Shown here piece by piece: positions 1 through 64,000 of a stretch of 64,000 nt of DNA. How positions within the stretch are numbered: position 1 is the first letter of the stretch; each line of letters starts with the position of its first letter. The position numbers and the translations under genes were made by a program. Location of the stretch: assembly GCA_902777335.1 (NCBI GenBank), contig CACYTF010000008.1:378-64377 (forward strand), given 5' to 3'. A model generated the notes under the pieces. It was not told the DNA's origin, ran no database searches, and worked only from the letters and a program-made list of their open reading frames with translations. The DNA comes from an uncultured Eubacteriales bacterium (GTDB lineage: Bacteria; Bacillota; Clostridia; Christensenellales; Aristaeellaceae).

Positions 1-448
1 CGAAGCCGTCGCCGCCGCTGCACGCCATGCAGATGAGCACCGGGTGCATCATGAAGCAGCAGCCCTTCTCCCGGCACACCCGCACCGCCTGGGAGATGTC
101 ATTGGCGCTGACCAGCGGGCTGACGCTCATGTGCATCAGCAGCACATCGTCGTCCGACAGCACGTCCCGCAGCGCCATCACACCGTTTCGGATGGAGGTG
201 GGGCAGCTGTCCCCCGCCGGGGCCAGGTACAGCGGCTTGTCCACGCCGGCCTGCCGGGCGATGTCACGCACCTGCTGATCGTACTCGCCCTGGCACACGA
301 CCTGTATGGCGTCGATCTCCGGCGCGCGCTGGAACGCCTGCAGCGTGTAGCCCAGCACCGTCTGTCCCAGCACCACCGTGTACTGCTTGGGGATGTCCGC
401 GCCGTAGCGAACGCCCCTGCCGCCCGCCAGTATGAGGACCATGTTCAC
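1..448 (-). CDS. IspD/TarI-family cytidylyltransferase (nucleotidyltransferase), partial; C-terminus lies beyond the window start
   Basis: Own minus-strand translation from GTG 448 / ATG 442: (MN)MVLILAGGRGVRYGADIPKQYTVVLGQTVLGYTLQAFQRAPEIDAIQVVCQ... The LAGG-G-R glycine loop and IPKQY are typical of the IspD family. GGGAGG RBS upstream. Absent from the ORF track because there is no stop inside the window. Confidence 0.6.
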   Translation of the reverse strand, partial: MNMVLILAGGRGVRYGADIPKQYTVVLGQTVLGYTLQAFQRAPEIDAIQVVCQGEYDQQVRDIARQAGVDKPLYLAPAGDSCPTSIRNGVMALRDVLSDDDVLLMHMSVSPLVSANDISQAVRVCREKGCCFMMHPVLICMACSGGDGF

Positions 449-606
449 GGTTCATCGCCTCCCGAACAATGCCGGATGTGGCACTGTTAGTGTTATTAAA
501 TATTTGCACGCATATCATTATACACACAATGCGCGGCCTTGTCAAATTAAGGATTTCATATGAGTCGCGGGGACAGATTCCAATGGCATTAAGTTAAGCG
601 GCTGGG

Positions 607-656
607 GTGCCCTATCCCCCGTATAGCAGTCACGCCACTGCGCCTTCGCGCAGGCG
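607..656. repeat. Partial copy of a hairpin-rich intergenic repeat also present at 45877-46006
   Basis: GTGCCCTATCCCCCG + TATAGCAGTCACGCCACTGCGCCTTCGCGCAGGCG matches GTGCCCTATCCCCCG (45877..) and CATAGCAGTCGCGCCACTGCGCCTTCGCGCAGGCG (45972-46006). Confidence 0.7.
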
Positions 657-690
657 GTTGCTCCTACATCTCCGAAAGGAGGTGGGGACC

Positions 691-822
691 ATGCGAATTA
701 CATTCCACATCGGAAGGTATTCCGTCACGATCATCGTGTACGAACGCAAAAAAAGCAGCCGCCACTCGACAAGTGACGGCTGTTTTCGTGATTCGCAAGA
801 ATCACAATCAAGAAACAGTTAG
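691..822 (+). CDS. Candidate small protein (43 aa), function unknown
   Basis: ATG 691 preceded by AAAGGAGGTGGGGACC (strong RBS). Translation MRITFHIGRYSVTIIVYERKKSSRHSTSDGCFRDSQESQSRNS. A terminator-like hairpin plus T-run (about 745-790) lies inside the 3' part, so the true product could differ. Confidence 0.3.
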   Translation: MRITFHIGRYSVTIIVYERKKSSRHSTSDGCFRDSQESQSRNS

Positions 823-927
823 ACCTTGAGGAGCAACCGCGTGCGGGTCGCTCTTCGTCATTATTATAGCGCCATGCCGGAGAAATGTCAAGCAGAACGG
901 TTTCCGCTGTCTACCGCTGTCTACCGG

Positions 928-3880
<2,953 letters not shown>

Positions 3881-3989
3881 TACAATGCGCGAGCGTGTAG
3901 AGTTGAGCGTTGAGACGACAGCCGAAGCGGAAAAGACATCTCCCGGCGCTTCGCGCCACCCTCCCCATCGGGGGAGGGCTTTGGGCTGA

Positions 3990-4024
3990 CTCCAACTCCA
4001 CTCTCCACTCTCCACTCTCCACAC
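3990..4024. repeat. Heptanucleotide array CTCCACT x about 5
   Basis: CTCCAACTCCACTCTCCACTCTCCACTCTCCACAC between the permease stop (4029) and the GH43 start. Confidence 0.85.
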
Positions 4025-4028
4025 TTCA

Positions 4029-4895
4029 TTACCCCTTCACCGCGCCCGCGGTCATGCCCTCCACGATGAACTTCTGCGCGAACAGGTAGATCAGCAGCAG
4101 CGGCAGTATCGCGAAGCAGGAGCCGGTGATCATCAGGTCGTAGTTGTTGCCGTAGGGGGACCAGAGGGTGTTCAGGCCGATCGGTATCGTGTACTTCTTC
4201 ATGTCGGAGAGCACCAGCATCGGCCACAGCAGCGCGTTCCACGCGCCCATGCCCGTCAGCACCGCCATGGAGGCGTAGGCCGGCTTCATCACCGGCATGA
4301 TGATGCGGAAGAACACGCCGTACTCGGTACAGCCGTCGATGCGGCCCGCCTCGATCATCTCGTAGGGGATGCCCGTGAGGAACTGGCGGAAGAAGAACAC
4401 CGCGCTCATGCTGACCAGGAACGGCAGCATCACGCCCGCGTAGGTGTTCCTGAGGCCCATGGCGTTGACCTGGGTGTACATGGGCAGCATCAAAATCTCC
4501 AGCGGCACCATCATCACCATCAGCACGCACATGAATATGAGGTTCTTGCCCTTGAAGTTGTACTTCGCCAGGCCGTAGGCCACCATGGAGGACAGCAGCA
4601 GCGTGAGGCTGCCCTGCACCAGCACCACCAGCAGGCTGTTCTTGTACCACAGGAAGTAATCGTGGGGGTTGTACTCGCCGTTGGACATCACGCCGGTGAA
4701 CAGGTACTTCCAGGCCTTCGTGTGCAGCAGCGACGGCGTGGGGTTCAGGTTCAGGCCGCTGACGAACAGCTGCGCGCCGCCCTTGAACGTGCCCAGCAGC
4801 AGCGCGTACAGCGGGATCATGAACAGTATGCACAGGAGGATGAAGAAGATGCCCAGCAGCACCTTCGCCATGGGACTGGACGTTTGCTTGTTCAT
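4029..4895 (-). CDS. Carbohydrate ABC transporter permease (MalG/AraQ-type)
   Basis: 288 aa, six hydrophobic segments, EAA-loop-like EMIEAGRIDGCTEYGVFFRIIMPVMKP. Follows the MalF-type permease. Confidence 0.9.
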   Translation of the reverse strand: MNKQTSSPMAKVLLGIFFILLCILFMIPLYALLLGTFKGGAQLFVSGLNLNPTPSLLHTKAWKYLFTGVMSNGEYNPHDYFLWYKNSLLVVLVQGSLTLLLSSMVAYGLAKYNFKGKNLIFMCVLMVMMVPLEILMLPMYTQVNAMGLRNTYAGVMLPFLVSMSAVFFFRQFLTGIPYEMIEAGRIDGCTEYGVFFRIIMPVMKPAYASMAVLTGMGAWNALLWPMLVLSDMKKYTIPIGLNTLWSPYGNNYDLMITGSCFAILPLLLIYLFAQKFIVEGMTAGAVKG

Positions 4896-4897
4896 GG

Positions 4898-6091
4898 TCA
4901 GTCCTCCTTCCTGCCGATCACGCCGGTGATGCGCAGCTGGACCAGGGTGATGATCAGCGCGCCGACGAGCAGCACCAGGCCCACCGCCGAGGCGAAGCCG
5001 AACTTGTCGACCTTCTCAAAGCCGTAGCGGTACAGGTAGCCGACGATGGTCAGGCCGTAGTTCTTGGGGCTGTTGTTGCCGCCGAAGATCATGTAGCTCT
5101 CGGTGAACATCGCCAGGCCCGCGTAGATGGAGATGGTCAGCACGTAGATGGTGGTGGGCTTCAACAGCGGCAGGCAGATCTTCGTGAACTTCTGCACGCT
5201 GTTCGCGCCGTCGATGTCGGCGGCCTCGTACAGCTCCTTGGAGATGGACTTCAGCCCCGCCATGTAGTACAGCATGTTCATGCCCGTCCAGCGCCAGAAG
5301 CACAGCAGCACCATGGCGAACATCGAGCCGTTCTGGTCCTTGAGCCAGGTGATGGGCTTCATGCCGAACAGGCCGCGCACCTGGTTCATCATCGCGCCGT
5401 CCAGCTCGGAGAACATCATTCGGAAGATGATGCCCGCCACCACGACGGAGCACAGCACCGGCATGAAGGCCACGGTCTTGAACAGCTTCCCCGCCCGGGA
5501 GAGGCCCGTCTCGGCCATGTAGGCCAGCAGCATCGGCACCGGGATCAGTATGGCGCAGGTGAGCACCATGTACACCACCGAGTTGCGCACCGCCGTGTAG
5601 AAGTTCTTGTTGGCGAACAGGTCCTGGTAGTTCTTGAAGCCGATCCACCGCGTGCCCGCGCCGGTGATCTCCTGGAAGCTCATCATGACGGTGGAGATGA
5701 ACGGATACAGGAAGAACACGAAGAAGGTGATGATGAACGGGGCGACGAACACGTAGGGCGCCACGTTCTGGGAGTACAGCAGGTCGCGGTTCATCATCAC
5801 GTAGACGGCGATGAGCGCGATGCCCGCTAAGATCACCCACAGCCGGAAGCGGGCCACGCCGAACCACAGGTTCTGCAGGAAGCTGTAGCTCTGCCCCTCC
5901 TCCAGCGCGCCGAAGAAGTAGGGGCTGAGGTCGTCCTTGGTGTCGTAGGCCTTGTCGAAGCGAACGGCCTTGCCCTGCAGGGAGAACAGCCCCGTGACCC
6001 CCAGCACCAGCAACAGCGCGCCCAGCACCAGCAGGATCACGGCCCGCTTGCCGTTGCCCCGCGAAACCGGCACAACCGCTTGAGCTTGCAT
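4898..6091 (-). CDS. Carbohydrate ABC transporter permease (MalF/AraP-type) with N-terminal extension
   Basis: Start set at MQAQAVVPVS (RBS GAGAGGGG). EAA loop ELYEAADIDGANSVQKFTKICLPLLKP. Confidence 0.85.
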   Translation of the reverse strand: MQAQAVVPVSRGNGKRAVILLVLGALLLVLGVTGLFSLQGKAVRFDKAYDTKDDLSPYFFGALEEGQSYSFLQNLWFGVARFRLWVILAGIALIAVYVMMNRDLLYSQNVAPYVFVAPFIITFFVFFLYPFISTVMMSFQEITGAGTRWIGFKNYQDLFANKNFYTAVRNSVVYMVLTCAILIPVPMLLAYMAETGLSRAGKLFKTVAFMPVLCSVVVAGIIFRMMFSELDGAMMNQVRGLFGMKPITWLKDQNGSMFAMVLLCFWRWTGMNMLYYMAGLKSISKELYEAADIDGANSVQKFTKICLPLLKPTTIYVLTISIYAGLAMFTESYMIFGGNNSPKNYGLTIVGYLYRYGFEKVDKFGFASAVGLVLLVGALIITLVQLRITGVIGRKED

Positions 6092-6240
6092 CGAATTACC
6101 CCTCTCTGTATCGGAATGAAAACCTGAAAACACACTTCTTTAGCGTCGAAGACCCTCGCGCGGGTCCCCGTCACATGAAACATGGGAGGGAGAAGTTTCC
6201 CCCTCCTCTCCCATGAATAGGATCGTAGTTCCTTCAGAGG

Positions 6241-7524
6241 TTAGAACAGGTCGCTGTCGATGGCGTCCTGGGCGGTCTCCAGCGCCTCGGCGGTGTCGAC
6301 GCCGTCCACGTACACCTCGTTCCACAGGGTGGTGCCCAGGTAGTTGTTGATGGTGGGGCTGATGGAGGTGGACACGATGTAGCCGATGTTATCCTTGATG
6401 GGCAGCAGCGCGTCGATCGGGTAGCCGATGAAGTACTGGTTGAACTTGTTGTCGTCGGTCTTCATGATGGAAGCGTCGTCCCAGATGGCGGTGTTGCAGG
6501 GGTCGAAGCCCATGACGTCCCAGATCTGAGCCTCGCCCTCGGGAGAGACCTTCGCGAAGGCCACGAACTCGGCGCACAGCTCGGGGTTGGTGCCGTTGGC
6601 ATAGATGACGGTGCCGGTGCCGCCCTGGCCGATGGACTGCAGCTGGCCTTCCTCAAACACGGGGCAGGGCGCCAGGACGTAGCGGTCCTTGCAGTTCTCG
6701 CCGATCTCGTCGGTGAAGCGGCTCATGAACCAGAAGGGCATGATGACGCAGGCGATCTTGTTGTTGGCGATGTAGGCCTTGCCTTCCTCGGTGTCGGGCT
6801 GGCCGCCGGGGCAGGTCTCGCAGATGCCGGCCTCGAGCCAGGACTTCTGGGTGTCGATGACCTTGGCCAGCTCGGGCGTGTTGATCAGCGCCTTGCCGTC
6901 GGCCTGCCAGTCGGTGCCCTGCTGCGCCAGCATCAGGGAAGCGACCCACTGGGTGCTGGTCTCAACGGTGCCCATCCAGGCTTCCGGATCGGCTTCCTTC
7001 AGCTTCAGGCCGGCCTGATACCAGTCGTCCCAGGTCTTGATGTCTTCGTAGTTGACGCCGGCAGCCTCCAGCATGGCCTTGTCATAGAAGCAGACCATCG
7101 CGCCGACGTGCAGCGGAGCGCCGTAGTACTTGCCGTCCTTGGCGTAGATCTCCAGGCGGGCCTGCACCAGGTCGGCCATGTAGGGGCTCATCGCCTCGGT
7201 GAGGTCGAGCAGCTTGTCGCTGTAAGCCAGCACGTTCGGGAACTGGCCCAGCTCGACGTCGCACATGTCGGGCGCGCCTTCGTCGGCCTGCAGGGCCACC
7301 TTGAACTTGTTGTGCATGTCGTCGTAGCCGATGGTGGTCACTTCAACGGCGATGGGACGGTCGGGATAGACGCTGTTCCAGCGCTCGGCGGCCTTCTCAA
7401 AGAATTCCTGATGCTGGGGGATGAACGTCCACATCGTAAAGGTGGTGACGCCCTCGGCGGACGCGACGGAGAACGCGCCGAGGAGCATGCAGAGAACCAG
7501 AGCCATTGCAAAGAGCTTCTTCAT
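6241..7524 (-). CDS. ABC transporter extracellular sugar-binding protein
   Basis: Start at MKKLFAMALVLCMLLGAFSVASAEG (AGGAGG RBS 8 nt upstream, signal peptide). Family-1 solute-binding size. First gene of the sugar ABC/GH operon. Confidence 0.85.
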   Translation of the reverse strand: MKKLFAMALVLCMLLGAFSVASAEGVTTFTMWTFIPQHQEFFEKAAERWNSVYPDRPIAVEVTTIGYDDMHNKFKVALQADEGAPDMCDVELGQFPNVLAYSDKLLDLTEAMSPYMADLVQARLEIYAKDGKYYGAPLHVGAMVCFYDKAMLEAAGVNYEDIKTWDDWYQAGLKLKEADPEAWMGTVETSTQWVASLMLAQQGTDWQADGKALINTPELAKVIDTQKSWLEAGICETCPGGQPDTEEGKAYIANNKIACVIMPFWFMSRFTDEIGENCKDRYVLAPCPVFEEGQLQSIGQGGTGTVIYANGTNPELCAEFVAFAKVSPEGEAQIWDVMGFDPCNTAIWDDASIMKTDDNKFNQYFIGYPIDALLPIKDNIGYIVSTSISPTINNYLGTTLWNEVYVDGVDTAEALETAQDAIDSDLF

Positions 7525-7625
7525 GGGGATTGCCTCCTTCATTATTTGAATAGCGGTTGCCGCTAAACAATTCGTGTCGGTCAATAGCGCAATCTTATCG
7601 TCATGTTCCACAAATCCTGAACGAT

Positions 7626-7643
7626 AACATTAACGTTAATGTT
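7626..7643. promoter_or_regulatory. Perfect 18-bp palindrome AACATTAACGTTAATGTT, candidate LacI-family operator
   Basis: Central CG and TTAACGTTAA core fit the LacI/CcpA-type operator pattern. Lies between the divergent lacI-family gene and the sugar operon, just downstream of the candidate minus-strand promoter. Confidence 0.55.
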
Positions 7644-7656
7644 CTTGACTGTGACA

Positions 7657-7685
7657 ATCATATCATGGTATGCTGTGTTTGTCAA
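7657..7685 (-). promoter_or_regulatory. Candidate sigma-A promoter of the sugar ABC/GH operon (TTGACA-17 nt-TATGAT)
   Basis: Minus-strand reading: TTGACAaacacagcataccatgaTATGAT (-35 at 7685-7680, -10 at 7662-7657). Confidence 0.5.
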
Positions 7686-7800
7686 GGGGCAAAACCACAT
7701 TTTTCCTAAAAATGTATTATCGTACGTCCCAAGTTAATACTTTTCTTTTATACTGGACGAAGGAAGGGCCCCGCAGAGCCCTTCGGAAACGGAGAACACC

Positions 7801-8832
7801 ATGGGCCAATCGAACGGCATCAGGCGCGTGACACTGCAGGACATCGCCCGCGAAACGGGCTATTCCATCAACACGGTGTCCCACGCGCTGCGCAACAAGG
7901 ACGACATCGCCCGGGAAACCCGCGAGCGCATCCAGCGGGTGGCACAGGACATGGGCTACATGGGCAACCAGATCGCCAGCTCCCTGCGCTCCGGGCGCAC
8001 CCGCACGCTGGCGGTGATACTGGGCAACATGTCCAACCCCTTCTACGGCATCATGGCCGACACCATACAGGACGTGGCCGCCGCCCGCGACTACAGCCTG
8101 CAGATCATGTGCTCCCGCGAGCGGGCGGAGCTGGAGCAGCGGCTGGTGGAATCCGCCGTCTCCCGCCGGGTGGACGGCATACTGCTCTTCCCCACCAACG
8201 ACAGCCTGCCCACGGTGAAGCGCCTGCAGGCGCTGGGCATCCCCTTCGTGCTGATGTCGCGCACGCTGGGCGACGGCGTCGCCGACAGCGTCACCAGCGA
8301 CGAGGTGCAGGGGGCTCACCTGGCCGCCGCCCACCTGATCGAACACGGCCGCCGCGCGCTGGGCTACCTGGCCCATCAGCGCATCGTGTACAGCTATGAA
8401 AAGCGCCTGGAGGGCTTCATGCGCGCCTGCGACGCGGCGCGGATCCCCGCGGAAGACCGCCACGTCTATTCCGGCGCCATGCCGGAGCGGGACTGGCACA
8501 GCTCCGTCACAGCCTGCCTTCTGGACTGGCACCGGGCGGGGGTGGACGGCCTGTTCGTGTTCTGCGACGAGGAGGCCTGGCACGTCCAGTCCGTCATCCA
8601 GCAGACCCCCGAGCTTCAGGGCTGGGACGTGGGCATCGTATCCTTCGACAACATCCAGGGCACCCAGTTCTTCCCCGCCGACCTGTGCAGCGTGGACTGC
8701 AACTTCACCGAGATGGCCCGCCGGGGCGTCGATCTGCTCCGCGACCGCATCCACGGCGACGACCGCCCGCCCCGCACCGTCACCTGCCCCGTGCGGCTGG
8801 TGTGCCGGGGCAGCTGCAGGCCGAAGGGATAA
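7801..8832 (+). CDS. LacI-family transcriptional regulator
   Basis: N-terminal HTH VTLQDIARETGYSINTVSHALRNKDDIARETRERIQRVAQDMGY plus a periplasmic-binding-fold C-terminus. Divergent from the sugar operon. Confidence 0.9.
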   Translation: MGQSNGIRRVTLQDIARETGYSINTVSHALRNKDDIARETRERIQRVAQDMGYMGNQIASSLRSGRTRTLAVILGNMSNPFYGIMADTIQDVAAARDYSLQIMCSRERAELEQRLVESAVSRRVDGILLFPTNDSLPTVKRLQALGIPFVLMSRTLGDGVADSVTSDEVQGAHLAAAHLIEHGRRALGYLAHQRIVYSYEKRLEGFMRACDAARIPAEDRHVYSGAMPERDWHSSVTACLLDWHRAGVDGLFVFCDEEAWHVQSVIQQTPELQGWDVGIVSFDNIQGTQFFPADLCSVDCNFTEMARRGVDLLRDRIHGDDRPPRTVTCPVRLVCRGSCRPKG

Positions 8833-8865
8833 ATATATCCCATCGCGGAGACTTGTGGCTTGGAG

Positions 8866-9436
8866 AGCCCCCTCTCCGCCCTTCGGGCACCTCTCCCCCT
8901 CACGGGGGCGAGGCAAGGGGGGGAAGCGCGGAATTCGAGGTTTGCGCATCGCGCGGCAGCCTCGGCTCGCCCCGGTGACAGTATGGTGCAGAGTTCGAGG
9001 TTAGCACACCCGCGCGGCAGCCTCGGCTCGCCCCGATGACAGTATGGTGCAGAGTTCGAGGTTTGCGCACCGCGCGGCAGCCTTGGCTCGCCCCGATGAC
9101 AGTATGGTGCAGAGTTCGAGGTTAGCGCACCGCGCGGCAGCCTTGGCTCGCCCCGGTGACGGGATAGTGCAGTGTTCGAGGTTAGCACACCCGCGCGGCA
9201 GCCTTGGCTCGCCCCGGTGACGGGGAGAGCTGGCGCACAGCGCCTGAGAGGGGGCTCTTTTGACTTGACTAACGCGGCAGGCAGAGGAGCGCCCCCTCTC
9301 CGCCCTTCGGGCACCTCTCCCCCTCACGGGGGCGAGGCAAGGGGGATAGCGCGAAGTTTGAGGTCAGCGAACCCGCGCGGCAGCCTTGGCTCGCCCCGGT
9401 GACGGGAGAGCTGACGCGCAGCGCCTGAGAGGGGAT
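8866..9436. repeat. Complex tandem array (family C): 53-bp X units plus about five 61-bp Y units
   Basis: X = CCCCCTCTCCGCCCTTCGGGCACCTCTCCCCCTCACGGGGGCGAGGCAAGGGGG, present twice. Y = GCGGCAGCCTYGGCTCGCCCCGRTGACAGTATGGTGCAGAGTTCGAGGTTWGCRCACCGC, repeated head to tail. A reverse-complement copy of the family lies at 55266-55678. Confidence 0.85.
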
Positions 9437-9496
9437 TCCCACAAGAAAGCGTAAAGCGCCAAAAAAGTGGAGTCGCGCACAGCGGCTCCATTTTTA

Positions 9497-9874
9497 TCAT
9501 AAATTCCGTTCCACAAACGCCCGGTCCGCGCCGGCGAAGTCGTAGCCCCGTATATCCTCCGGCGTCGCCCAGGCGACGGCGTTGCAGTCCACGGTCCGGG
9601 GTTCGCCCTTCGCGATGCGGCAGTCGTAGAACAGCACCAGCACGTCCCGGTCGGCGTAGCGGTGGCACACCGCGTCCAGTATGCGGCCCACCTCCACGCG
9701 GATGTCCAGCTCCTCCATCAGCTCCCGGGCCAGGGCGGCCTCGGGGCTCTCCCCCGGTTCGATCTTGCCGCCGGGAAACTCCCACTTCAGGCCGTTGTGC
9801 GTGCCGGGCCTGCGCTGGCAGAGCATGATACGGCCCCCCCCCCGGCGGATCACCGCCGCGACCACCGCCATCAT
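9497..9874 (-). CDS. NUDIX hydrolase (MutT-like)
   Basis: MMAVVAAVIRRGGGRIMLCQRRPGTHNGLKWEFPGGKIEPGESPEAALARELMEELDI carries the Nudix box GX5EX7REUXEEXGU. Confidence 0.85.
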   Translation of the reverse strand: MMAVVAAVIRRGGGRIMLCQRRPGTHNGLKWEFPGGKIEPGESPEAALARELMEELDIRVEVGRILDAVCHRYADRDVLVLFYDCRIAKGEPRTVDCNAVAWATPEDIRGYDFAGADRAFVERNL

Positions 9875-10413
9875 GCCGCGTTCACCTGCTTGATGTGCCT
9901 TCCGCTGCACAGCAGCGACACCCGCGCGCCGGGCCCGGGGAAGCCCTCGCGCTTGGAGGCGTTCAGGTACAGTATCCGCACGTCCTCGTCGCCGGCGTCG
10001 GCGGCCTCCGGCTGCTCCAGGCGCAGGCGCTCGGCCAGGGCCGACGTGTGCCGCACCTCGCCGTCGTGGTCCGCGTTTTCCGCCAGGCGAAGCCGCACCG
10101 GCAGCACCATCGCGCCGTCCCGGAGCTCGGGCGCTTCGGCGATGTCCAGCACCGTGCCCTCCAGCGCCCGCGTCAGGCCGTTGGCCATGTCGTCCAGAAA
10201 GCGCCTGTAGCGCAGATTGGGCCACAGCCAGGCCAGAAAGCCGTAGCACGCCGCCACGAACATCAGCGGCCCGATCACCATCGCCAGCCACTGCACGCCC
10301 GCCTTCAGCGCGTAGATGTACCCCGCCAGCAGCACCGCCAGCACCGGCCCCAGCACCAGCAGATTTTTGCGGATCCTGCCGTTGATCTGATCCATGTCCT
10401 TCTGTGAATACAT
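9871..10413 (-). CDS. Hypothetical membrane protein (two N-terminal TM helices)
   Basis: 180-aa ORF. Hydrophobic LLVLGPVLAVLLAGYIYAL and WLAMVIGPLMFVAACYGFLAWLW. Stop overlaps the NUDIX start. Confidence 0.55.
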   Translation of the reverse strand: MYSQKDMDQINGRIRKNLLVLGPVLAVLLAGYIYALKAGVQWLAMVIGPLMFVAACYGFLAWLWPNLRYRRFLDDMANGLTRALEGTVLDIAEAPELRDGAMVLPVRLRLAENADHDGEVRHTSALAERLRLEQPEAADAGDEDVRILYLNASKREGFPGPGARVSLLCSGRHIKQVNAA

Positions 10414-10503
10414 ACTCCCTACTCCCTGCCGGCGGGCGGCGCATCGCCGCCCCTACTGCCTGTTCCCTGTCCCCTGTACCCTGTTCCCTACTCCCCTACT
10501 TCT
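10413..10503. repeat. Heptanucleotide array (TACTCCC, TGTTCCC, TGTACCC...) surrounding the GC hairpin GGGCGGCGCATCGCCGCCC (10434-10452)
   Basis: Read directly. Fills the whole parB-to-downstream-gene spacer. On the mRNA strand the units read GGGAGTA and abut the ATG at 10413. Confidence 0.85.
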
Positions 10504-11398
10504 CCCTCGCCATCTCGATCACGTCCCAGATGCGCTGCAGGTCGTCGCTGTTGTAGTAGAACAGCGTGATGCGCCCGCTGTCGGGGGTGCCGTCCAGGCG
10601 CACGCGGGTGCCGAACAGCTCGCGGGCCATGCTCTCCAGCTCGCCGATCTGGGCGTCCTTCGGCACGCGGGGCTTGGGGACTTCCGGCTTCACCGGCTGG
10701 GCGCAGATGCGCTCCAGCTGGCGCACGGACCAGCCCTGCTGCACGGTCAAATTGGCCAGCTGCACCTGGCGGCGGGGGTCCACCGTCACCAGCGCCCGGG
10801 CGTGTCCGGCGGACAGCTTGCCCGACGCCAGCAGCTGCTTCACGCTGTCCGGCAGGGTCAGAAGGCGCAGCAGATTGGCCACCGCGGGGCGGCTCTTGCC
10901 CAGCCGCTCGGCCACCTTTTCCTGGGTCAGCCCGGCCTCGTCCATCAGCCGGCGCACGCCCATGGCTTCCTCCACGGGGTTCAGATCGTCGCGCTGCAAA
11001 TTCTCCACCAGCGCGGCCTCCAGGCGCTTCTGGCTGTCCCAGTCCCGCACGATGGCGGGGATCTCGCTAAGCTCCGCCAGCCGGGACGCCCGGTAGCGCC
11101 GCTCGCCGGCGATGATGGTGTACCGCTCGCCCGCCGGGGCCACGATGATGGGCTGCAGCACGCCCACCGCGCGGATGGACGCCGCCAGCTCGTTCAGCGC
11201 TGCCTCGTCAAAGCTGCGCCGGGGCTGCTCCCGGTTCGGGTCGATCTGCCCGATGGGCAGAAGGCGCACCGCGTCCACGTCCTCCCGGGTTGCGGGCGCC
11301 TCCGCCGCCTTCACCGGCGCGGCGGCCTCGGCCACCACATCCTCGCCCAAAAGCGCCCCCAGGCCCCTGCCCAGGCCGCGCTGTAGCTTCTTTGCCAT
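10496..11398 (-). CDS. parB: Chromosome partitioning protein ParB/Spo0J
   Basis: MAKKLQRGLGRGLGALLGE..., ParB box IIAGERRYRASRLA, HTH LTQEKVAERLGKSRPAVANLLRLL. Confidence 0.92.
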   Translation of the reverse strand: MAKKLQRGLGRGLGALLGEDVVAEAAAPVKAAEAPATREDVDAVRLLPIGQIDPNREQPRRSFDEAALNELAASIRAVGVLQPIIVAPAGERYTIIAGERRYRASRLAELSEIPAIVRDWDSQKRLEAALVENLQRDDLNPVEEAMGVRRLMDEAGLTQEKVAERLGKSRPAVANLLRLLTLPDSVKQLLASGKLSAGHARALVTVDPRRQVQLANLTVQQGWSVRQLERICAQPVKPEVPKPRVPKDAQIGELESMARELFGTRVRLDGTPDSGRITLFYYNSDDLQRIWDVIEMAREK

Positions 11399-11402
11399 GG
11401 TT

Positions 11403-12194
11403 TTACACCCCGTTTCTGTCTATCAGTTCCTCCGCCAGCGCCTGATACGCCTTCGCGCCGCTGCAGCGGGCGTCGTACAGGTGGATCGGCAGCCCGTAGC
11501 TGGGGGCCTCGCTGAGGCGCACGTTGCGGGGGATCGCCGTCTCGAAGGCCTCCTCGCCGAAGTGGTTGCGCACCTCCTGGGCCACCTGGGCGCACAGATT
11601 GGTCCGCCCGTCGAACATCGTCAGGAGGATGCCCTCCACGGCCAGGTTCGGGTTCAGCCGCTTGCGCATCAGCTTCACCGTGTTCACCAGCTGGCCCACG
11701 CCCTCCAGCGCGTAGTATTCGCACTGTATCGGTATCAGCACGCTGTCCGCCGCCGTCAGCGCGTTCAGCGTCAGAAGGCTCAGCGAGGGCGGGCAGTCGA
11801 TGAATATATAATCGTAGCCGCCTTGCACCGGAGCGAGCGCTTCCCTCAGCAGCTTTTCCCGGTTGTCGACGCCCACCAGCTCGATCTCCGCGCCGGCCAG
11901 CTCGATGGCGGTGGGAATCAGGCTCAGCGGCCCGAAGCCGGTGTCCAGCGTGGCCTCGGCCGCCGTAGCCTCGCCGATCAGCACGTCGTACACCGTGTGC
12001 TCCCCCGCGCCGGCCTTGCCCAGCCCGCTGGTGGCGTTGCCCTGGGGGTCGATGTCCACCAGCAGCACCTTTTTGCCCAGCGCCGCCACGCAGGCGCTGA
12101 GGTTCACGGCGGTGGTGGTCTTGCCCACGCCGCCCTTTTGATTGGTTATCGCAATGATCTTGCCCAAAATACCATCCCGTTTCAGGTTCCACAC
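11403..12194 (-). CDS. parA: Chromosome partitioning ATPase ParA/Soj
   Basis: Deviant Walker A KIIAITNQKGGVGKTTTAVNLSA. The true start may be the internal TTG giving MGKIIAIT. Confidence 0.9.
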   Translation of the reverse strand: MWNLKRDGILGKIIAITNQKGGVGKTTTAVNLSACVAALGKKVLLVDIDPQGNATSGLGKAGAGEHTVYDVLIGEATAAEATLDTGFGPLSLIPTAIELAGAEIELVGVDNREKLLREALAPVQGGYDYIFIDCPPSLSLLTLNALTAADSVLIPIQCEYYALEGVGQLVNTVKLMRKRLNPNLAVEGILLTMFDGRTNLCAQVAQEVRNHFGEEAFETAIPRNVRLSEAPSYGLPIHLYDARCSGAKAYQALAEELIDRNGV

Positions 12195-12269
12195 GGAAAC
12201 CCATATGATTCATATATTCCATTATACGTCATTTCATGCCCGAGGGCAAGACACATCGCGCAAAACTAA

Positions 12270-12330
12270 CCAAAATCGGGGGGACGGTTCTCTGTGTCAA
12301 TGACACAGAGAACCGTCCCTATGATTTTGG
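12270..12330. repeat. REP family A, 61-bp perfect palindrome
   Basis: CCAAAATCGGGGGGACGGTTCTCTGTGTCAATGACACAGAGAACCGTCCCTATGATTTTGG. Confidence 0.9.
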
Positions 12331-12385
12331 TTTGAAATCTGAGCCAAAACGTGCTATAGTCATATCAGTACGATGAGAGGGGTGC

Positions 12386-13492
12386 ATGACGATGAAGAAG
12401 CTGCTGGCGCTGTTGTTTGCGCTGTGCCTGGGCCTGACGGGCTTTGTCCTGGCGGAGGAGCCGCCGCTGGGCCCGGGCTGGAACCTGGGCAACACCTTCG
12501 ACGCCTACCTGGACGGGCAGAATATCGACCCGATGGATCTGGAGACCCTGTGGGTGGGCGCGCGCACCACCGAGGAAGACGTGGCAGCGGTGGCCAACGC
12601 GGGCTTTGAGGTGTTCCGGCTGCCGGTGTCCTGGCATGACCACGTGTCCGGCGACGATTTCGCCATCGACCCGGCGTGGATGGACCGCGTGCAGGAGGTG
12701 GCCGACTGGGTGCTGGCGCGCGGCATGACGCTGATCCTGAACTCCCACCACGACATCGACAAGCGCTTCTTCTACCCGGATTCGGAGCACTACGACCAGT
12801 CCGAGCGCTACCTGACCGCCATCTGGACGCAGATCTGCGAGCGCTTCGGCGGCTACGACGATAAGGTGATCTTTGAGTTCATGAACGAGCCGCGGCTGAA
12901 GGACACGGCCATGGAGTGGGCCTTCGCCGAGCATACGCCGGCCTGCGTGGACGCCGCCGACTGCATCGGCAGGCTCACGCAGCGCTGCGTCGACGTGGTG
13001 CGCGCCTCCGGCGGCAACAACGCCGATCGCTGGCTGTTGGTCACCCCCTACGCCGCCAGCCCCTACTCGGTGCAGACCGACCACTTCCGGCTGCCCAACG
13101 ACCCCGCCGGCCGCCTGATCGTGTCCGTGCACACCTACACGCCCTACGCCTTCACGCTGAAGCCGAACGGCGTGCGCCGGTTCGACCCCACGAAGGCGTA
13201 TCAGGTCAACGAGATCGGCAAGGTGCTGGACATCATGTGCGACAGGTTCGTCAATCAGGGCATACCGGTGTACATCGGCGAGTTCGGCTGCGTCGACCGC
13301 GACAATCTGGAGGACCGCGTGGCCTACATGCGGTACTTCTGCGCCGCCGCCAGGGCGCGCGGCATCTACATGTGCGTGTGGGACAACAACATGTACAAGC
13401 AGGGCAACGAGTGGTTCGGCCTTCTGAACCGCGCCACCGCCGAATGGTACTACCCCGAGATCGTGCAGGCCATGATCGAAGCCAGTAAATAA
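12386..13492 (+). CDS. Secreted glycoside hydrolase family 5 (cellulase family)
   Basis: Signal peptide MTMKKLLALLFALCLGLTGFVLA. GWNLGNTFD, FRLPVSWH, NSHHD, FEFMNEP (acid/base Glu) and IGEFG (nucleophile Glu) are GH5 motifs. Confidence 0.85.
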   Translation: MTMKKLLALLFALCLGLTGFVLAEEPPLGPGWNLGNTFDAYLDGQNIDPMDLETLWVGARTTEEDVAAVANAGFEVFRLPVSWHDHVSGDDFAIDPAWMDRVQEVADWVLARGMTLILNSHHDIDKRFFYPDSEHYDQSERYLTAIWTQICERFGGYDDKVIFEFMNEPRLKDTAMEWAFAEHTPACVDAADCIGRLTQRCVDVVRASGGNNADRWLLVTPYAASPYSVQTDHFRLPNDPAGRLIVSVHTYTPYAFTLKPNGVRRFDPTKAYQVNEIGKVLDIMCDRFVNQGIPVYIGEFGCVDRDNLEDRVAYMRYFCAAARARGIYMCVWDNNMYKQGNEWFGLLNRATAEWYYPEIVQAMIEASK

Positions 13493-13575
13493 GGCGCACG
13501 GGAAAATCAGGGGGAGGTGGCTCGCTTTATGCGATCAGACGAACCCCCGGGATCACCCTGCCAACCCTCTCAGTG

Positions 13576-14295
13576 TCAATCCCCTATGCTCGTCAGATTG
13601 CCCTCCTCGTCATAGTGACCCCGCCAATACTGGTATCCTTCGTCGTCATAATCATATTTCAGGTAGATCTGATACTCCGACAGCGCCTTGTTGTATTGCA
13701 TGCTGTACTCAACGTTGTGTTCATCCACGTCCATGACCGTTTTTGTGCTTACGCTTTCCCATTGGACCTCATACGCATTCGCCGCCTCGGCGTCGCTGTT
13801 TACGATCCTGCAATAGAGCTTGTAACCGTTGGACGCGTATATCTCCACCTCATAGCGGTTCACTTCATCCGTCAGCCGGAGTTCCTCCCCAAGCGCCAGC
13901 AAAGCGCCCCCTTCGGAATCTGAAAACGTCAGGTCGACGGCCTGCAGGTCTTCATATTGCCCTGTGCTGCCCAGGGCGAGCTCTCCGCTTTCCAGATCGA
14001 ATCCCATGTCCGGGACGGCGACGCTCCCGCCCTCCAACAAGCCGAGGATCGTGCCCAGGCCGTCCCACTGATCGGATACCCGCTTGAGATCGCGCCAATC
14101 ATACCTGTCGTTCAACGGCTCCAGGGAATCCGGAAGGCCGCCGGTGGGCTCGGTCAGCGACTCCAGCAGCTCCGCGTCATCGACTGCCTGCCTCATGGTG
14201 TCCAAATCGGTGTGGGCGTCGGCCAGGGCGGACGCGGCGGACAGCGCCAGCAGCGCCGCCAGCATCAGGATCATCCATCGCTTCACGGGTTTCAT
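13576..14295 (-). CDS. Hypothetical secreted protein
   Basis: 239-aa ORF with signal peptide (MKPV)KRWMILMLAALLALSAASALADA. No recognisable domain. The start may be the GTG three codons in (better RBS spacing). Confidence 0.55.
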   Translation of the reverse strand: MKPVKRWMILMLAALLALSAASALADAHTDLDTMRQAVDDAELLESLTEPTGGLPDSLEPLNDRYDWRDLKRVSDQWDGLGTILGLLEGGSVAVPDMGFDLESGELALGSTGQYEDLQAVDLTFSDSEGGALLALGEELRLTDEVNRYEVEIYASNGYKLYCRIVNSDAEAANAYEVQWESVSTKTVMDVDEHNVEYSMQYNKALSEYQIYLKYDYDDEGYQYWRGHYDEEGNLTSIGD

Positions 14296-14453
14296 CCTCC
14301 TTCGATACGCGGACCGGCGACGCGGTCCAACCGGCCATTACGGCTGTGAATGAATGTGTTTTCAGTATAATGGCTTTGCATTGGAAAAGCCACGCCTTCA
14401 AGCCACGCAACATAATTTTTACATAACAGCAACGCCCGCTGCCGACGTACAAC

Positions 14454-14491
14454 AAAACCGCCCTCCACCCACGCAGGGGGAAGGCGGTTTT
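14454..14491 (-). terminator. Rho-independent terminator after rplQ (A-tract/T-tract on both sides)
   Basis: AAAACCGCCCTCCACCCACGCAGGGGGAAGGCGGTTTT: about 10-bp GC stem flanked by A and T runs, 13 nt after the rplQ stop. Confidence 0.7.
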
Positions 14492-14503
14492 CAATGCGTC
14501 CGA

Positions 14504-15013
14504 TCAGATGAACTCCAGGATCACCATCTCGGCGGCGTCGCCGCGACGGGGGCCCTTCTTGACGATGCGGGTGTAGCCGCCGCCCTGGCCCTTCTCAGCG
14601 GCGCGCTTCTTGTACTTGGGCGCGATCTCGCGGAACAGCTTCTCGACGACCTGATGCTTGACGTCCTTCTGGCGCTTCTTGAAATCGTCCTTGTCCTCGC
14701 CCTCGTTCTGGACGGCGGGGATGTCGTACAGGTAGCGCATGATCTGACGACGGGCAGCCAGGCGGGCAGGCGCGTCGTTGGTGACGGTCAGCTCCTCCAC
14801 CTGCTTCTTGTCGTTCATGTGCTTCTTGGTAACTTCGACGGTATTGTCGCACTGACGCATGGCGATGGTCACTAAATGCTCAGCCAGCGACTGAACTTCC
14901 TTGCCGCGCGCCAGAGTGGTTTCGATTTTGCCGTACCAGATCAGGTTGGTCACCTGATTGCGAAGCATCGCCATTCTCTGGTCGGTCGGCCGGCCCAGCT
15001 TGCGATTGGCCAT
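14504..15013 (-). CDS. rplQ: 50S ribosomal protein L17 (long form, internal insertion)
   Basis: [39 protein letters not shown] ... [25 protein letters not shown]. Last gene of the alpha operon. Confidence 0.95.
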
Positions 15014-15056
15014 TTCTGGTTCCTCCCTTGATGCTTTATCGGTAAATGCCCGGGGG

Positions 15057-16028
15057 TTATTCCTCGCTGGTCTTAAGGCTCAGGCCCAGAGCGATCAGCT
15101 TCTGTTCCACCTCTTCCAGCGACTTCTTGCCCAGGTTGCGCACCTTCATCATGTCCTCCTGATTGCGCTGCACCAGCTCCGCAACGGTGTTGATGCCGGC
15201 GCGCTTCAGGCAGTTGAACGCGCGGACGGAGAGGTCCAGCTCTTCGATGGTCATCTCCAGAACCTTGCTCTTGTCGTCGATTTCAGGTTCGTTGTAATCG
15301 ACGCGGACGACGTTCACCGTCAGGTCGATGAACAGGCGCATGTTGTTGGTCAGTATCTGCGCGGCGGAAGCCAGGGCTTCCTTGGGCAGTATGCTGCCGT
15401 TGGTCCATACCTCGATGGTCAGTTTGTCATAGTCGGTGACCTGGCCCACGCGGGTGTCCTCGACGGAATAGCTGACCTTGCGGATGGGGGTGAATATGCT
15501 GTCGACCGGAATCACGCCGATGGGCATGCCGGTGACCTTGTTGCGCTCCTGAGCGAGCTGCTTGTTCCGCTCCGCGGAGACATAGCCCCGGCCCTTTTCG
15601 AGGGTGATCTGGCACTGCAGGTGGCCGCCCTCGGAGAGCGTCGCGATGTGCAGATCGGGGTTGACGATCTCGACCTCGTCGTCGGCCTTGATGTCGCCCG
15701 CCTTGATCTCGCAGGGACCGTGCGCATCGATGGTGATGGTCTTGGGTTGCTCCGTGAAGAGTTTCGCAGAGAGAAGCTTGATGTTCAGGATCAGTTCCGC
15801 AACGTCTTCCTTCATGCCAGGAACGGTCGAAAACTCATGCTGGACGCCCTCGATCCGGACGCTCGTCGCCGCCACGCCGGGCAGTGAGTTCAGCAGCACG
15901 CGGCGCAGAGAGTTGCCCAGAGTCTGGCCGAAGCCGCGCTCCAAAGGGTTGACGACAAACTTGCCGTAGCGATTGTTCTCGCCGACTTCCACACGTTCAA
16001 TTTTGGGCTTTTCGATTTGATCGATCAC
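15057..16028 (-). CDS. rpoA: DNA-directed RNA polymerase alpha subunit
   Basis: [52 protein letters not shown]-terminal domain [19 protein letters not shown]. Confidence 0.97.
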
Positions 16029-16155
16029 TCAGCGTTTCCTCCTCTCCTTGTCGCAGCCCGGAAAAACCGGGTTGCGGTGCTGGCCCCGCGCCGCGCAAAG
16101 CCGTTTCGTAGCGCGCTATGCGGCCGCAGGGCGATTGACTGTTTCCAGACAGCAA

Positions 16156-16752
16156 TTAGCGGGAGTACAGCTCGACGATCAGGTTCTCGGAAACCTCATA
16201 GTCAATATCTTCGCGGCTGGGCATCGCGGCGATCTTGCCCTCAAAGGCATCCGCCTGCTTCTCGATCCACTGAGGCACGGTCTTCTTGCCGTATTCCTCC
16301 AGCAGCGCCTTGAACTTCTCGGAGGCCTGGCTCTTCTGGCACACGGCGACCACGTCGCCGGGCTTGACCATGGCGGAGGGGATGTCGCAGCGGCGGCCGT
16401 TCACGGTGAAGTGGCCGTGGTTCACCAGCTGGCGCGCCTCGCGGCGGGTGCTGGCAAAGCCCATGCGGAACACAACGTTGTCCAGGCGGCGCTCCAGGTA
16501 CTGGAGCAGGATCTCGCCGGTGATGCCGCGCTTGCGCTCGGCCATTTCATAGTAATGATGGAACTGCTTTTCCAGCACGCCGTAGATGAACTTCACCTTC
16601 TGCTTTTCCATCAGCTGCTTGCCGTATTCAGACTGCTTGCGACGCATCTGGGGCTTGGGGTTGCGTTTGGTCTCCTTGGAGTAACCAAGCACCGCAGGAG
16701 ACAGACCCAGCGCCTTGCATCTTTTCAGAACGGGCTGTGTATTCTTAGCCAT
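16156..16752 (-). CDS. rpsD: 30S ribosomal protein S4
   Basis: MAKNTQPVLKRCKALGLSP...YGKQLMEKQKVKFIYGVLEKQF...RLDNVVFRMGFA. Confidence 0.96.
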   Translation of the reverse strand: MAKNTQPVLKRCKALGLSPAVLGYSKETKRNPKPQMRRKQSEYGKQLMEKQKVKFIYGVLEKQFHHYYEMAERKRGITGEILLQYLERRLDNVVFRMGFASTRREARQLVNHGHFTVNGRRCDIPSAMVKPGDVVAVCQKSQASEKFKALLEEYGKKTVPQWIEKQADAFEGKIAAMPSREDIDYEVSENLIVELYSR

Positions 16753-16770
16753 GTCGGTTTCTCCTCTCGA

Positions 16771-17169
16771 TTACACTCTTCTGCGCTTGGGCGGGCGGCA
16801 TCCGTTGTGGGGGATGGGCGTCACGTCCTTGATCATGTTCACTTCCAGACCCGCGGCCTGCAGCGAACGGATGGCGGCTTCACGCCCGGAGCCGGGACCC
16901 TTGACATAGACCTCGACGGTCTTCAGGCCATACTCCATGGCGGCCTTCGCGGCGGTCTCGGCGGCGCTCTGCGCGGCGAAGGGCGTGGACTTCTTGCTGC
17001 CGCGGAAGCCAAGCCCGCCAGCGGAAGCCCAGCTCAGCGCGTTGCCGGCGGTATCCGTGATCGTCACGATGGTATTGTTGAAAGAAGAGCGAATATGGGC
17101 CGCGCCGCGCTCCACGAGCTTCTTCTCGCGGCGTTTGCGGGTAACCCTTTTCAGCTTCGGCTTTGCCAT
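16771..17169 (-). CDS. rpsK: 30S ribosomal protein S11
   Basis: Start at [17 protein letters not shown] (GGGAGG RBS). [44 protein letters not shown]. Confidence 0.96.
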
Positions 17170-17204
17170 AGCGTTTATTCCTCCCAATAATCAAGCAATT
17201 GTTA

Positions 17205-17576
17205 TTACTTCTTCTTCTTACCGGCAGCCTGCTTCTTCGGGCCCTTGCGGGTACGGGCATTCTGCTTGGTATTCTGTCCGCGCACGGGAAGACCGCGGCG
17301 ATGCCGCAGACCGCGATAGCAGCCGATCTCCATCAGGCGCTTGATGTTCATGGAAACTTCGCGACGCAGGTCGCCCTCTACCTTGACGTTGTGGTCAATG
17401 TAGTCGCGCAGCTTGCCGATATCATCCTCGGTCAGGTCCTTGACGCGGGTGTCGGGGTTGACGCCCGTGGCCTCGATGATGTCGTCGGCGATGTTGCGGC
17501 CAATGCCGTAGATGTACGTCAGGGCGATCTCAATGCGTTTCTCCCTGGGAAGGTCGACACCAGCAATTCGTGCCAT
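17205..17576 (-). CDS. rpsM: 30S ribosomal protein S13
   Basis: Start at [30 protein letters not shown]...[27 protein letters not shown]. Confidence 0.96.
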
Positions 17577-17811
17577 GTGTTGTTTGCACCTCCAAATAAC
17601 TTCTATGCTGTGCTTGGAACCGGCGATATTGCCCTTACATAGATTGGGCAGCATCAGCACCGCCCTTCGGCGGCGCCGGGGACCCTTGCGGGCCCTCGCC
17701 CGGGTTTGCGCGTCTGGCGTAACGCCCAAAGCCCTGTGTTTATATGAAGGAATCCCGGAAAACGCGCGGGTCAGGCGCGTCAGCCGCTCCGAAATTCCGT
17801 CAGACCAAATG

Positions 17812-17820
17812 ATTATACCA
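17812..17820 (-). promoter_or_regulatory. Candidate extended -10 (TGGTATAAT) promoter upstream of rpsM
   Basis: Minus strand reads ...gataattgTGgTATAATcatttgg about 240 nt upstream of the rpsM ATG. The -35 is weak. Confidence 0.35.
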
Positions 17821-17948
17821 CAATTATCGCTGCGCCGCTAACATCTTTTATGCAACAATTGTTAAATCTTACATCAAGTTCTGTTATTTCTTGGATTTTG
17901 GCGGATCTGCGCAGGAAAAGTATACAAAATGAAGGAAAACCTTCATCT

Positions 17949-18009
17949 CCAAAATCAGGGGGACGGTTCTCTGTGTCAGTGACACAGAGAACCGTCCCTG
18001 TGATTTTGG
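17949..18009. repeat. REP family A, 61-bp perfect palindrome
   Basis: CCAAAATCAGGGGGACGGTTCTCTGTGTCAGTGACACAGAGAACCGTCCCTGTGATTTTGG, ending 1 nt before the DUF218 gene stop codon. Confidence 0.9.
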
Positions 18010-18010
18010 C

Positions 18011-18883
18011 CTACGGCAAATCCACCGCGCCCTCCGGCACGCCCAGCATGGAGGCCAGCTGGCGGATCGCGAAGCAGTCGTCTGCGGCGTATCTGGACGG
18101 AGGTTGGATCGGAAAGCTGTAGTTGGCCACGATGCGGGCGGAGTAGCCCCAGCTCAGATCGCACAGCGTGGACATGGCGTTGTACAGCACCTGGCTCCAG
18201 CGCTGGTGGTAGGCGGAGGTGACGATGGTCATCGTGTCGACGCCCTGGGCCCGCATGATTGCGAAGGTATTCACCGCGTTCTGCAGCGTGGTCATGGCGT
18301 TCTCGTCGATGCATATCCTGTCCGGGGCGATGCCACAAATTTCCGTCAGGTAGGCCTTCATCATGCCCGCCTCGGTGTGGCCCTCGGGGTTGTTGTCGCC
18401 GGTGGCCCCGCCGGAGCAGACCAGTATCGCTTCCGGGTAGGACCGCGCCGCGGCGGCGGCCGCCGCGCAACGGCCCTTCAATTCGTCGGTCATCTCGCCG
18501 TTCTTCAGCTCAAAGCCCAGCACCACGAAGGCGTGGCGCTCGCCGATCGCCGGGTTCGCCGCCTCCAGCGCCGCCGCGCGCTCGCCGCCGTCGTACAGAT
18601 ACATCGGGTAGTCCGGATCCAGGTAGACGGCCTTCCAATGGTCCACGATGGAGCGGGCGACGGTCAGGTCGGTGGCGCTGATCGAGCCGATGGCCTCCAG
18701 CACCCAGTCGAAATAGGCTTCGTCGCCGTCGGACGGCCGCTCGTAGGCCGACAGCAGCGCCGACAGCAGCACGCCGAAGTTGACCCGGTTGTTTTCGTCG
18801 ACGCGGTAGTAATCCTCCGCCGACGCGCCGGCGGCGCACAGCAGCGCCAGCGCAACGAAAAGCGCCGCGAGCCTTCGCATCAT
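18011..18883 (-). CDS. YdcF/ElyC-family (DUF218) secreted protein
   Basis: Start at MMRRLAALFVALALLCAAGASA (signal peptide). HAFVVLGFEL...ILVCSGGATG...HTEAGMMKAYL...IDENAMTTLQNA...IVTSAYHQRWS matches the DUF218 pattern. Confidence 0.8.
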   Translation of the reverse strand: MMRRLAALFVALALLCAAGASAEDYYRVDENNRVNFGVLLSALLSAYERPSDGDEAYFDWVLEAIGSISATDLTVARSIVDHWKAVYLDPDYPMYLYDGGERAAALEAANPAIGERHAFVVLGFELKNGEMTDELKGRCAAAAAAARSYPEAILVCSGGATGDNNPEGHTEAGMMKAYLTEICGIAPDRICIDENAMTTLQNAVNTFAIMRAQGVDTMTIVTSAYHQRWSQVLYNAMSTLCDLSWGYSARIVANYSFPIQPPSRYAADDCFAIRQLASMLGVPEGAVDLP

Positions 18884-19695
18884 GATACCGTCTCCTCTCC
18901 CGACCCGTCCGGCAGAGCATCGTCCCCCCGAAGGGCCCGCCCCGCCTTCGCCATGCGCCGGGCGCGGCAGAAGCTGAGCCCGGTCAGGCGGGCGATCTGT
19001 CGGATGGAAGCGCCGCGCCGGGCCAGCGTCCGCACGCCCTCGCGCTGTTTTTCGTCCTCCAGGTTCAGATAGTCCGCCGGGGCGTCGCAGCCGGTGCACC
19101 GCTTCATCACCGCCACCGCCTTCCGGTCGGACAGCCGCGGCTCGGCGTATTCCAATTCGTCCATGCAGCGGTCGTCCTCGCCGCGCCTGTGGAATTCGAC
19201 GAATTCCTCGCGGCCGATCATGCCCAATACAAATCCTGTGTCCGTCAGCCCGCCCCCGTCGACATAGTCGGCATAGCTGCTGTAGGGATAGTCCGCGGGG
19301 GCTGCGCAGAGGCCGGCCTTGACCGGATTGCGGTGGATGTACCGCAGCGCGGTCAGCAGGTAAGCATCGTCGTGGATGGCTTCGCTCTTGTACCGGTCCT
19401 GGAAGAGGTGCCCCACCCGGTCGTACTTCAGGTTGTACCAGTACACATAGCTCGCGCCGAGCCGCCTGAACGCCGTGGCCAGGGGCTCGCCGCCCTCCCG
19501 GATCAGCAGGTGGACGTGGTTTGGCATCAGGCAGTACGCGAACAGCTCAAAGCCGCACGCCAGCTTGTACCGCTCCAGCGTCTGCAAAAAGCGCGCATAA
19601 TCCTCCTCGTCGCAGAATATCTTCTGCCGGTTGATGCCCCTGAACATGACGTGATAGGTTCCCGATTCGCTCCGCTCTCTGGCACCTCTTGGCAT
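18880..19695 (-). CDS. RAYT-type (IS200-like Y1/HUH) transposase homologue with C-terminal HTH extension
   Basis: MPRGARERSESGTYHVMFRGINRQKIF...CLMPNHVHLLI (HUH)...GHLFQDRYKSEAI...LRYIHRNPVKAGL (Tyr box). C-terminus ...ASIRQIARLTGLS (HTH). Flanked by REP-A palindromes. Stop overlaps the next start (ATGA). Confidence 0.85.
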   Translation of the reverse strand: MPRGARERSESGTYHVMFRGINRQKIFCDEEDYARFLQTLERYKLACGFELFAYCLMPNHVHLLIREGGEPLATAFRRLGASYVYWYNLKYDRVGHLFQDRYKSEAIHDDAYLLTALRYIHRNPVKAGLCAAPADYPYSSYADYVDGGGLTDTGFVLGMIGREEFVEFHRRGEDDRCMDELEYAEPRLSDRKAVAVMKRCTGCDAPADYLNLEDEKQREGVRTLARRGASIRQIARLTGLSFCRARRMAKAGRALRGDDALPDGSGEETVS

Positions 19696-19748
19696 AACAT
19701 CGCCCCCTTAATACTGAGTATACCCGGCGATGGGCGGCGTGTCAATCC

Positions 19749-19809
19749 CCAAAATCAAGGGGACGGTTCTCTGTGTCATTGACACAGAGAACCGTCCCCT
19801 TGATTTTGG
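19749..19809. repeat. REP family A, 61-bp perfect palindrome
   Basis: CCAAAATCAAGGGGACGGTTCTCTGTGTCATTGACACAGAGAACCGTCCCCTTGATTTTGG, between the RAYT start and the MerR stop. Confidence 0.9.
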
Positions 19810-19816
19810 CCGGGGA

Positions 19817-20803
19817 TCATTTCGCCTTCGGCTTCACCGGGATCAGCAGGTCGAGCTGCGCCGTTTGGGGCTCGCCCTTTTGGGTCCGGCGGACGTGGTC
19901 GTGGTAGTTCAGGTGCTCCTCCAGCGCTCCGAACATGTCGTCCGGGTCGCCGCTGCCGTTGTATTCGTATTCGTCGCTCTCGCGCACCCATCTGTCCAGC
20001 CACTCCCACTCCTGGAAGTTGCCCATCTGGATCATGTGCGCGGCGTAGGTGCCGCCCGGAAAGTGCTTCTTCTCCAGCGGCGGCGGCACCTCGACGCCCT
20101 CCGGCAGCGTGATCCAGAACTCATAGCCGTGCCACCCCGACTCATCCGACGGGCTGGGATGGTTGAAGCCGTACAGCCGCAGCCCGGGGTGCTTCTCCCA
20201 CAGCCGCGTCACGCGCACGAAATCCGAGATCATGTCGCCCGCCCGTTCCTCCGGGTCGTCGCCCACCACGTGGGCCGCGGCGACATCGCTTGCGGGCAGA
20301 TACACGATGCGCACATCCTTCATCGCCTGCCAGCCCTGCTGGCCCTGCTCCAGTTTCTCCATGATGCTTCGCCTCTCCTCCTTAATCAGCGTGGAAGCGG
20401 GTGAAAGGGCGTCGGCCAGGGCCATCAGCCGCTCGTCCTGAAGCAGCGCCTCCCCCGCGGGCAGCGCGCGCCGCTGCTTCAGCGCCTCCAGGAACGCCGC
20501 GATCACGTCCCGGACCGCGCGAAGGGCCTTGAACTCCTCGTCCAGCTGGGCCAGGTTCCGCTCCAGCACCCGCACGGCGGCGGCGGGGCCGGGGTCGGAC
20601 AGTATCTCCCCGATCTCCTTCAGCGACAGCCGCAGCTTGCGCAGCGTCAGGATCTGGCGCAGGCGCAGGATGTCCTCCGGGCCGTACACCCGATAGGCAT
20701 AGCCCTCCCTGCGGTCGCTTCGCATCAGGCCCTGCTTCTCGTAGTGGCGCAGCATCCGCGCGGAGACGCCGTACATCCTGGACACCTCGACGACGGTCAG
20801 CAT
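19817..20803 (-). CDS. MerR-family transcriptional regulator with GyrI-like effector-binding domain
   Basis: Start at MLTVVEVSRMYGVSARMLRHYEKQGLMRSDRREGYAYRVYGPEDILRLRQILTLRKLRLSLKEI (MerR HTH). The C-terminal half resembles the GyrI/SbmC-like fold (...FPGGTYAAHM...). The upstream part of the 421-aa track ORF runs through REP copies. Confidence 0.85.
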   Translation of the reverse strand: MLTVVEVSRMYGVSARMLRHYEKQGLMRSDRREGYAYRVYGPEDILRLRQILTLRKLRLSLKEIGEILSDPGPAAAVRVLERNLAQLDEEFKALRAVRDVIAAFLEALKQRRALPAGEALLQDERLMALADALSPASTLIKEERRSIMEKLEQGQQGWQAMKDVRIVYLPASDVAAAHVVGDDPEERAGDMISDFVRVTRLWEKHPGLRLYGFNHPSPSDESGWHGYEFWITLPEGVEVPPPLEKKHFPGGTYAAHMIQMGNFQEWEWLDRWVRESDEYEYNGSGDPDDMFGALEEHLNYHDHVRRTQKGEPQTAQLDLLIPVKPKAK

Positions 20804-20880
20804 GTCCTCCACTCCTACCGCCCCCTTCCTTCCGCTCCAGTATAAACCGCGACACTGTGTCCGTGTCAAGCCCCCTTCCA

Positions 20881-20976
20881 CCAAAATCACAGGGACGGTT
20901 CTCTGTGTCATTGACACAGAGAACCGTCCCTGTGATTTTGGCCGAGTGACACAGAGAACCGTCCCCCTGATTTTGG
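20881..20976. repeat. REP family A: one 61-bp palindrome (20881-20941) plus a half copy (20946-20976)
   Basis: CCAAAATCACAGGGACGGTTCTCTGTGTCATTGACACAGAGAACCGTCCCTGTGATTTTGG ccga GTGACACAGAGAACCGTCCCCCTGATTTTGG. Confidence 0.9.
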
Positions 20977-21032
20977 CCGGACAAAGCGAAGGCGGGGGAA
21001 CTCGCGTTCCCCCGCCGTTCATTGGGGTTGGA

Positions 21033-21146
21033 TCAACCCTGCTTCTGCTTGTGCTTGGGATTGTCGCAGATGACCATGACACGGCCCTTGCGCTTGATGA
21101 TCTTGCACTTTTCGCAGATGGGCTTCACGGAAGGTCTCACTTTCAT
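21033..21146 (-). CDS. rpmJ: 50S ribosomal protein L36
   Basis: Own translation (below the ORF-track size cutoff): [46 protein letters not shown]. Confidence 0.95.
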
Positions 21147-21227
21147 GATGACATAGCCTCCTATCTTTTTCGGATCGCGCCAGCCGTTCAACCGTTCGGC
21201 TGAAACGATCTGACAGGATAATTGGGT

Positions 21228-21449
21228 TCAGCTCTTGGAGCGCCAGGTGATGCGACCGCGGGTCAGATCATAGGGCGAGAGCTCAATCGTTACCTTGTCG
21301 CCGGGGTAGATGCGGATGTAGTTCATGCGCATCTTGCCGGAGACGTGCGCCAGTATCTTATGCCCGTTGGGCAGCTGGACTTCGAACATGGCGTTCGGAA
21401 AGGCTTCCGTGACAACGCCTTCAACTTCAATAACATCAGACTTGGACAA
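21228..21449 (-). CDS. infA: Translation initiation factor IF-1
   Basis: [70 protein letters not shown]. Confidence 0.97.
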
Positions 21450-21723
21450 GCTTTTCCTCCTCCTCGCTCAACCAGGCGCGCAATTCATGATCCTCTATCG
21501 GCCGGCCTTCGGTCAGCCGCTCGCGTACCGCCTGCACCACGGTGCCCGTGGGCTTCAGGTGCCTGCGGCGCTTTTTCTTCTGGCGATCCATCTTCCTGAG
21601 AGCGCCGTTGGCGACCATCACAAAATCGTCGTCCACTTCCGCCACGACCAGGAACAGTCTCCCCCGGTCGCGGCCGGCCTTTGAAATGACAATACTGCCA
21701 AGCTCTACCGGCAAGCGCATCAT
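21436..21723 (-). CDS. KOW-domain RNA-binding protein (conserved map-infA spacer gene of Firmicutes)
   Basis: [27 protein letters not shown]...[10 protein letters not shown]. Position between map and infA. Confidence 0.75.
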
Positions 21724-22493
21724 GGCAGGACCTCCGACACCTTCTTGCCCGGCCAGGACAGAAGCTCCGGTTCACTGTCGGTGATCAGCAGCGTGTGCTC
21801 GTAGTGGGAGCAGGGGCTGCCGTCCCTTGTGACGATGGTCCAGCCGTCGTCCTCCTGGTACACCTTCCAGGTGCCCATGGAGATCATCGGCTCGATGGTG
21901 ATGGTCATGCCCTTCTGCAGGCGCACACCCCGGCCGGGGTTGCCGTAGTTGGGCACGTTCGGGTCCTCGTGCATTTCGATGCCGATGCCGTGGCCGCACA
22001 GATCGCGGATCACGCCGTAGCCGTGGGCCTCGGCGTAGGCCTGCACCGCGTGGCCGATATCGCCGAGGCGGTTGCCCGCCACGGCCTGCCGCGCGCCCAG
22101 CCAGAAGCACTTTTCGGTGACGTCCACCAGCTTTTGCTTCTCGGGCTCGCCGCCGCCCACCACCACGGAAAACGCGCTGTCGGACTGCCAGCCGTCCAGT
22201 ATGCAGGTGCAATCGACGGACAGCAACTGCCCCTTGCGCAGCTTGGTCTTGTTCGGGAAGCCGTGAACCACCTGATCATCGACGGAAGCACAGATGGAAG
22301 ACGGGAAGCCGTTGTACCCTTTCGAGGAGGGAATTCCCCCGCCCTCGCGGATGAGCCTTTCGGCCATCTGGTCCAGGTAGTGGGTCGTTACACCCGGTTC
22401 GATCTCCCCGCGCAGCTTTTCGAGCACCTCGTGCAGAAGCGCCCCGGCCGCGCGCATCTTTTCGATCTGTGATTCATTCTTGATCGTGATCAT
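21720..22493 (-). CDS. map: Type I methionine aminopeptidase
   Basis: MITIKNESQIEKMRAAGALL...VVHGFP...DCTCILDGWQSD...GHGIGIEMHEDP...TIEPM...YEHT. Confidence 0.95.
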   Translation of the reverse strand: MITIKNESQIEKMRAAGALLHEVLEKLRGEIEPGVTTHYLDQMAERLIREGGGIPSSKGYNGFPSSICASVDDQVVHGFPNKTKLRKGQLLSVDCTCILDGWQSDSAFSVVVGGGEPEKQKLVDVTEKCFWLGARQAVAGNRLGDIGHAVQAYAEAHGYGVIRDLCGHGIGIEMHEDPNVPNYGNPGRGVRLQKGMTITIEPMISMGTWKVYQEDDGWTIVTRDGSPCSHYEHTLLITDSEPELLSWPGKKVSEVLP

Positions 22494-22497
22494 GCTG

Positions 22498-23118
22498 TTA
22501 CTCCAGTGAGGCGAGGATAGCCTTGAAGACCTCCTCCAGGGAACTGTCGCCGTTGACCCGGCGCAGCTTGCCCAGGCCCTTGTAGTAGCCGATCAGCGGT
22601 TCGGTGGACTCGTGATAAGCCTTGAGCCGCGTGGCGATCGTCTCGGGCTGGTCGTCGCTGCGATGGATCATCGTGCCGCCGCAGACGGGGCAGATGTTCT
22701 CATCGGCGAGCTTGGAAATGTGGAAGGTGCCTTGGCACTTGCCACAGATCCGGCGCCCCGTCAAGCGGCTGAGCAGCCGCTCGTCGGGAACGTCGATATC
22801 CACCACGGCGTCGGGCGCGCTGATCGAATCCAGCGCGATCGCCTGATCCACCGTGCGGGGAAAACCATCCAGCAGATACCCGTTGGCGCAGTCGTCCATC
22901 GACAGGCGCTCGCGCACCATGGCGATGGTCACGCTGTCGGGTACCAGTTCGCCGGCGTCCATGTAGCGCTTGGCCTCCAGGCCCGTGGGGGTCTGGTTCT
23001 TGATGGCCGAGCGGAACATGTCGCCCGTCGAAATGTGCGGCACGCCCAGGTGCGCGCTCACACCGGCTGCCTGAGTGCCCTTCCCGGCTCCGGGAGGGCC
23101 CAGAAAGATCAGCTTCAT
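22498..23118 (-). CDS. adk: Adenylate kinase
   Basis: MKLIFLGPPGAGKGTQA...ISTGDMFR...GYLLDGFPRT. Zn-lid CGKC...CPVCGG. Confidence 0.96.
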   Translation of the reverse strand: MKLIFLGPPGAGKGTQAAGVSAHLGVPHISTGDMFRSAIKNQTPTGLEAKRYMDAGELVPDSVTIAMVRERLSMDDCANGYLLDGFPRTVDQAIALDSISAPDAVVDIDVPDERLLSRLTGRRICGKCQGTFHISKLADENICPVCGGTMIHRSDDQPETIATRLKAYHESTEPLIGYYKGLGKLRRVNGDSSLEEVFKAILASLE

Positions 23119-23144
23119 ACGGTTTCCTCCATAATTGAAGTCGG

Positions 23145-24404
23145 TCAGTTCAGGAAGCCCTTGTAGTGACGCATCAGCATCTGGCTCTCCAGCTCGCGCA
23201 TGGTCTCCATCGCGACCGACACCGCGATCAGCAGCGAGGACGCCGCGAAGGGCAGGCTTACGCCGGCAATGGAGTAGATGATCATCGGGATCACGGCCAG
23301 CACGGCCAGGTAGATGGCGCCGAACATGGTGATGCGGTGGGTGATCTTCTTGATGTAGTCGCTGGTGGGCTTGCCCTGGCGAATGCCGGGGATCATGCCG
23401 CCGTTGTTCTGGATGTTCTTCGCGATCTCCACCGGGTTGAAGGAGATCTCAGAGTAGAAGAACGTGAACCCGAAGATCATCAGCGCGAAGATCACCTGAT
23501 ACAGCAGGTGCGTGGAGCTGACGTGCGCGGTCCACCAGGCGTTCGCGCCGGAGTTCGGGAAGAACGCCAGTATGGTGGCCGGGAACTGCATGATCGCGTT
23601 GGCGAAGATCAGCGGCAGCACGCCGGAAGCGTTCAGCTTCAGCGGGATGTGGGTGCTCTGGCCGCCGTACATCTTCCGGCCCACCATGCGCTTGGCATAC
23701 TGGATGCGGATGCGGCGCTCGGCCAGGTCCACCAGCACGATGCCCACAACCAGTATGATGAACACCACCAGGGAAGCGATGACCGCGGGAATGCTGACCG
23801 CTTCGGGATGGGTGAAGATGTTGTAGACATTGGTGCCCACGCTGCGGGCCAGGTTGGAGATGATGCCGGCAAAGATCAGAAGGCTGATGCCGTTGCCGAT
23901 GCCGTTCTCGGTGATGCGCTCGCCCATCCACATGGCGATCGCGGTGCCCGCCGACAGGCAGAAGCCGATGGTGATCAGGCCCAGGAAGCCGTTGGTGGCG
24001 TTGGCGTGCAGGCCGATGGTCAGCGCGATGGCCTGAACGAAGCCCAGGCCCACGGTGACGTAACGGGTGATCTGCGCGATCTTCTTGCGGCCCTCCTCGC
24101 CTTCCTTCTGCATCTCCTCCAGCTTCGGGATGGCCACGCACAGCAGCTGCATGATGATGCTCGCGTTGATGTACGGGGTGATGCCCATCGCCATGATGGT
24201 GTAGTTGGAAAGGTCGGAGCCGGTCATCGAGTTGATGAAGCCCAGCAGGGAGTACTTCTCCAGCGCCGAAGCGATCATGCTGGTGTTGACGCCCGGGGTG
24301 GGCACGTAGCACAGCAGCCGGTAGATCAGCAGCATGCCCAGCGTGTAGAGTATCTTTTTGCGAAGCTCGGCGATCTTCCAAGCGTTCTTCAATGTCTCAA
24401 GCAT
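23145..24404 (-). CDS. secY: Preprotein translocase subunit SecY
   Basis: 419 aa, 10 TM, MLETLKNAWKIAELRKKILYTLGMLLIYRL...GITPYINASIIMQLL. Confidence 0.96.
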   Translation of the reverse strand: MLETLKNAWKIAELRKKILYTLGMLLIYRLLCYVPTPGVNTSMIASALEKYSLLGFINSMTGSDLSNYTIMAMGITPYINASIIMQLLCVAIPKLEEMQKEGEEGRKKIAQITRYVTVGLGFVQAIALTIGLHANATNGFLGLITIGFCLSAGTAIAMWMGERITENGIGNGISLLIFAGIISNLARSVGTNVYNIFTHPEAVSIPAVIASLVVFIILVVGIVLVDLAERRIRIQYAKRMVGRKMYGGQSTHIPLKLNASGVLPLIFANAIMQFPATILAFFPNSGANAWWTAHVSSTHLLYQVIFALMIFGFTFFYSEISFNPVEIAKNIQNNGGMIPGIRQGKPTSDYIKKITHRITMFGAIYLAVLAVIPMIIYSIAGVSLPFAASSLLIAVSVAMETMRELESQMLMRHYKGFLN

Positions 24405-24405
24405 A

Positions 24406-24846
24406 TCAGAACACCTCTACTTTCCCGCCTGCCGCCTCGATCTTCTCCTTGGCCGTGGCGGTGAACTTGTTCGCCTGCACGGTCAGCTTTTTGGTGATTT
24501 CGCCGTTGCCGAGGATCTTCACGCCGTCCTGAACGTTCTTCAGGATGCCGGCCTGGATCAGCTCGACCGGGGATACGACCTCGCCGTCCTCAAAGATGTT
24601 GAGGCGGTCGACATTCACCGTCGCGTACTCCACGCGCCACTTGTTGGTGAACCCGCGCTTGGGCAGGCGCATGGTCAGGGGCATCTGGCCGCCCTCGAAG
24701 CCGGGCCGCTTGCCGCCGCCGGAGCGGGCCTTCGCGCCCTTGTGGCCTTTGCCGGAGGTCTTGCCCAGACCGGAACCCGTGCCGCGCCCCAGGCGCTTCG
24801 GGGCCGTGGTTGCGCCCACGGCGGGTTTGAGATCATGAAGTTTCAT
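24406..24846 (-). CDS. rplO: 50S ribosomal protein L15
   Basis: [44 protein letters not shown]. Confidence 0.96.
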
Positions 24847-24861
24847 GTTTGGCGGACCTCC

Positions 24862-25044
24862 TTATTCCTGAATCTCTTCGACCTTGACCATGTGCTTGAC
24901 CTTGAAGATCATGCCGCGGACGGCGGGGTTGTCTTCCTTCACGACGGTGTGGCCGATGTGATGGAGGCCCAGCGCCTCGATGGTGGCGATCTGATCCTTC
25001 AGGCACGCGATGGTGGATTTGGTCTGCGTAATCTTAAGCTTCAT
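24862..25044 (-). CDS. rpmD: 50S ribosomal protein L30
   Basis: [46 protein letters not shown]. Confidence 0.95.
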
Positions 25045-25058
25045 ATCGTTGTACCCCC

Positions 25059-25562
25059 TTAACCGAGCAGCTCTTCAACCGTCTTGCCGCGCATGGCCGC
25101 GACCTGCTCGGCGCTGCGAAGCTGCTTCAGGCCCGCCAGGGTGGCGCGAACCATGTTGATCTTGTTGTTGGAGCCGATGCTCTTGGTCACGATGTCCTTG
25201 ATGCCGGCGGCTTCCAGGACAGCGCGCACCGGGCCGCCGGCGATCACGCCGGTGCCCTCGGGAGCGGGCAGCATCTTCACCTTGCCGGTGCCGAACACGC
25301 CCACCACCTCGTGGGGGATCGTGGTGCCGTTCAGCGGGATGGTGACCATGGACTTCTTGGCGTCCTCAAGGCCCTTGCGGATGGCCTCGGGGATTTCAAC
25401 CGCCTTGCCCATGCCGCAGCCAACGGTGCCGGGGTTCTCGGTGTCGCCCACCACCATCAGTGCGGAGAACCGCATGTTGCGGCCGCCCTTGACGGTCTTG
25501 GACACGCGATTGACGGCAACCAGCTTTTCCAAATATCTGTTGTCTTCTTCTCTGCGCTGCAT
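25059..25562 (-). CDS. rpsE: 30S ribosomal protein S5
   Basis: ...[30 protein letters not shown]...[21 protein letters not shown]. Confidence 0.96.
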
Positions 25563-25581
25563 TGCTATTTACCCTCCTAAA

Positions 25582-25950
25582 TCAGAAGTCCAGACCGCCT
25601 TCGCGGGCGCCGGCTGCAAGCTCGGCCACGCGACCGGTGTAGATATAGCCGCCGCGATCAAAGACGACTTCCTTGATGCCGGCCTTGATGGCGCGCTCAG
25701 CGACGATCTTGCCGACCAGGCGGGCCTCGCCCTTCTTGTCGACCTCGCCCAGCTGAGCGGCGATCTCCTTTTCGACGGTGCTCGCCGCGGCCAGGGTGTT
25801 GCCGGCTACGTCGTCAATGACCTGAGCATAGATGTGCTTGTTGCTGCGAAATACGCAAAGCCGGGGACGAGCGGGCGTCCCGCTGATCTTTTTGCGCACG
25901 CGCTCGTGACGGATCTTGCGAACCTCGTTGCGGTCACGCTTGTTAAACAT
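25582..25950 (-). CDS. rplR: 50S ribosomal protein L18
   Basis: ...[34 protein letters not shown]...[26 protein letters not shown]. Confidence 0.96.
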
Positions 25951-25968
25951 TTGCGGTTACCTCCCTCA

Positions 25969-26517
25969 TTACTTCTTACCGGCCTTGCCTTCCTTGTGAC
26001 GCACGTACTCACCGTCGTAGCGGATGCCCTTGCCGTGGTACGGCTCAGGCTTGCGGATGGCGCGGATGTCCGCGGCCACGGCGCCGACCAGCTGCTTGTC
26101 GATGCCCTTCACGGTGATCTTCACGTTGCTCTTGTCCACGTCGAACTCGATGCCCTGGGGGGCGTCCACGATCACGGGATGCGAGTAACCGATGGCGATG
26201 GTCAGCTGGTTCTTGTTCCACTCGGCGACACGCCAGCCGACGCCCTGGATCTCCAAGCCCTTCTCAAAACCCTTGGTCACGCCGGTGACCATGTTGTTGA
26301 TCAGAGACCGGTACAAACCATGCATCGAGCGGTGGGGCTTGCTGTCGGACGGACGGGACACGAGCACCTCGGCGCCGACCTGTTCGACCTTGATATCCTT
26401 ATTTACCTTCTGACTCAGTTCACCCTTGGGGCCCTTGACGGTCACGGTGTTGTCGTCCGCGATGGTCACGGTCACGCCGGCGGGCACCTGAATCGGAAGT
26501 CTACCGATTCGACTCAT
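25969..26517 (-). CDS. rplF: 50S ribosomal protein L6
   Basis: [36 protein letters not shown]...[11 protein letters not shown]. Confidence 0.96.
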
Positions 26518-26538
26518 TCTATTGCACCTCCAACATTA

Positions 26539-26940
26539 TTACCAGATATAGGCCAGAACTTCGCCGCCGACGCCCGCGTTGCGGGCCTCCTTATCGGTCA
26601 TCACGCCCTTGGACGTGGACACGATGGCGATACCCAGGCCGCCCAGGACCTTCGGGATCTCGTTGTTCCTGGCGTAAACGCGCAGTCCGGGCTTGGAGAT
26701 GCGCTTGAGGCCCTTGATGACGGATTCCTTGCCCTGCACGTACTTCAGGGCGATCTTGATCTGTCCCTGTACGCCGTCATCGACATAGTCAACCGACTTG
26801 ATGTAGCCTTCGTCCAGCAGAATCTTGGCGATGGCCTTCTTCATGTTGGAAGCGGGCACCGTCACGCTGTCGTGTCTGGCAATCAGGCCATTGCGGATCC
26901 TGGTGAGCATATCCGCGATGGGATCATTAATAACAGCCAT
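26539..26940 (-). CDS. rpsH: 30S ribosomal protein S8
   Basis: [47 protein letters not shown]. Confidence 0.96.
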
Positions 26941-26965
26941 TTCGTTACCTCCTTAAACTGCCGGA

Positions 26966-27151
26966 TTACCAGCTGGCCTTGCGAATGCCCGGGATCTGGC
27001 CCGCGTAGGCCAGTTCGCGGAAGCAGATGCGGCACACGCCGTACTTGCGCAGCACGGAATGGGGCCGACCGCAGATGCGGCAGCGGGTATAGGCGCGGGT
27101 CGAGAACTTCGCGGGCCTCGCCTGCTTGATCTTCATGCTTGTCTTAGCCAC
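26966..27151 (-). CDS. rpsN: 30S ribosomal protein S14, zinc-binding type Z
   Basis: 61 aa, [38 protein letters not shown]. Confidence 0.95.
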
Positions 27152-27170
27152 GTTGAATTTCCTCCTTCAA

Positions 27171-27713
27171 TCAGGCCTGCTGGAACGGCATGCCCAGAAG
27201 GCGGAGCAGTTCCCTGGCTTCCTCGTCGGTCTTGGCGGTGGTGACGAAAATCATCTCCATGCCGCGGATCTTTTCAACCTTGTCGTACTCGATCTCGGGG
27301 AAAATCAGCTGCTCGCGAACGCCCAGGCTGTAGTTGCCGCGGCCGTCGAAGGCCTTGGTGGAAACGCCGCGGAAGTCGCGCACGCGGGGCAGCACGATGC
27401 TCACAAGCTTGTCGGCGAACTCATACATCCTGTCGCCGCGCAGGGTCACCTTCGCGCCGACGTTCATGCCGGAGCGCAGCTTGAAGTTCGCGATGGACTT
27501 CTTCGCCTTGGTCACCAGGGGCTTCTGACCCGCGATGGTGGTCAACTCCTCCACGGCCAGCTCCAGCGCCTTGGCGTTGTCCTTGCAATCGCCCAGGCCC
27601 ATGTTGATAACGATCTTCTCCAGGCGCGGGATCTCCATGACGTTCTTGTACTCGAAGCGCTGCTTCAGCGCCGGCACGACCTCCGCGCGGTACTTATCCT
27701 TTAATCTTGCCAC
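27171..27713 (-). CDS. rplE: 50S ribosomal protein L5
   Basis: [42 protein letters not shown]. Confidence 0.96.
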
Positions 27714-27734
27714 AGTGCCAATCCTCCCTTAACA

Positions 27735-28085
27735 TCAGTTGTCAAAGACCGCTTTGCACTGCTTGCACACGCGGCGCTTGCGGCGAGAGGCCTTGCCTTC
27801 GCCCTCGATGAACACATGGCCGATGCGCGTGGGCTTGCCGCACTTGGGGCAGATCACCATCACGTTGGAGGCGTCGATGGGCGCTTCCTTTTCGATGATG
27901 CCGCCGGGCATGCCCTGTCCGCGGGGCTTCTGGTGCTTCTTCACCAGGTTGATGCCTTCGACGATGATCCGGCCGGTCTCGGGGAAGACCTTCTTAACCT
28001 TGCCGGTATTGTCCTTCTTGTTCTTGTCCTCGCCGGAGATGACCTTGACGGTATCGCCGACCTTAACCTTAAGCTTCACTGCCAT
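27735..28085 (-). CDS. rplX: 50S ribosomal protein L24
   Basis: MAVKLKVKVGDTVKVISGEDKNK...GKVKKVFPETGRIIVEGINLVKKHQKP. Confidence 0.95.
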   Translation of the reverse strand: MAVKLKVKVGDTVKVISGEDKNKKDNTGKVKKVFPETGRIIVEGINLVKKHQKPRGQGMPGGIIEKEAPIDASNVMVICPKCGKPTRIGHVFIEGEGKASRRKRRVCKQCKAVFDN

Positions 28086-28098
28086 GGTAGCACCTCCA

Positions 28099-28467
28099 TT
28101 AAAGCACTTCGGGCGCCAGCGAAACGATCTTCATATAATCCTTTTCGCGGAGCTCGCGAGCCACGGGCCCAAAGATGCGGGTGCCCCTGGGCTGCTTCTG
28201 TTCGTTGATGATGACGGCGGCATTGTCGTCAAAGCGGATATAGGTGCCGTCGGGACGGCGATACTGCTTGCGCGTGCGGACGATGACGGCCTTCACGACC
28301 TCGCCCTTCTTCACGGCGCCGCCGGGGGTGGCGCTCTTGACGGAAGCGACGATCACATCGCCCACGCTGCCGGTGCGGCGGAAAGAGCCGCCCAGCACGC
28401 GGAAGCACATGATTTCCTTTGCGCCGGAATTATCGGCTACCTTCAAACGGGTTTGAGGCTGAATCAT
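28099..28467 (-). CDS. rplN: 50S ribosomal protein L14
   Basis: [50 protein letters not shown]. Confidence 0.97.
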
Positions 28468-28497
28468 ATTTTTCTTCCTCCTTGGGTTTTCGGCGGC

Positions 28498-28758
28498 TTA
28501 CTTCGCCTTTTCGATGATCTCCACGAGGCGCCAGTGCTTGTCCTTGGACAGCGGGCGGGTCTCCATGATCTTCACGGTATCGCCGACGCCGCACTGATTC
28601 TCTTCGTCGTGGGCCTTGATCTTGTTGGTACGGTTCATGATCTTGCCGTACAGGGGATGCTTGACGCGGGTGCGAATCGCGACGACGATGGTCTTGTCCA
28701 TCTTGTCGGAAACAACCACGCCGGTACGAGTCTTGCGCATGCCTCTTACTTCAGCCAT
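28498..28758 (-). CDS. rpsQ: 30S ribosomal protein S17
   Basis: ...[45 protein letters not shown]. Confidence 0.96.
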
Positions 28759-28779
28759 TTTCAGTTGCCTCCTTTCGCG

Positions 28780-28992
28780 TTACGCCTTTTCGGCCAGCTG
28801 GCGCTGGCGGATGACGGTCTTGACCCGCGCGATGCTCTTCTTGCAGTCGCGGATGGCTGCGGTGTTCTGCAGCTGGCCGGTCGCCAGCTGGAAGCGCAGG
28901 TTGAACAGCTCGCTCTTCTTATCCTTCAGATCGGTGTCGAGCTCAGCCATGGTCTTGGCCTGCAGGGCCTTCAGTTCGTCCTTGGTTTTCAT
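28780..28992 (-). CDS. rpmC: 50S ribosomal protein L29
   Basis: [60 protein letters not shown]. Confidence 0.95.
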
Positions 28993-29441
28993 TGCTCTTC
29001 ACCACCTATCTCGGTTTCGGCAGCTTCCTTCACGGCTTCCTTCTTGATGAACTTGGTCGTGATGGGCAGCTTGTGGGCGGCCAGGCGCAGGGCCTCGCGG
29101 GCCGTCTCTTCGGGGATGCCGGCCATCTCAAACAGCACGCGGCCGGGCTTGACGACGCTCACCCAGTACTCCGGAGCGCCCTTGCCGGAACCCATTCGGG
29201 TTTCAGCGGGCTTGGCGGTGATGGGCTTGTCGGGGAAAATCTTGATCCAGACCTGGCCGCCGCGCTTGGTGCGACGGGTCATGGCCTGACGGGCAGCCTC
29301 GATCTGGTTGGAGGTCACCCAGCCGGGCTGGGTCGCCACGAGGCCGAACTCGCCGTAGGCGATGAAGTTGCCGCGCTGGGCCTTACCCTTCATGCGACCG
29401 CGCTGCTGCTTGCGGTGCTTGACTCTCTTGGGCATCAGCAT
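28989..29441 (-). CDS. rplP: 50S ribosomal protein L16
   Basis: [51 protein letters not shown]. Confidence 0.96.
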
Positions 29442-29444
29442 TGC

Positions 29445-30284
29445 TTAGTTGCCTCCTTCCTTGCGCTCGGGGCGCTCGGTGCGCTCCCTGCGCTCACCGC
29501 GCGGACCGCGGTCGTTCCTGTCGCCTCGCCTGCGGTCGGAGCGACCGGCAAACGGGCTCTTGATGTCGGTATAGCCCTGCAGAACCTTCTTGCCGTTCTG
29601 GGGCAGCACCTGACCCTTGTAGATCCACACCTTGACGCCGATGCGGCCGTAGGTCGTCCGGGCCTCGCAGAAGCCGTAGTCGATGTTGGCGCGCAGGGTC
29701 TGCAGCGGGATGGAGCCTTCGTGATAGCCCTCGGAGCGGGCGATGTCCGCGCCGCCCAGGCGGCCGGAGACGGAGGTCTTGATGCCCTTGGCGCCGGCCT
29801 TCATGGAGCGGGAGATGGCCTGCTTCATGGCGCGGCGGAAAGAGATGCGCCTCTCCAGCTGCTCGGCGATGCTGTCGGCAACCAGCTGGGCGTCGCAATC
29901 GGGGTTCTTGATCTCCATGATGTCCAGCTGCACCTGACGGCCGGTGTAGTCCTCGAGGCCCTTCTTCAGGAACTCGACGCCCTGGCCGCCCTGGCCGATC
30001 ACAACGCCCGGCTTGGCGGTGTAAACGGTGATGTGCAGCTTGGTGCCCGCGCGATGCACGTCGATGCGGGAGATGCTGGGGTTCGCGCCGCGGAAGTCAC
30101 GCTTTTCCTTCACGGCGCCGCCGCGCTGCTTGCCGAAGTCGTCGATCAGCTTCGGCACGAGCTTGCGGATGTTGTAGTCTTCAATCAGGTTGTTGGAAAA
30201 ATCCTTTTTGCCAGCGTACCATTTGGTGCTCCAGTCCAGGATGACACCAACGCGAGCGCCGTGGGGATTAACTTTCTGTCCCAT
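29445..30284 (-). CDS. rpsC: 30S ribosomal protein S3 (basic C-terminal extension)
   Basis: [29 protein letters not shown]...[21 protein letters not shown]. Confidence 0.96.
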
Positions 30285-30297
30285 TTTATATCCTCCC

Positions 30298-30678
30298 TCA
30301 CTTCTGGTCGAGCACGATCGTAATGTGGCTGGTGTACTTCTTGATCATGTCGGCACGACCGTGGGAACGCGCCCAATAGCGCTTCAGGGTCGGGCCCTGA
30401 TTGGCGTACACCTCTGCCACATACAGGCTGGAGCGGTCCAGCTCCTTGACTTCTGCGTTCGCGATCGCGCTGTTCAGCAGTTTTTCAACCACGGGAGCTG
30501 CGCTCTTGGGCGTATACATGAGGATTGCCAGCGCGTCGTCTACCTGCTTGCCGCGGATCAGATCCACAACGATCTTCGCCTTGCGGGGCGCTACGCGGAC
30601 GTACTTGGCAGTCGCGCGGGGGCGCTTGTCGGCATTGGCCTGGCGCGCCGCGGCCTTCTCTTTAACACGAGTTGCCAT
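30298..30678 (-). CDS. rplV: 50S ribosomal protein L22
   Basis: ...[55 protein letters not shown]. Confidence 0.96.
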
Positions 30679-30696
30679 ATCTTTTCTCTCCTTCCG

Positions 30697-30975
30697 TTAC
30701 TTGCGGGATGACGCTTTTTCACCGGCGTGTCCCCTGAAGGTACGGGTGGGGGCGAATTCGCCGAACTTGTGTCCGACCATATCCTCGGTTACATAGACCG
30801 GAACATGCTTGCGGCCGTCATGGACGGCAACCGTGTGACCGATGAAATCCGGGAAGATCGTGGATGCGCGGGACCAGGTCTTCAGAACCTTCTTGTCGCC
30901 GTTGGCGTTCATTTCCTGCACGCGCTTGAGCAGCGCGGGCTGAATGAAGGGACCCTTTTTAACTGATCTGCTCAT
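30697..30975 (-). CDS. rpsS: 30S ribosomal protein S19
   Basis: [19 protein letters not shown]...[48 protein letters not shown]. Confidence 0.97.
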
Positions 30976-30997
30976 ATGGTTTGCCTCCTTTCAGGCC

Positions 30998-31834
30998 TTA
31001 CTTGTTCTTCTTGGGACGGCTGATGATCAGCTTGTCCGAATACTTGCGATGCTTGCGGGTCTTGACGCCCTGCGTCTTCTTGCCCCACGGGGACATCGGA
31101 GCGGGCATGCCCACCGGGGAGCGGCCTTCGCCGCCGCCGTGGGGGTGGTCCACCGGATTCATGACCACGCCGCGGACGGTGGGACGGACGCCCATGTGGC
31201 GCTTGCGGCCGGCCTTGCCGATGCGGACGTTGCTGTGATCGGTGTTGCCGACCTGGCCGATGGTGGCGCGGGCCGTCATGGACACCTTGCGCACCTCGCC
31301 GGAGGGCAGGCGGATCTGGGCGTAGTCGCCCTCCTTCGCCATGACCTGGGCGGCGGTGCCGGCGGAGCGGACCATCTGGCCGCCGCGGCCGATCTTGATC
31401 TCAATGTTGTGCACCAGGGTGCCCAGCGGGATGTTGGCGATGGGCAGGCAGTTGCCCGGCTTGATGTCGGCGGTGGGGCCGGACATCACGGTGTCGCCCA
31501 CCTTCAGGCCCAGGGGGGCCAGGATGTAGCGCTTCTCGCCGTCGGCGTAGACCAGCAGGGCGATGAAGCAGGTGCGGTTGGGATCGTACTCGATCGCCTT
31601 CACGGTGGCGGGGATGCCGTCCTTCTGGCGCTTGAAGTCGATGATGCGGTACTTGCGACGCGCGCCGCCGCCCTGGTGGCGGACGGTGATCTTGCCCTGG
31701 TTGTTCCGGCCGGCCCTGTGGCGCAGGTCGGTGACCAGCGAGCGCTCGGGCGTCTTCTTGGTGACCTCTTCGAAGGTCAGAACCGACATGAAGCGCCGCG
31801 CGGGCGAAGTCGGCTTGTACACTCGAATTGCCAT
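30998..31834 (-). CDS. rplB: 50S ribosomal protein L2
   Basis: [26 protein letters not shown]...[20 protein letters not shown]. Confidence 0.97.
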
Positions 31835-31935
31835 TTTACATTACTCCCTTTCCTTGATTGGCCCTTTTTCGGCGGGCCTTGCCATTGTGGAAACCCGCCT
31901 CAGCGGATTTCAAAGGGGTTGCCCCCGCGGAGGTT

Positions 31936-32241
31936 TTATTCCTCCTCGGCCATGCCCTCGAAGAACGGGATCGGCTTGGAATCCTTCTTCAGGGTGACGA
32001 TGGCCTTCTTGATCTCGGGGGTGCGGCCGGAGAAGCGGCCCTGGCGCTTGATCTTGCCGATCGTGCGCATGGTGTTCACGGATTCGACCTTCACGCCTTC
32101 GAAGATGGTCTCGAGGGCCTGCTTGATCTCAGTCTTGTTGGCGCCGACGGCCACCTGGAAGGTGTACTTCTTCTCGGCCATGTCGGCATAGGACTTCTCG
32201 GTCAGAACCGGCTTGATGATGATGTCATATGCGCTCTTCAT
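31936..32241 (-). CDS. rplW: 50S ribosomal protein L23
   Basis: [58 protein letters not shown]. Confidence 0.95.
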
Positions 32242-32870
32242 TCTGCATAAACCTCCTCAACCAGCTTCACGGCGTCCTGGGAAATGATGAACTTGTCGCA
32301 GTTCAGAATGTCCACAACGTTCAGGCTGCCCACGAAGGTGGTCTTGACGTCCTGGATGTTGCCGGCGGCGCGCACGACCATGGGCTCCACGTCCTTGGTC
32401 ACGATCAGCGCCTTCTTGTCCGCGCCCAGGGCCTTGAGCATCTTGACGACGTTCCTGGTCTTGGCTTCACTCTCGGACAGGGTGATGTTGTCCACCACGA
32501 TGATCTGCTGCTCGGCCGCCTTGCTGGACAGCGCGCTCTTCATCGCCAGCCTGCGCACCTTGCGGGGCACGCTGATGCGATAGTCGCGGGGCTTCGGCGC
32601 GAACACCACGCCGCCGTGGGTGAACTGGGGCGCCCTGCGGCCGTGATGGCGCGCGTTGCCGGTGCCCTTCTGGCGATAGATCTTACGGCCGCCGCCGCGC
32701 ACCTCGGTGCGGGTGAGGGCGGACTGGGTGCCCTGGCGCTGCGCGTTCATGTAGGCGCGCACCACGGCGTGCATCGCGCTGATGTGGGGCTCGACGCCGA
32801 AAACCTCGTCGGAAAGCGCGATCTCACCGACTGCGGCGCCCTGCATGTTGAAAACTTTCACGTTAGCCAT
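32238..32870 (-). CDS. rplD: 50S ribosomal protein L4
   Basis: [28 protein letters not shown]...[40 protein letters not shown]. Confidence 0.96.
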
Positions 32871-32885
32871 GTTTGCGTCCTCCTA

Positions 32886-33527
32886 TTAACCCTTGACCGC
32901 GTCGCGCACCATCACGAGGCTGCCGTTGGCACCGGGGATAGCGCCCTTGATCATGAGCAGGTTGCGCTCGGCGTCCACCTTGACGACCTCAAGGTTCTGC
33001 ACGGTGACGCGATCGCCGCCGTACTGGCCGGGCATGTGCTTGTTCTTGAACACGCGGGACGGGTCAGAGTTGGCGCCCATGGAGCCCACGCCGCGATGGT
33101 ACTTGGAACCGTGCGCCATGGGGCCGGTGTGCTGGTTCCAGCGCTGGATGACGCCGCTGTAGCCGTGACCCTTGCTGGTGCCCACGACGTCGATCTTGTC
33201 GCCTTCGGCGAAGACGTCGCACTTGATGGTATCGCCCACGCTGTAGCCGCTGATGTCCTCAAAGCGGAACTCGCGCAGGTGCCGGGCGGGCTTGACGCCG
33301 GCCTTGGCAAAGTGACCTTGCTCGGGCTTGTTGAGCAGTTTCTTGGCCCGCTGTTCGCTGAGCTCGTCGAAACCGACCTGTACCGCTTCGTAGCCGTCGG
33401 TCTTGGCGGTCTTCACCTGAGTGACGGTGCAGGGGCCCGCTTCGACGACGGTGACCGGCACCAGGCGACCGTCAGATACGAAAATCTGGGTCATGCCGAT
33501 CTTCTTGCCGAGAATTGCCTTTTTCAT
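32886..33527 (-). CDS. rplC: 50S ribosomal protein L3
   Basis: [40 protein letters not shown]...[16 protein letters not shown]. Confidence 0.96.
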
Positions 33528-33700
33528 GATTACACCTCTTCTGATTGTTGTACAAACCGTGTGACAGTTTGCTCGGGGTTTCTCACGCCCCTATTGATAA
33601 GCCGCAAGCCTCGGGGCTTCCGCCGGACGATGTTCCCGGGGCTACGCAGGATGCCCCCGGTTCAGCGCGTCCGTCCACCCTTCGGAGTGAACCGTGTTCC

Positions 33701-34009
33701 TTACAGCTTGATCTCGATTTCAACACCCGCCGGCAGATCCAGCTTGGTCAGAGCGTCTACCGTCTGGGGGGTGGGCCGCAGGATGTCGATCAGGCGCTTG
33801 TGCGTCCTCATTTCGAACTGCTCGCGGGAATCCTTGTGCTTGTGGGGGGAGCGCAGTATGGTCACGATCTCCTTCTCGGTGGGCAGCGGGATCGGGCCGG
33901 ACACGCGGGAGCCGGTGCGCTTCGCGGTCTCGACGATGCGCGCCGCGCTCTGGTCGATGATGGAATGCTCATAGGCCTTGAGCTTGATGCGGATCTTCTG
34001 GTTTGCCAT
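33701..34009 (-). CDS. rpsJ: 30S ribosomal protein S10
   Basis: Start at [76 protein letters not shown]. Confidence 0.96.
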
Positions 34010-34270
34010 GTTCTTTCCTCCTGTTGAACTCATGCACACGCTGCCGGGCGTGTTCTGTATTATTTTTCATTCGACGGGCATGAGCTCCGTCGTCCGATCG
34101 TCGGACATAGTCCCCGAAAATTACCGGCTGCGCGCTCCTCGCGCCTTGGCCTGCGCGATAAGCGCCCTGCCGCAACCTTTCGGTTCATCCCATTTTCCAC
34201 CGCGTGCGGTTTCGCCACCCGCGACTTCCCGGCAAAAATGCGCATGGGTAGCCCGGCACACAGCTTTATT

Positions 34271-34299
34271 ATTATAGACCATATGCCGGGCCAAGTCAA
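34271..34299 (-). promoter_or_regulatory. Strong sigma-A promoter of the S10 operon (TTGACT-17 nt-TATAAT)
   Basis: Minus strand: TTGACTtggcccggcatatggtcTATAAT (-35 at 34299-34294, -10 at 34276-34271), about 260 nt upstream of the rpsJ ATG. Confidence 0.65.
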
Positions 34300-34355
34300 A
34301 TATATTGTGTGATTTGAATGTTATTTTTCAGAGAAGTTCCGCCCCGCCACAAAAT

Positions 34356-34384
34356 CCTGTCAACAGGACCGTCCCGGTGACAGG
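34356..34384. repeat. REP family B, single unit
   Basis: CCTGTCAACAGGACCGTCCCGGTGACAGG (7-bp stem CCTGTCA/TGACAGG), about 60 nt downstream of the Big_2 gene stop. Confidence 0.85.
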
Positions 34385-34447
34385 TTTTGGAATACAATAC
34401 AGGGGCGGCCGATGGCCGCCCCTGGGGGTGATACTATGGGTTGTGGA

Positions 34448-36700
34448 TCACTTCTTGGCCTTGACGGTCACGGTGATCTTGACCGACTTCTTGCTGCCGT
34501 CCTTCGCCTTCACGGTGATGACAGCCTTGCCGGCCTTCTTGGCGGTCAGTTTGCCGTTCTTGTCAACGGCGACGATGGCGGGCTTGCTGCTGCTGTACGC
34601 CAGGTTCGTATTGAAGGCGTTGTCGGGCTTCACGGTCACAGACAGGGTCTGCTTCTCGCCCACGGTCATGGTCAGCTTCTTGGTGGCGGTGAGCTTCGTG
34701 ACCTTCTGCTGCTTCACGGTGATCTTGCAGCTCTTCTTGGTCGCGTTGCCGTCCTTGGTGGTGGCGGTGATGGTGACCTTGCCGGCCTTCTTGGCGGTCA
34801 CGAGGCCGTCCACGACGGTGGCGATGGACTTGTCGCTGGTCTTCCACTTGACGCTGACATCATCCTTGGTATCGGCATCGATCGCGCTCAACTGCAGGGT
34901 GCTGTCGCCGTCCTTGGTCAGCTTGATGGTGGCGGAGCTCTTGCTCAGAGCCAGGTTGATGGCCTTGCCGGTCACGTTCACGGTGGTGGTGGCGGTCTTC
35001 ACGGCGCCGCTGCTGTCCTCGACGGTCAGCGTGATGGTGGCGGTGCCCACGCCGGTCGCCCAGACAGTGCCGTCATCGACCATGGCCACGCCGAAGTCGC
35101 TGCTCGTCCACGTCGCTTCCTTGTACCAGGCGTCGGCGGGCTCGAGGTTCCACTCGATGTTCTCGCTGGTAGAGTTCTGAATGCCGTCGGTGGGCCGCAG
35201 ATAGTTCAGCGTGTAGGCCTTCTTGGGGATGGAGACACCGGTCGGATCCACGGCGGTGACGGTGACCTTGGCGGTGGCGACCACGGCGTCGCTGTACTTC
35301 ACGGTGATGGTGGCCTCGCCGGGCTTCTTTGCTCTGATTCCAACAGAATACTTGTTCTTGTCTTCGATCTTCACGACGGAAGGATCGGAGGAGGTGTAGG
35401 TCAACTCCTTGCTTTCATACGTGGCATTTTCCGGCTCAGCAGAGAAGTTCAGTTCCATCCAGCTGCTGTCCGCACACAGCTTGATCGCGTACTCGGATTC
35501 TTCAAAGGTCAGCTTCGTGGGCTTCGTTGCGGTGACGGTCACCTTGGCGGTGGCGACCACGGCGTCGCTGTACTTCACGGTGACGGTGGCCTCGCCGGGC
35601 TTCTTGGCCTCAACGCCCACAGAGGAGGTGCCCTTGCTGGTGATCTTCAGGATGGAAGCGTCGGAGACGGTGTAGGTCAGATCCTCCTTCTTGTACGCGG
35701 CGTTGTCCGGCTCCGCTAAGAAGTTAAGGGTCTTATAGGCGCTTTCGCCCATGTCGATCTCGTACGCGGCCTCGTCAAAGGCCAGGCTGGTGGGCTTGGC
35801 GGCGGTGACGGTCACCTTGGCGGTGGCAACCACGGCGTCGCTGTACTTCACGGTGACGGTGGCCTCGCCGGCCTTCAGGCCCTTGACCTTCACGGAACGG
35901 TCATACTTGTTGATGATCTTCAGGACGGAAGCGTCAGAGACGGCGAAGGTCAACTCGCTCTTCTTGACCTGAGCATTGGACGGCTCGGGAGAGAAGAACA
36001 GGGTCTGGGTATCCGATTCGCCCATGTCGATCTCGTACGCAGCCTCGTCAAAGGCCAGAGCGGTGGGCTTCGTGGCGGTGACGGTCACCTTGGTGGTGGC
36101 GACCACGGCGTCGCTGTACTTCACGGTGATGGTGGCCTCGCCGGGCTTTTTGCCCTGGACTTCCACATAAGAGGAGTCCTTCTCGGTGATCTTCACGACG
36201 GTAGGATCGGAGGAGGTATAGGTCAGCTCCTTCACCTTGAGGCTGGCGTTGGTCGGCTTCTTTGAGAAGGACAAACTCTGGTAGTTCCCCTGCTCGATCG
36301 TGTACTCCGCCTTCTTGAACTTCAGCTCCGTGGGCTCCACGGTGGTGACGTTGACGGTGGCGGTGGCGGTGGCCTGCGGATTGGCCTTGGCCGTCACGGT
36401 GATGGTCGCCGTGCCCTTGCCCTGAGCGTAAATCGAGCCATATTCGCTGATGGTCGCGACATCCTCATCGCTGGAGGTATACTCGAACTCATCGTCATCG
36501 AAATCCTGCTTGACATCCTTCTTGTAGACCTTCATGTAAGAGGTGATGTCGACACTGTTGCCGCTCGCTGTCATCGCGAAGCTGGAGGTGCTCAGCGTGA
36601 TCTTGTCGTAGACATTGGGCTCGGGCTGGGTGACCTTGACCGTGGCAGTGCCGGTCAGCTTGCCCCAGGTCGCGGTGACCTTGGTCTCGCCCACAGCCAA
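34448..36700 (-). CDS. Bacterial Ig-like (Big_2) repeat protein, apparently 5'-truncated (no signal peptide; open frame continues to 36862 without a start codon)
   Basis: 750-aa ORF made of about 9 Big_2-like modules (...V.SSDPSVVKI...G.V.AKKPGEATITVKYSDAVVATAKVTVTA...). The listed start is a TTG in mid-domain. The upstream in-frame stop lies inside REP-B at 36863-36865. Confidence 0.6.
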   Translation of the reverse strand: MAVGETKVTATWGKLTGTATVKVTQPEPNVYDKITLSTSSFAMTASGNSVDITSYMKVYKKDVKQDFDDDEFEYTSSDEDVATISEYGSIYAQGKGTATITVTAKANPQATATATVNVTTVEPTELKFKKAEYTIEQGNYQSLSFSKKPTNASLKVKELTYTSSDPTVVKITEKDSSYVEVQGKKPGEATITVKYSDAVVATTKVTVTATKPTALAFDEAAYEIDMGESDTQTLFFSPEPSNAQVKKSELTFAVSDASVLKIINKYDRSVKVKGLKAGEATVTVKYSDAVVATAKVTVTAAKPTSLAFDEAAYEIDMGESAYKTLNFLAEPDNAAYKKEDLTYTVSDASILKITSKGTSSVGVEAKKPGEATVTVKYSDAVVATAKVTVTATKPTKLTFEESEYAIKLCADSSWMELNFSAEPENATYESKELTYTSSDPSVVKIEDKNKYSVGIRAKKPGEATITVKYSDAVVATAKVTVTAVDPTGVSIPKKAYTLNYLRPTDGIQNSTSENIEWNLEPADAWYKEATWTSSDFGVAMVDDGTVWATGVGTATITLTVEDSSGAVKTATTTVNVTGKAINLALSKSSATIKLTKDGDSTLQLSAIDADTKDDVSVKWKTSDKSIATVVDGLVTAKKAGKVTITATTKDGNATKKSCKITVKQQKVTKLTATKKLTMTVGEKQTLSVTVKPDNAFNTNLAYSSSKPAIVAVDKNGKLTAKKAGKAVITVKAKDGSKKSVKITVTVKAKK

Positions 36701-36858
36701 CGCCGTCAGATAACCGTTCGCCTGGACGCGGACGATCGTGGGATCCGCGACGCTCCACTCCCAGTCGGCGCCAGTGTTGTAGTCGATCCAGTCGTCTACC
36801 TCGTCATCCCAGTAGCCACTGCTGCCATTGTCAAAAATTAACTCAATGTACGATTTTT

Positions 36859-36919
36859 CCTGTCACGGGGACGGTCCTGTTGTCAGAAAAACCTGACAAC
36901 AGGACCGTCCCCGTGACAG
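36859..36919. repeat. REP family B, inverted pair of units
   Basis: CCTGTCACGGGGACGGTCCTGTTGTCAG aaaaa CCTGACAACAGGACCGTCCCCGTGACAG, 12 nt downstream of the RAYT-2 stop. Confidence 0.9.
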
Positions 36920-36931
36920 CTTTTTCCCGCC

Positions 36932-37672
36932 TCAGGCATCCTGTATGACCCCGCGGTTGATGCCCGTCAGCCGCTCGATCTGCCTGACCGTCAGGCCGCG
37001 CGCCTTGAGCCATCGCAGGGCCGCGTCGCGTTCCTTCTTATTGAATTCCTGCAGCTGGGTGCCGCTGGTCAGCTTGTAGGTGTCGCAGATCAGTTTGCGC
37101 GCCTGGTCGTCGTGAATCCACTGCTTGTCCCGAATGTCCAGGCAGTTTTCCTCGCGCTCCCGCCGCATCCAGTCCGCGAAGCACTTCGGGCCCCCGATCA
37201 TCTCCAGCACGGGCGCGTTGTCGATGCCCTCCCCCGGCGACAGATACTCGCCGTAGCTGCTCCAGCGGTAATCCTCGGCCTTCGCGACGCCCGCCTTCTC
37301 CGGATTGCGGTGAATGTAGCGGACGACCGTCAGCAGGTACTCGTCGCTGTCCACCGCCTCGCTCATATACCGGTCCTGAAACAGGTGCCCGAACCGATCG
37401 TACTTGCGGTTGTAGTAGATGGCGTAGCTCCCGGCGATCTTCTTCATGATCAGGTCGAGCTGATCGCGCGCATCGTGGATCAGCAGGTGGACGTGGTTGT
37501 CCATCAGGCACCAGGCCACCAGATCAAAGCACAGCTCCTGACGGTACCTCAGCACCGTCGAAAGGAACCGCTCGTCGTCCTGCGCGTCTTCAAACAGGAT
37601 CTGCCTGCCGATGCCGCGCAGTATCACGTGGTAGTATCCGCTCTCGCACTTCTGACGCGCTGTTCTGGGCAT
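36932..37672 (-). CDS. RAYT-type (IS200-like Y1/HUH) transposase homologue with C-terminal HTH (second paralogue)
   Basis: Start at MPRTARQKCESGYYHVILRGIGRQILF...CLMDNHVHLLI (HUH)...GHLFQDRYMSEAV...VRYIHRNPEKAGV (Tyr box)...LTVRQIERLTGIN (HTH). RBS AGGGGG. Flanked on both sides by REP-B. The upstream part of the 307-aa track ORF runs through REP-B. Confidence 0.85.
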   Translation of the reverse strand: MPRTARQKCESGYYHVILRGIGRQILFEDAQDDERFLSTVLRYRQELCFDLVAWCLMDNHVHLLIHDARDQLDLIMKKIAGSYAIYYNRKYDRFGHLFQDRYMSEAVDSDEYLLTVVRYIHRNPEKAGVAKAEDYRWSSYGEYLSPGEGIDNAPVLEMIGGPKCFADWMRREREENCLDIRDKQWIHDDQARKLICDTYKLTSGTQLQEFNKKERDAALRWLKARGLTVRQIERLTGINRGVIQDA

Positions 37673-37720
37673 AAAATCATTCCCCCTTTCTTGAAATTCA
37701 GTATAGCATCGGTGGAAAAA

Positions 37721-37782
37721 GTTGTCAACAGGACCGTCCCGGTGACAGGAAAACCTGACAACAGGACCGTCCCGGTGACAGG
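37721..37782. repeat. REP family B, two direct units
   Basis: GTTGTCAACAGGACCGTCCCGGTGACAGG aaaa CCTGACAACAGGACCGTCCCGGTGACAGG, 48 nt upstream of the RAYT-2 start. Confidence 0.9.
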
Positions 37783-37853
37783 ATTTCATCTTCGGTTTAC
37801 AATGGCCCCGTATAATGCTATAATAAAAGTAGTCTACAGCCCGGGAGGCGCGC

Positions 37854-40800
37854 ATGTTTTCCAGATACAGCGTGAAAAAGCCCTACACCGTCATCGTGGG
37901 CGTCATACTGGTGATCGTGCTCGGGGTCATCTCCTTTCAGAAGATGACCACCGATCTGCTGCCCAGCATGGACCTGCCCTACGTGGTGGTGTTCACCAGC
38001 TATGTGGGGGCCACGCCTGAGCAGGTGGAGTCGGAGATCACCCGCCCGATGGAGGCCGCCTTCGCCACGCTGACGGACATGAAGAAGATCACCTCCTCCT
38101 CCCGGGACAATGTGTCCGTGGTGACGATGCAGTTCAACGACGGCGCGAACATGGACACCGCCCTGATCGAGATCTCGTCGCGGCTGGACCAGCTGCGGGG
38201 CGGCTGGGGCGACGAGATCGGCGCGCCGGTGACCATGAAGCTGAACCCGGATATGCTGCCGGTGGCGATACTCTCCGTCACCCGGGACGACATGGACATA
38301 CTCGCCCTGTCGGACTATGTGGAGGACAAGCTGGTCCCCGCCTTTGAATCGCTGAACGGCGTGGCCTCGGCCAGCGCCTCGGGCGTGATCCAGCAGCGCG
38401 TGGACATCACCATCGAGCAGAGCCGCATCGACGTGCTGAACAGCGCCATATTGGAGGACATCGACGCCGAGCTGGCCGAGGTCGAGCGCCAGCTGAACGA
38501 CGCCCAGGCCCAGCTCTCCGACGGCAAGAACGCCCTGGCCCGGGCGAAGCGGCAGGCCCTGAAGCAGATCGACGACGCCCTCGCGGCCATCGACCAGGGC
38601 AGCGGCCAGATCGCCCCGGCCATCGAGCAGCTGACCGCGCAGCGGGACCAGCTGATCGCCCAGCGGGACCAGGCGGAGGCCGCCCTCCAGGCGCTGGAGG
38701 GCCTGATGGGCATGGACGACACCCAGCGCGGCGCGCTCCTGATGATGCAGCAGGGCCTGGAGCTGCTGAAGGACCGGCTGACGGCCCTCGAGGCGCAGCT
38801 GGCCCGGGGCACGGACGCCGGCGACGCCGACGCTGACGCCCTGCGCGAACAGCTGATCGCCCAGCGGGACGCGCTGGCGAACCAGCTGGAGCAGCAGCGC
38901 GCCTACCTGAGCGACCTGGGGCTCATCAGCCCCGACGCGCTGCAGAAGGAGATCGACCGCCTGACCTCTGGCATCAAGGACAATGAGGGCGCGCTGGCCG
39001 ACGCCCGGGCGGAGCTTCAGCAATTGCAGGCCCAGCGCGACGCCGCCCAGGCCGCCATCGACGATCTCACCCGCCGCATCGCCGAGGCCGAAACCACCGC
39101 CGCACCATCAGAGAACGAGGCGCCGGCGGGGACGGAGGTGCCGGCTGTTACCGACGCGCCGGTGGAGACGGAGGCGCCTGCGGATGGGGAGACGACCTCT
39201 TCAGTCTCGCCTGACGGCGAGCCAGCTTCCCCTGAAGGGGAAGCCTCAGGAGAACCCCAAGAGCCTTCCCCCGTTGGGGAAGGTGCCGAGCGTAGCGAGG
39301 CGGAAGAGGTCTCCACTCCCGCTGAGCCTACGGACAAATCCTCTGAGGAGGAGACGACCTCTTCAGTCTCGCCTGACGGCGAGCCAGCTTCCCCTGAAGG
39401 GGAAGCCTCAGGAGAACCCCAAGAGCCTTCCCCTTCAGGGGAAGGTGGCAGCGCGCAAGCGCTGACGGAAGAGGTCTCCACTCCCGCTGAGCCTACGGAC
39501 AAATCCTCTGAGGAGGAGACGACCTCTTCAGTCTCGCCTGGCGGCGAGCCAGCTTCCCCTGAAGGGGAAGCCTCAGGAGACCCCGCTGACACGACCCAAG
39601 AACCCTCCCCAGATGGGAAGGCTGAAGACCCCGCCGACGCCACCCAAAAGCCTTCCCCCGTTGGGGAAGGTGCCGAGCGCAGCGAGGCGGAAGAGGTCTC
39701 CGCTCCCGCTGAAACGACGGCAGATACGACCGCGGATGAGGTCTCCCCTCCCGCCGAGCCAAAACTCGAAGCCCCCGCGGACGATGTCCCCTTGTCCGCC
39801 GAACCCACCGCCTCCCCCGATCCCGCCGACACATCCGAACCTTCCCCCGAACCCACCCTCGAACCCGAGGGCATGGCGCGGCGGCCCTTTGGCATGGCGG
39901 CCATGGCGGAGGAGGACGACGTGGAGGCGATGCGGGCGCAGCTGGACGAGGCGCGAAAGAACCTGGCCAGGCTGGCGGCGGACATCGCCGAGCAGTCGGA
40001 GCTGGTGGACGCGCTGGCCGCCGCCCTGGACGTGGACCGGGACACCCTCGAAAAGCGCCTGGCGGAGCTGGCGGCGCTGGGCGAGGACGAGGACGTGCGG
40101 AGCCGCTCCGAGGAGGCCCAGCGCGTCATCGACATGCTGGCCGAGCGCATCGTGAAGCTGGACGAGGAGCTGCGGCAGATCGACGCCGACAACGCGCCCG
40201 ATGCCCTGCGCCAGGCCATCGCGGTGCTCCGGGAGCAGATCAGCGACATCGAGGCCAGCGACGCCTACCAGGCCATGGCGCTGCTGAAGGACCCCGACGC
40301 CCTGAAGGCCCAGTATACCCAGGTCAAGGACGGCGTGGCGCAGCTGAACGACGGCATCGCCCAGATCGACGCGACGCTGGAGAAGCTGAACAAGGGCGTC
40401 ATTCCCGGCGGTTTCATCGACGGCATCGACGAGGACACCAACCTGGCGGACGCCCGCAGCGCCCTCACCGCCGCCCGCGCCAAGGCCGTCAGCGGCTTTG
40501 CCGACGCCGCCGCCCAGATCAGCGCGGGCGAGGCGGAGCTCAACAAGGCCCGCAAGGAATTCAACGACAAGCGCGAGGAGGCCCTCGAAAACGCCGGGCT
40601 GGACGGCGTGATCACCGTGCAGATGGTCTCCGGCCTGATCGGCGCGCAGAACTTCGCCATGCCCGCGGGCTACGTGTACGACGCAGACAGCGAGCAGGTG
40701 CTGGTGCGCGTGGGCGACAAGTTCGACAGCCTGGACGCGCTGCGGCGGATGAAGCTGTTCCACCTGGGGCTGGATTCCATACAGGACGTGCGCCTGCTGG

Positions 40801-43334
40801 ACGTGGCCAGCGTGGAGCTGGCCGACGACCGGGACGAGGTGTTCACCAAGCTGAACGGCACGGACGGCATACTGCTGTCGCTGGAGAAGCAGTCCACCTA
40901 CTCCACCGCCGACGTGGCCGGCACCATACTGGCCCGCGCCGACGCGCTGATGGCCGAGGACCCGAGCCTGCACATCGTGGACCTGATGAACCAGGGCGAG
41001 TACATCAGCATCATCGTGGATTCGGTGCTGAACAACCTGATCTCCGGCGGCGGCCTGGCGATACTGGTGCTGCTGCTGTTTCTGATGGACCTGCGGCCCA
41101 CGATCACGGTGGCCTTCTCGATTCCCATCAGCGTGGTCATCGCCTTCGTGTGCATGTACTTCACCGGCATCACGCTGAACGTGCTGTCGCTGTCCGGCCT
41201 CAGCCTGGGCATCGGCATGCTGGTGGACAATTCCATCGTGGCCATCGAGAACATCTACCGCCTGCACGACGAGGAGGGCGTGCCGCTGCTGCGCGCCTGC
41301 GTGGAGGGCGTGCGCTCGGTCTCCGGCGCGCTGTTCGCCTCCACGCTGACCACGATCTGCGTGTTCCTGCCCATCGTGTTCGTGCAGGGCATGGCCCGGG
41401 ACCTGTTCAGCGACATGGGCCTGTCCATCGCCTACTCGCTGCTGGCCTCGCTGCTGGTGGCCATGACGGTGGTGCCCGCCATGTGCTCGTTCCTGATGCG
41501 CCGCTCCAAGCCCCGCAGGCACCCGGTGTTCGGCATGCTGCAGCGCTTCTACACCTTCCTGCTGCGCGGCGCGCTGCGGGTGAAGCCGCTGGTGCTGCTG
41601 GCGGCTCTGGGCCTGCTGGCCTTTGCCGCCATGCAGGTGCCGAAGATGGGCATCTCCTTCATGCCGGAGGTCAACTCCCGGCAGATGAGCGCCACGCTGG
41701 CCCTCGACCCGGAGATGCCCGACGCCCAGCAGAAGGACCTGGCCGTGGCCATCATGGACGACATGATGCAGGTGGACGGCGTGGACAGCGTGGGCCTGAT
41801 GGGCGGCAGCGGCGGCCTGCTGGGCGGGCTGGCCGAGGGCGGCGGCATGTCCTACTACATCATGATCGACGAGGGCACCGACCGCCGGAACGCCGACATC
41901 GCCCGGGAGATGGCCGAGATCGGCCAGCGCCGCGGCGCGGACCTGTCCGTCAGCGCCAGCACGATGGACATCTCCATGCTCACCGGCAGCGGCATCTCCG
42001 CCGAGATCACCGGCAGCGACATCGAGACCCTGCAGAAGATCGCCCTGGACGTGGCCGAGCTGGCCCGGCAGACCGAGGGCGTCGTGGACGTGAGCGACGG
42101 CCTGGAGGACGCCGTGCCGGAGCTGCGCATACAGGTGGACAAGGAAAAGGCCATCGACTCAGGCCTGACCACCGCCCAGGTGTTCCAGTTCATCGCCCAG
42201 AAGGTGATGGGCCGGGTGGAGATCACGAAGGTGACGCTGGACGGCAAGGACCTGAGCGTGTATATGCGGGACGGCGCGAACAGCGAACTTCGGCCCGGGG
42301 ACCTGGAGAACCTGGAGATCGAGGTGGACGGCGAGACGGAGAACAAGCGGGTGCGCGTGGGCGACATCGCCGAGGTGCTGGAGACCCAGAGCCTCTCCAC
42401 CATCCACCGCTCCAGCCAGCGGCGGCTGGTGACCGTGTCCTTCGGCATCGCCGAGGGCTACAGCGCCAATTTGGTCAGCGACGCCTTCGCGGCGAAGCTG
42501 AAGGACTACGCCGTGCCCGCCGGCTACAGCGTGGAGCTGGCCGGCGAAAACGAGACCGTCATGAAGATCATGCACGACCTGGTCTGGATGGTGGTGGTGG
42601 CGGTGCTGCTGATCTTCCTGATCATGGTGGCCCAGTTCCAGAGCTTCAAGTCCCCCATCATCGTCATGTTCACGATCCCGCTGGCCTTCACCGGCGGCCT
42701 GCTGGCGCTGATTCTCACCGGCATGGACCTGTCCATCGTCAGCATGCTGGGCTTCCTGGTGCTCTCCGGCGTGGTGGTGAACAACGGCATCGTGTTCATC
42801 GACTGCGTGAACCAGCTGCGCATCGGCGGCATGGAGAAGCGCGAGGCCCTGGTGGAGACCGGCCGCATCCGCCTGCGCCCGATATTGATGACGGCGCTGA
42901 CCACGATACTGGGCGTGTCCACCATGGCGCTGGGCCGCGGCATGGGCGCGGAGATGATGCAGCCCATGGCCGTGGTGTCCATCGGCGGCCTGAGCTACGC
43001 CACGCTGATGACGCTGTTCGTGGTGCCGGTGCTGTACGACCTGCTCAACGGCAAGACCATGAAGGCCCGGGAGATCCAGATGATCAAGGAGGCCGCCGGC
43101 CTGAACGGGAGCGATGTATCGGAGGGCGAGCCCGCCGCGCCGACGCCCGTCGCCCCCGCGATCCCCGCGCCCGCCGCGCCTCAGGCCGAAGCGCCGGAGG
43201 AACCACCCGTTCCCGAGCCAGCCGAACCCCCCGCCCCCGCGCCCGCGCCCGACACCCCCGCCATCACCCCCGACAGCTTCCGCTACACCCCGCCCCCAAA
43301 GGCCATGCGGGTGAAGATGGGGAGAAGGAAGTAG
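37854..43334 (+). CDS. RND/MMPL-superfamily efflux transporter permease, 1826 aa, with a roughly 700-aa coiled-coil/acidic-repeat insertion and a Pro-rich C-terminal tail
   Basis: N-terminus MFSRYSVKKPYTVIVGVILVIVLGVISFQKMTTDLLPSMDLPYVVVFTSYVGATPEQVE and the 12-TM architecture are AcrB/SwrC-like (...GIGMLVDNSIVAIENI..., ...LSGVVVNNGIVFIDCVNQ...). GGGAGG RBS. Confidence 0.85.
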   Translation: MFSRYSVKKPYTVIVGVILVIVLGVISFQKMTTDLLPSMDLPYVVVFTSYVGATPEQVESEITRPMEAAFATLTDMKKITSSSRDNVSVVTMQFNDGANMDTALIEISSRLDQLRGGWGDEIGAPVTMKLNPDMLPVAILSVTRDDMDILALSDYVEDKLVPAFESLNGVASASASGVIQQRVDITIEQSRIDVLNSAILEDIDAELAEVERQLNDAQAQLSDGKNALARAKRQALKQIDDALAAIDQGSGQIAPAIEQLTAQRDQLIAQRDQAEAALQALEGLMGMDDTQRGALLMMQQGLELLKDRLTALEAQLARGTDAGDADADALREQLIAQRDALANQLEQQRAYLSDLGLISPDALQKEIDRLTSGIKDNEGALADARAELQQLQAQRDAAQAAIDDLTRRIAEAETTAAPSENEAPAGTEVPAVTDAPVETEAPADGETTSSVSPDGEPASPEGEASGEPQEPSPVGEGAERSEAEEVSTPAEPTDKSSEEETTSSVSPDGEPASPEGEASGEPQEPSPSGEGGSAQALTEEVSTPAEPTDKSSEEETTSSVSPGGEPASPEGEASGDPADTTQEPSPDGKAEDPADATQKPSPVGEGAERSEAEEVSAPAETTADTTADEVSPPAEPKLEAPADDVPLSAEPTASPDPADTSEPSPEPTLEPEGMARRPFGMAAMAEEDDVEAMRAQLDEARKNLARLAADIAEQSELVDALAAALDVDRDTLEKRLAELAALGEDEDVRSRSEEAQRVIDMLAERIVKLDEELRQIDADNAPDALRQAIAVLREQISDIEASDAYQAMALLKDPDALKAQYTQVKDGVAQLNDGIAQIDATLEKLNKGVIPGGFIDGIDEDTNLADARSALTAARAKAVSGFADAAAQISAGEAELNKARKEFNDKREEALENAGLDGVITVQMVSGLIGAQNFAMPAGYVYDADSEQVLVRVGDKFDSLDALRRMKLFHLGLDSIQDVRLLDVASVELADDRDEVFTKLNGTDGILLSLEKQSTYSTADVAGTILARADALMAEDPSLHIVDLMNQGEYISIIVDSVLNNLISGGGLAILVLLLFLMDLRPTITVAFSIPISVVIAFVCMYFTGITLNVLSLSGLSLGIGMLVDNSIVAIENIYRLHDEEGVPLLRACVEGVRSVSGALFASTLTTICVFLPIVFVQGMARDLFSDMGLSIAYSLLASLLVAMTVVPAMCSFLMRRSKPRRHPVFGMLQRFYTFLLRGALRVKPLVLLAALGLLAFAAMQVPKMGISFMPEVNSRQMSATLALDPEMPDAQQKDLAVAIMDDMMQVDGVDSVGLMGGSGGLLGGLAEGGGMSYYIMIDEGTDRRNADIAREMAEIGQRRGADLSVSASTMDISMLTGSGISAEITGSDIETLQKIALDVAELARQTEGVVDVSDGLEDAVPELRIQVDKEKAIDSGLTTAQVFQFIAQKVMGRVEITKVTLDGKDLSVYMRDGANSELRPGDLENLEIEVDGETENKRVRVGDIAEVLETQSLSTIHRSSQRRLVTVSFGIAEGYSANLVSDAFAAKLKDYAVPAGYSVELAGENETVMKIMHDLVWMVVVAVLLIFLIMVAQFQSFKSPIIVMFTIPLAFTGGLLALILTGMDLSIVSMLGFLVLSGVVVNNGIVFIDCVNQLRIGGMEKREALVETGRIRLRPILMTALTTILGVSTMALGRGMGAEMMQPMAVVSIGGLSYATLMTLFVVPVLYDLLNGKTMKAREIQMIKEAAGLNGSDVSEGEPAAPTPVAPAIPAPAAPQAEAPEEPPVPEPAEPPAPAPAPDTPAITPDSFRYTPPPKAMRVKMGRRK
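39186..39700 (+). repeat. In-frame tandem repeat (about 162-165 bp, 3 copies plus degenerate flanks) inside the RND gene, encoding acidic P/E/S-rich units
   Basis: Unit ETTSSVSPDGEPASPEGEASGEPQEPSPVGEGAERSEAEEVSTPAEPTDKSSEE. GAGACGACCTCTTCAGTCTCGCCT recurs at 39190, 39351 and 39516. Confidence 0.85.
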
Positions 43335-43344
43335 GGAACAGGTA

Positions 43345-43371
43345 GTAGGGGCGGCGCATCGCCGCCCCTAC
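43345..43371. terminator. GC-rich hairpin GTAGGGGCGGCG-CAT-CGCCGCCCCTAC after the RND stop (no clear U-tract)
   Basis: 12-bp perfect stem. Its core GGGCGGCGCATCGCCGCCC is identical to 10434-10452. Flanked by heptamers GGGAACA/GGTAGTA. Confidence 0.45.
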
Positions 43372-43386
43372 AATACGTATGCATTT

Positions 43387-43481
43387 CCTGACACCGGGAC
43401 GGTCCTGTTGTCAGGAAAAGCTGACAACAGGACCGTCCCCGTGACAGGAAAAGTTGTCAGTAGGACCGTCCCCGTGACAGG
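43387..43481. repeat. REP family B, three units (one inverted plus two direct)
   Basis: CCTGACACCGGGACGGTCCTGTTGTCAGG aaaag CTGACAACAGGACCGTCCCCGTGACAGG aaaa GTTGTCAGTAGGACCGTCCCCGTGACAGG. Lies in the convergent spacer between the RND and caspase genes. Confidence 0.9.
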
Positions 43482-43483
43482 AA

Positions 43484-45514
43484 TTACTCCCTCCCGAACA
43501 CCACCGTGCCGTCCCCCTCGGGCCAGACCTGCACGGTCTGCACATAATCCGCCTGCGCGCCGGTCAGCTGGGCGGTGAGGCGCAGATACCACATCACGCG
43601 GCGGGCGGTGTACACGTACAGCTCGTTCAGCGTCACCCGGCCGTCGTAGTCGGCGTCGGCGCGCATGGCGGAGCGGGCTGAGCGCTCCAGGCTCCAGCCG
43701 CCGGCCTCGCAGACGGCCCGGGCGAACACGGTGGCCATGTCCGGCTCGGCGGCCTCGCGGCTGAAGCTCAGGCGATAGCTGTCCTGCTCCAGCGCGGCGC
43801 TGGCCAGCACCCGGAAGCGGCTGGTGTCCATGGCCGCGGGGCCCACGGTGCCGGAGAACACGGCGTCGATGCCCTTCAACACGTCCGCGGTGCCGCCGGA
43901 GGCGCCGATCACGCCGCCGCTGCCGCAGCAGTCGATCAGCACGATGTTCTCGCCCTTCACCTCCCGCAGCGCCGCGGCCAGCTCCGCCGCGGTCAGCACC
44001 GAGCCGTCGTACATCTGAAAACAGGTCACGCCCCCGGCATAGTAGCCGTGGCAGGTGATGTAGAACAGGTTCACGTCGCCGTCCCCGGCCTCGGAAAACA
44101 CATCCCGCACAGCGGCCAGCACGCCGTCGCGGGTGACGTCCAGCCGGGTTTCGATCTGCACCTTCGCGCCGCTGAACGACAGGTTCTGCAGCATGCTGCG
44201 CAGCGCGGCCACCGAATGGACGGAGCCGGTGCGCACCGAGGCCACCGTGGACGCGTAGTTCTGCTCGCCCACCAGCAGCGCCCGCCAGCGGCGCGGCGCG
44301 GGGCCCACGCGCACCGTCAGCGCGTCCGACAGCCCGCCGTCCAGCGCCCGCACGGTCACCGTGGCGGTGCCCTCCCGCAGCGCGCGCAGCACGCCGCCGC
44401 GGTCGACGCTGACGATGCCCTCCGGCGCGGCGCTGTAGCTCAGCTTGGGGTCGCTGGCGTTCCCGGGCAGCACGTCGCACTCGATGGCCGCGTCGTCGCC
44501 GACGCTCAGCGCGATCTGTCGGGACAGCAGGCTCACCCCGCTGACGGGCACGTAGTGCACCCGCACCAGGCAGCGGTCGCTGGCCCCGCCCGCGCCGTAG
44601 GCCGTGACCGTGGCCGTGCCGACGCCCTCGCCGGTCACCGTGCCCGCGTCGTCCACCCGGGCCACCGCGGGGTTGGAGCTCTCCCAGTACACCACGCCCC
44701 CGGCGCCCACCGGGCTCACCCGCGCCGTCAGCCGCGCGGTATCCCTTCCCTCCAGGATCAGCGACGGCGCGGACAGCGCCACGCGGTCCGCCGCCCCACG
44801 GCCGGGCAGGCGGATCAGCCGCAGCGCGTACAGGCCGGTGGCGCCGTCCTCCGACCGAAGCCGCACGCGATAGCGCCTGCCGGGCTCGGGCCTGAAGTCC
44901 ATCAGGCACGCGCCGCCGGCGGTGCGTATAGCCTCCGAAAGCAGCCGGCCCTCGTCGTCAAACAGCATGGCCGTCAGCCGCACGCTGTCCTCGGCGGGCA
45001 CGCCCACCAGCGCCAGCGTCGCGGACTCGGCGGCCTCCACGGCATACCAGTGGGCGTCGCCCTCGCGCACAAAGGCCTTGGAGTAGGCGTCGCCCCGGGC
45101 GTCGATGTCCATGGGGCTGTCGTAGCACCGGCTCAAGGCGTGCCGGGCGATCTCCACCCGCACGCGGCCCTCGCCCCGCAGCCGCAATATGTATTCCGCC
45201 CCCGCCGTCAGGCGCGCGCTCAGCGCCGGCATCAGCCCGTCCCCCTCCGCCACCAGGCGCTCGCCCCGGTACAGGCCGGCGTGCGCCGACGGCAGCGCCG
45301 CCTCCGCCGGAAACAGCCAGACCTCGTACACACTGCCCGACGGCGCCGTGAACGCGAACGCCGCCTCGCCCCCGGACAGGTCCGCCTCCGCCATTGCCCC
45401 CGCCTCCAGCCGCCGCGGCGCGTCCGGTTCCGCCTCCGCGCGCACGGCAAGGCCAAGCCCCGATATAAGCATCGCGGCGAGGAGGAGGGCGGCGAACAAT
45501 GGTAGATGTTTCAT
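43484..45514 (-). CDS. Secreted multidomain protein: PPC-like domains + Big_2 domains + caspase (peptidase C14) domain + C-terminal EF-hand/dockerin-like motif
   Basis: Signal peptide MKHLPLFAALLLAAMLISGLGLAVRAEA. Big_2-like ...VYWESSNPAVARVDDAGTVTGEGVGTATVTA... Caspase dyad context ...LFYITCHGYY... and ...IVLIDCCGSGG... C-terminus DADYDGRVTLNELYVY. Start ATG 45514 (track uses TTG 45520). No obvious RBS. Confidence 0.75.
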   Translation of the reverse strand: MKHLPLFAALLLAAMLISGLGLAVRAEAEPDAPRRLEAGAMAEADLSGGEAAFAFTAPSGSVYEVWLFPAEAALPSAHAGLYRGERLVAEGDGLMPALSARLTAGAEYILRLRGEGRVRVEIARHALSRCYDSPMDIDARGDAYSKAFVREGDAHWYAVEAAESATLALVGVPAEDSVRLTAMLFDDEGRLLSEAIRTAGGACLMDFRPEPGRRYRVRLRSEDGATGLYALRLIRLPGRGAADRVALSAPSLILEGRDTARLTARVSPVGAGGVVYWESSNPAVARVDDAGTVTGEGVGTATVTAYGAGGASDRCLVRVHYVPVSGVSLLSRQIALSVGDDAAIECDVLPGNASDPKLSYSAAPEGIVSVDRGGVLRALREGTATVTVRALDGGLSDALTVRVGPAPRRWRALLVGEQNYASTVASVRTGSVHSVAALRSMLQNLSFSGAKVQIETRLDVTRDGVLAAVRDVFSEAGDGDVNLFYITCHGYYAGGVTCFQMYDGSVLTAAELAAALREVKGENIVLIDCCGSGGVIGASGGTADVLKGIDAVFSGTVGPAAMDTSRFRVLASAALEQDSYRLSFSREAAEPDMATVFARAVCEAGGWSLERSARSAMRADADYDGRVTLNELYVYTARRVMWYLRLTAQLTGAQADYVQTVQVWPEGDGTVVFGRE

Positions 45515-45529
45515 AGGCAATTTGGGTCG

Positions 45530-45616
45530 GGAGGGAGGAGTTAGTAGTGAGGAGTTAGGAGCAGGAGAATGCCGGGGCGGGAGGGTACAGGGAACAGGGT
45601 ACAGGGAACAGGAATA
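45530..45616. repeat. Purine-rich heptanucleotide array (GGAGTTA, GGGTACA, GGGAACA...)
   Basis: GGAGGAGTTAGTAGTGAGGAGTTAGGAGCAGGAG...GGGTACAGGGAACAGGGTACAGGGAACAGGAATAG. Complement of the CCCTGTT family. Confidence 0.85.
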
Positions 45617-45650
45617 GCCCGGGACCGGATTGCCACGTAGGGGGCTGTTC

Positions 45651-45935
45651 GTGCCTCCCCATCCGCAGATGGGGAGGGGGACCGCTTGCGGTGGTGGGGG
45701 ACCTGAACGTATCGTCGTGCGCGGCGTTTCGTTCGGAGTGCCCTATCCCCCGCTTCGCGGGTACTTCCCCGTTGCGACGGGGAAGCTATCTGTGCCTCCC
45801 CGCCGCAGCGGGGAGGGGGACCGCTTGCGGGGGTGGGGGACCTGTACGTATCGTCGTGCGCGGCGTTTCGTTCGGAGTGCCCTATCCCCCGCTTCGCGGG
45901 TACTTCCCCATCTGCGGATGGGGAAGCTATTCACC
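45651..45935. repeat. Two tandem copies of a 141-bp hairpin-rich unit
   Basis: GTGCCTCCCC(atccgcagat/gccgcagc)GGGGAGGGGGACCGCTTGCGG...GTATCGTCGTGCGCGGCGTTTCGTTCGGAGTGCCCTATCCCCCGCTTCGCGGGTACTTCCCC...GGGGAAGCTAT. The unit starts recur at 45651 and 45792. Confidence 0.85.
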
Positions 45936-46098
45936 ACGGCGATTCGTTCTCCTGAATCGAACAAATCCCGTCATAGCAGTCGCGCCACTGCGCCTTCGCG
46001 CAGGCGCGACCAGCCCGCGCGCATCCTGTGGATGCCAGCGCGGCGCTGCCGCCGACCCGCTTCGCGTGGGCGGCGGTGCGTAAAGGGATTTGCACCGC

Positions 46099-46134
46099 AA
46101 TTCCTCATTCCTAATTCCTCATTCCTCATTCCCC
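46099..46134. repeat. Heptanucleotide array ATTCCTC x about 5
   Basis: AATTCCTCATTCCTAATTCCTCATTCCTCATTCCCC. Complement of the GAGGAAT array at 61228-61262. Confidence 0.85.
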
Positions 46135-46159
46135 GCCACACCCGCCAATCCCCCAGGGC

Positions 46160-46178
46160 GGGCGCCGCATCGGCGCCC
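46160..46178 (-). terminator. GC hairpin GGGCGCCG-CAT-CGGCGCCC downstream of the SpoIID-domain gene (no clear U-tract)
   Basis: 8-bp perfect stem with a CAT loop, followed by CTAC as in the hairpins at 10434 and 43345. Lies 17 nt after the stop at 46196. Confidence 0.4.
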
Positions 46179-46195
46179 CTACGTGCGAACCACTC

Positions 46196-48133
46196 TCAGT
46201 ATTCCAGGTATTCCTCCTTCACATATCCCTCGATCTCCGCGGTGTGGACGGCGACCCAGCCGTCCTCGTCGGGTTGGGAGGACACGATCAGGCGTCGGCC
46301 CTTGGCCAGGCGGTCGACGACGCGGGCGGCGGTGGTGGGCTGTTCGCGCACGTTCAGCGCGGAGGCCGTCACCGCGGCGTAGCGCTCGCCTTCCTTCAGC
46401 GCGGGCAGCGGGGCGGGCGTGGGGGTGGGCGTGGGCTTGGGCCGGGCGGCGCCGACGCTGTCGGGCAGGGCGTCCAGCGCGGTGAGGCCCTCCTCGGGCC
46501 AGGCCATGCGCTCCACGGACAGGCCGGGGTAGTAGAAGGCGATGATCTGCTGCCAGTTCATGCCGTAGTGGCCGGCCATCCACTGGGCCCCGCGCTGGCT
46601 CATGCCCACGCCGTGGCCGAAGCGGCGCATGATCAGCGTGAACGCCCGGGGCTCGCCGTCGGCGTCGGCCTGGGTTTCCACCGAGATCAACTCGCAGTCC
46701 GAGCCGTTCAGGCCCAGGGACAGCTTGTCCTTGATCTGGTCGTAGACGCTCAGCGTCACCGGGTAGATCTCGTCCGAGAGCGCCCACGCCCGGGGGACCT
46801 CGGTGGGCTCGGCGGTGGGGGCCTGGGTCTCTTCTTCGGTGAAGATCGCGGCCAGCGCGCCGGCCTCGCCGGTGGGCTCCGGCGCGGGCGACTCGGTGGG
46901 CGACTCGGCGGGCGACTCGGTGGGCACGGGCGTGGGCGTCGCCACCGGCTTCAGCAAGCGGGCCCGCAGGCCGAACTCCAACCCCTCGTACATCCGGCTG
47001 CCCTCGAACCGGGGGTTCACCGGCGTGACGGAGGCGATGGAATCAAACTCCCACTCCCCCGCCCCCCAGCCGTCGGCGGCCAGCCGCTCGCCCAGGGCCT
47101 GCTCCAGCATCGCCTTCAGCGCGGCGCTGCCCTCGCACTTCGCGGTGACGGTCAGGTCGTTTTGCAGGCTGCGGGGGTTCTCCAGGTCGAAGGGGTCGTC
47201 CTCCATGGCCAGGTACCCGTCGCTGCCGGCGCGCTTCCAGATCTGGCTGGCCAGGGCCGTCTGGCCGCCGTTGCTGGCGGTGTAGTAGCACACGGCGAAG
47301 GCGCCGTCGTACAGGCCCACCACGCCCCGGGTGTCGTCCACGGCGCGCACCACGTTCTGATACGCCGCGTCGTAGCCCTTGAACACCTGGTCGGCGGTGG
47401 TGTCCACCAGGTCGTAGTCCCGCCCGCCGGCCTGCCACTTGCGCTGCATGGCGTAGGTGCGGGCGGCCACGGCCTGGGCCTTCAGCGCCTCGATCGGGAA
47501 GGAATCGCTCATCTCGTAGGCCACCACGCCGTACAGGTAGTCCTCCGCCTGTATGGACAGCACCGGCTTCAGGCCGTTCTGCTCCGCGGACACCTTCAGA
47601 TCGCCGCAGTACAGCGTGCGCTTCTCCGATTCGTCGATGTAAATGCCGTTCTCCGCGCCCTCCGCGGCCCGATGGCGGGTCAGCGTGACGGACGCGCCCA
47701 TGTCGATGGTCAGCCCGCCGACGCTCAGATACACCCTGCCCTCCGCCCACGACAGCGCCACCCGCGCGTCCCGGTCGAAGCGGAAGCCCGGGTCGCCGTC
47801 CACGGCGTACACGCCCGCCAGCGTCAGGTGCAGCTGCTGCGGCTCGGACAGCGACGCCAGCAGCACCCGCAGCACGCCGTCGTCCTGAATCGCCGCCTCC
47901 GGGATCGGGGCGAGCGTCGCCTCGGGCACAGGGGTTTCCGCCTCCACATCCTGCGGAATCGGCATCTGGTCCGCCGGGGGCAGCGTCACCACGGCGGCGG
48001 CCTCGGTGGCCGACGGGCCCAGCAGCCAGTCGAACAGTCCCCCCGCCCGGGCGGGAGCGTCCAGCATTAAAAGCATCGTCAGCGCCAGCGCCATCACGCG
48101 CCGCGCGTTGCGCACAGTACGGTTGTCTTTCAT
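46196..48133 (-). CDS. SpoIID/LytB-domain protein with C-terminal SH3 domain
   Basis: Start at MKDNRTVRNARRVMALALTMLLML (GGAGG RBS). EDYLYGVVAYEMSDSFPIEALKAQAVAARTYA, YYTASNGGQT and GHGVGMSQRGAQWMA are SpoIID motifs. C-terminus VTASALNVREQPTTAARVVDRLAKGRRLIV...GWVAVH...GYVKEEYL is SH3-like. Confidence 0.85.
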   Translation of the reverse strand: MKDNRTVRNARRVMALALTMLLMLDAPARAGGLFDWLLGPSATEAAAVVTLPPADQMPIPQDVEAETPVPEATLAPIPEAAIQDDGVLRVLLASLSEPQQLHLTLAGVYAVDGDPGFRFDRDARVALSWAEGRVYLSVGGLTIDMGASVTLTRHRAAEGAENGIYIDESEKRTLYCGDLKVSAEQNGLKPVLSIQAEDYLYGVVAYEMSDSFPIEALKAQAVAARTYAMQRKWQAGGRDYDLVDTTADQVFKGYDAAYQNVVRAVDDTRGVVGLYDGAFAVCYYTASNGGQTALASQIWKRAGSDGYLAMEDDPFDLENPRSLQNDLTVTAKCEGSAALKAMLEQALGERLAADGWGAGEWEFDSIASVTPVNPRFEGSRMYEGLEFGLRARLLKPVATPTPVPTESPAESPTESPAPEPTGEAGALAAIFTEEETQAPTAEPTEVPRAWALSDEIYPVTLSVYDQIKDKLSLGLNGSDCELISVETQADADGEPRAFTLIMRRFGHGVGMSQRGAQWMAGHYGMNWQQIIAFYYPGLSVERMAWPEEGLTALDALPDSVGAARPKPTPTPTPAPLPALKEGERYAAVTASALNVREQPTTAARVVDRLAKGRRLIVSSQPDEDGWVAVHTAEIEGYVKEEYLEY

Positions 48134-48434
48134 GTGACCTCCATGGGCAGGTTTCTGAACCCGCCTTTTTTTCCTTTGTTCCCAAATATTGACAATCCCG
48201 GGCGGGTCTATACGCCGCCCCTTCGGATTTTGCGTCGAAAACATCAACCCAGAATATTATAGCACGATCGCGACCGCAATGTGGGGAGAAATCGGGACAT
48301 TTCGTACGATTTTGCACATATTTCGTCATAATTTAGCACCCATTGGCCCGGCCTGCCGTCTTGCGCCGTTAATGCTGTCGGACTATAATGTATATTGGTT
48401 GTATATAGGCCGCCGGACCAAGGAGGTGAACCCC

Positions 48435-49073
48435 ATGTCCAAGTCGCTGTACGAGGTGCTGGCGCTGGGCGCGCGCTATCTGTTCGCGGGCCTGATGCTG
48501 CTGATCGTGCTGCGGGCATGGCGGATCACCCTGATCGACAGCCGCCGGGCCGCCACGCTGCGGCGCATGTCGCCCCAGACCGGGCTCAGCGGCGAGCTGA
48601 TGGTGACGGAGGGCGACGGCCAGGCCCGCCGGGGCATGAAGTACCCGGTGATCCGCGAGGGCATGATCGGCTCGTCCCGCCGGGCGGACATACGCATCCG
48701 CCACGCCAGCGTGCGCCGCAGGCACGCCTACTTCCAGCTGTCGGACGCGCGCATGCACATACGCACCCACGCCGGCGCGCCGATGCTGGACGGCGCGGGC
48801 CGTCCGGCGCGGTCGCTGGCGCTGGCGGACGGCGACGCGCTGACGCTGGGCCGGGTGTCGCTGATGCTGATATTGAACGGGGCCGACGCTCCCGCCGCCC
48901 CCCGCCGCGACGGGCGGGACGAGGACGGCGAGGAAGCTCCGCCCGACCCGGACGACCTGTTCCGCGCGCAGCCGGTGCTGCGCAAGGCGCAGGCGCCCCC
49001 GCGGGAGAAGCGGCTGGGCAAGCCCATCGACGTGGATGAATACTTCGACGTGGACGACGGCGAGGACTGGTGA
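48435..49073 (+). CDS. FHA-domain membrane protein
   Basis: Start MSKSLYEVLALGARYLFAGLMLLIVLRAW (AGGAGG RBS, one TM), then an FHA-like GMIGSSRRADIRIRHASVRRRHAYFQLSD...DGDALTLGRVSLML. Confidence 0.75.
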   Translation: MSKSLYEVLALGARYLFAGLMLLIVLRAWRITLIDSRRAATLRRMSPQTGLSGELMVTEGDGQARRGMKYPVIREGMIGSSRRADIRIRHASVRRRHAYFQLSDARMHIRTHAGAPMLDGAGRPARSLALADGDALTLGRVSLMLILNGADAPAAPRRDGRDEDGEEAPPDPDDLFRAQPVLRKAQAPPREKRLGKPIDVDEYFDVDDGEDW

Positions 49074-49077
49074 ACCG

Positions 49078-50376
49078 ATGACGCCCGACAAGGTTGAGAA
49101 GATGAAAAAGGCGCTGATGCGCTCCAATACCCACCTGCTGCTGTCCGCGGTGACGCTGTTTCAGGCCGCGGCCATGCTGCTGATCGCCTTCCAGAAGGAG
49201 GCGGTGAACCCGCAGGCGCTGATCCTGGCCGCCGCGCTGCCGCTGGTGACCTGGCTGGTCACGGCGCTGATGGGGCGGGTGTGGCCGGTGGACCGGGCCA
49301 TACTGATACTGGTGATGCTGCTGTGCAGCGTGGGCCTGATCACCCTGTCGGACATTGCCCGCTCCGACGTCACCCCCCGCACCCAGGCGTACTACGCCCT
49401 GGCGGGCGTGGCGGCCATGTTCGCCGGCGCGGCCTTCATACGGCGCTGGCGGCAGTGGAAGAAGTACACGCCGCTTCTGATGGCGCTGTGCCTGATCGCG
49501 CTGCTGTCGCCGTACCTGCCCAAGGTGGGCATCTACAAGTACGGCGCGCGCAACTGGGTGGGCCTGCCCGGCGGCCCGTCGATACAGCCCAGCGAGTTCA
49601 TGAAGCCCGTCATGATACTGTGCCTGGCCAGCGGGTTTTCCAACCGGCCCCGCTTCGCCCGGTGCCTGCCCACCATCGGCTTCGCGGCGCTGTGCTGCGG
49701 CGTGCTGCTGTCGGAGAAGGACCTGGGCGCGGTGCTGCTGTACTTTCTGACCACGGTGCTGATGTACTACGCGGCCACCTCCAACGCCTTCATCACCCTG
49801 TCCGGCCTGGGCATGGGCGCGGCGGCGGCGGTGATCGCCTACCGGGCGCTGCCCTACGTGCAGGCCCGGGTGGCCATCTGGCAGAACCCCTGGATCGACC
49901 CCCAGGACAGCGGCTTCCAGCTGATCCAGTCGCTGATCGCCATCGGCTCCGGCGGGCTGTTCGGCATGGGGCTGGGCATGGGCATGCCCCGCGACATACC
50001 GCTGTACCACTCGGACTTCATATTCGCCTCCATCACCGAGGAGTTCGGCCTGATCTTCGCGGTGGGGCTACTGGCCGTGTACGTGATGATCATCATGCGC
50101 GGCCTGATCGTGGCCTTCAACGCCCGCACGTCGTTCCACTCGCTGGCCGCCTTCGGGCTGGTGATCATGCTGGGGCTGCAGACCATGCTGATCGTGGGCG
50201 GCAACACGAAGCTGCTGCCGCTGTCCGGCGTCACGCTGCCCCTGGTGTGCTACGGCGGCTCGTCGCTGGTGAGCACCTTCTTCTCGATGGGCCTGCTGCT
50301 GGGCATATCCTCGATGAACGCCGAGGACGAGGCGCGGGACATCGAGACGCTGGAGCTGCGGGAGGACGTCCCATGA
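49078..50376 (+). CDS. FtsW/RodA/SpoVE-family peptidoglycan glycosyltransferase
   Basis: Polytopic membrane protein. ...QPSEFMKPVMILCLA..., ...FQLIQSLIAIGSGGLFGMGLG..., ...HSDFIFASITEEFGLIF..., ...LPLSGVTLPLVCYGGSSL... are SEDS motifs. Start 49078 chosen after the FHA gene stop. Confidence 0.88.
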   Translation: MTPDKVEKMKKALMRSNTHLLLSAVTLFQAAAMLLIAFQKEAVNPQALILAAALPLVTWLVTALMGRVWPVDRAILILVMLLCSVGLITLSDIARSDVTPRTQAYYALAGVAAMFAGAAFIRRWRQWKKYTPLLMALCLIALLSPYLPKVGIYKYGARNWVGLPGGPSIQPSEFMKPVMILCLASGFSNRPRFARCLPTIGFAALCCGVLLSEKDLGAVLLYFLTTVLMYYAATSNAFITLSGLGMGAAAAVIAYRALPYVQARVAIWQNPWIDPQDSGFQLIQSLIAIGSGGLFGMGLGMGMPRDIPLYHSDFIFASITEEFGLIFAVGLLAVYVMIIMRGLIVAFNARTSFHSLAAFGLVIMLGLQTMLIVGGNTKLLPLSGVTLPLVCYGGSSLVSTFFSMGLLLGISSMNAEDEARDIETLELREDVP

Positions 50377-51779
50377 AGGAACTGCGAAGGAACATGCGCC
50401 TGGTGGGCACGCTGGTGGTGGTGCTGTTCGTGGGGCTGGCCGCATGGTTCGCCATGACGGTGTTCACCCAGGGCAGCATCTGGGCCTCCGACGTGCGCAA
50501 CAGCCGCCTGCGCGCCAGCAACAGCCTGCGGGGGGACATCACCGACCGGGACGGCAACCTGCTGGCCACCACCGCCGAGGACGGCACGCGGCAGTACCTG
50601 TCCAACGCCGCCGCCCGGCGCGCCCTGTCCCAGACCGTGGGCGACATCGCCGGCATGAGCGGCACCGGCATCGAGACGTTCTACTCCGCCACGCTGCTGG
50701 ACATATCGTCCTCGCTGACGGACCGGCTCAGCGAGCTGTTCAAGAGCGCCCGCCACGTTGGGAGCAGCGTGCAGATCACCGTGGACGGCCGGCTGCAGGC
50801 CTACATCGCCAGCGCCTTCCCCCAGGGCTACCGCGGCGCGGTGTGCGTGATGAACTACAAGACCGGCGAGATACTGGCCATGGTGTCGCTGCCCGAATAC
50901 GACCCCGACGACCTGGCCGCCCGCGCCTACGACCAGGTGGAGGACACCGCCTACCTGAACCGGTGCCTGCAGGGCCTGTACACCCCCGGCTCGATCTTCA
51001 AGATCGTGACGCTGGCCTCGGCCGTGTCCAACGACGCCGGCGTCGTGGACCAGACCTTCACCTGCTCCGGCGAGTGGAACTACGACGGCGGCCACATCGT
51101 GTGCGCCGGCGGCGCAGCCCACGGGGCGCTGGACCTGAAGGCCGCCTTCAAGCGCAGCTGCAACGTCACCTTCGGCAAGCTGGCCTACCAGCTGGGGCTG
51201 GACCGCCTGCGGGCCACCGCCGAGCGCTTCGGCTTCAACGAGAACTTCAAGTTCGGCGACTTCGTGGTCTACAACTCCGCCTTCCCGAAGGAGGTGGACA
51301 GCATGAACGGCCTGGTCTGGGCCGGCATCGGCCAGGGCGAGGTGCTGGTGACCCCGCTGCACATGGCCATGATCGCCGGCAGCGTGGCCAACGGCGGCAC
51401 GATGATGAAGCCCTGGCTGATCAAGCGCGTCGCCAACTCCCAGGGCGTCACCGTGACCCGCGGCGCGGCGGAGCCCTACCGGCAGGTGCTCAGCCCCTCC
51501 GCGGCCAGCCTGATCGCCGGGTACATGTACGAGACCGTGAAGAGCGGCACCGCCACCCGCGCCGCCATCGACGGCTACAGCGTGTGCGGCAAGACCGGCT
51601 CCGCCGAGGTGTCGGACGACAAGACCGTGGAGACCAACGCCTGGTTCACCGGCTTCGTCTACGACGAGGAACACCCCTACGCCATCGCGGTGGTCATCGA
51701 GGGCGGCGGCGCCGGCGCGCGCATGCCCAGCGAGCTGGCCGCGAAGGCGCTGGGGAAGGCGATTGAATATGTGGGATAA
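50373..51779 (+). CDS. Class B penicillin-binding protein (PBP2/PbpA-type transpeptidase)
   Basis: MKELRRNMRLVGTLVVVLFVGLAAWFAM (TM anchor). SxxK PGSIFKIVT, SxN-like SCN, KTG CGKTGSAE. ATGA overlap with the SEDS gene. Confidence 0.88.
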   Translation: MKELRRNMRLVGTLVVVLFVGLAAWFAMTVFTQGSIWASDVRNSRLRASNSLRGDITDRDGNLLATTAEDGTRQYLSNAAARRALSQTVGDIAGMSGTGIETFYSATLLDISSSLTDRLSELFKSARHVGSSVQITVDGRLQAYIASAFPQGYRGAVCVMNYKTGEILAMVSLPEYDPDDLAARAYDQVEDTAYLNRCLQGLYTPGSIFKIVTLASAVSNDAGVVDQTFTCSGEWNYDGGHIVCAGGAAHGALDLKAAFKRSCNVTFGKLAYQLGLDRLRATAERFGFNENFKFGDFVVYNSAFPKEVDSMNGLVWAGIGQGEVLVTPLHMAMIAGSVANGGTMMKPWLIKRVANSQGVTVTRGAAEPYRQVLSPSAASLIAGYMYETVKSGTATRAAIDGYSVCGKTGSAEVSDDKTVETNAWFTGFVYDEEHPYAIAVVIEGGGAGARMPSELAAKALGKAIEYVG

Positions 51780-51781
51780 TA

Positions 51782-52531
51782 ATGGAAAGGAATGACACGA
51801 TGCTTGAACTGAAGGATGTCACCAAGAAGTACCTGCGGCGCACGGCGCTGGACGGCGTTTCCCTGCAGATCGAGGCGGGCAAGACCTGCCTGCTGCTGGG
51901 GCCGAACGGCAGCGGCAAGACCACGATGATGAAGCTGATCGCCGGGCTGGCCCGGCCCACGTCCGGTGAGATCACGCTGGGCGGCACGCCCATCGGGAAG
52001 CAGACGAAGGCCCGGGTGGCCTACATGCCCACCGAGAACTACTTCTACAATTACATGACCGTGCGGGACATCGGGAAATACTATGCCGATTTCTTCGACG
52101 ATTTCGACCCGGCCCGCTACGCGCGGATGCTCGCCGACATGGAGCTGGAGCCCCAGGACAACATCCGCCAGCTGTCCAGCGGCATGGCGGCCAAGCTGCG
52201 GCTGTCGCTGACCCTCAGCCGCGACGCCCAGCTGATGATGTTCGACGAGCCGCTGAACGGCGTGGACATACTCACCCGCACCCAGACCATCGACGCCATA
52301 CTCGCCGGACGGCGGGCGGGCCGCACGATGCTGATCTCCACCCACCTGGTGGACGAGCTGGAGGACGTGGTGGACACCACCGTGTTCCTGAAGAAGGGCA
52401 AGCTGGTGATGGCCGGCGAGAAGAAGCAGATCTGCGCCGGGCGCACGCTGAAGGACCTGTACATCGAGGTCTACGGCCACGCCTCGGCGGACCCGGAGCA
52501 CACGCGGCAGGAGGTGGACGAAAATGCTTAA
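51782..52531 (+). CDS. ABC transporter ATP-binding protein
   Basis: Walker A GPNGSGKTT, signature LSSGMAAKL, Walker B LMMFDEP. Alternative start ATG 51800 (MLELKDV) has the better RBS. Confidence 0.88.
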   Translation: MERNDTMLELKDVTKKYLRRTALDGVSLQIEAGKTCLLLGPNGSGKTTMMKLIAGLARPTSGEITLGGTPIGKQTKARVAYMPTENYFYNYMTVRDIGKYYADFFDDFDPARYARMLADMELEPQDNIRQLSSGMAAKLRLSLTLSRDAQLMMFDEPLNGVDILTRTQTIDAILAGRRAGRTMLISTHLVDELEDVVDTTVFLKKGKLVMAGEKKQICAGRTLKDLYIEVYGHASADPEHTRQEVDENA

Positions 52532-53306
52532 GCTGATGAAATACGAGTTCCGGAAGCTGCGCAACACGCTGTTGATCATGCTGGCGGCCCTGGCGGCGCT
52601 GGAGATCGGCTTTCTGGTCGGCGAGGCCATGCAGAAGACCGGGCTGATGACCGTGTCGCTGGTGCTGATCTCGGTGCTGGTGTTCCTGGTGTACGCCTTC
52701 ATCATACTGGCGGGCATGGCCAGCTATTCCCGGGAGCTGAAGGAGAAGTCCGGCTATCTGGTGTTCATGGTGCCGGTGCGCCCCATCGGGGTGGTGCTTT
52801 CGAAGCTGGTGTTCACCGCGCTGACCGCCCTGGCCGCCACCGCCGTGTTCGGCGCGGTCGCCTACTTCGACTTCCGCTACCTGATCGGCAAGATGGACAT
52901 CGACCCCGACGTGATGAACCAGATCAACCTGCTGCTGCGCTTCGGCCTGAAGGCCAACGCGGACATGATGCAGATCCTGCGCATGGCGGGCTTCTACGCG
53001 CTGACCATGCTCATCGAGATCCTGCTGACCATGTGCACCGCCTACCTGGCGATCACGCTGTCCGCCACGATACTGCAGAACAAGAAGGGCTTCCTGCGGG
53101 CCATGATCAGCCTGGTGCTGTTCGTCGCGCTCACCTGGGGTGCCAACTGGCTGGCCCAGCGGCTGATCTACGACCGCGTGGCCCTGAACACGCCCTTTGA
53201 GGAGATGACCGGCACCATCGCCTGGTCGCTGCTGTTCAACCTGGCGCTCAGCGCCCTGTTCGTCGGCGCCAGCGCGTGGCTGCTGGACCATCGCGTGAAC
53301 CTGTAG
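52524..53306 (+). CDS. ABC-2-type hypothetical membrane permease
   Basis: 260 aa, about 6 hydrophobic segments. Start overlaps the ATPase stop. Confidence 0.65.
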   Translation: MLKLMKYEFRKLRNTLLIMLAALAALEIGFLVGEAMQKTGLMTVSLVLISVLVFLVYAFIILAGMASYSRELKEKSGYLVFMVPVRPIGVVLSKLVFTALTALAATAVFGAVAYFDFRYLIGKMDIDPDVMNQINLLLRFGLKANADMMQILRMAGFYALTMLIEILLTMCTAYLAITLSATILQNKKGFLRAMISLVLFVALTWGANWLAQRLIYDRVALNTPFEEMTGTIAWSLLFNLALSALFVGASAWLLDHRVNL

Positions 53307-53331
53307 GGCTCAGAGATCAGGAGGAAGTCCC

Positions 53332-55242
53332 ATGACCGAGCTTACGCGCAAGCCCTGGAACGGCGCGCGCATGTCGCCGGAGCTGGAATTCAAGATCGCG
53401 AACCTGCCGGACTCGCCGGGCTGCTACCTGATGAAGTCCGGCGGCGAGATCATCTACGTGGGCAAGGCCGTGAACCTGAAGAACCGGGTCAGCCAGTACT
53501 TCCACTACAGCGCCCAGCACACCCCCAAGGTGCGGGCCATGGTGGAGAAGATCGACGACTTCGACATCATGCTGGTGGACGGCGAGCTGGAGGCCTTCGC
53601 GCTGGAGTGCAACCTGATCAAGCTGCACATGCCCCGCTACAACATCAAGCTGAAGGACGACAAGGCCTACCCGTATATCCGCATCGACCTGAACGAGCGC
53701 TTCCCCCGGGTGGAGCTGGCCCGGCGGCAGGAGAAGGACGGCGCGAAGTACTTCGGCCCCTACCAGGGCGCCACCGTGGTGCGCGAGGTGCTGGACGTGG
53801 CGCGGCTGGTGTTCCCGATCCGCGTGTGCGCCAAAAAGCTGAACCCCGACAAGAAGCTGCGCCCCTGCGTGCACCACCAGGTGGGCCAGTGCCCCGCGCC
53901 CTGCGCCGGGCTGATCGACGAGGCCGACTACCGAAAGACCATCGACGGCGTCATCGACTTTTTAAACGGCAAATACGCCCCTGTGCTGGACGCGCTGAAG
54001 GCGAAGATGGCCGCCGCGGCCTCCGAGATGAACTACGAGCGCGCGGCGCTGTACCGCGACCGCATCCGCGCCGTGGAGGCGGTCATGCAGAAGCAGAAGG
54101 CCATCTCCACCGCCCAGGCCGATCAGGACATCATCGCCGCGCTGCCCCACGACGAGGACGCGCTGGTGCAGCTGATGTTCGTGCGCTCGGGCCGCATGAT
54201 CGGCTCGGAGCGCTTCACGCTGGAGGGCGCGGCGGACGAGCCGCTGGGCGAGATACTGACCCAGTTCATGCTGCAGTACTACGGGCCGGAGAACACGCCG
54301 CCCCGGGAGATACTGCTGTCCGCCACGCCGCCGGAGCACGACGTGATCGAGCAGCTGCTCACCGAGCAGCACGGCGCGCGCACCTACATCCTGACCCCCC
54401 GGCGGGGCGAAAAGCTGAAGCTGGTGAACATGGCCGTCAAGAACCTGAAGGACGAGGCCAAAAAGCTGGACCGAAAGAACGCCAACAGCTATGCCCGCAC
54501 CACCGGCGCGCTGGAGGCGCTGCAGCAGGCCCTGAACCTGCCCGCGCTGCCCCGGCGCATCGAGGGCTACGACATCTCCAACACCCAGGGCGCCCAGAGC
54601 GTGGCCAGCGAGGTGGTGATGGTGGACGGCGTCAGCGCCAACCGGGAGTACCGCCACTACCGCATCAAGACCGTGGAGGGGGCCAACGACTTCGCCAGCA
54701 TGTACGAGGTCATCACCCGCCGCCTGTCCCACGGCCTGGACGAGCTGGCCGAGCGCAAGACCCAGGGCCTGGACCCTCAGGGCGGCAAGTTCAGCTGGCT
54801 GCCGGACCTGATCCTGGTGGACGGCGGTCGGGGCCAGCTGGCCGCCGCGCGGGAGGCCATGCTTGCCCAGGGGCTGAACATCCCGATGGTGGGCCTGGCC
54901 AAGCGCATCGAGGAGATCGTGCTGCCCGGCCAGGAGGAGAGCGTGCTGCTGGACCGCCACTCCCCCGCCCTGCACGTGCTGCAAAGGGTCAGAGACGAGA
55001 GCCACCGCTTCGCCATCATCCACCACCGCGCCCTGCGGGGAAGGGCATCCATCGCCTCCAGGCTCGACGGCATCCCCGGCGTCGGCGAAAAGCGCAAGCG
55101 GGAGATCCTCAGGCACTTCAAGACCGTCGAGGCCCTGAAGGCCGCGTCGGAGGATGAGATCAAAAAGGTCCCCGGCCTGCCGGAAAACGTGGCCGGGGCG
55201 GTGTACAGGTTTCTCAGGAGCGAGATGGAAGAGCGTAATTAG
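53332..55242 (+). CDS. uvrC: Excinuclease ABC subunit C
   Basis: GIY-YIG PGCYLMKSGGEIIYVGKAVNLKNRVSQYF. UvrB-interaction, endonuclease and (HhH)2 C-terminus IPGVGEKRKREILRHFKTVEALKAAS. Confidence 0.95.
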   Translation: MTELTRKPWNGARMSPELEFKIANLPDSPGCYLMKSGGEIIYVGKAVNLKNRVSQYFHYSAQHTPKVRAMVEKIDDFDIMLVDGELEAFALECNLIKLHMPRYNIKLKDDKAYPYIRIDLNERFPRVELARRQEKDGAKYFGPYQGATVVREVLDVARLVFPIRVCAKKLNPDKKLRPCVHHQVGQCPAPCAGLIDEADYRKTIDGVIDFLNGKYAPVLDALKAKMAAAASEMNYERAALYRDRIRAVEAVMQKQKAISTAQADQDIIAALPHDEDALVQLMFVRSGRMIGSERFTLEGAADEPLGEILTQFMLQYYGPENTPPREILLSATPPEHDVIEQLLTEQHGARTYILTPRRGEKLKLVNMAVKNLKDEAKKLDRKNANSYARTTGALEALQQALNLPALPRRIEGYDISNTQGAQSVASEVVMVDGVSANREYRHYRIKTVEGANDFASMYEVITRRLSHGLDELAERKTQGLDPQGGKFSWLPDLILVDGGRGQLAAAREAMLAQGLNIPMVGLAKRIEEIVLPGQEESVLLDRHSPALHVLQRVRDESHRFAIIHHRALRGRASIASRLDGIPGVGEKRKREILRHFKTVEALKAASEDEIKKVPGLPENVAGAVYRFLRSEMEERN

Positions 55243-55265
55243 GGGTTGGTGGTTGGTGGTTGGTG

Positions 55266-55678
55266 GCTGCCGCGCGGTGGGCGCGCATGTGCGCTAACTT
55301 CGAATTCCGTGCTATCCCCCTTGCCTCGCCCCCCGTGAGGGGAAGAGGTGCCCGCAGGGCGGAGAGGGGGCTCCCCTGCCTACCGCGCAAGACGAACCAG
55401 AAGACCCCTCTCAGGCGCTTCGCGCCAGCTCTCCCCGTCACCGGGGCGAGCCAAGGCTACCGCGCGGTACGCTGACCTCAAACTCCGCACTATCCCGTTA
55501 CCGGGGCGAGCCAAGGCTGCCGCGCGGTGCGCTGACCTCAAACTCCGCACTATCCCGTCACCGGGGCGAGCCAAGGCTACCGCGCGGTGCGCTGACCTCG
55601 AACCTTGCGCTTATCCGCCTTGCCTCGCCCCCGTGAGGGGGAGAGGTGCCCGCAGGGCGGAGAGGGGTCCTCTCCCCC
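55266..55678. repeat. Family C tandem array, reverse-complement orientation relative to 8866-9436
   Basis: CCCCCTTGCCTCGCCCCCCGTGAGGGGAAGAGGTGCCCGCAGGGCGGAGAGGGGG (X, rc), present twice. Three units of CACCGGGGCGAGCCAAGGCTRCCGCGCGGTRCGCTGACCTCAAACTCCGCACTATCCCGT. Confidence 0.85.
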
Positions 55679-55696
55679 TAAGAAAGGAGCGTCGCC

Positions 55697-56071
55697 ATGC
55701 CGATGCCGTCTAAGGAAACCATGCTGCGCAACGCGCGTGCTCTACGGAAAAACATGACGCCCTGGGAGCGAAAGCTGTGGTATTTGTTTTTGCGGAACTA
55801 CCCGGTCAAGATCTACAAGCAGCAGGTCATCGGCCCCTACATCGTGGATTTCTGCTGTCCGCGGGCGAAGCTGATCATCGAGCTGGACGGGTCGCAGCAC
55901 TTCATGCCCGATCATCGGGCGGCGGACGCCGAACGCAGCGCCAATCTCGAGGCCCACAGCTACGCGATACTGCGCATCCCGAACATCGACATCGACCGCC
56001 GCTTCCAGGCGGTCTGCGAGACCATCGACCGTGAGATCCGCGGGCGCACACAGGCACTGTCCCAACCTTGA
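55697..56071 (+). CDS. DUF559 (Vsr-like endonuclease fold) domain protein
   Basis: ...ARALRKNMTPWERKLWYLFLRN...YKQQVIGPYIVDFCCPRAKLIIELDGSQH...RSANLEAHSYAILRIPN matches the DUF559 pattern. AAAGGAG RBS. Confidence 0.8.
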   Translation: MPMPSKETMLRNARALRKNMTPWERKLWYLFLRNYPVKIYKQQVIGPYIVDFCCPRAKLIIELDGSQHFMPDHRAADAERSANLEAHSYAILRIPNIDIDRRFQAVCETIDREIRGRTQALSQP

Positions 56072-56139
56072 GGAGAAGGACGCGCCAAGGCACCCGATCA
56101 AGCTGATCTTAAAATATGAACATACAGGAGGTCACACAC

Positions 56140-57567
56140 ATGGACTACGCCAAACTGGACAGGCTCGTCGATTCCTACAGGGACGAGCTGATCGAGAACA
56201 TCCGCAAGTGGATCGCCATTCCCTCGGTGCAGGGCGCGCCGGCGGGCGAGAACGCGCCGTTCGGCAAAGAGGTGCGCCGGATGCTGGACACGGCCCTGGA
56301 GGACGGGGCGCGCTTCGGCTTTCAGGTGCGGGACATCGACGGGTACGCCGGCGACATCAGCTACGGCGAGGGCGATCAGACCATGGGCATGCTGGCCCAC
56401 CTGGACGTGGTGCCCATCGGCGACGGCTGGAAGCACGACCCGCTGGGCGGCGAGATCGAGAACGGCCGGATGTACGGCCGCGGCACCACCGACGACAAGG
56501 GCCCGGCGCTGTGCGCGCTGTACGCCATGCGCGCGGTGAAGGAGGCCGGCATACCGCTGAAGCACGGCGTGCGGCTGATTCTGGGCTGCGACGAGGAGAC
56601 GGGCATGTCCGACATGCGCTACTACGCCTCGAAGCTGAAGATGCCCGACTACGGCTTCTCCCCGGACGCCGAGTTCCCGGTGATCAACATCGAGAAGGGC
56701 GGCGTGAACCTGCGGCTGTCGAAGGTCACCGGCGGCGAGGATGGCGCGGACATACCGGTGTACCGCCTGTACGCGGGCGAGCGGCCCAACGTGGTGCCCG
56801 CCGAGGCCACGGCCCTGGTAGGGCTGAACGGCCTGACCCTTGATGCGCTGAACGAAAAGCTGGCCGCCATCGCGGCGGGCCACGACCGGTTCAACCTGAA
56901 GGCCGACGACGCCGGCGAGGGCCGGGCGAAGATCACGGCCACCGGCGTGAACGCCCACGCGGCCATGCCCGAGGGCGGCGTGAACGCGGCGGGCATGCTG
57001 CTGATCGCGCTGAAGGAACTGGGCGCGGGCGGCGGCAGCCGCGAGGCCATCGCCATGACGGCGGACGCCGTGGGCATGGAGTACACCGGCCGGTCGCTGG
57101 GCATCGCCTGCGCGGACGAGCTGTCCGGCGCGCTGACCTGCAACCTGGGCATACTTCGCTACGACGGCAACGAGTTCTCTGCGCTCTTGGACATCCGCTA
57201 CCCGATCTGCGGCGACGAGGAGCGCATGCTGGGCCAGGCGGCCAAGCGCGTGGCCCCGGCGGGCATGTCGGTGTGCTGCGCCTCAAGCCACACCCCGCTG
57301 CACGTGCCCGCCGAGAGCCGCATCGTGCAGGGGCTTTTGAAGGTGTACCACGAGGTCACCGGCCTGGACGCCTACACCATCGCCATCGGCGGCGGCACCT
57401 ATTCCCGCATGATGCCCAACACCGTGGCCTTCGGCGTGTGCTTCCCCGGCGACATGGACGTGTGCCACATCGCCGACGAGTACATCGACGTCAACAAGAT
57501 GATGCTGGGCGTGAAGATCTTCGCCCACGCCATCGCCGAACTCGCCGGAGGCAGCGAAGAACCCTGA
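56140..57567 (+). CDS. pepV: M20-family dipeptidase (PepV/Sapep type)
   Basis: Start MDYAKLDRLVDSYRDELIENIRKWIAIPSV (AGGAGG RBS). ...MLAHLDVVP..., GRGTTDDKGP, ...LGCDEETG... are M20 metal ligand motifs. Confidence 0.85.
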   Translation: MDYAKLDRLVDSYRDELIENIRKWIAIPSVQGAPAGENAPFGKEVRRMLDTALEDGARFGFQVRDIDGYAGDISYGEGDQTMGMLAHLDVVPIGDGWKHDPLGGEIENGRMYGRGTTDDKGPALCALYAMRAVKEAGIPLKHGVRLILGCDEETGMSDMRYYASKLKMPDYGFSPDAEFPVINIEKGGVNLRLSKVTGGEDGADIPVYRLYAGERPNVVPAEATALVGLNGLTLDALNEKLAAIAAGHDRFNLKADDAGEGRAKITATGVNAHAAMPEGGVNAAGMLLIALKELGAGGGSREAIAMTADAVGMEYTGRSLGIACADELSGALTCNLGILRYDGNEFSALLDIRYPICGDEERMLGQAAKRVAPAGMSVCCASSHTPLHVPAESRIVQGLLKVYHEVTGLDAYTIAIGGGTYSRMMPNTVAFGVCFPGDMDVCHIADEYIDVNKMMLGVKIFAHAIAELAGGSEEP

Positions 57568-57699
57568 CCCCTGTTCCCTGTTCCCTGCTCCCTGTTCCCT
57601 GTTCCCTGTTCCCTGCTCCCTGTTCCCTGTTCCCTGTTCCCTGTTCCCTGTTCCCTGTTCCCTGTTCCCTGTTCTCTGTTCCCCTACTCCCTACTCCCT
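57568..57699. repeat. Longest heptanucleotide array: about 16 x CCCTGTT (two CCCTGCT variants) plus 2-3 x CCCTACT
   Basis: Read directly. Starts 1 nt after the pepV stop and ends 20 nt before the cmk ATG. Confidence 0.9.
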
Positions 57700-57718
57700 A
57701 AAAGAAAGGAACATCACC

Positions 57719-58396
57719 ATGTCACACAAACCCTTCTCCATCGCCATCGACGGGCCGGCGGGCGCGGGCAAATCCACGATCGCCAAGGCCCTGGCCAAGG
57801 AACTGAACGCCATGTACCTGGACACCGGGGCCATGTACCGCGCCTTCGGGCTGTACATGCTGCGAAAGGGGCTGTCGAAGGACGCCGCCGCGGTGGCAGC
57901 CAGCGTGAACGACGTGGACATCACCGTGGAGTACATCGACGGCGTGCAGCACATCTTCCTGTCGGGCGAGGACGTGAGCGCCGCCATCCGCGAGCCGGAG
58001 GTCTCCATGGCCGCCAGCGACGTGTCCGCCGTGCCCGAGGTGCGGGTGCGCATGGTGGCGCTGCAGCAGAAGATCGCCGAGGGCCACGACGTGATCATGG
58101 ACGGCCGGGACATCGGCACCAAGGTGCTGCCGAACGCCACGCTGAAGATCTTTTTGACCGCCTCCGCCGAGGAGCGGGCCAGGCGCCGCTGCCTGGAGCT
58201 TCAGGAAAAGGGCATGCCCGAGCCCTACGAGAAGGTGCTGAAGGAGATGCTCGAGCGCGACTGGCAGGACACCCACCGCGCCGCGTCGCCGCTGGTGGCC
58301 GCGGAGGACGCCGTGCGCGTGGACACCTCTGACCTGACGCTGGATCAGAGCGTGGCCGAGATGAAGCGCCTGGCCCTGAAGGCCATAGGAGGCTAA
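57719..58396 (+). CDS. cmk: Cytidylate kinase
   Basis: FSIAIDGPAGAGKSTIAKALAKELNAMYLDTGAMYRA...GRDIGT. Confidence 0.93.
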   Translation: MSHKPFSIAIDGPAGAGKSTIAKALAKELNAMYLDTGAMYRAFGLYMLRKGLSKDAAAVAASVNDVDITVEYIDGVQHIFLSGEDVSAAIREPEVSMAASDVSAVPEVRVRMVALQQKIAEGHDVIMDGRDIGTKVLPNATLKIFLTASAEERARRRCLELQEKGMPEPYEKVLKEMLERDWQDTHRAASPLVAAEDAVRVDTSDLTLDQSVAEMKRLALKAIGG

Positions 58397-58397
58397 C

Positions 58398-58985
58398 GTG
58401 AACAAGCGATTTTACCGATTTATGTGCGCCCTGCTGGGCGCGTGGTACGCGCTGTTCTTCCCCACCCGGGTGGAGGGCGTTGAAAACATCCCCGCCGGGG
58501 GCGGCTTCGTGCTGTGCAGCAACCACTGCAGCAACCGGGACCCGTTCATGCTGGCCATACCGGTCAAAAACCGCTTCCTCCACTTCATGGCCAAGATCGA
58601 GCTGTTCAAGTGGAAGCCCGTTGCGGCGTTCATCCGCGCGCTGGGCGGGTTCCCGGTGGACCGGGGCCACAGCGACCTGAACGCCGTGCGCACGGCGCTG
58701 CAGCTGGTGGGCCAGGGCCACGGGCTGGCCATATTCCCCCAGGGCACCCGAGTGCGGGACAATTCGCGCACCCCGATGCTGGAGGGCGTGTCGATGATCG
58801 CCCTGCGCGCGAACGCCCCGGTGATCCCCGCCTACATCGGCGGGCCCTACCGGCTGTTTCACAGAACGCAGATCAGCTTTGGCAAGCCCGTGGACCTGTC
58901 CGACTTCGGCCGGCGGGTGAACAGCGAGACCCTCGCCGCGGCCACCCGCCGCATCGAGGACGCGGTGTGGGCGCTGAAGCAGTGA
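58398..58985 (+). CDS. plsC: 1-acyl-sn-glycerol-3-phosphate acyltransferase
   Basis: GTG start with AGGAGG RBS. Acyltransferase blocks CSNHCSNRDP (HX4D) and FPQGTR. Confidence 0.85.
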   Translation: MNKRFYRFMCALLGAWYALFFPTRVEGVENIPAGGGFVLCSNHCSNRDPFMLAIPVKNRFLHFMAKIELFKWKPVAAFIRALGGFPVDRGHSDLNAVRTALQLVGQGHGLAIFPQGTRVRDNSRTPMLEGVSMIALRANAPVIPAYIGGPYRLFHRTQISFGKPVDLSDFGRRVNSETLAAATRRIEDAVWALKQ

Positions 58986-59144
58986 GTGATCGTAAAAATT
59001 ACGTAAACTATCGAATCATTGCAGGAATAATACAGGACTCAATCGAAATTAAACGGATAGCATAAATAGTATAGTTATGCATGTATACGACGAGTATACA
59101 TATCGGTTTGATCGAAAAAGCGGAGGCGGTTTCCCATCGCGGGC

Positions 59145-61166
59145 GTGATACTGGCCCGGCACGCGGGCTTTTGCTTCGGCGTGAGGCGGGCCGTGGAGAC
59201 GGCTGAACGGGCGGCTCCGGCCACGACGCTCGGCCCCATCATCCACAACCCCCAGGTCGTGGGTTCGCTGGCGGCGATGGGCGTGACCAGCGCCCAGGCG
59301 CCCTCTCAGATCCCGGACGGCGCGCGGGTGGTGATCCGAAGCCACGGCATCGGCCGGGCGGCCTACCGGGCGCTGGAGGCAAAGGGCTGCTCCATCGTGG
59401 ACGCCACCTGCCCCTTCGTGCAGCGCATCCACGACATGGCGCGCTCGGCCTCGGAGAGCGGCATGCCGCTGATCGTGATCGGCGAGCGCGAGCACCCGGA
59501 GGTGCAGGGCATACTGGGCTGGACGGACGGCCCGGCCTTCGCGGTGCTGACGGACGAAGACGTCGACGCGCTGCCGCCGCTGGATCAGGCCCTGGTGGTG
59601 GCCCAGACCACCATGGTGCAGGCGCGGTTTGACGCACTGTGCAAGCGGCTTTCGGGGCGCATCCCGAAGCTTGTGGTGCGCGCCACCATCTGCACCGCCA
59701 CCCGCGACCGCCAGCAGGAGGTCGCGGACATCGCCCGCCGCGCGGATGTGATGATCGTGGTCGGCGGCCGGCAGAGCGCCAACAGCCAAAAGCTGTACAG
59801 GCTCGCCTCTGACCTGTGCCCCCGGACGCACTTCATCGAAACCGCGGCCGAGCTGGACGGCATCGAAATATCGCCGTCCGATACGATCGGGATTACAGCC
59901 GGTGCTTCCACGCCGGATTGTATAATTAAGGAGGTTGTTGCAAGAATGAACGACATCGAGAAGAAAGTTAACCCCGAAGAGAACCCGGAACTGGAAGTCA
60001 TGTCAGAAGAAGCCATTGACAAGACCATAGTTCAAATTCGCCCCGGCCAGATCATCACTGGCAAGGTCGAAATGATCACCGACGATGAGGTTTGCGTCAA
60101 CATCGGCTATAAGTCTGACGGTATCGTTAAGAAATCCGAGCTTTCTTCTACCGATGTCAAGGAAGGCGATGAGATCGAAGTCGAGGTCGTCAAGGTCAAC
60201 GACGGCGAGGGCAACGTCCTGCTTTCCCAGAAAAACATCATCAACCGCAAGGCGTGGGAAGAGATCTGTGCCAAGGAAGAGGCCGGAGAGTTCGTCGAAG
60301 GCGTCGGCAAGGAAGCCGTCAAGGGCGGTCTGTTGGCCGATGTGGCGGGCATCCGCACCTTCATCCCCGCGTCTCAGCTGTCCCTGCGCTATGTCGAGAA
60401 AATCGATGAGTTCGTGGGCCAGCCCATGACGCTGAAGATCATCGAGATCGACAAGGCCAAGAAGCGCATCGTCGCCAGCCGCAAGGCCGTGCTGATGGCG
60501 GAAGAGGCCGAGAAGAAGAAGAAAATCTGGGAGAACCTGGAAGTCGGTTCCGTCGTGAAGGGCGTCGTTCGCCGCCTGGCGGACTTCGGCGCCTTCGTGG
60601 ACATCGGCGGCGTCGACGGCCTGGTGCACGTCACCGACCTCAGCTGGGGCCGCGTGAAGCATCCCTCCGACGTGGTTTCCGTCGGCCAGGAGATCGACGT
60701 GAAGATCCTGAACGTGGATCCCGAGCGCGAGCGCATCTCCCTGTCCTACAAGCAGACCCAGCCCCGCCCCTGGACCGTGGCCGGTGAGAAGTATCCCGTC
60801 GGCAGCGTGGTGGAGGGCAAGGTCGTGCGCATCACCACCTTCGGCGCGTTCGTCGAGCTGGAGCCCGGCCTGGACGGCCTGGTGCACATCAGCCAGTGCG
60901 CCCTGACCCGCATCGCGAAGGTCGAAGACGCCGTGAACGTCGGCGACATCGTGCGCGTGAAGGTGCTGGACGTGAACACCGAAGCCAAGCGCATCTCCCT
61001 GTCCATCCGCGAGGTGCTGGAGGACGAGGCCCTGGCCAGCGAAGACGGCCAGTATGACATCGACGAGATCCCCGCCGAGGAAGCCTACGCCGAGGAAGCC
61101 GCCCCCGTTGAGGAGGCCGCGCCCGTCGAAGAAGCGCCCGCCGAGGAAGCCCCCGCCGAGGAATAA
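59145..61166 (+). CDS. ispH: Bifunctional 4-hydroxy-3-methylbut-2-enyl diphosphate reductase (IspH) / ribosomal protein S1-domain fusion
   Basis: N-terminus ILARHAGFCFGVRRAVETA...DATCPFV...ICTATRDRQ...VVGGRQSANSQKL (IspH), then four S1/OB repeats (GQIITGKV..., FVEGVGKE..., GSVVKGVVRRLADFGAFVDIGGVDGLVHVTDLS, GSVVEGKVVRITTFGAFVELEPGLDGLVHISQ). This fusion is common in Clostridia. Confidence 0.9.
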   Translation: MILARHAGFCFGVRRAVETAERAAPATTLGPIIHNPQVVGSLAAMGVTSAQAPSQIPDGARVVIRSHGIGRAAYRALEAKGCSIVDATCPFVQRIHDMARSASESGMPLIVIGEREHPEVQGILGWTDGPAFAVLTDEDVDALPPLDQALVVAQTTMVQARFDALCKRLSGRIPKLVVRATICTATRDRQQEVADIARRADVMIVVGGRQSANSQKLYRLASDLCPRTHFIETAAELDGIEISPSDTIGITAGASTPDCIIKEVVARMNDIEKKVNPEENPELEVMSEEAIDKTIVQIRPGQIITGKVEMITDDEVCVNIGYKSDGIVKKSELSSTDVKEGDEIEVEVVKVNDGEGNVLLSQKNIINRKAWEEICAKEEAGEFVEGVGKEAVKGGLLADVAGIRTFIPASQLSLRYVEKIDEFVGQPMTLKIIEIDKAKKRIVASRKAVLMAEEAEKKKKIWENLEVGSVVKGVVRRLADFGAFVDIGGVDGLVHVTDLSWGRVKHPSDVVSVGQEIDVKILNVDPERERISLSYKQTQPRPWTVAGEKYPVGSVVEGKVVRITTFGAFVELEPGLDGLVHISQCALTRIAKVEDAVNVGDIVRVKVLDVNTEAKRISLSIREVLEDEALASEDGQYDIDEIPAEEAYAEEAAPVEEAAPVEEAPAEEAPAEE

Positions 61167-61178
61167 TCCCAAACCCGC

Positions 61179-61206
61179 AAAAGCGGCACGCTATGTGCCG
61201 CTTTTG
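61179..61206 (+). terminator. Rho-independent terminator after ispH-S1
   Basis: AAAAGCGGCACgctatGTGCCGCTTTTG. Confidence 0.75.
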
Positions 61207-61227
61207 TCGTGGAGGAAGAGGCGGATG

Positions 61228-61262
61228 GAAATGAGGAATGAGGAATGAGGAATGAGGAATTG
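61228..61262. repeat. Heptanucleotide array GAGGAAT x about 4
   Basis: GAAATGAGGAATGAGGAATGAGGAATGAGGAATTG. Confidence 0.85.
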
Positions 61263-61305
61263 TGGTACAAATCCCATCCGGGATTTGTTGGATTCAAGGG
61301 AGAAC

Positions 61306-61562
61306 GGATTGCCATGTTGGCCTCTCTCCGTTCGGCCTCCTCGCAATGACAGGGCGGAGGCGGCTGCCCCCCGCTCTGTCATTGCGAGGAGCCCCCGACG
61401 CAGGAGGGGCCGACGTGGCAATCCGGTCCCCTTCCCCGGCGCTCAAAGTGAGTCAGTAGGAACCTGTCCCCGGTGACTCACACAATGACACGCAAGCGGC
61501 AGCCACCCCCGCTCTGTCATTGCGAGGCGGCTCCGACGCAGGAGGGGCCGACGTGGCAATCC
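61306..61562. repeat. Three copies (one inverted) of a palindromic ATTGC...GCAAT element (GTCATTGCGAGG...GACGTGGCAATCC)
   Basis: 61306-61350 GGATTGCCATGTTGGCC...CCTCGCAATGAC. 61378-61423 and 61507-61562 GTCATTGCGAGG(A/C)G(C)CCCCGACGCAGGAGGGGCCGACGTGGCAATCC. A half copy GGATTGCCACGT lies at about 45628. Confidence 0.8.
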
Positions 61563-61661
61563 GGTCCCCGTTGGCGCATCAAAGTGAGATAAGGAACCGT
61601 CCCTCATCTCACATTCACCCCTCACTCGACTGAGATAAGGGACGGTTCCTTGTCTCACTTT
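61445..61661. repeat. REP-like variant (family E): AAAGTGAGATAAGGAACCGTCCC / GGGACGGTTCCTTGTCTCACTTT inverted pair plus a hybrid half-site
   Basis: Arms at 61581-61603 and 61639-61661 (1 mismatch). Related half-site AAAGTGAGTCAGTAGGAACCTGTCCCCGGTGAC at 61445-61477. Shares the GGGACGGT core with families A and B. Confidence 0.75.
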
Positions 61662-61691
61662 CAGCAATCCGGTCCCCGGCATCCTTCTGTT

Positions 61692-61777
61692 CCTCACTCC
61701 TCACTCCTCACTCGAACCGGCGGCGCCGCCCCTACTGACTGGACAACTCCACTCTCCACTCTTCACTCTCCACTCTC
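61692..61777. repeat. Heptanucleotide arrays CCTCACT x3 and CTCCACT x4 separated by the GC palindrome GGCGGCGCCGCC-CCTACT
   Basis: CCTCACTCCTCACTCCTCACTC gaacc GGCGGCGCCGCCCCTACTGACTGGACAA CTCCACTCTCCACTCTTCACTCTCCACTCTC. Confidence 0.85.
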
Positions 61778-61794
61778 AAAAAGGAGTCCGCGTT

Positions 61795-62724
61795 ATGACA
61801 AACATCCAAACCATTTTCCTCCCCTCCGCCGTCGACAGTCTTCCGCTGTCGGTGTGCGTCATCGCGCCTCAGGGCGGCGAACCGAAGGCGCTCATTCAGC
61901 TGGCCCACGGCATGGCCGAGCACAAGGAGCGCTATCTGCCCTTCATGGAATATCTGGCGGGGCGGGGCTACGCCTGCCTGATCAACGACCATCGGGGCCA
62001 CGGGAAGAGCGTGAAATCGCCGGACGACCTGGGTTACTTCTACGCCGGCGGCGCGAACGCGCTGGTGGAGGACATGCACCAGCTGACGCTGTGGTTCAAG
62101 GCACAGTACCCGGGCAAGAAGCTGTTCCTGTTCGGCCACAGCATGGGCTCGCTGGCGGTGCGGGTGTACCGGCAGAAGTACGACGGCGACATCGACGGCC
62201 TGGTGGTCTGCGGCAGCCCCGGGCCCAACCCGGCCACCGGCGCAGGCCTGCTGCTGAACAAGGTGATGACCCTGTTCAAGGGCGAGCGCTACGTCAGCAA
62301 GCTGTTTGTGCAGATGACCACCGGCGGCTTCGCGAAGGCCTGCCCCGACCCGAGCACCCCCAACGCCTGGCTGAGCACCAACCAGGACAACGTGCGCGCC
62401 TACGACGCCGACCCGCTGTGCGGCTTCCCGTTCACGCTGAACGGCTACAAGGCGCTGCTCACGCTGATGCGCGACGCCTACCGCCCCGTGCCCGCGGGCC
62501 ATCCCGACATGCCGGTGCACTTCCTGTCCGGCGAGAACGACCCCTGCGCGCCGGACAGAAAGGGCTTCGACGCCGCGGTGGCGCGGGTGAAGGCCGACGG
62601 CTACCGCCACGTCACCGCGAAGATGTACCCCGGCATGCGCCACGAGCTGCTGAACCACGCCGAGCGCCAGCGGGTGTTCGACGACCTGGCCGCGCTGCTG
62701 GACGCGTGGAGGGCTGGGGCATGA
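61795..62724 (+). CDS. Alpha/beta hydrolase (lysophospholipase/monoacylglycerol-lipase-like)
   Basis: AAGGAG RBS. HGMAEH...DHRGHGKS oxyanion region and nucleophile elbow GHSMGS. Confidence 0.82.
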   Translation: MTNIQTIFLPSAVDSLPLSVCVIAPQGGEPKALIQLAHGMAEHKERYLPFMEYLAGRGYACLINDHRGHGKSVKSPDDLGYFYAGGANALVEDMHQLTLWFKAQYPGKKLFLFGHSMGSLAVRVYRQKYDGDIDGLVVCGSPGPNPATGAGLLLNKVMTLFKGERYVSKLFVQMTTGGFAKACPDPSTPNAWLSTNQDNVRAYDADPLCGFPFTLNGYKALLTLMRDAYRPVPAGHPDMPVHFLSGENDPCAPDRKGFDAAVARVKADGYRHVTAKMYPGMRHELLNHAERQRVFDDLAALLDAWRAGA

Positions 62725-63491
62725 GCGCCTCCCGGGGCCACGTGACCCGGGGCGACCTGGCGCACCTGGCGTTTTTGCAGCGGGAGAACGACTTCCGCCA
62801 CCACTCCTACGACCAGGAGCTGGAGCAGTACCAGTGCGTGCGCATGGGCGACCCGGAGGGCGCGCTGAAGGCCATGCACCACGGCGGCGGTACGGGCACG
62901 CTGTCCCGCGACCCGCTGCGCAACGCCCAATACCTGTTCGTGGCCTACGTGACGATGGCCACGCGCTACGCCATCGAAGGCGGGCTGGAGCAGAACGTGG
63001 CCTACAACATCAGCGACCTGTACATCCAGCAGGCCGACCGCTGCACGACGCCCGAGGCGGTGGACGAGCTGTTCCCGGAGGTGCTGACCTTCTTCGCCCG
63101 GCGCGTGGCCGAGGCCCGCAAGGCCCACGTGTTCGCCCGGCCCATCGTGCGCTGCCTGGACGAGATCGACCTGCACCTGCACGAGGCGTTCCGCATCGAC
63201 GACATCGCCCGGGCGCTGCAGCTGAACCCCTCCTACCTGTCCACGCTGTTCAAGCAGGAAATGGGCTGCACCTTCACCGACTACGTGCGCCGCCGCCGGG
63301 TGGAGGTCGCCGGCAACATGCTGCTGAACTCCGACTACTCCTGCGCCGAGATCGCCCACTTCCTGGCCTTCAGCTCCCAGAGCTACTTCAACCGCGTGTT
63401 CCAGCGGGAGACCGGCATGTCCCCCGCCGCCTACCGCGCGCGCTACGACCGCCGAAGTTTGGTCAGCATGCGGGAGGAGAATACGCAATGA
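62721..63491 (+). CDS. AraC-family transcriptional regulator
   Basis: ATG overlaps the hydrolase stop (ATGA). C-terminal double HTH ...IDDIARALQLNPSYLSTLFKQEMGCTFTDYVRRRRVEVAGNMLLNSDYSCAEIAHFLAFSSQSYFNRVFQRETGMSPAAYR. Confidence 0.85.
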   Translation: MSASRGHVTRGDLAHLAFLQRENDFRHHSYDQELEQYQCVRMGDPEGALKAMHHGGGTGTLSRDPLRNAQYLFVAYVTMATRYAIEGGLEQNVAYNISDLYIQQADRCTTPEAVDELFPEVLTFFARRVAEARKAHVFARPIVRCLDEIDLHLHEAFRIDDIARALQLNPSYLSTLFKQEMGCTFTDYVRRRRVEVAGNMLLNSDYSCAEIAHFLAFSSQSYFNRVFQRETGMSPAAYRARYDRRSLVSMREENTQ

Positions 63492-63516
63492 AAAAGCGCC
63501 CGCGGGCGCTTTTTCA
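63492..63516. terminator. Bidirectional Rho-independent terminator
   Basis: AAAAAGCGCCCGCGGGCGCTTTTT between the AraC gene (+) and a small minus-strand ORF. Confidence 0.8.
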
Positions 63517-63528
63517 TTGTACGGTCGG

Positions 63529-63669
63529 TCATTTCCTGCCCAGCAGCCGGGCCAGCCAGCCCTTTCGGGGGCGCATGGCGCTGTGGATGGGGTTGCGCAG
63601 CTCCGGCGCGTTCACGTCCTCGGCCAGCTGGGCGCTCAGCTTCATGTTGCAGTTCATCATGGTGTTCAT
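63529..63669 (-). CDS. Candidate small protein (46 aa), function unknown
   Basis: Own translation: MNTMMNCNMKLSAQLAEDVNAPELRNPIHSAMRPRKGWLARLLGRK. Excellent RBS AAAGGAGGATATCGAT-ATG, a TGGTATATT extended -10-like box about 55 nt upstream, and a terminator downstream. Below the ORF-track size cutoff. Confidence 0.45.
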   Translation of the reverse strand: MNTMMNCNMKLSAQLAEDVNAPELRNPIHSAMRPRKGWLARLLGRK

Positions 63670-63836
63670 ATCGATATCCTCCTTTGATGTCGGCGGTTGG
63701 TGGGTTCATGTCCTTGCGACGGGTATAATATACCACGCATCGCGCCGGCGGGCTTGCAATTTCATTGGATTATTGTCATTTTCATCAGGTGAACGGAGAT
63801 CGCCCGGCAACATCCGTAAATTGCGCGTTAATTATC

Positions 63837-63890
63837 GTTTTGGTACCTTGACATTTACTCTCCGCCCTGCTATTATTTAGGTACCAAAAC
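63837..63890 (+). promoter_or_regulatory. Sigma-A promoter (TTGACA-17 nt-TATTAT) bracketed by a perfect 12-bp inverted repeat GTTTTGGTACCT / AGGTACCAAAAC
   Basis: -35 at 63848-63853, -10 at 63871-63876. Inverted-repeat arms at 63837-63848 and 63879-63890, 19 nt upstream of the ATG at 63909. Confidence 0.6.
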
Positions 63891-63908
63891 ACGAAAGGAA
63901 GTGTTCAC

Positions 63909-64000
63909 ATGAACTTCAATCCGATGGATGACAGGATACACGGCCCCTGGGGCTTTGAAGCAGGAAACTCCGAGAGGATGCCCCGGCACGGGCGGCGCCG
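63909..64000 (+). CDS. Hypothetical protein, 5' part only (runs off the window); possibly a PadR-like regulator with a Gly/Arg-rich N-terminus
   Basis: MNFNPMDDRIHGPWGFEAGNSERMPRHGRR... with RBS AAAGGAAG. The family guess rests only on the G/R-rich leader seen in some PadR proteins and on the autoregulation-like operator. Confidence 0.4.
   Translation, partial: MNFNPMDDRIHGPWGFEAGNSERMPRHGRR

Follow-up and report, generated by a model that had tools for sequence, protein, structure and literature searches.

Two Y1 genes and four repeat dialects

The window analyzed here is a 64,000-nucleotide stretch of a contig from an uncultured Eubacteriales bacterium. It encodes two HUH/Y1 tyrosine transposase-like proteins, Y1-A and Y1-B, and its intergenic DNA carries dispersed repeat units, present as singles, inverted pairs, and short tandems, that fall into four dialects, A, B, E, and F (Table 1). 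The initial annotation had reported that two diverged Y1 paralogues adjoin two diverged repeats, and this description holds. Each gene is flanked, in inverted orientation, solely by its own dialect, family A at Y1-A and family B at Y1-B; indiscriminate association of both enzymes with both families was not seen. The genes neighboring the Y1 genes encode DUF218, MerR-like, and surface proteins, with no tnpB among them. The linkage of Y1-A to the DUF218 gene recurs in two other loci (L083 and L086).

Table 1. Genes, promoter-like sites, and repeat units in the window.
Feature	Position	Strand	Remarks
Y1-A	18880-19695	-	271-aa HUH/Y1 tyrosine transposase-like gene, C-terminal HTH
Y1-A promoter-like site	19717-19745	-	TTGACA-17-TATACT, 11/12 matches; 3 nt from palindrome
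DUF218 gene	18011-18883	-	ATG overlaps Y1-A stop (ATGA)
merR/GyrI-like gene	19817-20803	-	Between two family A palindromes; within 3.1-kb rpmJ-rpsM insert
Y1-B	36932-37672	-	246-aa paralogue of Y1-A, 43% identical (BLASTP)
Y1-B promoter	37728-37700		TTGACA-17-TATACT (predicted)
Family A palindrome, solo	12268-12332	.	Between divergent parA-like and GH5 genes
Family A palindrome	17949-18009	.	2 nt past DUF218 stop; closes Y1-A/DUF218 unit
Family A palindrome	19749-19809	.	Immediately upstream of Y1-A promoter; 8 nt downstream of merR-like stop
Family A palindrome plus third arm (direct repeat)	20881-20941 + 20947-20976	.	Between rpmJ and merR-like gene
Family B single unit	34346-34383	-	Covariance model E 0.012
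Family B inverted pair	36860-36919	.	12 nt past Y1-B stop; 27-nt arms, 100% complementary
Family B, two direct units	37720-37781	-	Upstream of Y1-B
Family B inverted pair plus extra third arm	43384-43451 + 43455-43483	.	Between convergent genes
Family F unit	61445-61480	-	Complete unit GTGAGTCA-CCGGGGACAGGTTCCTAC-TGACTCAC
Family E, two inverted self-folding units	61581-61611 + 61631-61661	.	TGAGAT(G/A)A-GGGACGGTTCC-TT(A/G)TCTCA

Both proteins match the Pfam Y1_Tnp profile (E = 8.7e-14 for Y1-A and 6e-16 for Y1-B). With the NCBIfam model REP_Tyr_transpos (cutoff 80 bits), Y1-A scores above the cutoff (83.5) and Y1-B below it (66.9), and the transpos_IS200 model gives 18.1 bits against a cutoff of 55. 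The Y1-B start, MPRTARQ, was picked by homologue alignment and is preferred because the longer ORF extends through the upstream repeat. The best match of Y1-A in the PDB is 4ER8 by sequence and also by Foldseek (E = 1.5e-8, TM 0.76); residues 60-62 (HVH) and Tyr119 align to H59-M60-H61 and Y115 of that structure. His60, His62, and Tyr119 are invariant in 89 homologues, as are Ser139 and Ser140, a serine motif shortly after the catalytic tyrosine; Asn123 is nearly invariant and an RQIxRLTG motif is conserved. At the position of the E. coli TnpAREP metal ligand H123, the window family has Ala127. The structural model (mean pLDDT 88) contains an additional helical C-terminal domain, with high pLDDT for helices 190-254, and the C-terminus gives weak matches to HTH_28, HTH_23, and HTH_38 (E 0.005-0.07), all under the Pfam cutoffs. 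Among the matches listed in the genome scan, the closest protein is 52% identical.

The conserved core is the apex of a hairpin

The core sequence GGGACGGT, proposed in the initial annotation to be shared by the repeats, is genuine: it occurs 20 times in the window against 2.73 ± 1.70 expected, a count reached in 0 of 100 shuffles, and 19 of the 20 matches lie in intergenic repeats. The remaining match, at 7354, falls within a gene and is due to chance. The three arm strings quoted alongside the core are all present where they were placed. The anatomy of core plus arm was mistaken, as the aligned strings comprise a hairpin apex together with the 3' side of its variable stem. In the hairpin that makes up the repeat unit, a lineage-specific stem of 7-8 bp encloses a conserved G-rich apex, GGGGACGGTTCT, and the "core" is this tip. 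For 61 units from 47 loci, with the register set by the core alone, stem positions paired in 74.6% of cells compared to 50.8 ± 1.7 after shuffling (0 of 500 shuffles), and the stem covariation score was 0.627 compared to 0.237 for shuffled and 0.12-0.23 for slid alignments. When trained with all window sequence excluded, a covariance model detects every one of the 19 A, B, and E arms (E ≤ 0.07). Matches of the covariance model at 39119-39800 are coding repeats of an 1826-aa gene and were taken as false positives.

The dialects differ in how this hairpin is built. Family A consists of 30-nt arms separated by a 1-nt spacer; at 19749-19809 the arms are 100% complementary and the DNA fold reaches -35.7 kcal/mol (z -15). 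Single family A arms do not fold on themselves, so hairpin recognition cannot be identical for every dialect. In family E every unit folds as a hairpin, and its two units are the best matches (26.7 and 25.9 bits) of a covariance model derived from other genomes only. Family F has the core GGGGACAGGTTCC and a perfect 8-bp stem, GTGAGTCA/TGACTCAC. The family A palindromes, with a GC-rich stem and a T-tract after it, also score as putative intrinsic terminators. A scan of 17700-21200 placed sites on each strand of the three family A palindromes that it covered (11 sites vs 2.0 ± 1.5 expected), and three of the four family A sites directly follow a stop codon. Family B, E, and F units have no flanking T-tracts on the transcribed strand. 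Upstream of Y1-B, the nearer of the two direct family B units includes the -35 box in its 3' arm, GTTGACAAC.

A second motif, CCCCGGTGAC, had been proposed to connect family B, the 60-nt units of family C, and a "hybrid site" now assigned to family F. Although CCCGGTGAC is overrepresented (11 occurrences vs 1.2 expected), in family B and at the hybrid site it merely spans, in reverse complement, the point where the 5' stem arm (..GTCAC) meets the core's G-run, and CCCCGGTGAC is no motif of its own. The family C units contain the 9-10-mer; we rejected their tie to the Y1 system, as they lack the GGGAC core and have a different fold context. The hybrid site itself is a complete family F unit.

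A gathering search of the whole window against Rfam returned zero matches, and a tRNA search found none. In the full-text literature, the core sequence matched only unrelated eukaryotic and viral primers. The sequence CCGTCCC on the reverse strand suggested CGTC-tagged REPs, but these were rejected: their tag lies outside an 8-9-bp stem, their loops are 4-5 nt, and they have no associated transposase (PMC3733652).

Repeats are multi-copy in source metagenomes, with the Y1 genes at single-copy depth

All four dialects are present in multiple copies in the source metagenomes, several for family F and tens for A, B, and E, where these numbers are rough depth ratios that possibly include related strains. 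Contig depth summed over the units of A, B, and E is higher than in their flanks by a factor of 10-40. For the family A palindrome at 19749-19809 it is 172-494 compared to 9-19 in the flanks, for the family B pair at 36860-36919 up to 845 compared to 16-24, and for family E 255-540 compared to about 20; family F reaches approximately 3-4 times its flanks. Contigs break at the palindromes and continue into many different flanks. The depth of the Y1-A and Y1-B genes equals that of the single-copy flanks, and the exact Y1 protein was found only on contigs of 1.6-1.8 kb that end in palindromes. One X4 contig joins 17822 to 21032, a possible absence of the 3.1-kb rpmJ-rpsM insert, with a shorter side of just 30 nt.

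Dialects and layout in other genomes

Y1 homologues across Bacillota share the same flanking layout (165 fetched loci), and so do some loci of Actinomycetota and Bacteroidota. Most of 80 genome loci show enrichment of GGGACGG, and the apex is common to all window dialects and to Y1 homologues across Bacillota; with these further copies included, the core is kept far beyond the window genome. The upstream core lies at a near-constant distance from the gene, 54-75 nt ahead of the ATG in 33 of 48 upstream units. TTGAC/T occurs in the 3' arm of 18 of these 48 units, compared to 2 of 36 downstream units.

When upstream and downstream arms of one gene are compared, 0.21 of positions differ, whereas between genes the fraction is 0.66. 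Orthologues of Y1-A (61-89% identity) retain the dialect CCAAAATCA..GGGGACGGTTCTCTGTG and those of Y1-B (64-91% identity) retain TGTCA/TGACA stems; in the Y1-B orthologue at 91% identity, CCTG/CAGG is replaced by the compensatory CTTG/CAAG. Where diverged paralogues occur elsewhere (L004, L025), their dialects also differ. Across loci, more similar proteins tend to have more similar stems (Mantel r 0.18, p 0.0002). The apex tracks neither the catalytic nor the HTH domain, in the genome set and in the pooled set alike.

The Y1-A lineage remains at the rpmJ/rpsM junction over 61-89% identity. Y1-B keeps its neighbor gene at 91% identity, and its relatives at 64-70% lie in unrelated gene neighborhoods. 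Second gene copies with identical arms were found at two loci (100% identical at L010, 98% at L051), behavior that resembles an insertion sequence, unlike that of a domesticated enzyme. At a further locus (L090), the upstream unit and promoter segment are present in three copies. In a search of 72,556 plasmids only three carried a relative, all weak.

Relation to known systems

The initial annotation had called these elements REPs and RAYTs. REP-like elements tied to Y1 paralogues are indeed present, but they are not canonical GTAG-REP/RAYT. As judged from their sequences, the enzymes instead appear to be of the TIRYT/TIRtron kind described earlier, TnpAY1 subclass 2.1, whose members end in an HTH domain (PMC6006769). 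Shared features are a Y1/HUH protein longer than RAYT with that domain and a serine motif past the catalytic tyrosine, flanking inverted repeats at a near-constant distance from the gene, and further repeats as singles, dimers, and clusters. TIRYT/TIRtron repeats carry the motif GGGGWSAS, i.e. GGGG(A/T)(C/G)A(C/G) (PMC3733652). Only family F (GGGGACAG) fits it exactly, whereas families A, B, and E carry GGGGACGG, which agrees at 7 of 8 positions and has G at position 7 in place of the published A. Unlike the published description, our analysis places this motif at a hairpin apex between stem arms that covary. For subclass 2.1, Quentin et al., 2018 reported that REP-like sequences were not found (PMC6006769), and the main text of Di Nocera et al., 2013 does not mention Firmicutes (PMC3733652).

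The best structural and sequence relative is TnpAREP (YafM) of the E. coli REPtron, with its REP/BIME repeats (4ER8; PMC3479197, PMC8266576). The two share the HUH motif, a catalytic tyrosine in the same helix (Y115, corresponding to Y119), an equivalent of N119, and inverted copies of a genome-wide hairpin repeat that flank the gene. In contrast to the E. coli system, the window repeats have no 5' GTAG tag and hold their conserved element within the hairpin, not next to it, the protein is longer by about 100 C-terminal residues that include the HTH and has an Ala at the H123 ligand, and the host belongs to Bacillota, not Proteobacteria. The REPIN-RAYT systems of Pseudomonas fluorescens SBW25 (PMC3116915, PMC5581495) are similar in that one genome carries several paralogous enzymes, each flanked by a repeat family of its own, doublets in inverted orientation are common, and vertical persistence at a single locus is seen, here for at least the Y1-A lineage. 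They differ in enzyme clade; in the window, family A arms are unable to fold alone and a single apex is common to all dialects. The TnpA proteins of IS200/IS605 (IS608, ISDra2) have the same catalytic fold (Foldseek E ~1e-5), and by analogy recognition of ssDNA hairpins would be the expected chemistry. However, those proteins are approximately 130-150 aa and often accompanied by tnpB, whereas the window protein is about twice as long and tnpB is absent. Likewise, IS200/IS605 ends are left and right hairpins on the same strand, while the upstream and downstream units here are inverted copies of one sequence.

Interpretation

We conclude that the window probably contains two TIRtron-type units of the RAYT-related Y1/HUH superfamily, of the TIRYT kind and TnpAY1 subclass 2.1. 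If it works like TnpAREP of E. coli and TnpA of IS608, the enzyme would bind the folded G-rich strand, its conserved catalytic domain would read the conserved apex, and the HUH/Tyr site would cleave and rejoin ssDNA, spreading and maintaining units in trans. Stems may then drift by compensatory change alongside the linked gene. As the upstream unit overlaps or abuts the -35 box, its binding probably also autoregulates the Y1 gene. Family A appears to have lost self-folding single arms and to retain only 61-bp palindromes with T-tracts on both sides, which probably double as bidirectional terminators.

The initial annotation had suggested co-divergence of enzymes and repeats. The correlation of stems with protein and the retention of dialects by orthologues bear out this part, and would be expected just as much if a gene and its flanks were simply inherited together. 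Its stronger form would be specificity co-evolution. In proteobacterial systems, the pairing of one RAYT with each REP family and their co-evolution have been established before (PMC3116915, PMC8266576). Here each Y1 paralogue would discriminate its own dialect, with the HTH recognition helix reading the stem and the catalytic domain the apex, a proposal that we regard as possible but doubtful. Consistent with it, arms in the genome set track the nine residues after the RQIxRLTG turn when the catalytic domain is controlled for (partial Mantel r 0.125-0.22, p 0.0008-0.004), this signal holds for upstream arms 800 nt away from the HTH coding region, and the apex follows neither domain. Helix and stem pairings also recur: SKSVI with GGGACA/TGTCCC, xNRG with GTCA/TGAC (which includes Y1-B), YYVIQK with CAATCA, SLDIVKK with GGCAC, and SLSLI with GAAACA. 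For pairs of proteins whose catalytic domains are at least 40% different, the arms resemble each other more if the helices do (p 0.0002 overall, 0.003 within the metagenome set, 0.047 across sets). However, the metagenome set, which is independent, did not replicate the partial Mantel result (r 0.03-0.085, p 0.06-0.32), the catalytic domain is the better predictor of arms in the pooled set, the effect is small (arm distance 0.46 vs 0.51), the helix groups were initially spotted by eye, and common descent of the C-terminal domain might give rise to such a signal as well. The apparent link between stem and recognition helix is one that replicated only weakly. We consider it somewhat unlikely that recognition is two-part, with the HUH domain reading the invariant apex and a fast-evolving HTH helix the variable stem. 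If it were, several mutually orthogonal enzyme/repeat dialects could coexist per genome, four in this one, and subclass 2.1 would be a naturally re-targetable ssDNA processing family across Bacillota.

An autonomous insertion sequence, in which the gene and its two flanking units copy themselves and solo units are decayed or miniature derivatives, would account for the near-identical second gene copies, the triplicated upstream segment, and the unrelated neighborhoods of the more distant Y1-B relatives. It is an improbable description of the window, where each gene has one copy at single-copy depth, both lineages keep their locus or neighbor, plasmid relatives are rare, and the flanking repeats are inverted, unlike IS200/IS605 ends. 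The repeats might also be host elements under selection (bidirectional terminators, operators, or mRNA stabilizers), with the Y1/HTH protein a regulator that no longer moves DNA. Terminator scoring of family A on both strands, its position behind stop codons, overlap of the -35 box by the upstream unit in many genomes, and the HTH domain all point that way, but the invariant HUH histidines and catalytic tyrosine and the lack of T-tracts at B, E, and F units make this explanation very unlikely, and a terminator role leaves unexplained the 12-nt apex shared across phyla, the coexistence of dialects in one genome, and the partial tandem duplications of arms.

TIRtron-type units of this kind matter since TnpAY1 subclass 2.1 is the second largest RAYT-like class and is without biochemistry, its repeats having previously been described only as "TIRs" or as absent. 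New here are that the repeats are hairpins with covarying stems and a 12-nt apex conserved across phyla, that they are multi-copy, and that four dialects, along with at least two cognate enzymes, occur together in one rumen Clostridia genome. This makes a compact, testable system for studying how an HUH enzyme and its DNA substrate diverge and whether the extra HTH sets specificity. On a practical level, the palindromes break short-read assemblies of rumen Clostridia, as seen from contigs that end at every unit.

Four hairpin dialects in one genome

The initial annotation described short repeats that share a core and differ in their arms. Every string it quoted is found in the window, and the recurring core is confirmed: GGGACGGT occurs 20 times, compared to 2.73 ± 1.70 expected (0/100 shuffles reached 20), with 19 occurrences in intergenic repeats and the remaining one (7354) within a gene. 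The supposed hybrid site is present but is a full unit in its own right, the fourth family, F (GTGAGTCA-CCGGGGACAGGTTCCTAC-TGACTCAC), so that four dialects (A, B, E and F) coexist in one genome. The proposed second motif, CCCCGGTGAC, is only what families B and F read, in reverse complement, where the ..GTCAC stem arm meets the G-run. We also saw no basis for linking family C, a separate tandem repeat, to the system through this motif; family C has the 9–10-mer in common with B and F, but neither a GGGAC core nor an Rfam match was found in it.

The dialects fold differently. Family E units (−6.2 kcal/mol, z −2.9) and family F (−7.6 and −8.8 kcal/mol) are self-folding, and single family B units, whose stem has a T.T mismatch, fold only weakly. 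Single family A arms do not fold alone (−0.4 kcal/mol, z +0.8); folding was seen only for the 61-nt palindrome (−35.7 kcal/mol, z −15). Family A carries T-tracts on both strands, contributed by the outer arms CCAAAATCA/TGATTTTGG, and bidirectional intrinsic terminator scoring at its palindromes gave 11 sites versus 2.0 ± 1.5 expected. The G-rich core lies on the minus strand in all six solo or extra units (the third A arm, the four further B arms and the F unit), a small sample of non-independent units.

Features of the window and of related loci
Feature	Position	Description
Y1-A	18880-19695	minus strand; 271 aa; ORF matching Pfam Y1_Tnp
Y1-B	36932-37672	minus strand; 246 aa; ORF matching Pfam Y1_Tnp
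Family A palindromes	12268-12332, 17949-18009, 19749-19809, 20881-20941	near-perfect, 61 bp; arms 30 nt, spacer 1 nt
Family A third arm	20947-20976	
Family B palindromes	36860-36919, 43384-43451	arms 27-31 nt, spacer 6 nt
Family B further arms	43455-43483; 37720-37781; 34346-34383	extra arm; two direct arms; single arm
Family E	61581-61611, 61631-61661	inverted pair
Family F	61445-61480	complete unit
Family C	8934-9221, 9343-9406; 55434-55603	60/61-nt tandem repeat; inverted
Second 60-nt repeat	8862-8921, 9286-9345; near 55300-55370	flanks family C; inverted copy
~66-nt repeat	61334-61571	two copies and inverted partner
7-nt-period arrays	928-956, 3996-4022, 10459-10489, 45582-45612, 46100-46132, 55244-55266, 57569-57683, 61230-61260, 61691-61713, 61747-61777	tandem
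rpmJ	21033-21146	
rpmJ/rpsM insert	17823-21031	A palindrome / merR-GyrI-like gene / A palindrome / Y1-A-DUF218 / A palindrome
Large genes flanking Y1-B	37854-43334; 34448-36700	1826 aa, internal repeats ~165 nt; 750 aa, repeats ~273 nt
Partial duplications	L090: 5442, 6397, 7934; also L004, L006, L013, L017	in fetched loci encoding Y1 relatives

Copy number in metagenomes

We placed Logan contigs with window sequence, from bovine and other gut metagenomes, on the window. Contigs end at every palindrome, and in many a unit leads into unrelated sequence. Summed depth at a family A palindrome was 172–494 (9–19 flanking) and at family B up to 845 (16–24 flanking); families E and F reached 255–540 and 60–78, respectively, against ~20 flanking. 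The Y1 genes have single-copy depth. These ratios, which are rough and to which related strains may contribute, point to copy numbers in the tens for A, B and E and to a few copies of F. The first spacer base of the family B palindrome beside Y1-B (36887) is A, and most other metagenome copies carry G (depth 633/658 in one run, X1); the Y1-B-adjacent copy is therefore a minority variant.

The Y1 enzymes

Y1-A and Y1-B, the two Y1/HUH tyrosine transposases of the window, share 43% protein identity. The Y1-B start was set at MPRTARQ, as in homologues; a longer ORF runs through the upstream repeat. Against the 80-bit cutoff of the NCBIfam REP-associated tyrosine transposase model, Y1-A scores above (83.5) and Y1-B below (66.9). 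In a sequence comparison with the PDB only E. coli TnpAREP (4ER8) matched; it is also the best fold match (E 1.5e-8, TM 0.76) of the Y1-A AlphaFold model (mean pLDDT 88), followed by IS200/IS605 transposases. In the alignment, the HUH histidines H60 and H62 and Y119 match H59/H61 and Y115 of TnpAREP. The position of the E. coli metal ligand H123 is occupied by Ala in the present family. Across 89 homologues H60, H62, Y119 and S139-S140 are invariant and N123 nearly so. An additional helical domain (residues ~190–254) contains a conserved RQIxRLTG turn and shows weak, sub-threshold similarity to HTH_28, HTH_23 and HTH_38. The family comprises 1,329 clusters (50% identity, E ≤ 1e-30) and is almost absent from plasmids (3/72,556 records).

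A hairpin with a conserved apex

We compared loci that encode relatives, 80 from genomes (among the matches listed) and 80 from metagenomes. Most of the genome loci show strong enrichment of GGGACGG, and their recurring unit consists of a 7–8-nt 5' arm, GGGGACGGTTCT and a complementary 3' arm, as in AAGACAG-GGGACGGTTCT-CTGTCTT and CAATCAG-GGGACGGTTCT-CTGATTG. Typically the gene is preceded by one unit, ~60 nt before its ATG, and followed by an inverted one 20–60 nt past the stop; the upstream core is 54–75 nt before the start codon in 33/48. TTGAC/T occurs in or beside the 3' arm of 18/48 upstream units versus 2/36 downstream units, so a −35 box is often built into the upstream unit.

The stem is supported by covariation in 61 units from 47 loci with an identical 10-nt core (GGGACGGTTC), with the register taken from the core alone. 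Pairing at the eight flanking positions was found in 74.6% of cells, compared to 50.8 ± 1.7% after shuffling (0/500), double changes were present at 8/8 stem pairs, and the covariation score was 0.627 versus 0.237 for shuffles and 0.12–0.23 with the partner slid. A covariance model built from other genomes only found 19/19 arms of families A, B and E in the window (E ≤ 0.07), with the two family E units as top matches. Within the apex, wobble positions G14.T24 (87%) and G16.T22 (100%) are conserved; thus only the G-rich strand, and not its complement, can lengthen the helix as far as a CGG triloop. The asymmetry is a hint at a single active strand.

Dialect fidelity and possible specificity

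The predicted pairing of diverged paralogues with diverged repeats holds: only family A flanks Y1-A and only family B flanks Y1-B. In relatives of Y1-A (89%, 65% and 61% identity), palindromic pairs with CCAAAATCA-N-GGGGACGGTTCTCTGTG arms are retained on either side of the gene, with changes in inner stem and spacer; these relatives too sit at the rpmJ/rpsM junction. Relatives of Y1-B at 91% retain the apex GGTCCT and adjoin the giant gene, with a compensatory stem change (CCTG/CAGG to CTTG/CAAG), and those at 64–70% retain TGTCA/TGACA stems, with the common GGTTCT apex and different neighbourhoods.

Across 66 loci, the distances of 5' arms and of proteins were correlated (Mantel r 0.18, p 0.0002), with arm distance reaching a plateau of ~0.66 beyond 45% protein difference; no such correlation was seen for apex distance (p 0.15). 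Between upstream and downstream arms of one gene, 0.21 of positions differ, compared to 0.66 between genes. Among five loci with two Y1 genes, copies 98–100% identical have common arms (L010, L051), and of three 43–49% paralogue pairs the two with scoreable arms (L004, L025) differ in both cases. The co-divergence proposed in the initial annotation is thus borne out as a pattern, but not as specificity, since plain co-inheritance of a gene with its flanks predicts the same pattern. In the HTH domain, the nine residues that follow the turn, presumably the recognition helix, are highly variable, and in the genome set helices group with stems: SKSVI with GGGACA/TGTCCC, YYVIQK with CAATCA, xNRG with GTCA/TGAC (including Y1-B) and SFxxxR with ACACA/TGTGT (including Y1-A). 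A partial Mantel test controlling for the catalytic domain was significant in this set, also for upstream arms alone (r 0.14, p 0.004), and SLDIVKK with GGCAC, SLSLI with GAAACA and xNR(G/N) with GTCA recurred in the independent metagenome set. In the latter, however, the partial Mantel test was not significant (r 0.03–0.085, p 0.06–0.32), and in the pooled set arms were better predicted by the catalytic domain. When only pairs with distant catalytic domains were considered, a threshold test was significant with a small effect (arm distance 0.46 versus 0.51; overall p 0.0002, within the metagenome set 0.003 and across sets 0.047). Taken together, these results are only suggestive of a role for the HTH recognition helix in dialect choice, which is testable. 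Binding, cleavage, mobilisation, autoregulation and termination by this system are steps that we infer.

Comparison with known systems

RAYT-like genes with long flanking inverted repeats sharing GGGGWSAS, at similar gene distances, sometimes self-complementary and present as singles, dimers or clusters, were named TIRtrons and TIRYTs (Di Nocera et al., 2013; PMC3733652). Most TIRYTs were later assigned to TnpAY1 subclass 2.1, whose hallmarks are length, an HTH at the C-terminus (Bac_DnaA_C, HTH_23, HTH_28) and a serine motif, and for which the authors stated that they had found no REP-like sequences (Quentin et al., 2018; PMC6006769). Y1-A and Y1-B share these protein features, and GGGGWSAS is exact in family F and one position off in A, B and E. 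In contrast, the GTAG tag that defines canonical REP/RAYT systems has no counterpart here, and the present genes lack the defining features of IS200/IS605. Overall, the interpretation in the initial annotation is partly supported. One enzyme per repeat family and enzyme/REP co-evolution are established in Pseudomonas and in three TnpAREP/REP pairs of proteobacteria (PMC3116915, PMC8266576). The locus belongs to a kind that is known but little studied. Our additions are the hairpin anatomy with its conserved apex, supported by covariation, the wide occurrence of the layout in Bacillota, the overlap of upstream unit and promoter, four dialects within one genome and a candidate role for the HTH helix in dialect choice.

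Neighbouring genes and repeats

The 3.1-kb insert separates rpmJ and rpsM, which are normally adjacent. One contig of run X4 joins 17822 to 21032, skipping the insert, with only 30 nt on the shorter side of the joint. Cargo order differs at this junction in the 61–65% Y1-A orthologues. The DUF218 start overlaps the Y1-A stop (ATGA, 18880-18883), and DUF218 also adjoins the 89% and 65% orthologues, in different order at 65%, which suggests a conserved partnership with Y1-A. Large repeat-containing genes flank Y1-B on both sides, and the giant neighbour also adjoins its 91% orthologue (L087).

Many intergenic 7-nt-period tandem arrays occur in the window (e.g. CCCTGTT x16, AGGGAAC, TCCTCAC, CTCCACT); AACAGGG resembles the arm and G-run of a GGAACAG dialect. 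Short arrays of 5' arm plus G-run directly adjoin Y1-flanking units in six fetched loci (L014, L028, L034, L066, L068, L080). The ~66-nt repeat (CCCCCGCTCTGTCATTGCGAGG..GACGCAGGAGGGGCCGACGTGGCAATCCGGTCCCC) occupies the same spacer as families E and F and is multi-copy by contig depth. Partial tandem or dispersed duplications in related loci contain the 5' arm and apex, sometimes with a promoter segment, and omit the 3' arm; their boundaries, after TTCT or inside the G-run, may mark the enzyme cut site.

Follow-up and report, generated by a model that had tools for sequence, protein, structure and literature searches.

The known REP/RAYT arrangement, in which a Y1 transposase homolog is flanked by the repeat that it presumably serves, is present here in a rumen genome of Clostridia, a group where it has hardly been described, and we put the probability that the locus belongs to the REP/RAYT-type systems, in their TIRYT ('TIRtron') branch, at roughly 80%. 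At its centre lies RAYT1, which together with a DUF218 gene is bracketed by 61-bp palindromic doublets of a repeat that we call family A. Positions in the window, the whole 64-kb stretch of DNA that was analysed, are collected in Table 1.

Table 1. Positions and properties of the RAYT genes, their neighbouring elements and the three repeat families in the 64-kb window.
Feature	Position	Strand	Description
Family A doublet	12270..12330		91% complementary; between divergent parA-like and GH5 genes
Family A doublet	17949..18009		93% complementary; 2 nt past DUF218 stop; downstream boundary of RAYT1-DUF218 block
DUF218 gene	18011..18883	(-)	Pfam DUF218, 70 bits; signal-peptide-like N-terminus
RAYT1 CDS	18880..19695	(-)	Intact ORF, 271 aa; Y1/HUH tyrosine transposase homolog
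RAYT1 promoter, sigma-70-type	19717..19745	(-)	TTGACA-17-TATACT; consensus match 11/12; directly abuts upstream palindrome
Family A doublet	19749..19809		Perfect 61-bp palindrome, 30+1+30; upstream (left-end side) of RAYT1
Family A doublet and half unit	20881..20976		Perfect 30+1+30 palindrome at 20881-20941; half unit at 20946-20976; between MerR and rpmJ
Family B single hairpin	34350..34390		Between rpsJ and large Big_2-like surface protein gene
Family B inverted doublet (CTGTCACGGGGACGGTCCTGTTGTCAG)	36860..36919		13 nt past RAYT2 stop
RAYT2, second paralog	36932..37672	(-)	Found by tblastn and ORF; 43% identical to RAYT1
Family B, two direct units	37722..37782		Upstream of RAYT2; proximal unit runs into TTGACA-17-TATACT
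Family B cluster, three units	43384..43483		Between convergent genes
Family C inverted pair (TGAGACAAGGAACCGTCCCTTATCTCA)	61581..61661		Core shared with the other families

Profile searches match RAYT1 to Pfam Y1_Tnp (52 bits) and to the NCBIfam model REP_Tyr_transpos ("REP-associated tyrosine transposase"), for which its 83.5 bits pass the cutoff of 80. H60 and H62 form the HUH motif and the catalytic Tyr119 lies within YIHRNP; in the alignment with the solved E. coli RAYT (TnpA_REP, 4ER8), NHVHLL pairs with EHMHCI and RYIHRNP with DYIYINP. The same structure is the top fold match of the AF2 model (pLDDT 82, TMt 0.77), and the TnpA structures of IS608 and ISDra2 rank below it, among matches 2-30, which share the Y1/HUH fold. 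A preliminary description of this DNA had called the CDS a RAYT-type Y1 protein and had proposed a profile and residue comparison as a check; profile scores, the alignment to 4ER8 and the fold all bear this assignment out. Across our homolog alignment (A1, 42-89% identity) there is no variation in H60, H62, Y119 or the GHLFQDR motif, the serine motif YxYSS just after the catalytic tyrosine is invariant (Y136, S139, S140), and G-SIRQ-RLTG is conserved. RAYT1 has 271 aa versus 165 aa in the E. coli RAYT, and it carries a C-terminal HTH at approximately residues 214-251, within model helices that are confident at 190-251; the profiles HTH_28, HTH_23, HTH_7 and HTH_38 give weak, sub-threshold matches in at most 8 of 20 members. 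Against its ortholog in a sheep-rumen metagenome-assembled genome (MAG), RAYT1 has a dN/dS of 0.27 and is under purifying selection. An exact-protein look-up of RAYT1 returned only contigs of 1.6-1.8 kb that terminate at the palindromes and added no further context.

The TGA of RAYT1 overlaps the ATG of the DUF218 gene (ATGA), and the two genes are translationally coupled. DUF218 is a passenger between RAYT1 and the downstream repeat, since most homologs have no such gene and carry the inverted hairpin about 10 nt past the RAYT stop. As the neighbours of RAYT1 are this gene and a MerR/Cass2 regulator, there is no TnpB partner beside it, in agreement with the preliminary description; the accompanying statement that the locus has "no IS ends" is misleading, because the flanking palindromes stand where left and right end hairpins belong. 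In the relative L076 the gene order is rpmJ-MerR-rpsM, with neither the RAYT1-DUF218 block nor palindromes at MerR; the MerR gene is thus older than the insertion of the block. The Cass2 domain of the MerR protein and the palindromes after each gene had prompted us to consider integron-like cassettes, a reading that we rejected because there is no integrase, there are no attC-like features, and MerR stands in the same place in L076 without palindromes.

The family A 19-mer GGGACGGTTCTCTGTGTCA occurs nine times exactly in the window versus 0.01 times expected from shuffles, and the elements lie at the four places, with one additional half copy, at which they had been reported. Their description as perfect palindromes holds for the doublets at 19749 and 20881 and fails for those at 17949 (93%) and 12270 (91%), in which the mismatches fall at or beside a variable dinucleotide next to CCAAAATCA. 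This dinucleotide matches between both arms in 28 of 34 doublets. As single-stranded DNA, the palindromic elements fold with -28 to -36 kcal/mol (z = -11 to -15); a single family A unit makes a poor hairpin, and a good hairpin is formed only by the doublet. The excess of G-T over A-C pairs, used as a test for the folding strand, is found mostly at two loop-closing positions. Palindromic symmetry extends into the flanks by 0 nt in 21 of the 34 doublets and by 1, 2, 3 and 4 nt in six, four, two and one, respectively; such lengths are no more than chance provides, so that the element has sharp ends at CCAAAA/TTTTGG and snap-back copying was rejected. The GTAG tag is absent from both ends of the repeat units. 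A scan of the whole window with Rfam at gathering thresholds gave no matches, and the hairpins are therefore not a known RNA family. The doublet at 19749-19809 is 98% identical to its MAG ortholog, while the flanking genes are only 92-95% identical; the half unit at 20946-20976 is missing at the orthologous MAG locus (L007), and another MAG locus (L032) holds an ortholog of the 12270 doublet with a different variable dinucleotide.

The basic element is a small hairpin that is far more widespread, of which the 61-bp palindrome represents a lineage-specific doublet form. We surveyed 80 metagenomic homologs, with 70 loci evaluable upstream and 76 downstream of the gene. At 59 of the 70 loci the motif GGGAC[GA]G is found no more than 150 nt upstream of the ATG (mode -62 to -65), and at 59 of the 76 its inverted copy is found no more than 110 nt past the stop (mode +9 to +12); by our own estimate, chance would yield about 1 in 70. 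On the coding strand the large majority of loci have GGGACGG upstream and CCGTCCC downstream, that is, in inverted orientation. The hairpin that contains the motif has GGGGACGGTTC as its invariant loop and shows covariation in the stem: among 83 distinct hairpins, the 7-bp stem is 79% paired versus 55% in shuffles, and the stem covariation score is 0.64 versus 0.26 in shuffles, none of 500 of which reach 0.64, with slid controls at 0.13-0.24. The REP/RAYT layout that had been read from family A on both sides of RAYT1 is supported, as about 80% of the metagenomic homologs are likewise hairpin-flanked.

At 24 of 59 homologs TTGACA follows the upstream hairpin, compared with 4 of 59 after the downstream hairpin. 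This fusion, which recurs in many homologs, would suit a Y1 protein that has been recruited as a sequence-specific DNA-binding regulator, acting through its HTH and the hairpin overlapping the -35 box, and that is no longer catalytic, with the repeats as decaying relics; the conservation of the C-terminal HTH and the view of Bertels and Rainey that Group 1 RAYTs are co-opted single-copy genes point the same way. However, HUH, Tyr and GHLFQDR would hardly remain invariant across homologs of 42-89% identity in such a protein, and doublets that are nearly identical to each other, with arms that covary, are unlike relics. We consider this reading exceedingly improbable.

Repeat and gene also go together among paralogs, the preliminary description having proposed to check whether they track each other: the two paralogs in the window each have their own family, and about 80% of homologs have inverted hairpins with the same loop. 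RAYT2 has the HUH, Tyr and HTH layout of RAYT1 (alignment A1), and the MAG paralog L068 and a Bacillota locus (L003) likewise have their own repeat on both sides in inverted orientation. For family C, there is no cognate RAYT within the 64-kb window. The RAYT paralogs of the window and the MAG loci are mutually diverged (43-47% identity), and in these same loci no copy of RAYT1 exceeds 47% identity except the ortholog.

IS200/IS605 elements, whose subterminal hairpins are recognised as single-stranded DNA, are the mechanistic paradigm for Y1 enzymes, and their TnpA proteins (IS608, ISDra2) share the Y1/HUH fold with RAYT1. They differ in having their ends on the same strand, whereas the hairpins here are inverted; at our locus, moreover, TnpB is missing, near-identical gene copies were not seen in the window and MAG, and the tyrosine lies in a class 2 motif (Y---NP). 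The inverted hairpins and the lack of near-identical copies in window and MAG weigh against the idea that hairpin-RAYT-hairpin is an autonomous, still self-moving IS200-like element with DUF218 as cargo, and that the dispersed palindromes are solo ends or MITE/PATE-like derivatives rather than partners of a domesticated gene. The palindrome-RAYT1-DUF218-palindrome block is indeed an insertion relative to L076, and its compact, promoter-containing layout is conserved as in an IS. Contigs with RAYT homologs are mostly very short, as expected from assembly breaks at repeats; subclass 2.1.2 also has a patchy, HGT-like distribution (Quentin et al. 2018, PMC6006769). Against this, an RAYT1 ortholog occupies the same locus in two genomes (window and MAG) under purifying selection, the cultured Acetoanaerobium noterae has a single homolog in its replicon beside at least 32 cognate hairpin matches, and the gene turns up in few plasmid records (19 of 72,556) and in a single phage record. 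An autonomous element is thus unlikely, and a partnership of the REP/RAYT type is preferred.

Consistent with such a partnership, the repeat is dispersed and extragenic. The pattern search that had been suggested found the 19-mer in 72 genome stretches, 29 of them from one sheep-rumen MAG with an orthologous RAYT locus. There are at least 30 family A doublets in this related, fragmented MAG (RGIG6928) and 4.5 in the 64-kb window; the copy number of RAYT1 and the repeat total rest on this fragmented MAG and on extrapolation. The suspected intergenic bias is clear, none of 58 element clusters falling within a called gene in sequence that is 84% coding, and away from RAYT genes the motif has a density of 0.21 per kb versus about 0.03 by chance. 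Between window and MAG, aligned stretches are 94-98% identical with few presence/absence differences of elements, one of which falls at a synteny break and is not a clean insertion. Lone matches to the 19-mer occur in MAGs of Bacteroidota, Solirubrobacterales, Atribacterota and Eggerthellaceae; we estimate that about four chance matches are expected in 596 Gb.

The position of the clusters raises the question of whether the palindromes chiefly serve the host, be it as bidirectional intrinsic terminators, as 3' mRNA stabilisers or as sites where proteins bind, and spread or persist for that reason, with proximity to a Y1 gene incidental or regulatory only. Of 45 evaluable clusters, approximately 22 have a stop codon no more than 16 nt away, and 39 occupy tandem or convergent spacers. 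In a terminator scan the elements are terminator-like on both strands, with a G+C-rich stem of at least 20 bp followed by TGATTTTGG, and orthologous copies are better conserved than adjacent genes. A terminator role, however, does not predict the same loop motif at fixed distances on both sides of about 80% of diverse RAYT homologs, nor is it easily reconciled with separate repeat families for separate paralogs, with the six clusters of 45 that lie between divergent gene starts, including that at 12270, or with the ordinary terminators that rpmJ and the block's neighbours retain beside the palindromes. We therefore judge a primarily host-encoded role very unlikely. The strong 3'-end bias and the T-runs of the repeats, taken on their own, are equally expected from a host terminator.

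Within the REP/RAYT systems, RAYT1 best fits the longer, HTH-bearing branch (TIRYT / subclass 2.1-like) rather than the gammaproteobacterial GTAG-REP RAYTs, because its protein has a C-terminal HTH and its repeats have no GTAG. TIRYT or 'TIRtron' elements (Di Nocera et al. 2013, PMC3733652) have been equated with TnpA_REP subclass 2.1 (Quentin et al. 2018, PMC6006769), a branch that probably corresponds to Group 1 of Bertels. As here, these proteins exceed classical RAYTs in length, carry a C-terminal HTH, which in that branch is of a Bac_DnaA_C, HTH_23 or HTH_28-like type, and have a serine motif behind the catalytic Tyr, and their genes have inverted repeats with a common GGGG-rich motif at fixed distances; in some genomes the repeat on the flanks belongs to moderately abundant families arranged as dimers or clusters. 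The published TIR consensus is GGGGWSAS, i.e. GGGG[AT][CG]A[CG] (PMC3733652, PMC6006769), whereas the flanking motif here is GGGGACGG(TTC), which agrees at 7 of 8 positions, and a minority of relatives (L068, L141, L162) do carry GGGGACAG. Both papers write of TIRs 'rather than typical secondary structures' and did not find REP-like structures beside genes of subclass 2.1; in contrast, the repeats here form clear stem-loops, in which the loop is conserved and the stem covaries. The host also differs, being a member of Clostridia, and the text of neither paper reports REP or TIR families from Firmicutes/Clostridia.

Classical gammaproteobacterial systems (E. coli TnpA_REP/YafM, 4ER8; Pseudomonas REPINs) share with RAYT1 the fold, the HUH and Y---NP motifs, a low-copy gene with its own repeat on both sides in inverted orientation, and an extragenic dispersed repeat, often in inverted doublets, with one family per paralog. 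They differ in their 5' GTAG tag, which is replaced here by conserved sequence in the loop, and in a protein that is about 100 aa shorter than the HTH-bearing RAYT1; in our system, furthermore, the -35 box of the gene is fused with the upstream repeat, and the two units of a doublet make up a nearly gap-free palindrome of 61 bp, a single unit folding poorly. CGTC-tagged REPs resemble the present repeats in being small dispersed CGTC hairpins (CCGTCCC here), mostly in head-to-head dimers, but they have an unpaired 5' CGTC tag, an 8-9 bp stem, a 4-5 nt loop and no associated transposase (Di Nocera et al. 2013, PMC3733652), while the repeats here have CGTC inside a loop of about 9-13 nt and are accompanied by a dedicated Y1 gene.

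Taken as a REP/RAYT-type system, the locus would work as follows. RAYT1 is predicted to be a single-strand DNA endonuclease of the Y1/HUH type with an HTH, encoded in the chromosome and expressed from a promoter of its own, and its cognate repeat, the 61-bp head-to-head doublet, would be a REPIN analogue that has spread to dozens of intergenic sites. We infer binding, cleavage and mobilisation by RAYT1, as well as roles for the HTH and the promoter overlap: the protein would recognise the loop and stem of a hairpin extruded in single-stranded DNA, for example at the replication fork, and cleave and rejoin it through Tyr119 with HUH-bound metal, so that doublets would be copied or maintained in trans. 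Each paralog would serve one family, RAYT1 family A and RAYT2 family B. Once inserted, the stable hairpins and their TTTT probably double as bidirectional terminators or 3' mRNA stabilisers. We lean slightly towards the broader proposition that the HTH-bearing RAYT branch, so far described as co-opted genes that lack REPINs, may in Clostridia run a genuine REPIN-type system, with recognition by the invariant loop GGGGACGGTTC instead of GTAG, a left hairpin fused to the -35 box (autoregulation), and lineage-specific doublet populations across rumen and gut Clostridia from 34% to 63% G+C.

REP/REPIN-RAYT biology has so far come almost wholly from Proteobacteria, and the present findings correct the published picture in which the HTH-bearing subclass was reported without REP-like structures. 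In practical terms, the repeats account for breaks of gut and rumen genome assemblies at these loci, and in annotation they mark intergenic hairpins that may act as terminators. With its conserved loop, family-specific stems and paralog-specific families, the Clostridia system lends itself naturally to testing how hairpins are selected by Y1 enzymes, for which Acetoanaerobium noterae, with one homolog and at least 32 hairpins, is a tractable cultured host.

The RAYT1 coding sequence, which encodes a Y1/HUH protein of 271 aa, is intact and its product matches Pfam Y1_Tnp at 52 bits, and the coordinates and motifs assigned to it in the preliminary description are correct. Profile comparison with Y1 and RAYT models likewise identifies the protein as the NCBIfam equivalog 'REP-associated tyrosine transposase' (83.5 bits, cutoff 80). 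The sole sequence match among solved structures is the classical RAYT of E. coli, TnpA_REP (4ER8), with whose catalytic positions the HUH and Tyr motifs align in register (NHVHLL with EHMHCI and RYIHRNPVKAG with DYIYINPVKHG). From 20 homologs, AlphaFold gives a model (mean pLDDT 82) whose top fold match is 4ER8 (E 7e-9, TM 0.77 on the target); the TnpA structures of ISDra2, IS608 and IS200 come next.

Homologs at 42-89% identity all retain H60, H62, Y119, GHLFQDR and a YxYSS serine motif, together with a helical C-terminal region ending G-SIRQ-RLTG, with matches, all weak, to HTH_28, HTH_23, HTH_7 and HTH_38. Set beside these invariant catalytic residues, a purely regulatory, catalytically retired protein is scarcely credible. 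Quentin et al. 2018 (PMC6006769) list an additional HTH and the serine motif as traits of TnpA_REP subclass 2.1, which they equate with the RAYT-like 'TIRYT' proteins of Di Nocera et al. 2013 (PMC3733652). Several homologs in our protein alignment A1 (P0004, P0022, P0055, P0104 and P0002) have C-termini reading ...REPSP... or ...SGGRFSV; these tails arise from translation of the downstream hairpin (AGA GAA CCG TCC CC, or GGG GGA CGG TTC TCT GTG), and the called ORFs therefore extend into the right-end repeat.

The 19-mer core of family A occurs exactly nine times in the window, where shuffled sequence predicts 0.01 occurrences. The elements built on it are palindromes of 30+1+30 nt bounded by CCAAAATCA and TGATTTTGG, with predicted single-strand folding energies of -28 to -36 kcal/mol (z = -11 to -15). 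Coordinates and motifs stand for all four places at which 61-bp perfect palindromes had been described; perfection itself holds at two, the other two carrying mismatches.

Coordinates of RAYT genes, hairpin repeats and neighbouring features in the window
Feature	Position	Remark
RAYT1 gene	18880-19695(-)	
RAYT1 promoter	19745-19717	TTGACA-17-TATACT, 11/12 consensus match; directly adjoins palindrome
DUF218 gene	18011-18883	start overlaps RAYT1 stop codon (ATGA)
MerR regulator gene, Cass2/GyrI-like domain	19817-20803	other side of RAYT1
Family A, perfect palindromes	19749-19809; 20881-20941	
Family A, imperfect palindromes	17949-18009; 12270-12330	mismatches at or beside variable dinucleotide adjoining CCAAAATCA
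Family A, half unit	20946-20976	window only (vs RGIG6928)
19-mer core GGGACGGTTCTCTGTGTCA	12281/12301, 17960/17980, 19760/19780, 20892/20912	both strands, exact
19-mer core, lone extra copy	20947	exact
RAYT2 gene	36932-37672(-)	43% identical to RAYT1 (tblastn of window)
RAYT2 promoter	region 36860-37790	proximal family B hairpin fused to TTGACA-17-TATACT
Family B, further sites	34350; 43384-43483	single site; three units
Family C	61581-61661	
RND/AcrB-like transporter gene	37854-43334	1826 aa; insertion esp. 39190-39580
GGAATGA x4	61226-61257	heptamer run
Imperfect palindrome, ~135 nt	61295-61431	partial second copy 61506-61569
Hairpin with GGGGACAGGTTCC loop	~61449-61482	
CTCACTC/CTCCACT	61690-61775	heptamer run

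Other repeats lie elsewhere in the window. The 630-nt spacer between an ispH-rpsA fusion gene and a hydrolase gene (61226-61780) holds a nest of them, including the family C pair, an additional hairpin, an imperfect palindrome, three copies of GCAATCCGGTCCCC and heptamer runs. The RND/AcrB-like transporter has a long acidic Pro/Ser/Glu-rich insertion in which the peptide block TTSSVSPDGEPASPEGEASGEPQEPSP... occurs three times, seen in the DNA as long imperfect repeats (I1, I13, I20).

Four lines of sequence comparison indicate that the flanking repeat is the RAYT gene's own, namely the window paralog, related MAG and Bacillota loci, metagenomic homologs and Acetoanaerobium noterae. The paralog, RAYT2, is bracketed by family B (CTGTCA-CGGGGACGGTCCTGT-TGTCAG), which is different from but related to family A, with an inverted doublet 13 nt past the stop codon and two direct units upstream; families A, B and C have (G/A)ACCGTCCC in common. 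In the related sheep-rumen MAG RGIG6928, the RAYT1 ortholog (L007; aligned DNA 94%, protein 89% identical) has palindromes at the same spacing as in the window, and a 47% paralog (L068) is flanked by yet another inverted-repeat type, while a 44% homolog in a Bacillota MAG (L003) is flanked by inverted copies of the identical family A 19-mer. A metagenome scan with the protein alignment yielded 80 homolog loci. Of 70 evaluable loci, 59 have GGGAC[GA]G in the 150 nt preceding the ATG (33 of these at -62 to -65), and 59 of 76 have the inverted motif in the first 110 nt past the stop (mode +9 to +12); by our own estimate, chance would provide about one locus in 70. The repeat thus tracks with the gene, a check that the preliminary description had proposed.

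Cultured A. noterae (34% G+C) has a single homolog, 34% identical, with GGGACGGTTC hairpins upstream and another overlapping the gene's 3' end. There are 15 motif copies within 40 kb, and a search with the 33-nt cognate hairpin finds at least 32 matching places in the replicon. The dense hairpin family of this organism has the form AATCA-NNA-GGGACGGTTCT-TTTTGATT; its record (NZ_CP154629.1, L165) is labelled a 2.63-Mb 'plasmid' with 4 annotated features and is presumably the chromosome.

Most genomes carry the element as a small hairpin with a variable stem of ~7-9 bp and an invariant loop, as in GGAGACAG-GGGACGGTTCT-CTGTCTCC. Loop-anchored alignment of 83 distinct flanking hairpins gives 79% pairing over a 7-bp stem, against 55% when shuffled, and a covariation score of 0.64 against 0.26, a value reached by none of 500 shuffles; sliding the partner by 1-3 columns lowers the score to 0.13-0.24, and double changes (AT/CG/GC) occur at every stem pair. 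The 3' side of the upstream hairpin runs into TTGACA in 24 of 59 copies, compared with 4 of 59 downstream copies, and the HTH may have a regulatory role at this hairpin/-35 junction.

The exact family A 19-mer is also found in other Clostridia MAGs, Faecousia, Acutalibacteraceae, Lachnospiraceae and Oscillospiraceae among them, where it forms a single hairpin, TGACACAG-AGAACCGTCCC-CTGTGTCA; among genomes with the 19-mer, the 61-bp doublet with CCAAAATCA ends occurs only in RGIG6928 and the window. The variable dinucleotide is identical in both arms of 28 of 34 doublets (CA 15, GG 7, AG 5, CG 1), where we estimate ~36% for independent arms, and the flanks of these 34 doublets are no more symmetrical than chance beyond the palindrome ends, which are sharp. 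The doublet therefore behaves as a single unit with sub-lineages, like REPINs. One Acutalibacteraceae MAG (JAZNTA010000075.1; L004 and L038) has five longer composite units spaced over a few kb; in each, GGGACGGTTCTGCGTGCTATCT..TTATTCAAGGTTT precedes the 19-mer hairpin. This arrangement suggests a clustered BIME-like array. Single exact 19-mer matches, some with hairpin context, in MAGs labelled Caldatribacteriota, Bacteroidota, Eggerthellaceae, Solirubrobacterales and Atribacterota (L011, L023, L026, L050, L058) could reflect chance, bin contamination or horizontal transfer.

Every gene around RAYT1 is on the minus strand, in the order rpmJ, rpmJ terminator, 1.5 palindromes, MerR, palindrome, promoter, RAYT1-DUF218, palindrome, rpsM leader and rpsM-rpsK-rpsD-rpoA-rplQ. 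Among ten fetched places encoding the identical L36 protein, rpmJ is followed directly by rpsM (gap 65-150 nt) in eight; L082 has a BrnT toxin pair at the junction, and L076, with gene sizes as in the window, has rpmJ-MerR-rpsM without RAYT, DUF218 or a family A palindrome, from which it follows that MerR predates the insertion event. The stretch 17949-19809 (palindrome, DUF218, RAYT1, palindrome) is accordingly an insertion, and the spacer that received it is variable in this lineage. DUF218, whose product has an N-terminus resembling a signal peptide or lipoprotein (MMRRLAALFVALALLCAAG...), has the appearance of a passenger gene captured between RAYT1 and the downstream repeat. Within the ribosomal gene cluster, the rpmJ-rpsM junction (window 20977-21032 and 17600-17948; L075-L084) is a variable spot, 8 of 10 relatives having nothing there, and in these genomes rpsM seems to be preceded by a conserved leader and promoter of its own.

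Window and RGIG6928 are 94-98% identical over three aligned stretches, with dN/dS values of 0.27 for RAYT1 (dS 0.19), 0.32 for DUF218, 0.23 for MerR and 0.14 for map. Identity is 98% for the palindrome upstream of RAYT1 and 92-95% for the flanking genes. Repeat content differs between the two: a 1.5-unit array after rplQ, at a synteny break, is present in RGIG6928 only, and the doublet at 12270 has a different variable dinucleotide in its RGIG6928 ortholog. Homologs are rare on plasmids and phages, as they occur in 19 of 72,556 plasmid records, with full-length matches solely on megabase replicons, and in one phage record. An autonomous IS200-like element with MITE derivatives, considered against this distribution, is an unlikely account.

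The intergenic bias called for by a REP-type reading was surveyed in the window and 29 RGIG6928 loci (248 kb, 84% coding). Genes were predicted from codon usage, with the window as training set and Pfam-annotated genes as a check, and not one of the 58 element clusters fell within a gene. By spacer, 27 are tandem, 12 convergent and 6 divergent, with 13 at contig edges, and for about 22 of 45 evaluable clusters a stop codon is no more than 16 nt away. Metagenomic loci also contain the motif at a distance from the RAYT gene, with a density of 0.21 per kb where chance predicts ~0.03. Proximity to stop codons favors the proposal that the palindromes are host terminators only, the divergent clusters and the copies flanking RAYT genes at set distances speak against it, and we consider it quite improbable; inserted hairpins may still have a side-role as terminator or mRNA stabiliser.

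We favor, at a probability of roughly 0.8, a TIRYT-branch REP/RAYT-type system in which a chromosomal Y1/HUH enzyme has had its gene-flanking cognate hairpin multiplied into intergenic sites as a head-to-head doublet; the three other explanations are less well supported. The REP/RAYT-type assignment made previously is supported by catalytic alignment, flanking layout and intergenic dispersal. If it acts as do its counterparts in the solved E. coli RAYT-REP and IS608/ISDra2 complexes, the enzyme would recognise the folded single strand and would cut and rejoin it via Tyr119, the hairpin loop being the obvious specificity element and stem or flanks probably telling families A, B and C apart.

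The system resembles classical REP/REPIN-RAYT systems in how it works but is without one of their defining traits, the 5' GTAG tag. It resembles TIRYT/TIRtrons as described in its long HTH protein, serine motif, fixed-distance inverted flanking repeats and dispersed repeat families in dimers and clusters, but differs in motif (GGGGACGG rather than GGGGWSAS, with 7 of 8 positions matching that GGGG-rich consensus), in repeats that are clear covarying stem-loops, and in its Clostridial host. Quentin et al. (PMC6006769) did not find REP-like structures near subclass 2.1 genes; Bertels et al. reported Group 1 RAYTs in Clostridia with weakly enriched flanking 16-mers, and in later work regarded Group 1 as co-opted, non-REPIN genes. 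Beyond these RAYT surveys, the literature searched contained no mention of RAYTs together with Clostridia. This Clostridial REP/RAYT example is clean, appears not to have been described before, and suggests REP-like partners for the HTH-bearing RAYT branch after all. It introduces no new principle, and is of use to specialists as a tractable model.

Follow-up and report, generated by a model that had tools for sequence, protein, structure and literature searches.

The window analysed here, a stretch of DNA of 64,000 nucleotides, contains a gene (gene B) for a predicted Y1/HUH tyrosine nuclease-transposase, together with short hairpin repeats (family B) that lie on both sides of the gene and recur nearby. 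The neighbours of gene B encode an efflux pump and a Big_2 protein, as indicated by Pfam matches on the corresponding genes. The features of the locus are as follows:

36932..37672, minus strand: gene B, predicted Y1/HUH tyrosine nuclease-transposase, 246 aa
37700..37728, minus strand: predicted sigma-70 promoter of gene B (TTGACA, 17 nt, TG-TATACT)
37721..37749, minus strand: upstream proximal B unit, reading TGTCACC-GGGACGGTCC-TGTTGACA on the minus strand and pointing at gene B
37754..37782, minus strand: upstream distal B unit, in direct orientation to the proximal one with a spacing of 33 nt
36859..36919, no strand assigned: downstream convergent dimer of B units (36859-36886 and 36892-36919, AAAAA linker)
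34356..34384, minus strand: lone B unit, with the stop of the Big_2-repeat gene on one side and the S10 operon promoter region on the other
43383..43481, no strand assigned: three-unit B cluster (convergent dimer plus one direct copy), in the gap where the efflux gene and a 678-aa ORF converge

Related features were found elsewhere in the window:

18880..19695, minus strand: gene A, paralogous Y1-HTH gene, 271 aa
12266..20980, no strand assigned: nine family-A units (dimers at 12266-12332, 17945-18011, 19745-19811 and 20877-20943; single unit at 20947-20980)
61583..61659, no strand assigned: two hairpin units of family C (61583-61612 and 61631-61659; loop GGGACGGTTC, stem GAGATAAG/CTTATCTC)

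Protein B and its paralogue

The first-pass annotation had placed a coding sequence containing CLMDNHVHLLI at 36932-37672, and this was borne out. The ORF encodes 246 aa, lies on the minus strand and starts with an ATG preceded by AGGGGG, and its translation contains both CLMDNHVHLLI and VRYIHRNPEKAG. Protein B matched Pfam Y1_Tnp with an E value of 6e-16. Against the NCBIfam models, it scored 66.9 bits with the equivalog NF047646 REP_Tyr_transpos, under the cut-off of 80, and 18.1 bits with NF033573 transpos_IS200, where the cut-off of 55 was not passed. A phmmer search of the PDB with protein B alone returned only noise, and a profile of homologues was needed; with that profile, 4ER8 was the top match (E 2e-5) and IS200-type chains followed at E values of 0.1 or more. 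Moreover, when the AF2 model of protein B (pLDDT 87.6) was searched with Foldseek, 4er8_A was the best match (E 1.9e-7, TMt 0.76). By NCBIfam, PDB profile search and Foldseek, the Y1 HUH core of protein B is thus nearer to TnpA_REP than to IS200 TnpA. Residues H60, H62, Y119, N123 and P124 were invariant across 20 diverged homologues; the HUH motif and the class-2 Y---NP motif are therefore both present, which, together with the invariant catalytic tyrosine, argues for a working active site.

The N-terminal ~145 aa of protein B form the TnpA_REP-like core, and the C-terminal ~70 aa are predicted to form a tail of five helices with an HTH at the end. This extension is conserved among homologues. 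In protein B the tail matched Pfam HTH_28 weakly (E 0.048); HTH_38, HTH_5 and HTH_23 matched 5 of the 20 homologues scanned, at best with E 9.5e-6, and Bac_DnaA_C matched neither protein B nor the relatives scanned. Foldseek with the tail returned nothing at E <= 0.001, the best matches being ParB/KorB-type HTH domains, and a PDB profile search of the C-terminal domain gave protein-A hits that were judged spurious. Since neither Foldseek nor the PDB profile search gave a credible match, a DnaA-like tail is not claimed, and the tail is described as a generic HTH at best.

When the window was searched with tblastn, two Y1 genes were found and no identical copies. Proteins A and B share 43% identity over 242 aa (E 7e-66); they had been described as very roughly half identical, and the paralogy stands with a somewhat lower figure. 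Protein A scored 83.5 bits with REP_Tyr_transpos, above the cut-off of 80. Gene B was confirmed as a second, diverged RAYT-like Y1 paralogue with its own flanking repeat family, and the window therefore holds two gene-plus-repeat pairs. The label of RAYT plus REP given to this pair was loosely right: the Y1 core agrees with it, whereas the NCBIfam cut-off, the GT[AG]G tag and the C-terminal tail do not.

Anatomy of the repeats and the predicted promoter of gene B

With the 24-mer proposed for family B and up to 3 mismatches allowed, 8 matches were found in the window, compared with 0.00 in 100 dinucleotide shuffles. The matches lie at 34361-34384(+), 36859-36882(-), 36897-36920(+), 37726-37749(+), 37759-37782(+), 43387-43410(-), 43425-43448(+) and 43458-43481(+), each with 0-2 mismatches, and the unit at 43458 is the most diverged. 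The unit coordinates reported for all four clusters were thus correct (8 matches versus 0 expected), as were the spacings of 11-12 nt from the stop codon to the inverted pair and of 48 nt from the start codon to the nearer direct unit. All four clusters are intergenic. An Rfam scan of the whole window found no family, and no replication direction could be read from its flat GC skew.

A B unit is an imperfect palindrome of 27-29 nt in which a short stem surrounds a conserved 10-nt loop, GGGACGGTYC; in family B the stem TGTCAC./.TTGWCA presents the loop GGGACGGTCC. The loop of family A is GGGACGGTTC, and its arms (AAAATCA.. / ..TCTGTGTCA) are unlike those of family B. Family B had been called a different REP family, but the two are not unrelated: both carry GGGACGGTYC, and they are variants of one design with the same loop and different stems. 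The loop is common to families A, B and C and to relatives down to 39% identity and from 34 to 64% GC, and the stems differ. Cores of the form GGGACGGYYC occur 19 times in the window, versus about 2 expected. For family C, tblastn found no third Y1 gene within the window. The 5′ tag GT[AG]G (GTAG or GTGG) is absent from the repeats; what is conserved in them is the central GGGACGGTYC. When the literature was searched for this core, the only matches were eukaryotic primer sequences. Left- and right-end subtypes (CACC versus CACG before the core) showed no consistent pattern in family B.

The inverted pair at 36859..36919 folds as a hairpin of 27-28 bp (-36.5 kcal/mol, z = -13.6), and the cluster at 43383..43481 folds at -36.8 kcal/mol (z = -10.3). 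Single B units fold weakly (z = -0.5 to -2.8), and recognition of double-stranded DNA by the HTH is therefore equally possible. All 14 inverted B dimers had the same convergent configuration. A terminator role for the units was considered but found no support: a simple scan flagged none of them, and their T-runs are not on the strand that a terminator of the local genes would need.

The predicted promoter of gene B has an extended -10 element and matched the consensus at 11 of 12 positions. The proximal B unit provides its -35 hexamer, TTGACA, as the 3′ arm of the stem. This promoter-in-unit layout was also found at loci L016, L019 and L022, and in 34 of the 47 relatives that have the proximal unit.

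Conservation of the arrangement among relatives

The surroundings of the gene were compared across a family-wide set of 80 metagenome loci at 40-70% identity. Upstream of the gene, the core was in forward orientation at 41 of 74 loci and in reverse at 3; downstream, it was in reverse at 32 of 67 loci and in forward orientation at 4. The units on either side thus point towards the gene (→ gene ←), and dimers without a gene show the same → ← layout. Whether relatives that keep the gene also keep the flanking arrangement had been set beforehand as a test of the annotation, and the arrangement proved to be conserved. The 84 distinct arms recovered were complementary within a unit and variable between loci, with a mean contiguous stem of 5.7 bp; permuted arms gave 3.2 bp, and none of 200 permutations reached the observed value. 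Protein identity correlated with arm identity (rho 0.34, a value that none of 2000 permutations reached), a correlation that may come from shared ancestry alone. No core was found with a Collinsella homologue at 31% identity, and the rule therefore does not extend to Actinomycetota.

Distribution, presence and absence of units

Dispersal of family B had also been named in advance as a test. In the sister-species MAG RGIG6928, at least 38 B units were found on 9 contigs, 8 of which had no homology to the window. Within the window, the 8 B units fall in 9 kb, and each family lies within about 7 kb of its own gene. On the complete replicon of Acetoanaerobium noterae, a distant relative with a single copy of the gene, a 49-nt unit matched 29 places by BLAST. 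All 27 strict cores with arms in the sampled sequence lay at 341,965-423,185, an interval of 81 kb on one side of the gene and ending at it, and none was found in ~210 kb of adjacent flanks, nor any with arms in six 50-kb samples taken elsewhere. The gene-less mini-copies in A. noterae keep the orientation of the master copy, and left- and right-end unit subtypes are visible there. Because units lie near their own gene in the window and are confined to 81 kb in A. noterae, genome-wide, REP-like dispersal of family B is not established; the spread looks regional, with the confinement figure coming from one complete genome. Such confinement could arise by local recombination or gene conversion, not transposition. 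Isolated matches at L006, L008, L010, L013 and L014, in four other MAGs, look like chance or a related core and were not used.

Presence and absence of the units were also compared among close relatives. Those that keep the synteny from the efflux gene to S10 have neither gene B nor the units. The solitary unit at 34356..34384 is absent from ten related contigs with an identical S10 protein, whose homology to the window ends about 20 nt before the unit. The junctions fall in intergenic sequence that has diverged, and they have no clear edges; the comparison therefore supports no claim to an exact insertion boundary or a target duplication. The distal unit at 37754..37782 is missing from three same-species contigs as a clean 33-nt indel, and contigs with and without it encode an identical protein B; slippage during replication or an error of assembly could also have produced this indel. 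For the 678-aa ORF beside the 43.4-kb cluster, a search by exact protein sequence gave no match, and the empty-site comparisons accordingly cover the S10 and efflux-gene sides.

Interpretation

Taken together, these observations favour, with a probability of about 0.55, a reading in which gene B encodes a Y1 (HUH) single-stranded DNA nuclease/transposase with a C-terminal HTH, and in which the units are its cognate hairpins, arranged in a TIRtron layout with gene-less derivatives mobilised in trans. The units that flank the gene and point inward (→ → gene → ←) would represent the TIRtron layout, and the gene-less → ← dimers and small arrays would be its non-autonomous derivatives. Protein B would copy or move the units in trans, mostly over short distances, probably in the way known from IS200/IS605 and E. 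coli TnpA_REP, where hairpins are recognised and cleaved on single-stranded DNA. Each paralogue would tell its own units apart by their stems. Protein B bound at the proximal unit should repress transcription of its own gene, since that unit supplies the -35 box with its 3′ stem arm.

A more far-reaching proposal, which we hold tentatively and at somewhat short of even odds, is that these genes form an undescribed, Clostridia-wide Y1-HTH class. Its marks would be an invariant loop, GGGACGGTYC, on a fast-evolving stem; several families in one genome, distinguished by stem alone and each with its own paralogue; local, one-sided spread in the orientation of the master copy; and self-repression through the -35 box in the hairpin. 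If true, this would contradict the published view of the HTH-bearing subclass 2.1 as being without REP-like hairpins, and would offer a tractable system for studying HUH specificity and short-range transposition.

The system might instead be domesticated and vertically kept, like the Group 2/3 RAYT-REPIN systems, with an immobile gene, hairpins that have a host function (promoter modules, architectural sites or stabilisation of mRNA 3′ ends, for example), and a protein that only maintains or occasionally duplicates them. We consider this unlikely, although several observations agree with it: genomes carry one copy of the gene or paralogues that have diverged (43% identity), and not identical copies, every unit is intergenic, many units contain a consensus -35 box, and homologues are seldom found on plasmids (24 of 72,556 records) or in phages (1 of 50,697). 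However, close relatives with the same neighbour genes lack both gene and units, gene neighbourhoods vary among homologues at 64-70% identity, the units of A. noterae crowd one side of the gene and are not spread among genes that they might serve, and none is flagged as a terminator.

It is more improbable still that the units are operators of a transcription-factor regulon, in which the HTH tail would bind GGGACGGTYC as a double-stranded box, the Y1 domain would be vestigial, and the operators would have spread by ordinary duplication. The conserved part of the unit is indeed the central box and not the stem, single hairpins are weak, and the spacing between box and start codon is fixed: in 32 of 47 loci the box is found at -59 to -77 and overlaps the -35 region. 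On the other hand, a vestigial Y1 domain is at odds with the invariance of the HUH motif, catalytic tyrosine and Y---NP in 20 diverged homologues; the complementary arms co-vary (84 variants), as expected of a hairpin; dimers in convergent orientation and arrays in places where gene ends meet are unlike operators; and the HTH assignment is weak for protein B (E 0.05). Finally, a chance or compositional repeat without functional link to the gene, in whose favour only the high G+C of the window (64%) speaks, is refuted by the 0 matches in 100 shuffles and by the same core in fixed orientation beside homologous genes in dozens of unrelated contigs, including a 34%-GC genome.

Significance

RAYT/REP and TIRtron systems are known mainly from Proteobacteria and a few other phyla. 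The element described here is of a known kind, selfish or semi-domesticated DNA as described in other bacteria, to which anatomical detail is added. The same kind is now found in uncultured rumen Clostridia, with two, and probably three or more, families per genome. The rules offered (a conserved loop with variable stems, convergent flanks, a promoter in the terminal repeat, and copies clustered by the gene) could inform biochemical studies of hairpin choice by HUH nucleases, and could aid annotation of the 'transposase' genes of this family, of which gut and rumen metagenomes contain thousands. The repeats may also explain assembly breaks, as three same-species contigs end at the downstream dimer.

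Comparison with known systems

The element best fits the TIRYT/TIRtron class (Di Nocera 2013, PMC3733652), which has been equated with TnpA_Y1 subclass 2.1 (Quentin 2018, PMC6006769). We place it there provisionally, because protein B falls below the REP_Tyr_transpos cut-off, the GT[AG]G tag is lacking, and the protein has a C-terminal helical/HTH tail. According to the published text, TIRtrons carry the consensus motif GGGGWSAS in their flanking inverted repeats and a RAYT-like gene longer than classical RAYTs; in some genomes, TIRs form moderately abundant families with dimers and clusters, and several gene/repeat pairs per genome are possible (PMC3733652). The likeness lies in the long Y1 gene, the inverted G-rich repeats (GGGGACGG, or CGGGACGG in some B copies), the dimers and clusters, and the several pairs; GGGGACGG matches 7 of 8 positions of GGGGWSAS, the published consensus. 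The text does not mention Clostridia or Firmicutes. It describes some TIRs with self-complementary tracts but, unlike the repeats here, no conserved loop or co-varying stems, and neither a promoter-in-repeat layout nor regional one-sided spread is reported in it (PMC3733652).

With TnpA_Y1 subclass 2.1, protein B shares the class-2 Y---NP motif and its length, and the gene shares a low copy number and the presence of diverged paralogues in the same genome. Members of that subclass have an HTH-like C-terminal extension resembling Bac_DnaA_C, HTH_23 or HTH_28 (PMC6006769). The present element differs in that hairpin repeats flank the gene and recur nearby, and in having no Bac_DnaA_C match.

The E. 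coli RAYT (TnpA_REP, 4ER8) is the top structural and profile match for the catalytic core. As in E. coli REP/BIME, inverted cognate hairpins bracket a single-copy gene and occur as singles, inverted pairs and intergenic clusters. In contrast to E. coli REPs, there is no GT[AG]G guide tetranucleotide here, and the loop is conserved instead of the stem and foot; in contrast to the E. coli RAYT, there is an extra C-terminal domain, and the copies are far fewer and appear regional, not genome-wide. The Pseudomonas REPIN-RAYT systems are similar in the recurring inverted dimer that forms a long hairpin, and in having several paralogues, each with its own family; the families here differ in sharing one loop sequence, and their spread appears local. 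The 'Group 1' RAYT cluster reaches Clostridia, with about 12 copies of the flanking 16-mers (Bertels 2017, PMC5581495). Elements of IS200/IS605 (IS608, ISDra2) have the HUH/Y1 fold in common with protein B (Foldseek E about 1e-5); they probably also share recognition of hairpins and, as in A. noterae, have gene-less mini-copies in the master orientation. They differ in that protein B scores below the IS200 cut-off, that the ORFs next to the present gene encode an efflux pump and a Big_2 protein, and that this gene has no identical copies and its terminal hairpins are inverted, not direct.

Gene B and its protein

The two Y1/HUH genes compared here are the following:
18880-19695 (-), gene A, the first copy
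36932-37672 (-), gene B, 246 aa

The gene B ORF has a good ribosome-binding site ahead of its ATG start, and its product contains both peptides quoted for it in the first-pass annotation, together with the Pfam domain Y1_Tnp (6e-16). Proteins A and B had been described as very roughly half identical; they are indeed paralogues, with an identity slightly under half (43% across 242 residues). When scored with NCBIfam, protein B reached 66.9 bits for the REP-associated tyrosine transposase versus 18 bits for the IS200 transposase; the curated cut-off for the REP type is 80 bits, with protein B under it and paralogue A over it. A search with a profile of 20 homologues gave E. coli TnpA_REP (PDB 4ER8, E 2e-5) as the best solved relative, IS200-type chains scoring E 0.1 or worse. 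Moreover, 4er8_A was the top structural match (E 1.9e-7, TMt 0.76) of the AlphaFold model of protein B (pLDDT 87.6), followed by the IS200, ISDra2 and IS608 transposases. H60 and H62 (the HUH motif), Y119, N123 and P124 are invariant among the homologues; the last three correspond to the Y---NP signature, the mark of class-2 (RAYT-like) proteins according to Quentin et al. (PMC6006769).

Residues 175-246 of protein B form a conserved five-helix tail with the end ...GL(S/T)VRQIERLTGINRGV... The Pfam domains HTH_38, HTH_5 and HTH_23 each matched 5 of 20 family members (best E 9.5e-6). The protein B tail itself gave a marginal match to HTH_28 (E 0.048), and the best matches in a fold search were ParB/KorB-type HTH domains at E > 1. 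On these results the tail is named here a probable HTH rather than a DnaA-like domain.

Repeat units with a common loop and variable stems

Family B units, short hairpin repeats, had been placed at four sites in the window, all of which are intergenic:
34356-34384, single unit
36859-36919, inverted pair past the gene B stop codon
37721-37782, two direct units ahead of the gene B start codon
43387-43481, three units

When the family B 24-mer was searched with up to 3 mismatches, 8 matches were found, exactly at these sites, and none were found in 100 dinucleotide-preserving shuffles of the window. The pair past the stop codon folds as a hairpin of 27-28 bp (z = -13.6). Folding of the three-unit cluster at 43.4 kb is similar, and single units fold only weakly. 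From an alignment of 47 copies (window and the sister-species MAG RGIG6928), the consensus on the strand with the GGGACGG core is TGTCAC(C/G)-GGGACGGTCC-TGTTG(A/T)CA, with an 11-nt loop region inside a 7-bp stem containing one mismatch.

Units near homologous genes in other genomes have many other stems, among them TGTCAAG-GGGACGGTTCT-CTTGACA (contig L019, 64% identity), GTGTGTCAG-...-CTGACACAC (L023, 57%), ACAGG-...-CCTGT (L021, 52%), GAGTCA/TGACTC, AACACA/TGTGTT, AAGACA/TGTCTT and GTGCCA/TGGCAC. In a set of 178 units drawn from 55 loci there were 84 different arm sequences around an essentially fixed loop, GGGACGGTTC. The arms are complementary inside the unit, with a mean contiguous stem of 5.7 bp versus 3.2 bp when arms were permuted between units; none of 200 permutations gave a mean as high. 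In the window, 19 GGGACGGYYC-type cores were found (~2 expected), nine belonging to family A, eight to family B and two to a third family, C:
61583-61659, family C hairpin pair, stem GAGATAAG

The family C unit, GTGAGATAAG-GAACCGTCCC-TCATCTCAC plus partner, has the loop of A and B and a different stem; a tblastn search of the window found no third Y1 gene cognate to it. The two C units face each other with a polarity opposite to that of the A and B dimers. Family B had been called a different REP family, which is correct for its stem and does not hold in the sense of unrelated repeats. Since their GGGACGGTYC-type core is common, families A and B are variants of one design.

Unit orientation and a predicted promoter in the proximal unit

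The layout in the window relative to gene B is → → gene → ←, and that around the orthologue in RGIG6928 (91% identity) is → → gene → ← → ←. Orientation was also surveyed with a strict core in 80 metagenome loci encoding relatives at 40-70% identity. The upstream core was forward in 41/74 loci and reverse in 3, and the downstream core was reverse in 32/67 and forward in 4; both were present in 25 of the 61 loci with both flanks available. All inverted family B dimers (14/14) were convergent (→ ←), with a linker of 4-6 nt of A or T, and thus the gene-less dimer has the layout of the gene's termini with the gene taken out. Additional B copies are direct repeats with a spacing of 33 nt.

A consensus scan predicted a gene B promoter 28 nt before the start codon:
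37728-37700 (-), TTGACA, 17 nt, TG-TATACT

The -35 hexamer coincides with the 3' stem arm of the proximal B unit, a layout also seen in L016, L019 and L022. Across the family, 32/47 proximal cores start 59-77 nt ahead of the start codon, and 34/47 are associated with a -35-like hexamer (≤1 mismatch) followed by 16-18 nt and TAnnnT; in these 34 the hexamer begins within ~30 nt of the core, mostly 2-7 nt past it. The -35 box of gene A is located immediately outside the unit. In L023 (9955-10770) and L024, a 57%-identical homologue is third in what looks like an operon, preceded by a ParB_N-domain gene and a 177-aa ORF. The upstream core of this homologue starts 40 nt ahead of the start codon and its hairpin stops ~18 nt ahead of it; the copy therefore lacks the promoter-in-repeat layout.

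Distribution of units within genomes

Dispersal was judged from the sister-species MAG, the window and one complete replicon. In Clostridia bacterium RGIG6928 (sheep rumen), the exact B 20-mer occurs on nine contigs, which together have a minimum of 38 units in some 17 clusters, and only one of the nine is syntenic with the window. B units are therefore present beyond the four window sites, confinement to which had been named at first pass as a refutation; taken with the replicon below, the evidence falls short of genome-wide dispersal of B. An A-type dimer lies ~1 kb from a B cluster on one RGIG6928 contig; thus, on the question raised earlier of whether A and B interleave, they are interspersed at kilobase scale and never mixed within a cluster. 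This MAG has two additional stem families. A third Y1 paralogue (L018, 5599-5859) has 67-69% nucleotide identity to A and to B; B units occur on its contig too, together with one unit having yet another stem, GATGACAGTG-GGGACGGTTC-TCGCTGTCATC. In the window, family A copies occur only at 12.3-21.0 kb, around gene A, and family B copies only at 34.4-43.5 kb, around gene B.

The complete replicon was that of the distant relative Acetoanaerobium noterae DSL2 (NZ_CP154629.1, 2.63 Mb, 34% G+C), which is labelled a plasmid yet has a dnaA-like gene at its start. It encodes a single Y1-HTH homologue (39% identity, one tblastn place), flanked by AATCAxxA-GGGACGGTTC-TTTTTGATT units. With the 49-nt unit as query, 29 places were found in the record. 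All 27 strict cores with arms lie in 341,965-423,185 (L105, L106, L114), an 81-kb stretch ending at the gene, on its origin-proximal side; there were no units in the adjoining DNA (90 kb left, 120 kb right) and no cores with arms in six 50-kb samples elsewhere. The forward units look like the upstream (left) terminus of the gene, and most of the reverse ones like its downstream (right) terminus; several forward/reverse pairs, 70-170 nt apart, resemble gene-less mini-copies in the master's orientation. This confinement to one side, with units oriented like the gene ends, therefore suggests that spread in this genome is regional, one-sided and co-oriented.

Presence and absence in relatives

Ten related contigs were found by exact S10 protein look-up, their S10 operon DNA being 84-91% identical to the window. 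In four of them (L120, L123, L124 and L126) the divergent efflux gene is kept beside the operon, just as it is in the window; the intervening DNA codes for a toxin-antitoxin pair, a 304-aa ORF or a shorter Big_2 protein, and has no Y1 gene or unit. None of the ten has a unit upstream of rpsJ, homology ending ~20 nt short of it; towards the efflux gene, similarity is gradually lost between the 5' UTR and the outermost unit. L125 has the efflux-pump homologue inverted with respect to the S10 operon. Three contigs of the same species from other samples (L002, L003, L004), encoding identical protein B, lack exactly one 33-nt unit-plus-linker (window 37754-37786), which may reflect variation between strains, slippage during replication or collapse of the assembly. 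All three contigs also stop exactly at the downstream dimer, as would be expected if assemblies break at a repeat. Homologues are rare on plasmids (24/72,556 records) and in phages (1/50,697).

The window's efflux-pump ORF (37854-43334, 1826 aa) has a long internal Pro/Glu/Ser/Ala-rich repetitive insert (DNA repeats 39139-39720) and lies between mutually inverted B units (37723-37783 versus 43386-43446, 79% complementary). Two arrays of ~60-nt tandem units (GGGGCGAGCCAAGGCTACCGCGCGG...; 8862-9406 and 55290-55667), 46 kb apart, are mutually inverted, their arms reaching 154 nt with 87% complementarity, and are unrelated to families A and B. Further simple or dispersed repeats (57534-57697 and 10437-10509; 46085-46133 and 61227-61275; 45671-45909) are CCCTGTT heptamer arrays, inverted GGAATGA-type arrays and a 98%-identical 100-nt direct repeat. 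The parB and parA (soj) genes (10496-12194) are 7 kb away from gene A, which may place the window near the replication origin; the window's GC skew is too flat to confirm this.

Proposed mechanism

A TIRtron-type element is the best-supported reading. The analysis shows the fold and its catalytic residues, how the repeats are built and oriented, family-wide conservation, clustering, and presence or absence in relatives; cleavage, mobilisation, stem-based specificity and autoregulation are inferred. A Y1/HUH single-strand nuclease with an HTH tail would recognise hairpins displaying GGGACGGTYC, and its own gene would sit between two inward-pointing hairpins. Protein B would cleave and mobilise the units, and the gene-less dimers would be non-autonomous derivatives that it moves in trans, for the most part over short distances. 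The hairpin at the gene's end would also serve as the -35 box, so self-repression is possible, gene B perhaps being autoregulated through promoter occlusion. Paralogues may be kept specific by their stems, for which the sole support is a correlation between protein identity and arm identity (rho 0.34). Two other explanations are serious. The system may be REP-like and domesticated in the service of the host, or it may be an HTH regulon with a vestigial Y1 domain. Extending the TIRtron-type reading to a Clostridia-wide class, in which the loop would be what is recognised, the stems would keep families orthogonal and spread would be short-range, is a proposal to which we give a little under even odds.

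Comparison with known systems

TIRYT/TIRtron elements (Di Nocera et al. 2013, PMC3733652) comprise RAYT-like genes with flanking inverted repeats that have GGGGWSAS in common, and some of their repeat families are moderately abundant, as dimers or clusters. TnpA_Y1 subclass 2.1 (Quentin et al. 2018, PMC6006769) consists of long proteins with a C-terminal HTH and was reported without REP-like hairpins nearby. RAYT 'Group 1' extends to Clostridia, with low-copy flanking 16-mers (Bertels et al. 2017, PMC5581495). The gene B locus differs from classical RAYT/REP systems in that defining features, the GTAG tag and a score over the NCBIfam cut-off, are absent; these accounts are the nearest to it and it fits their kind, as a candidate member of subclass 2.1. 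The locus is an already known type of element, and what it appears to add is detail rather than a new kind: a host range in Clostridia, a hairpin whose loop is conserved and whose stem varies, a promoter placed within the repeat, and a spread that is regional and one-sided.
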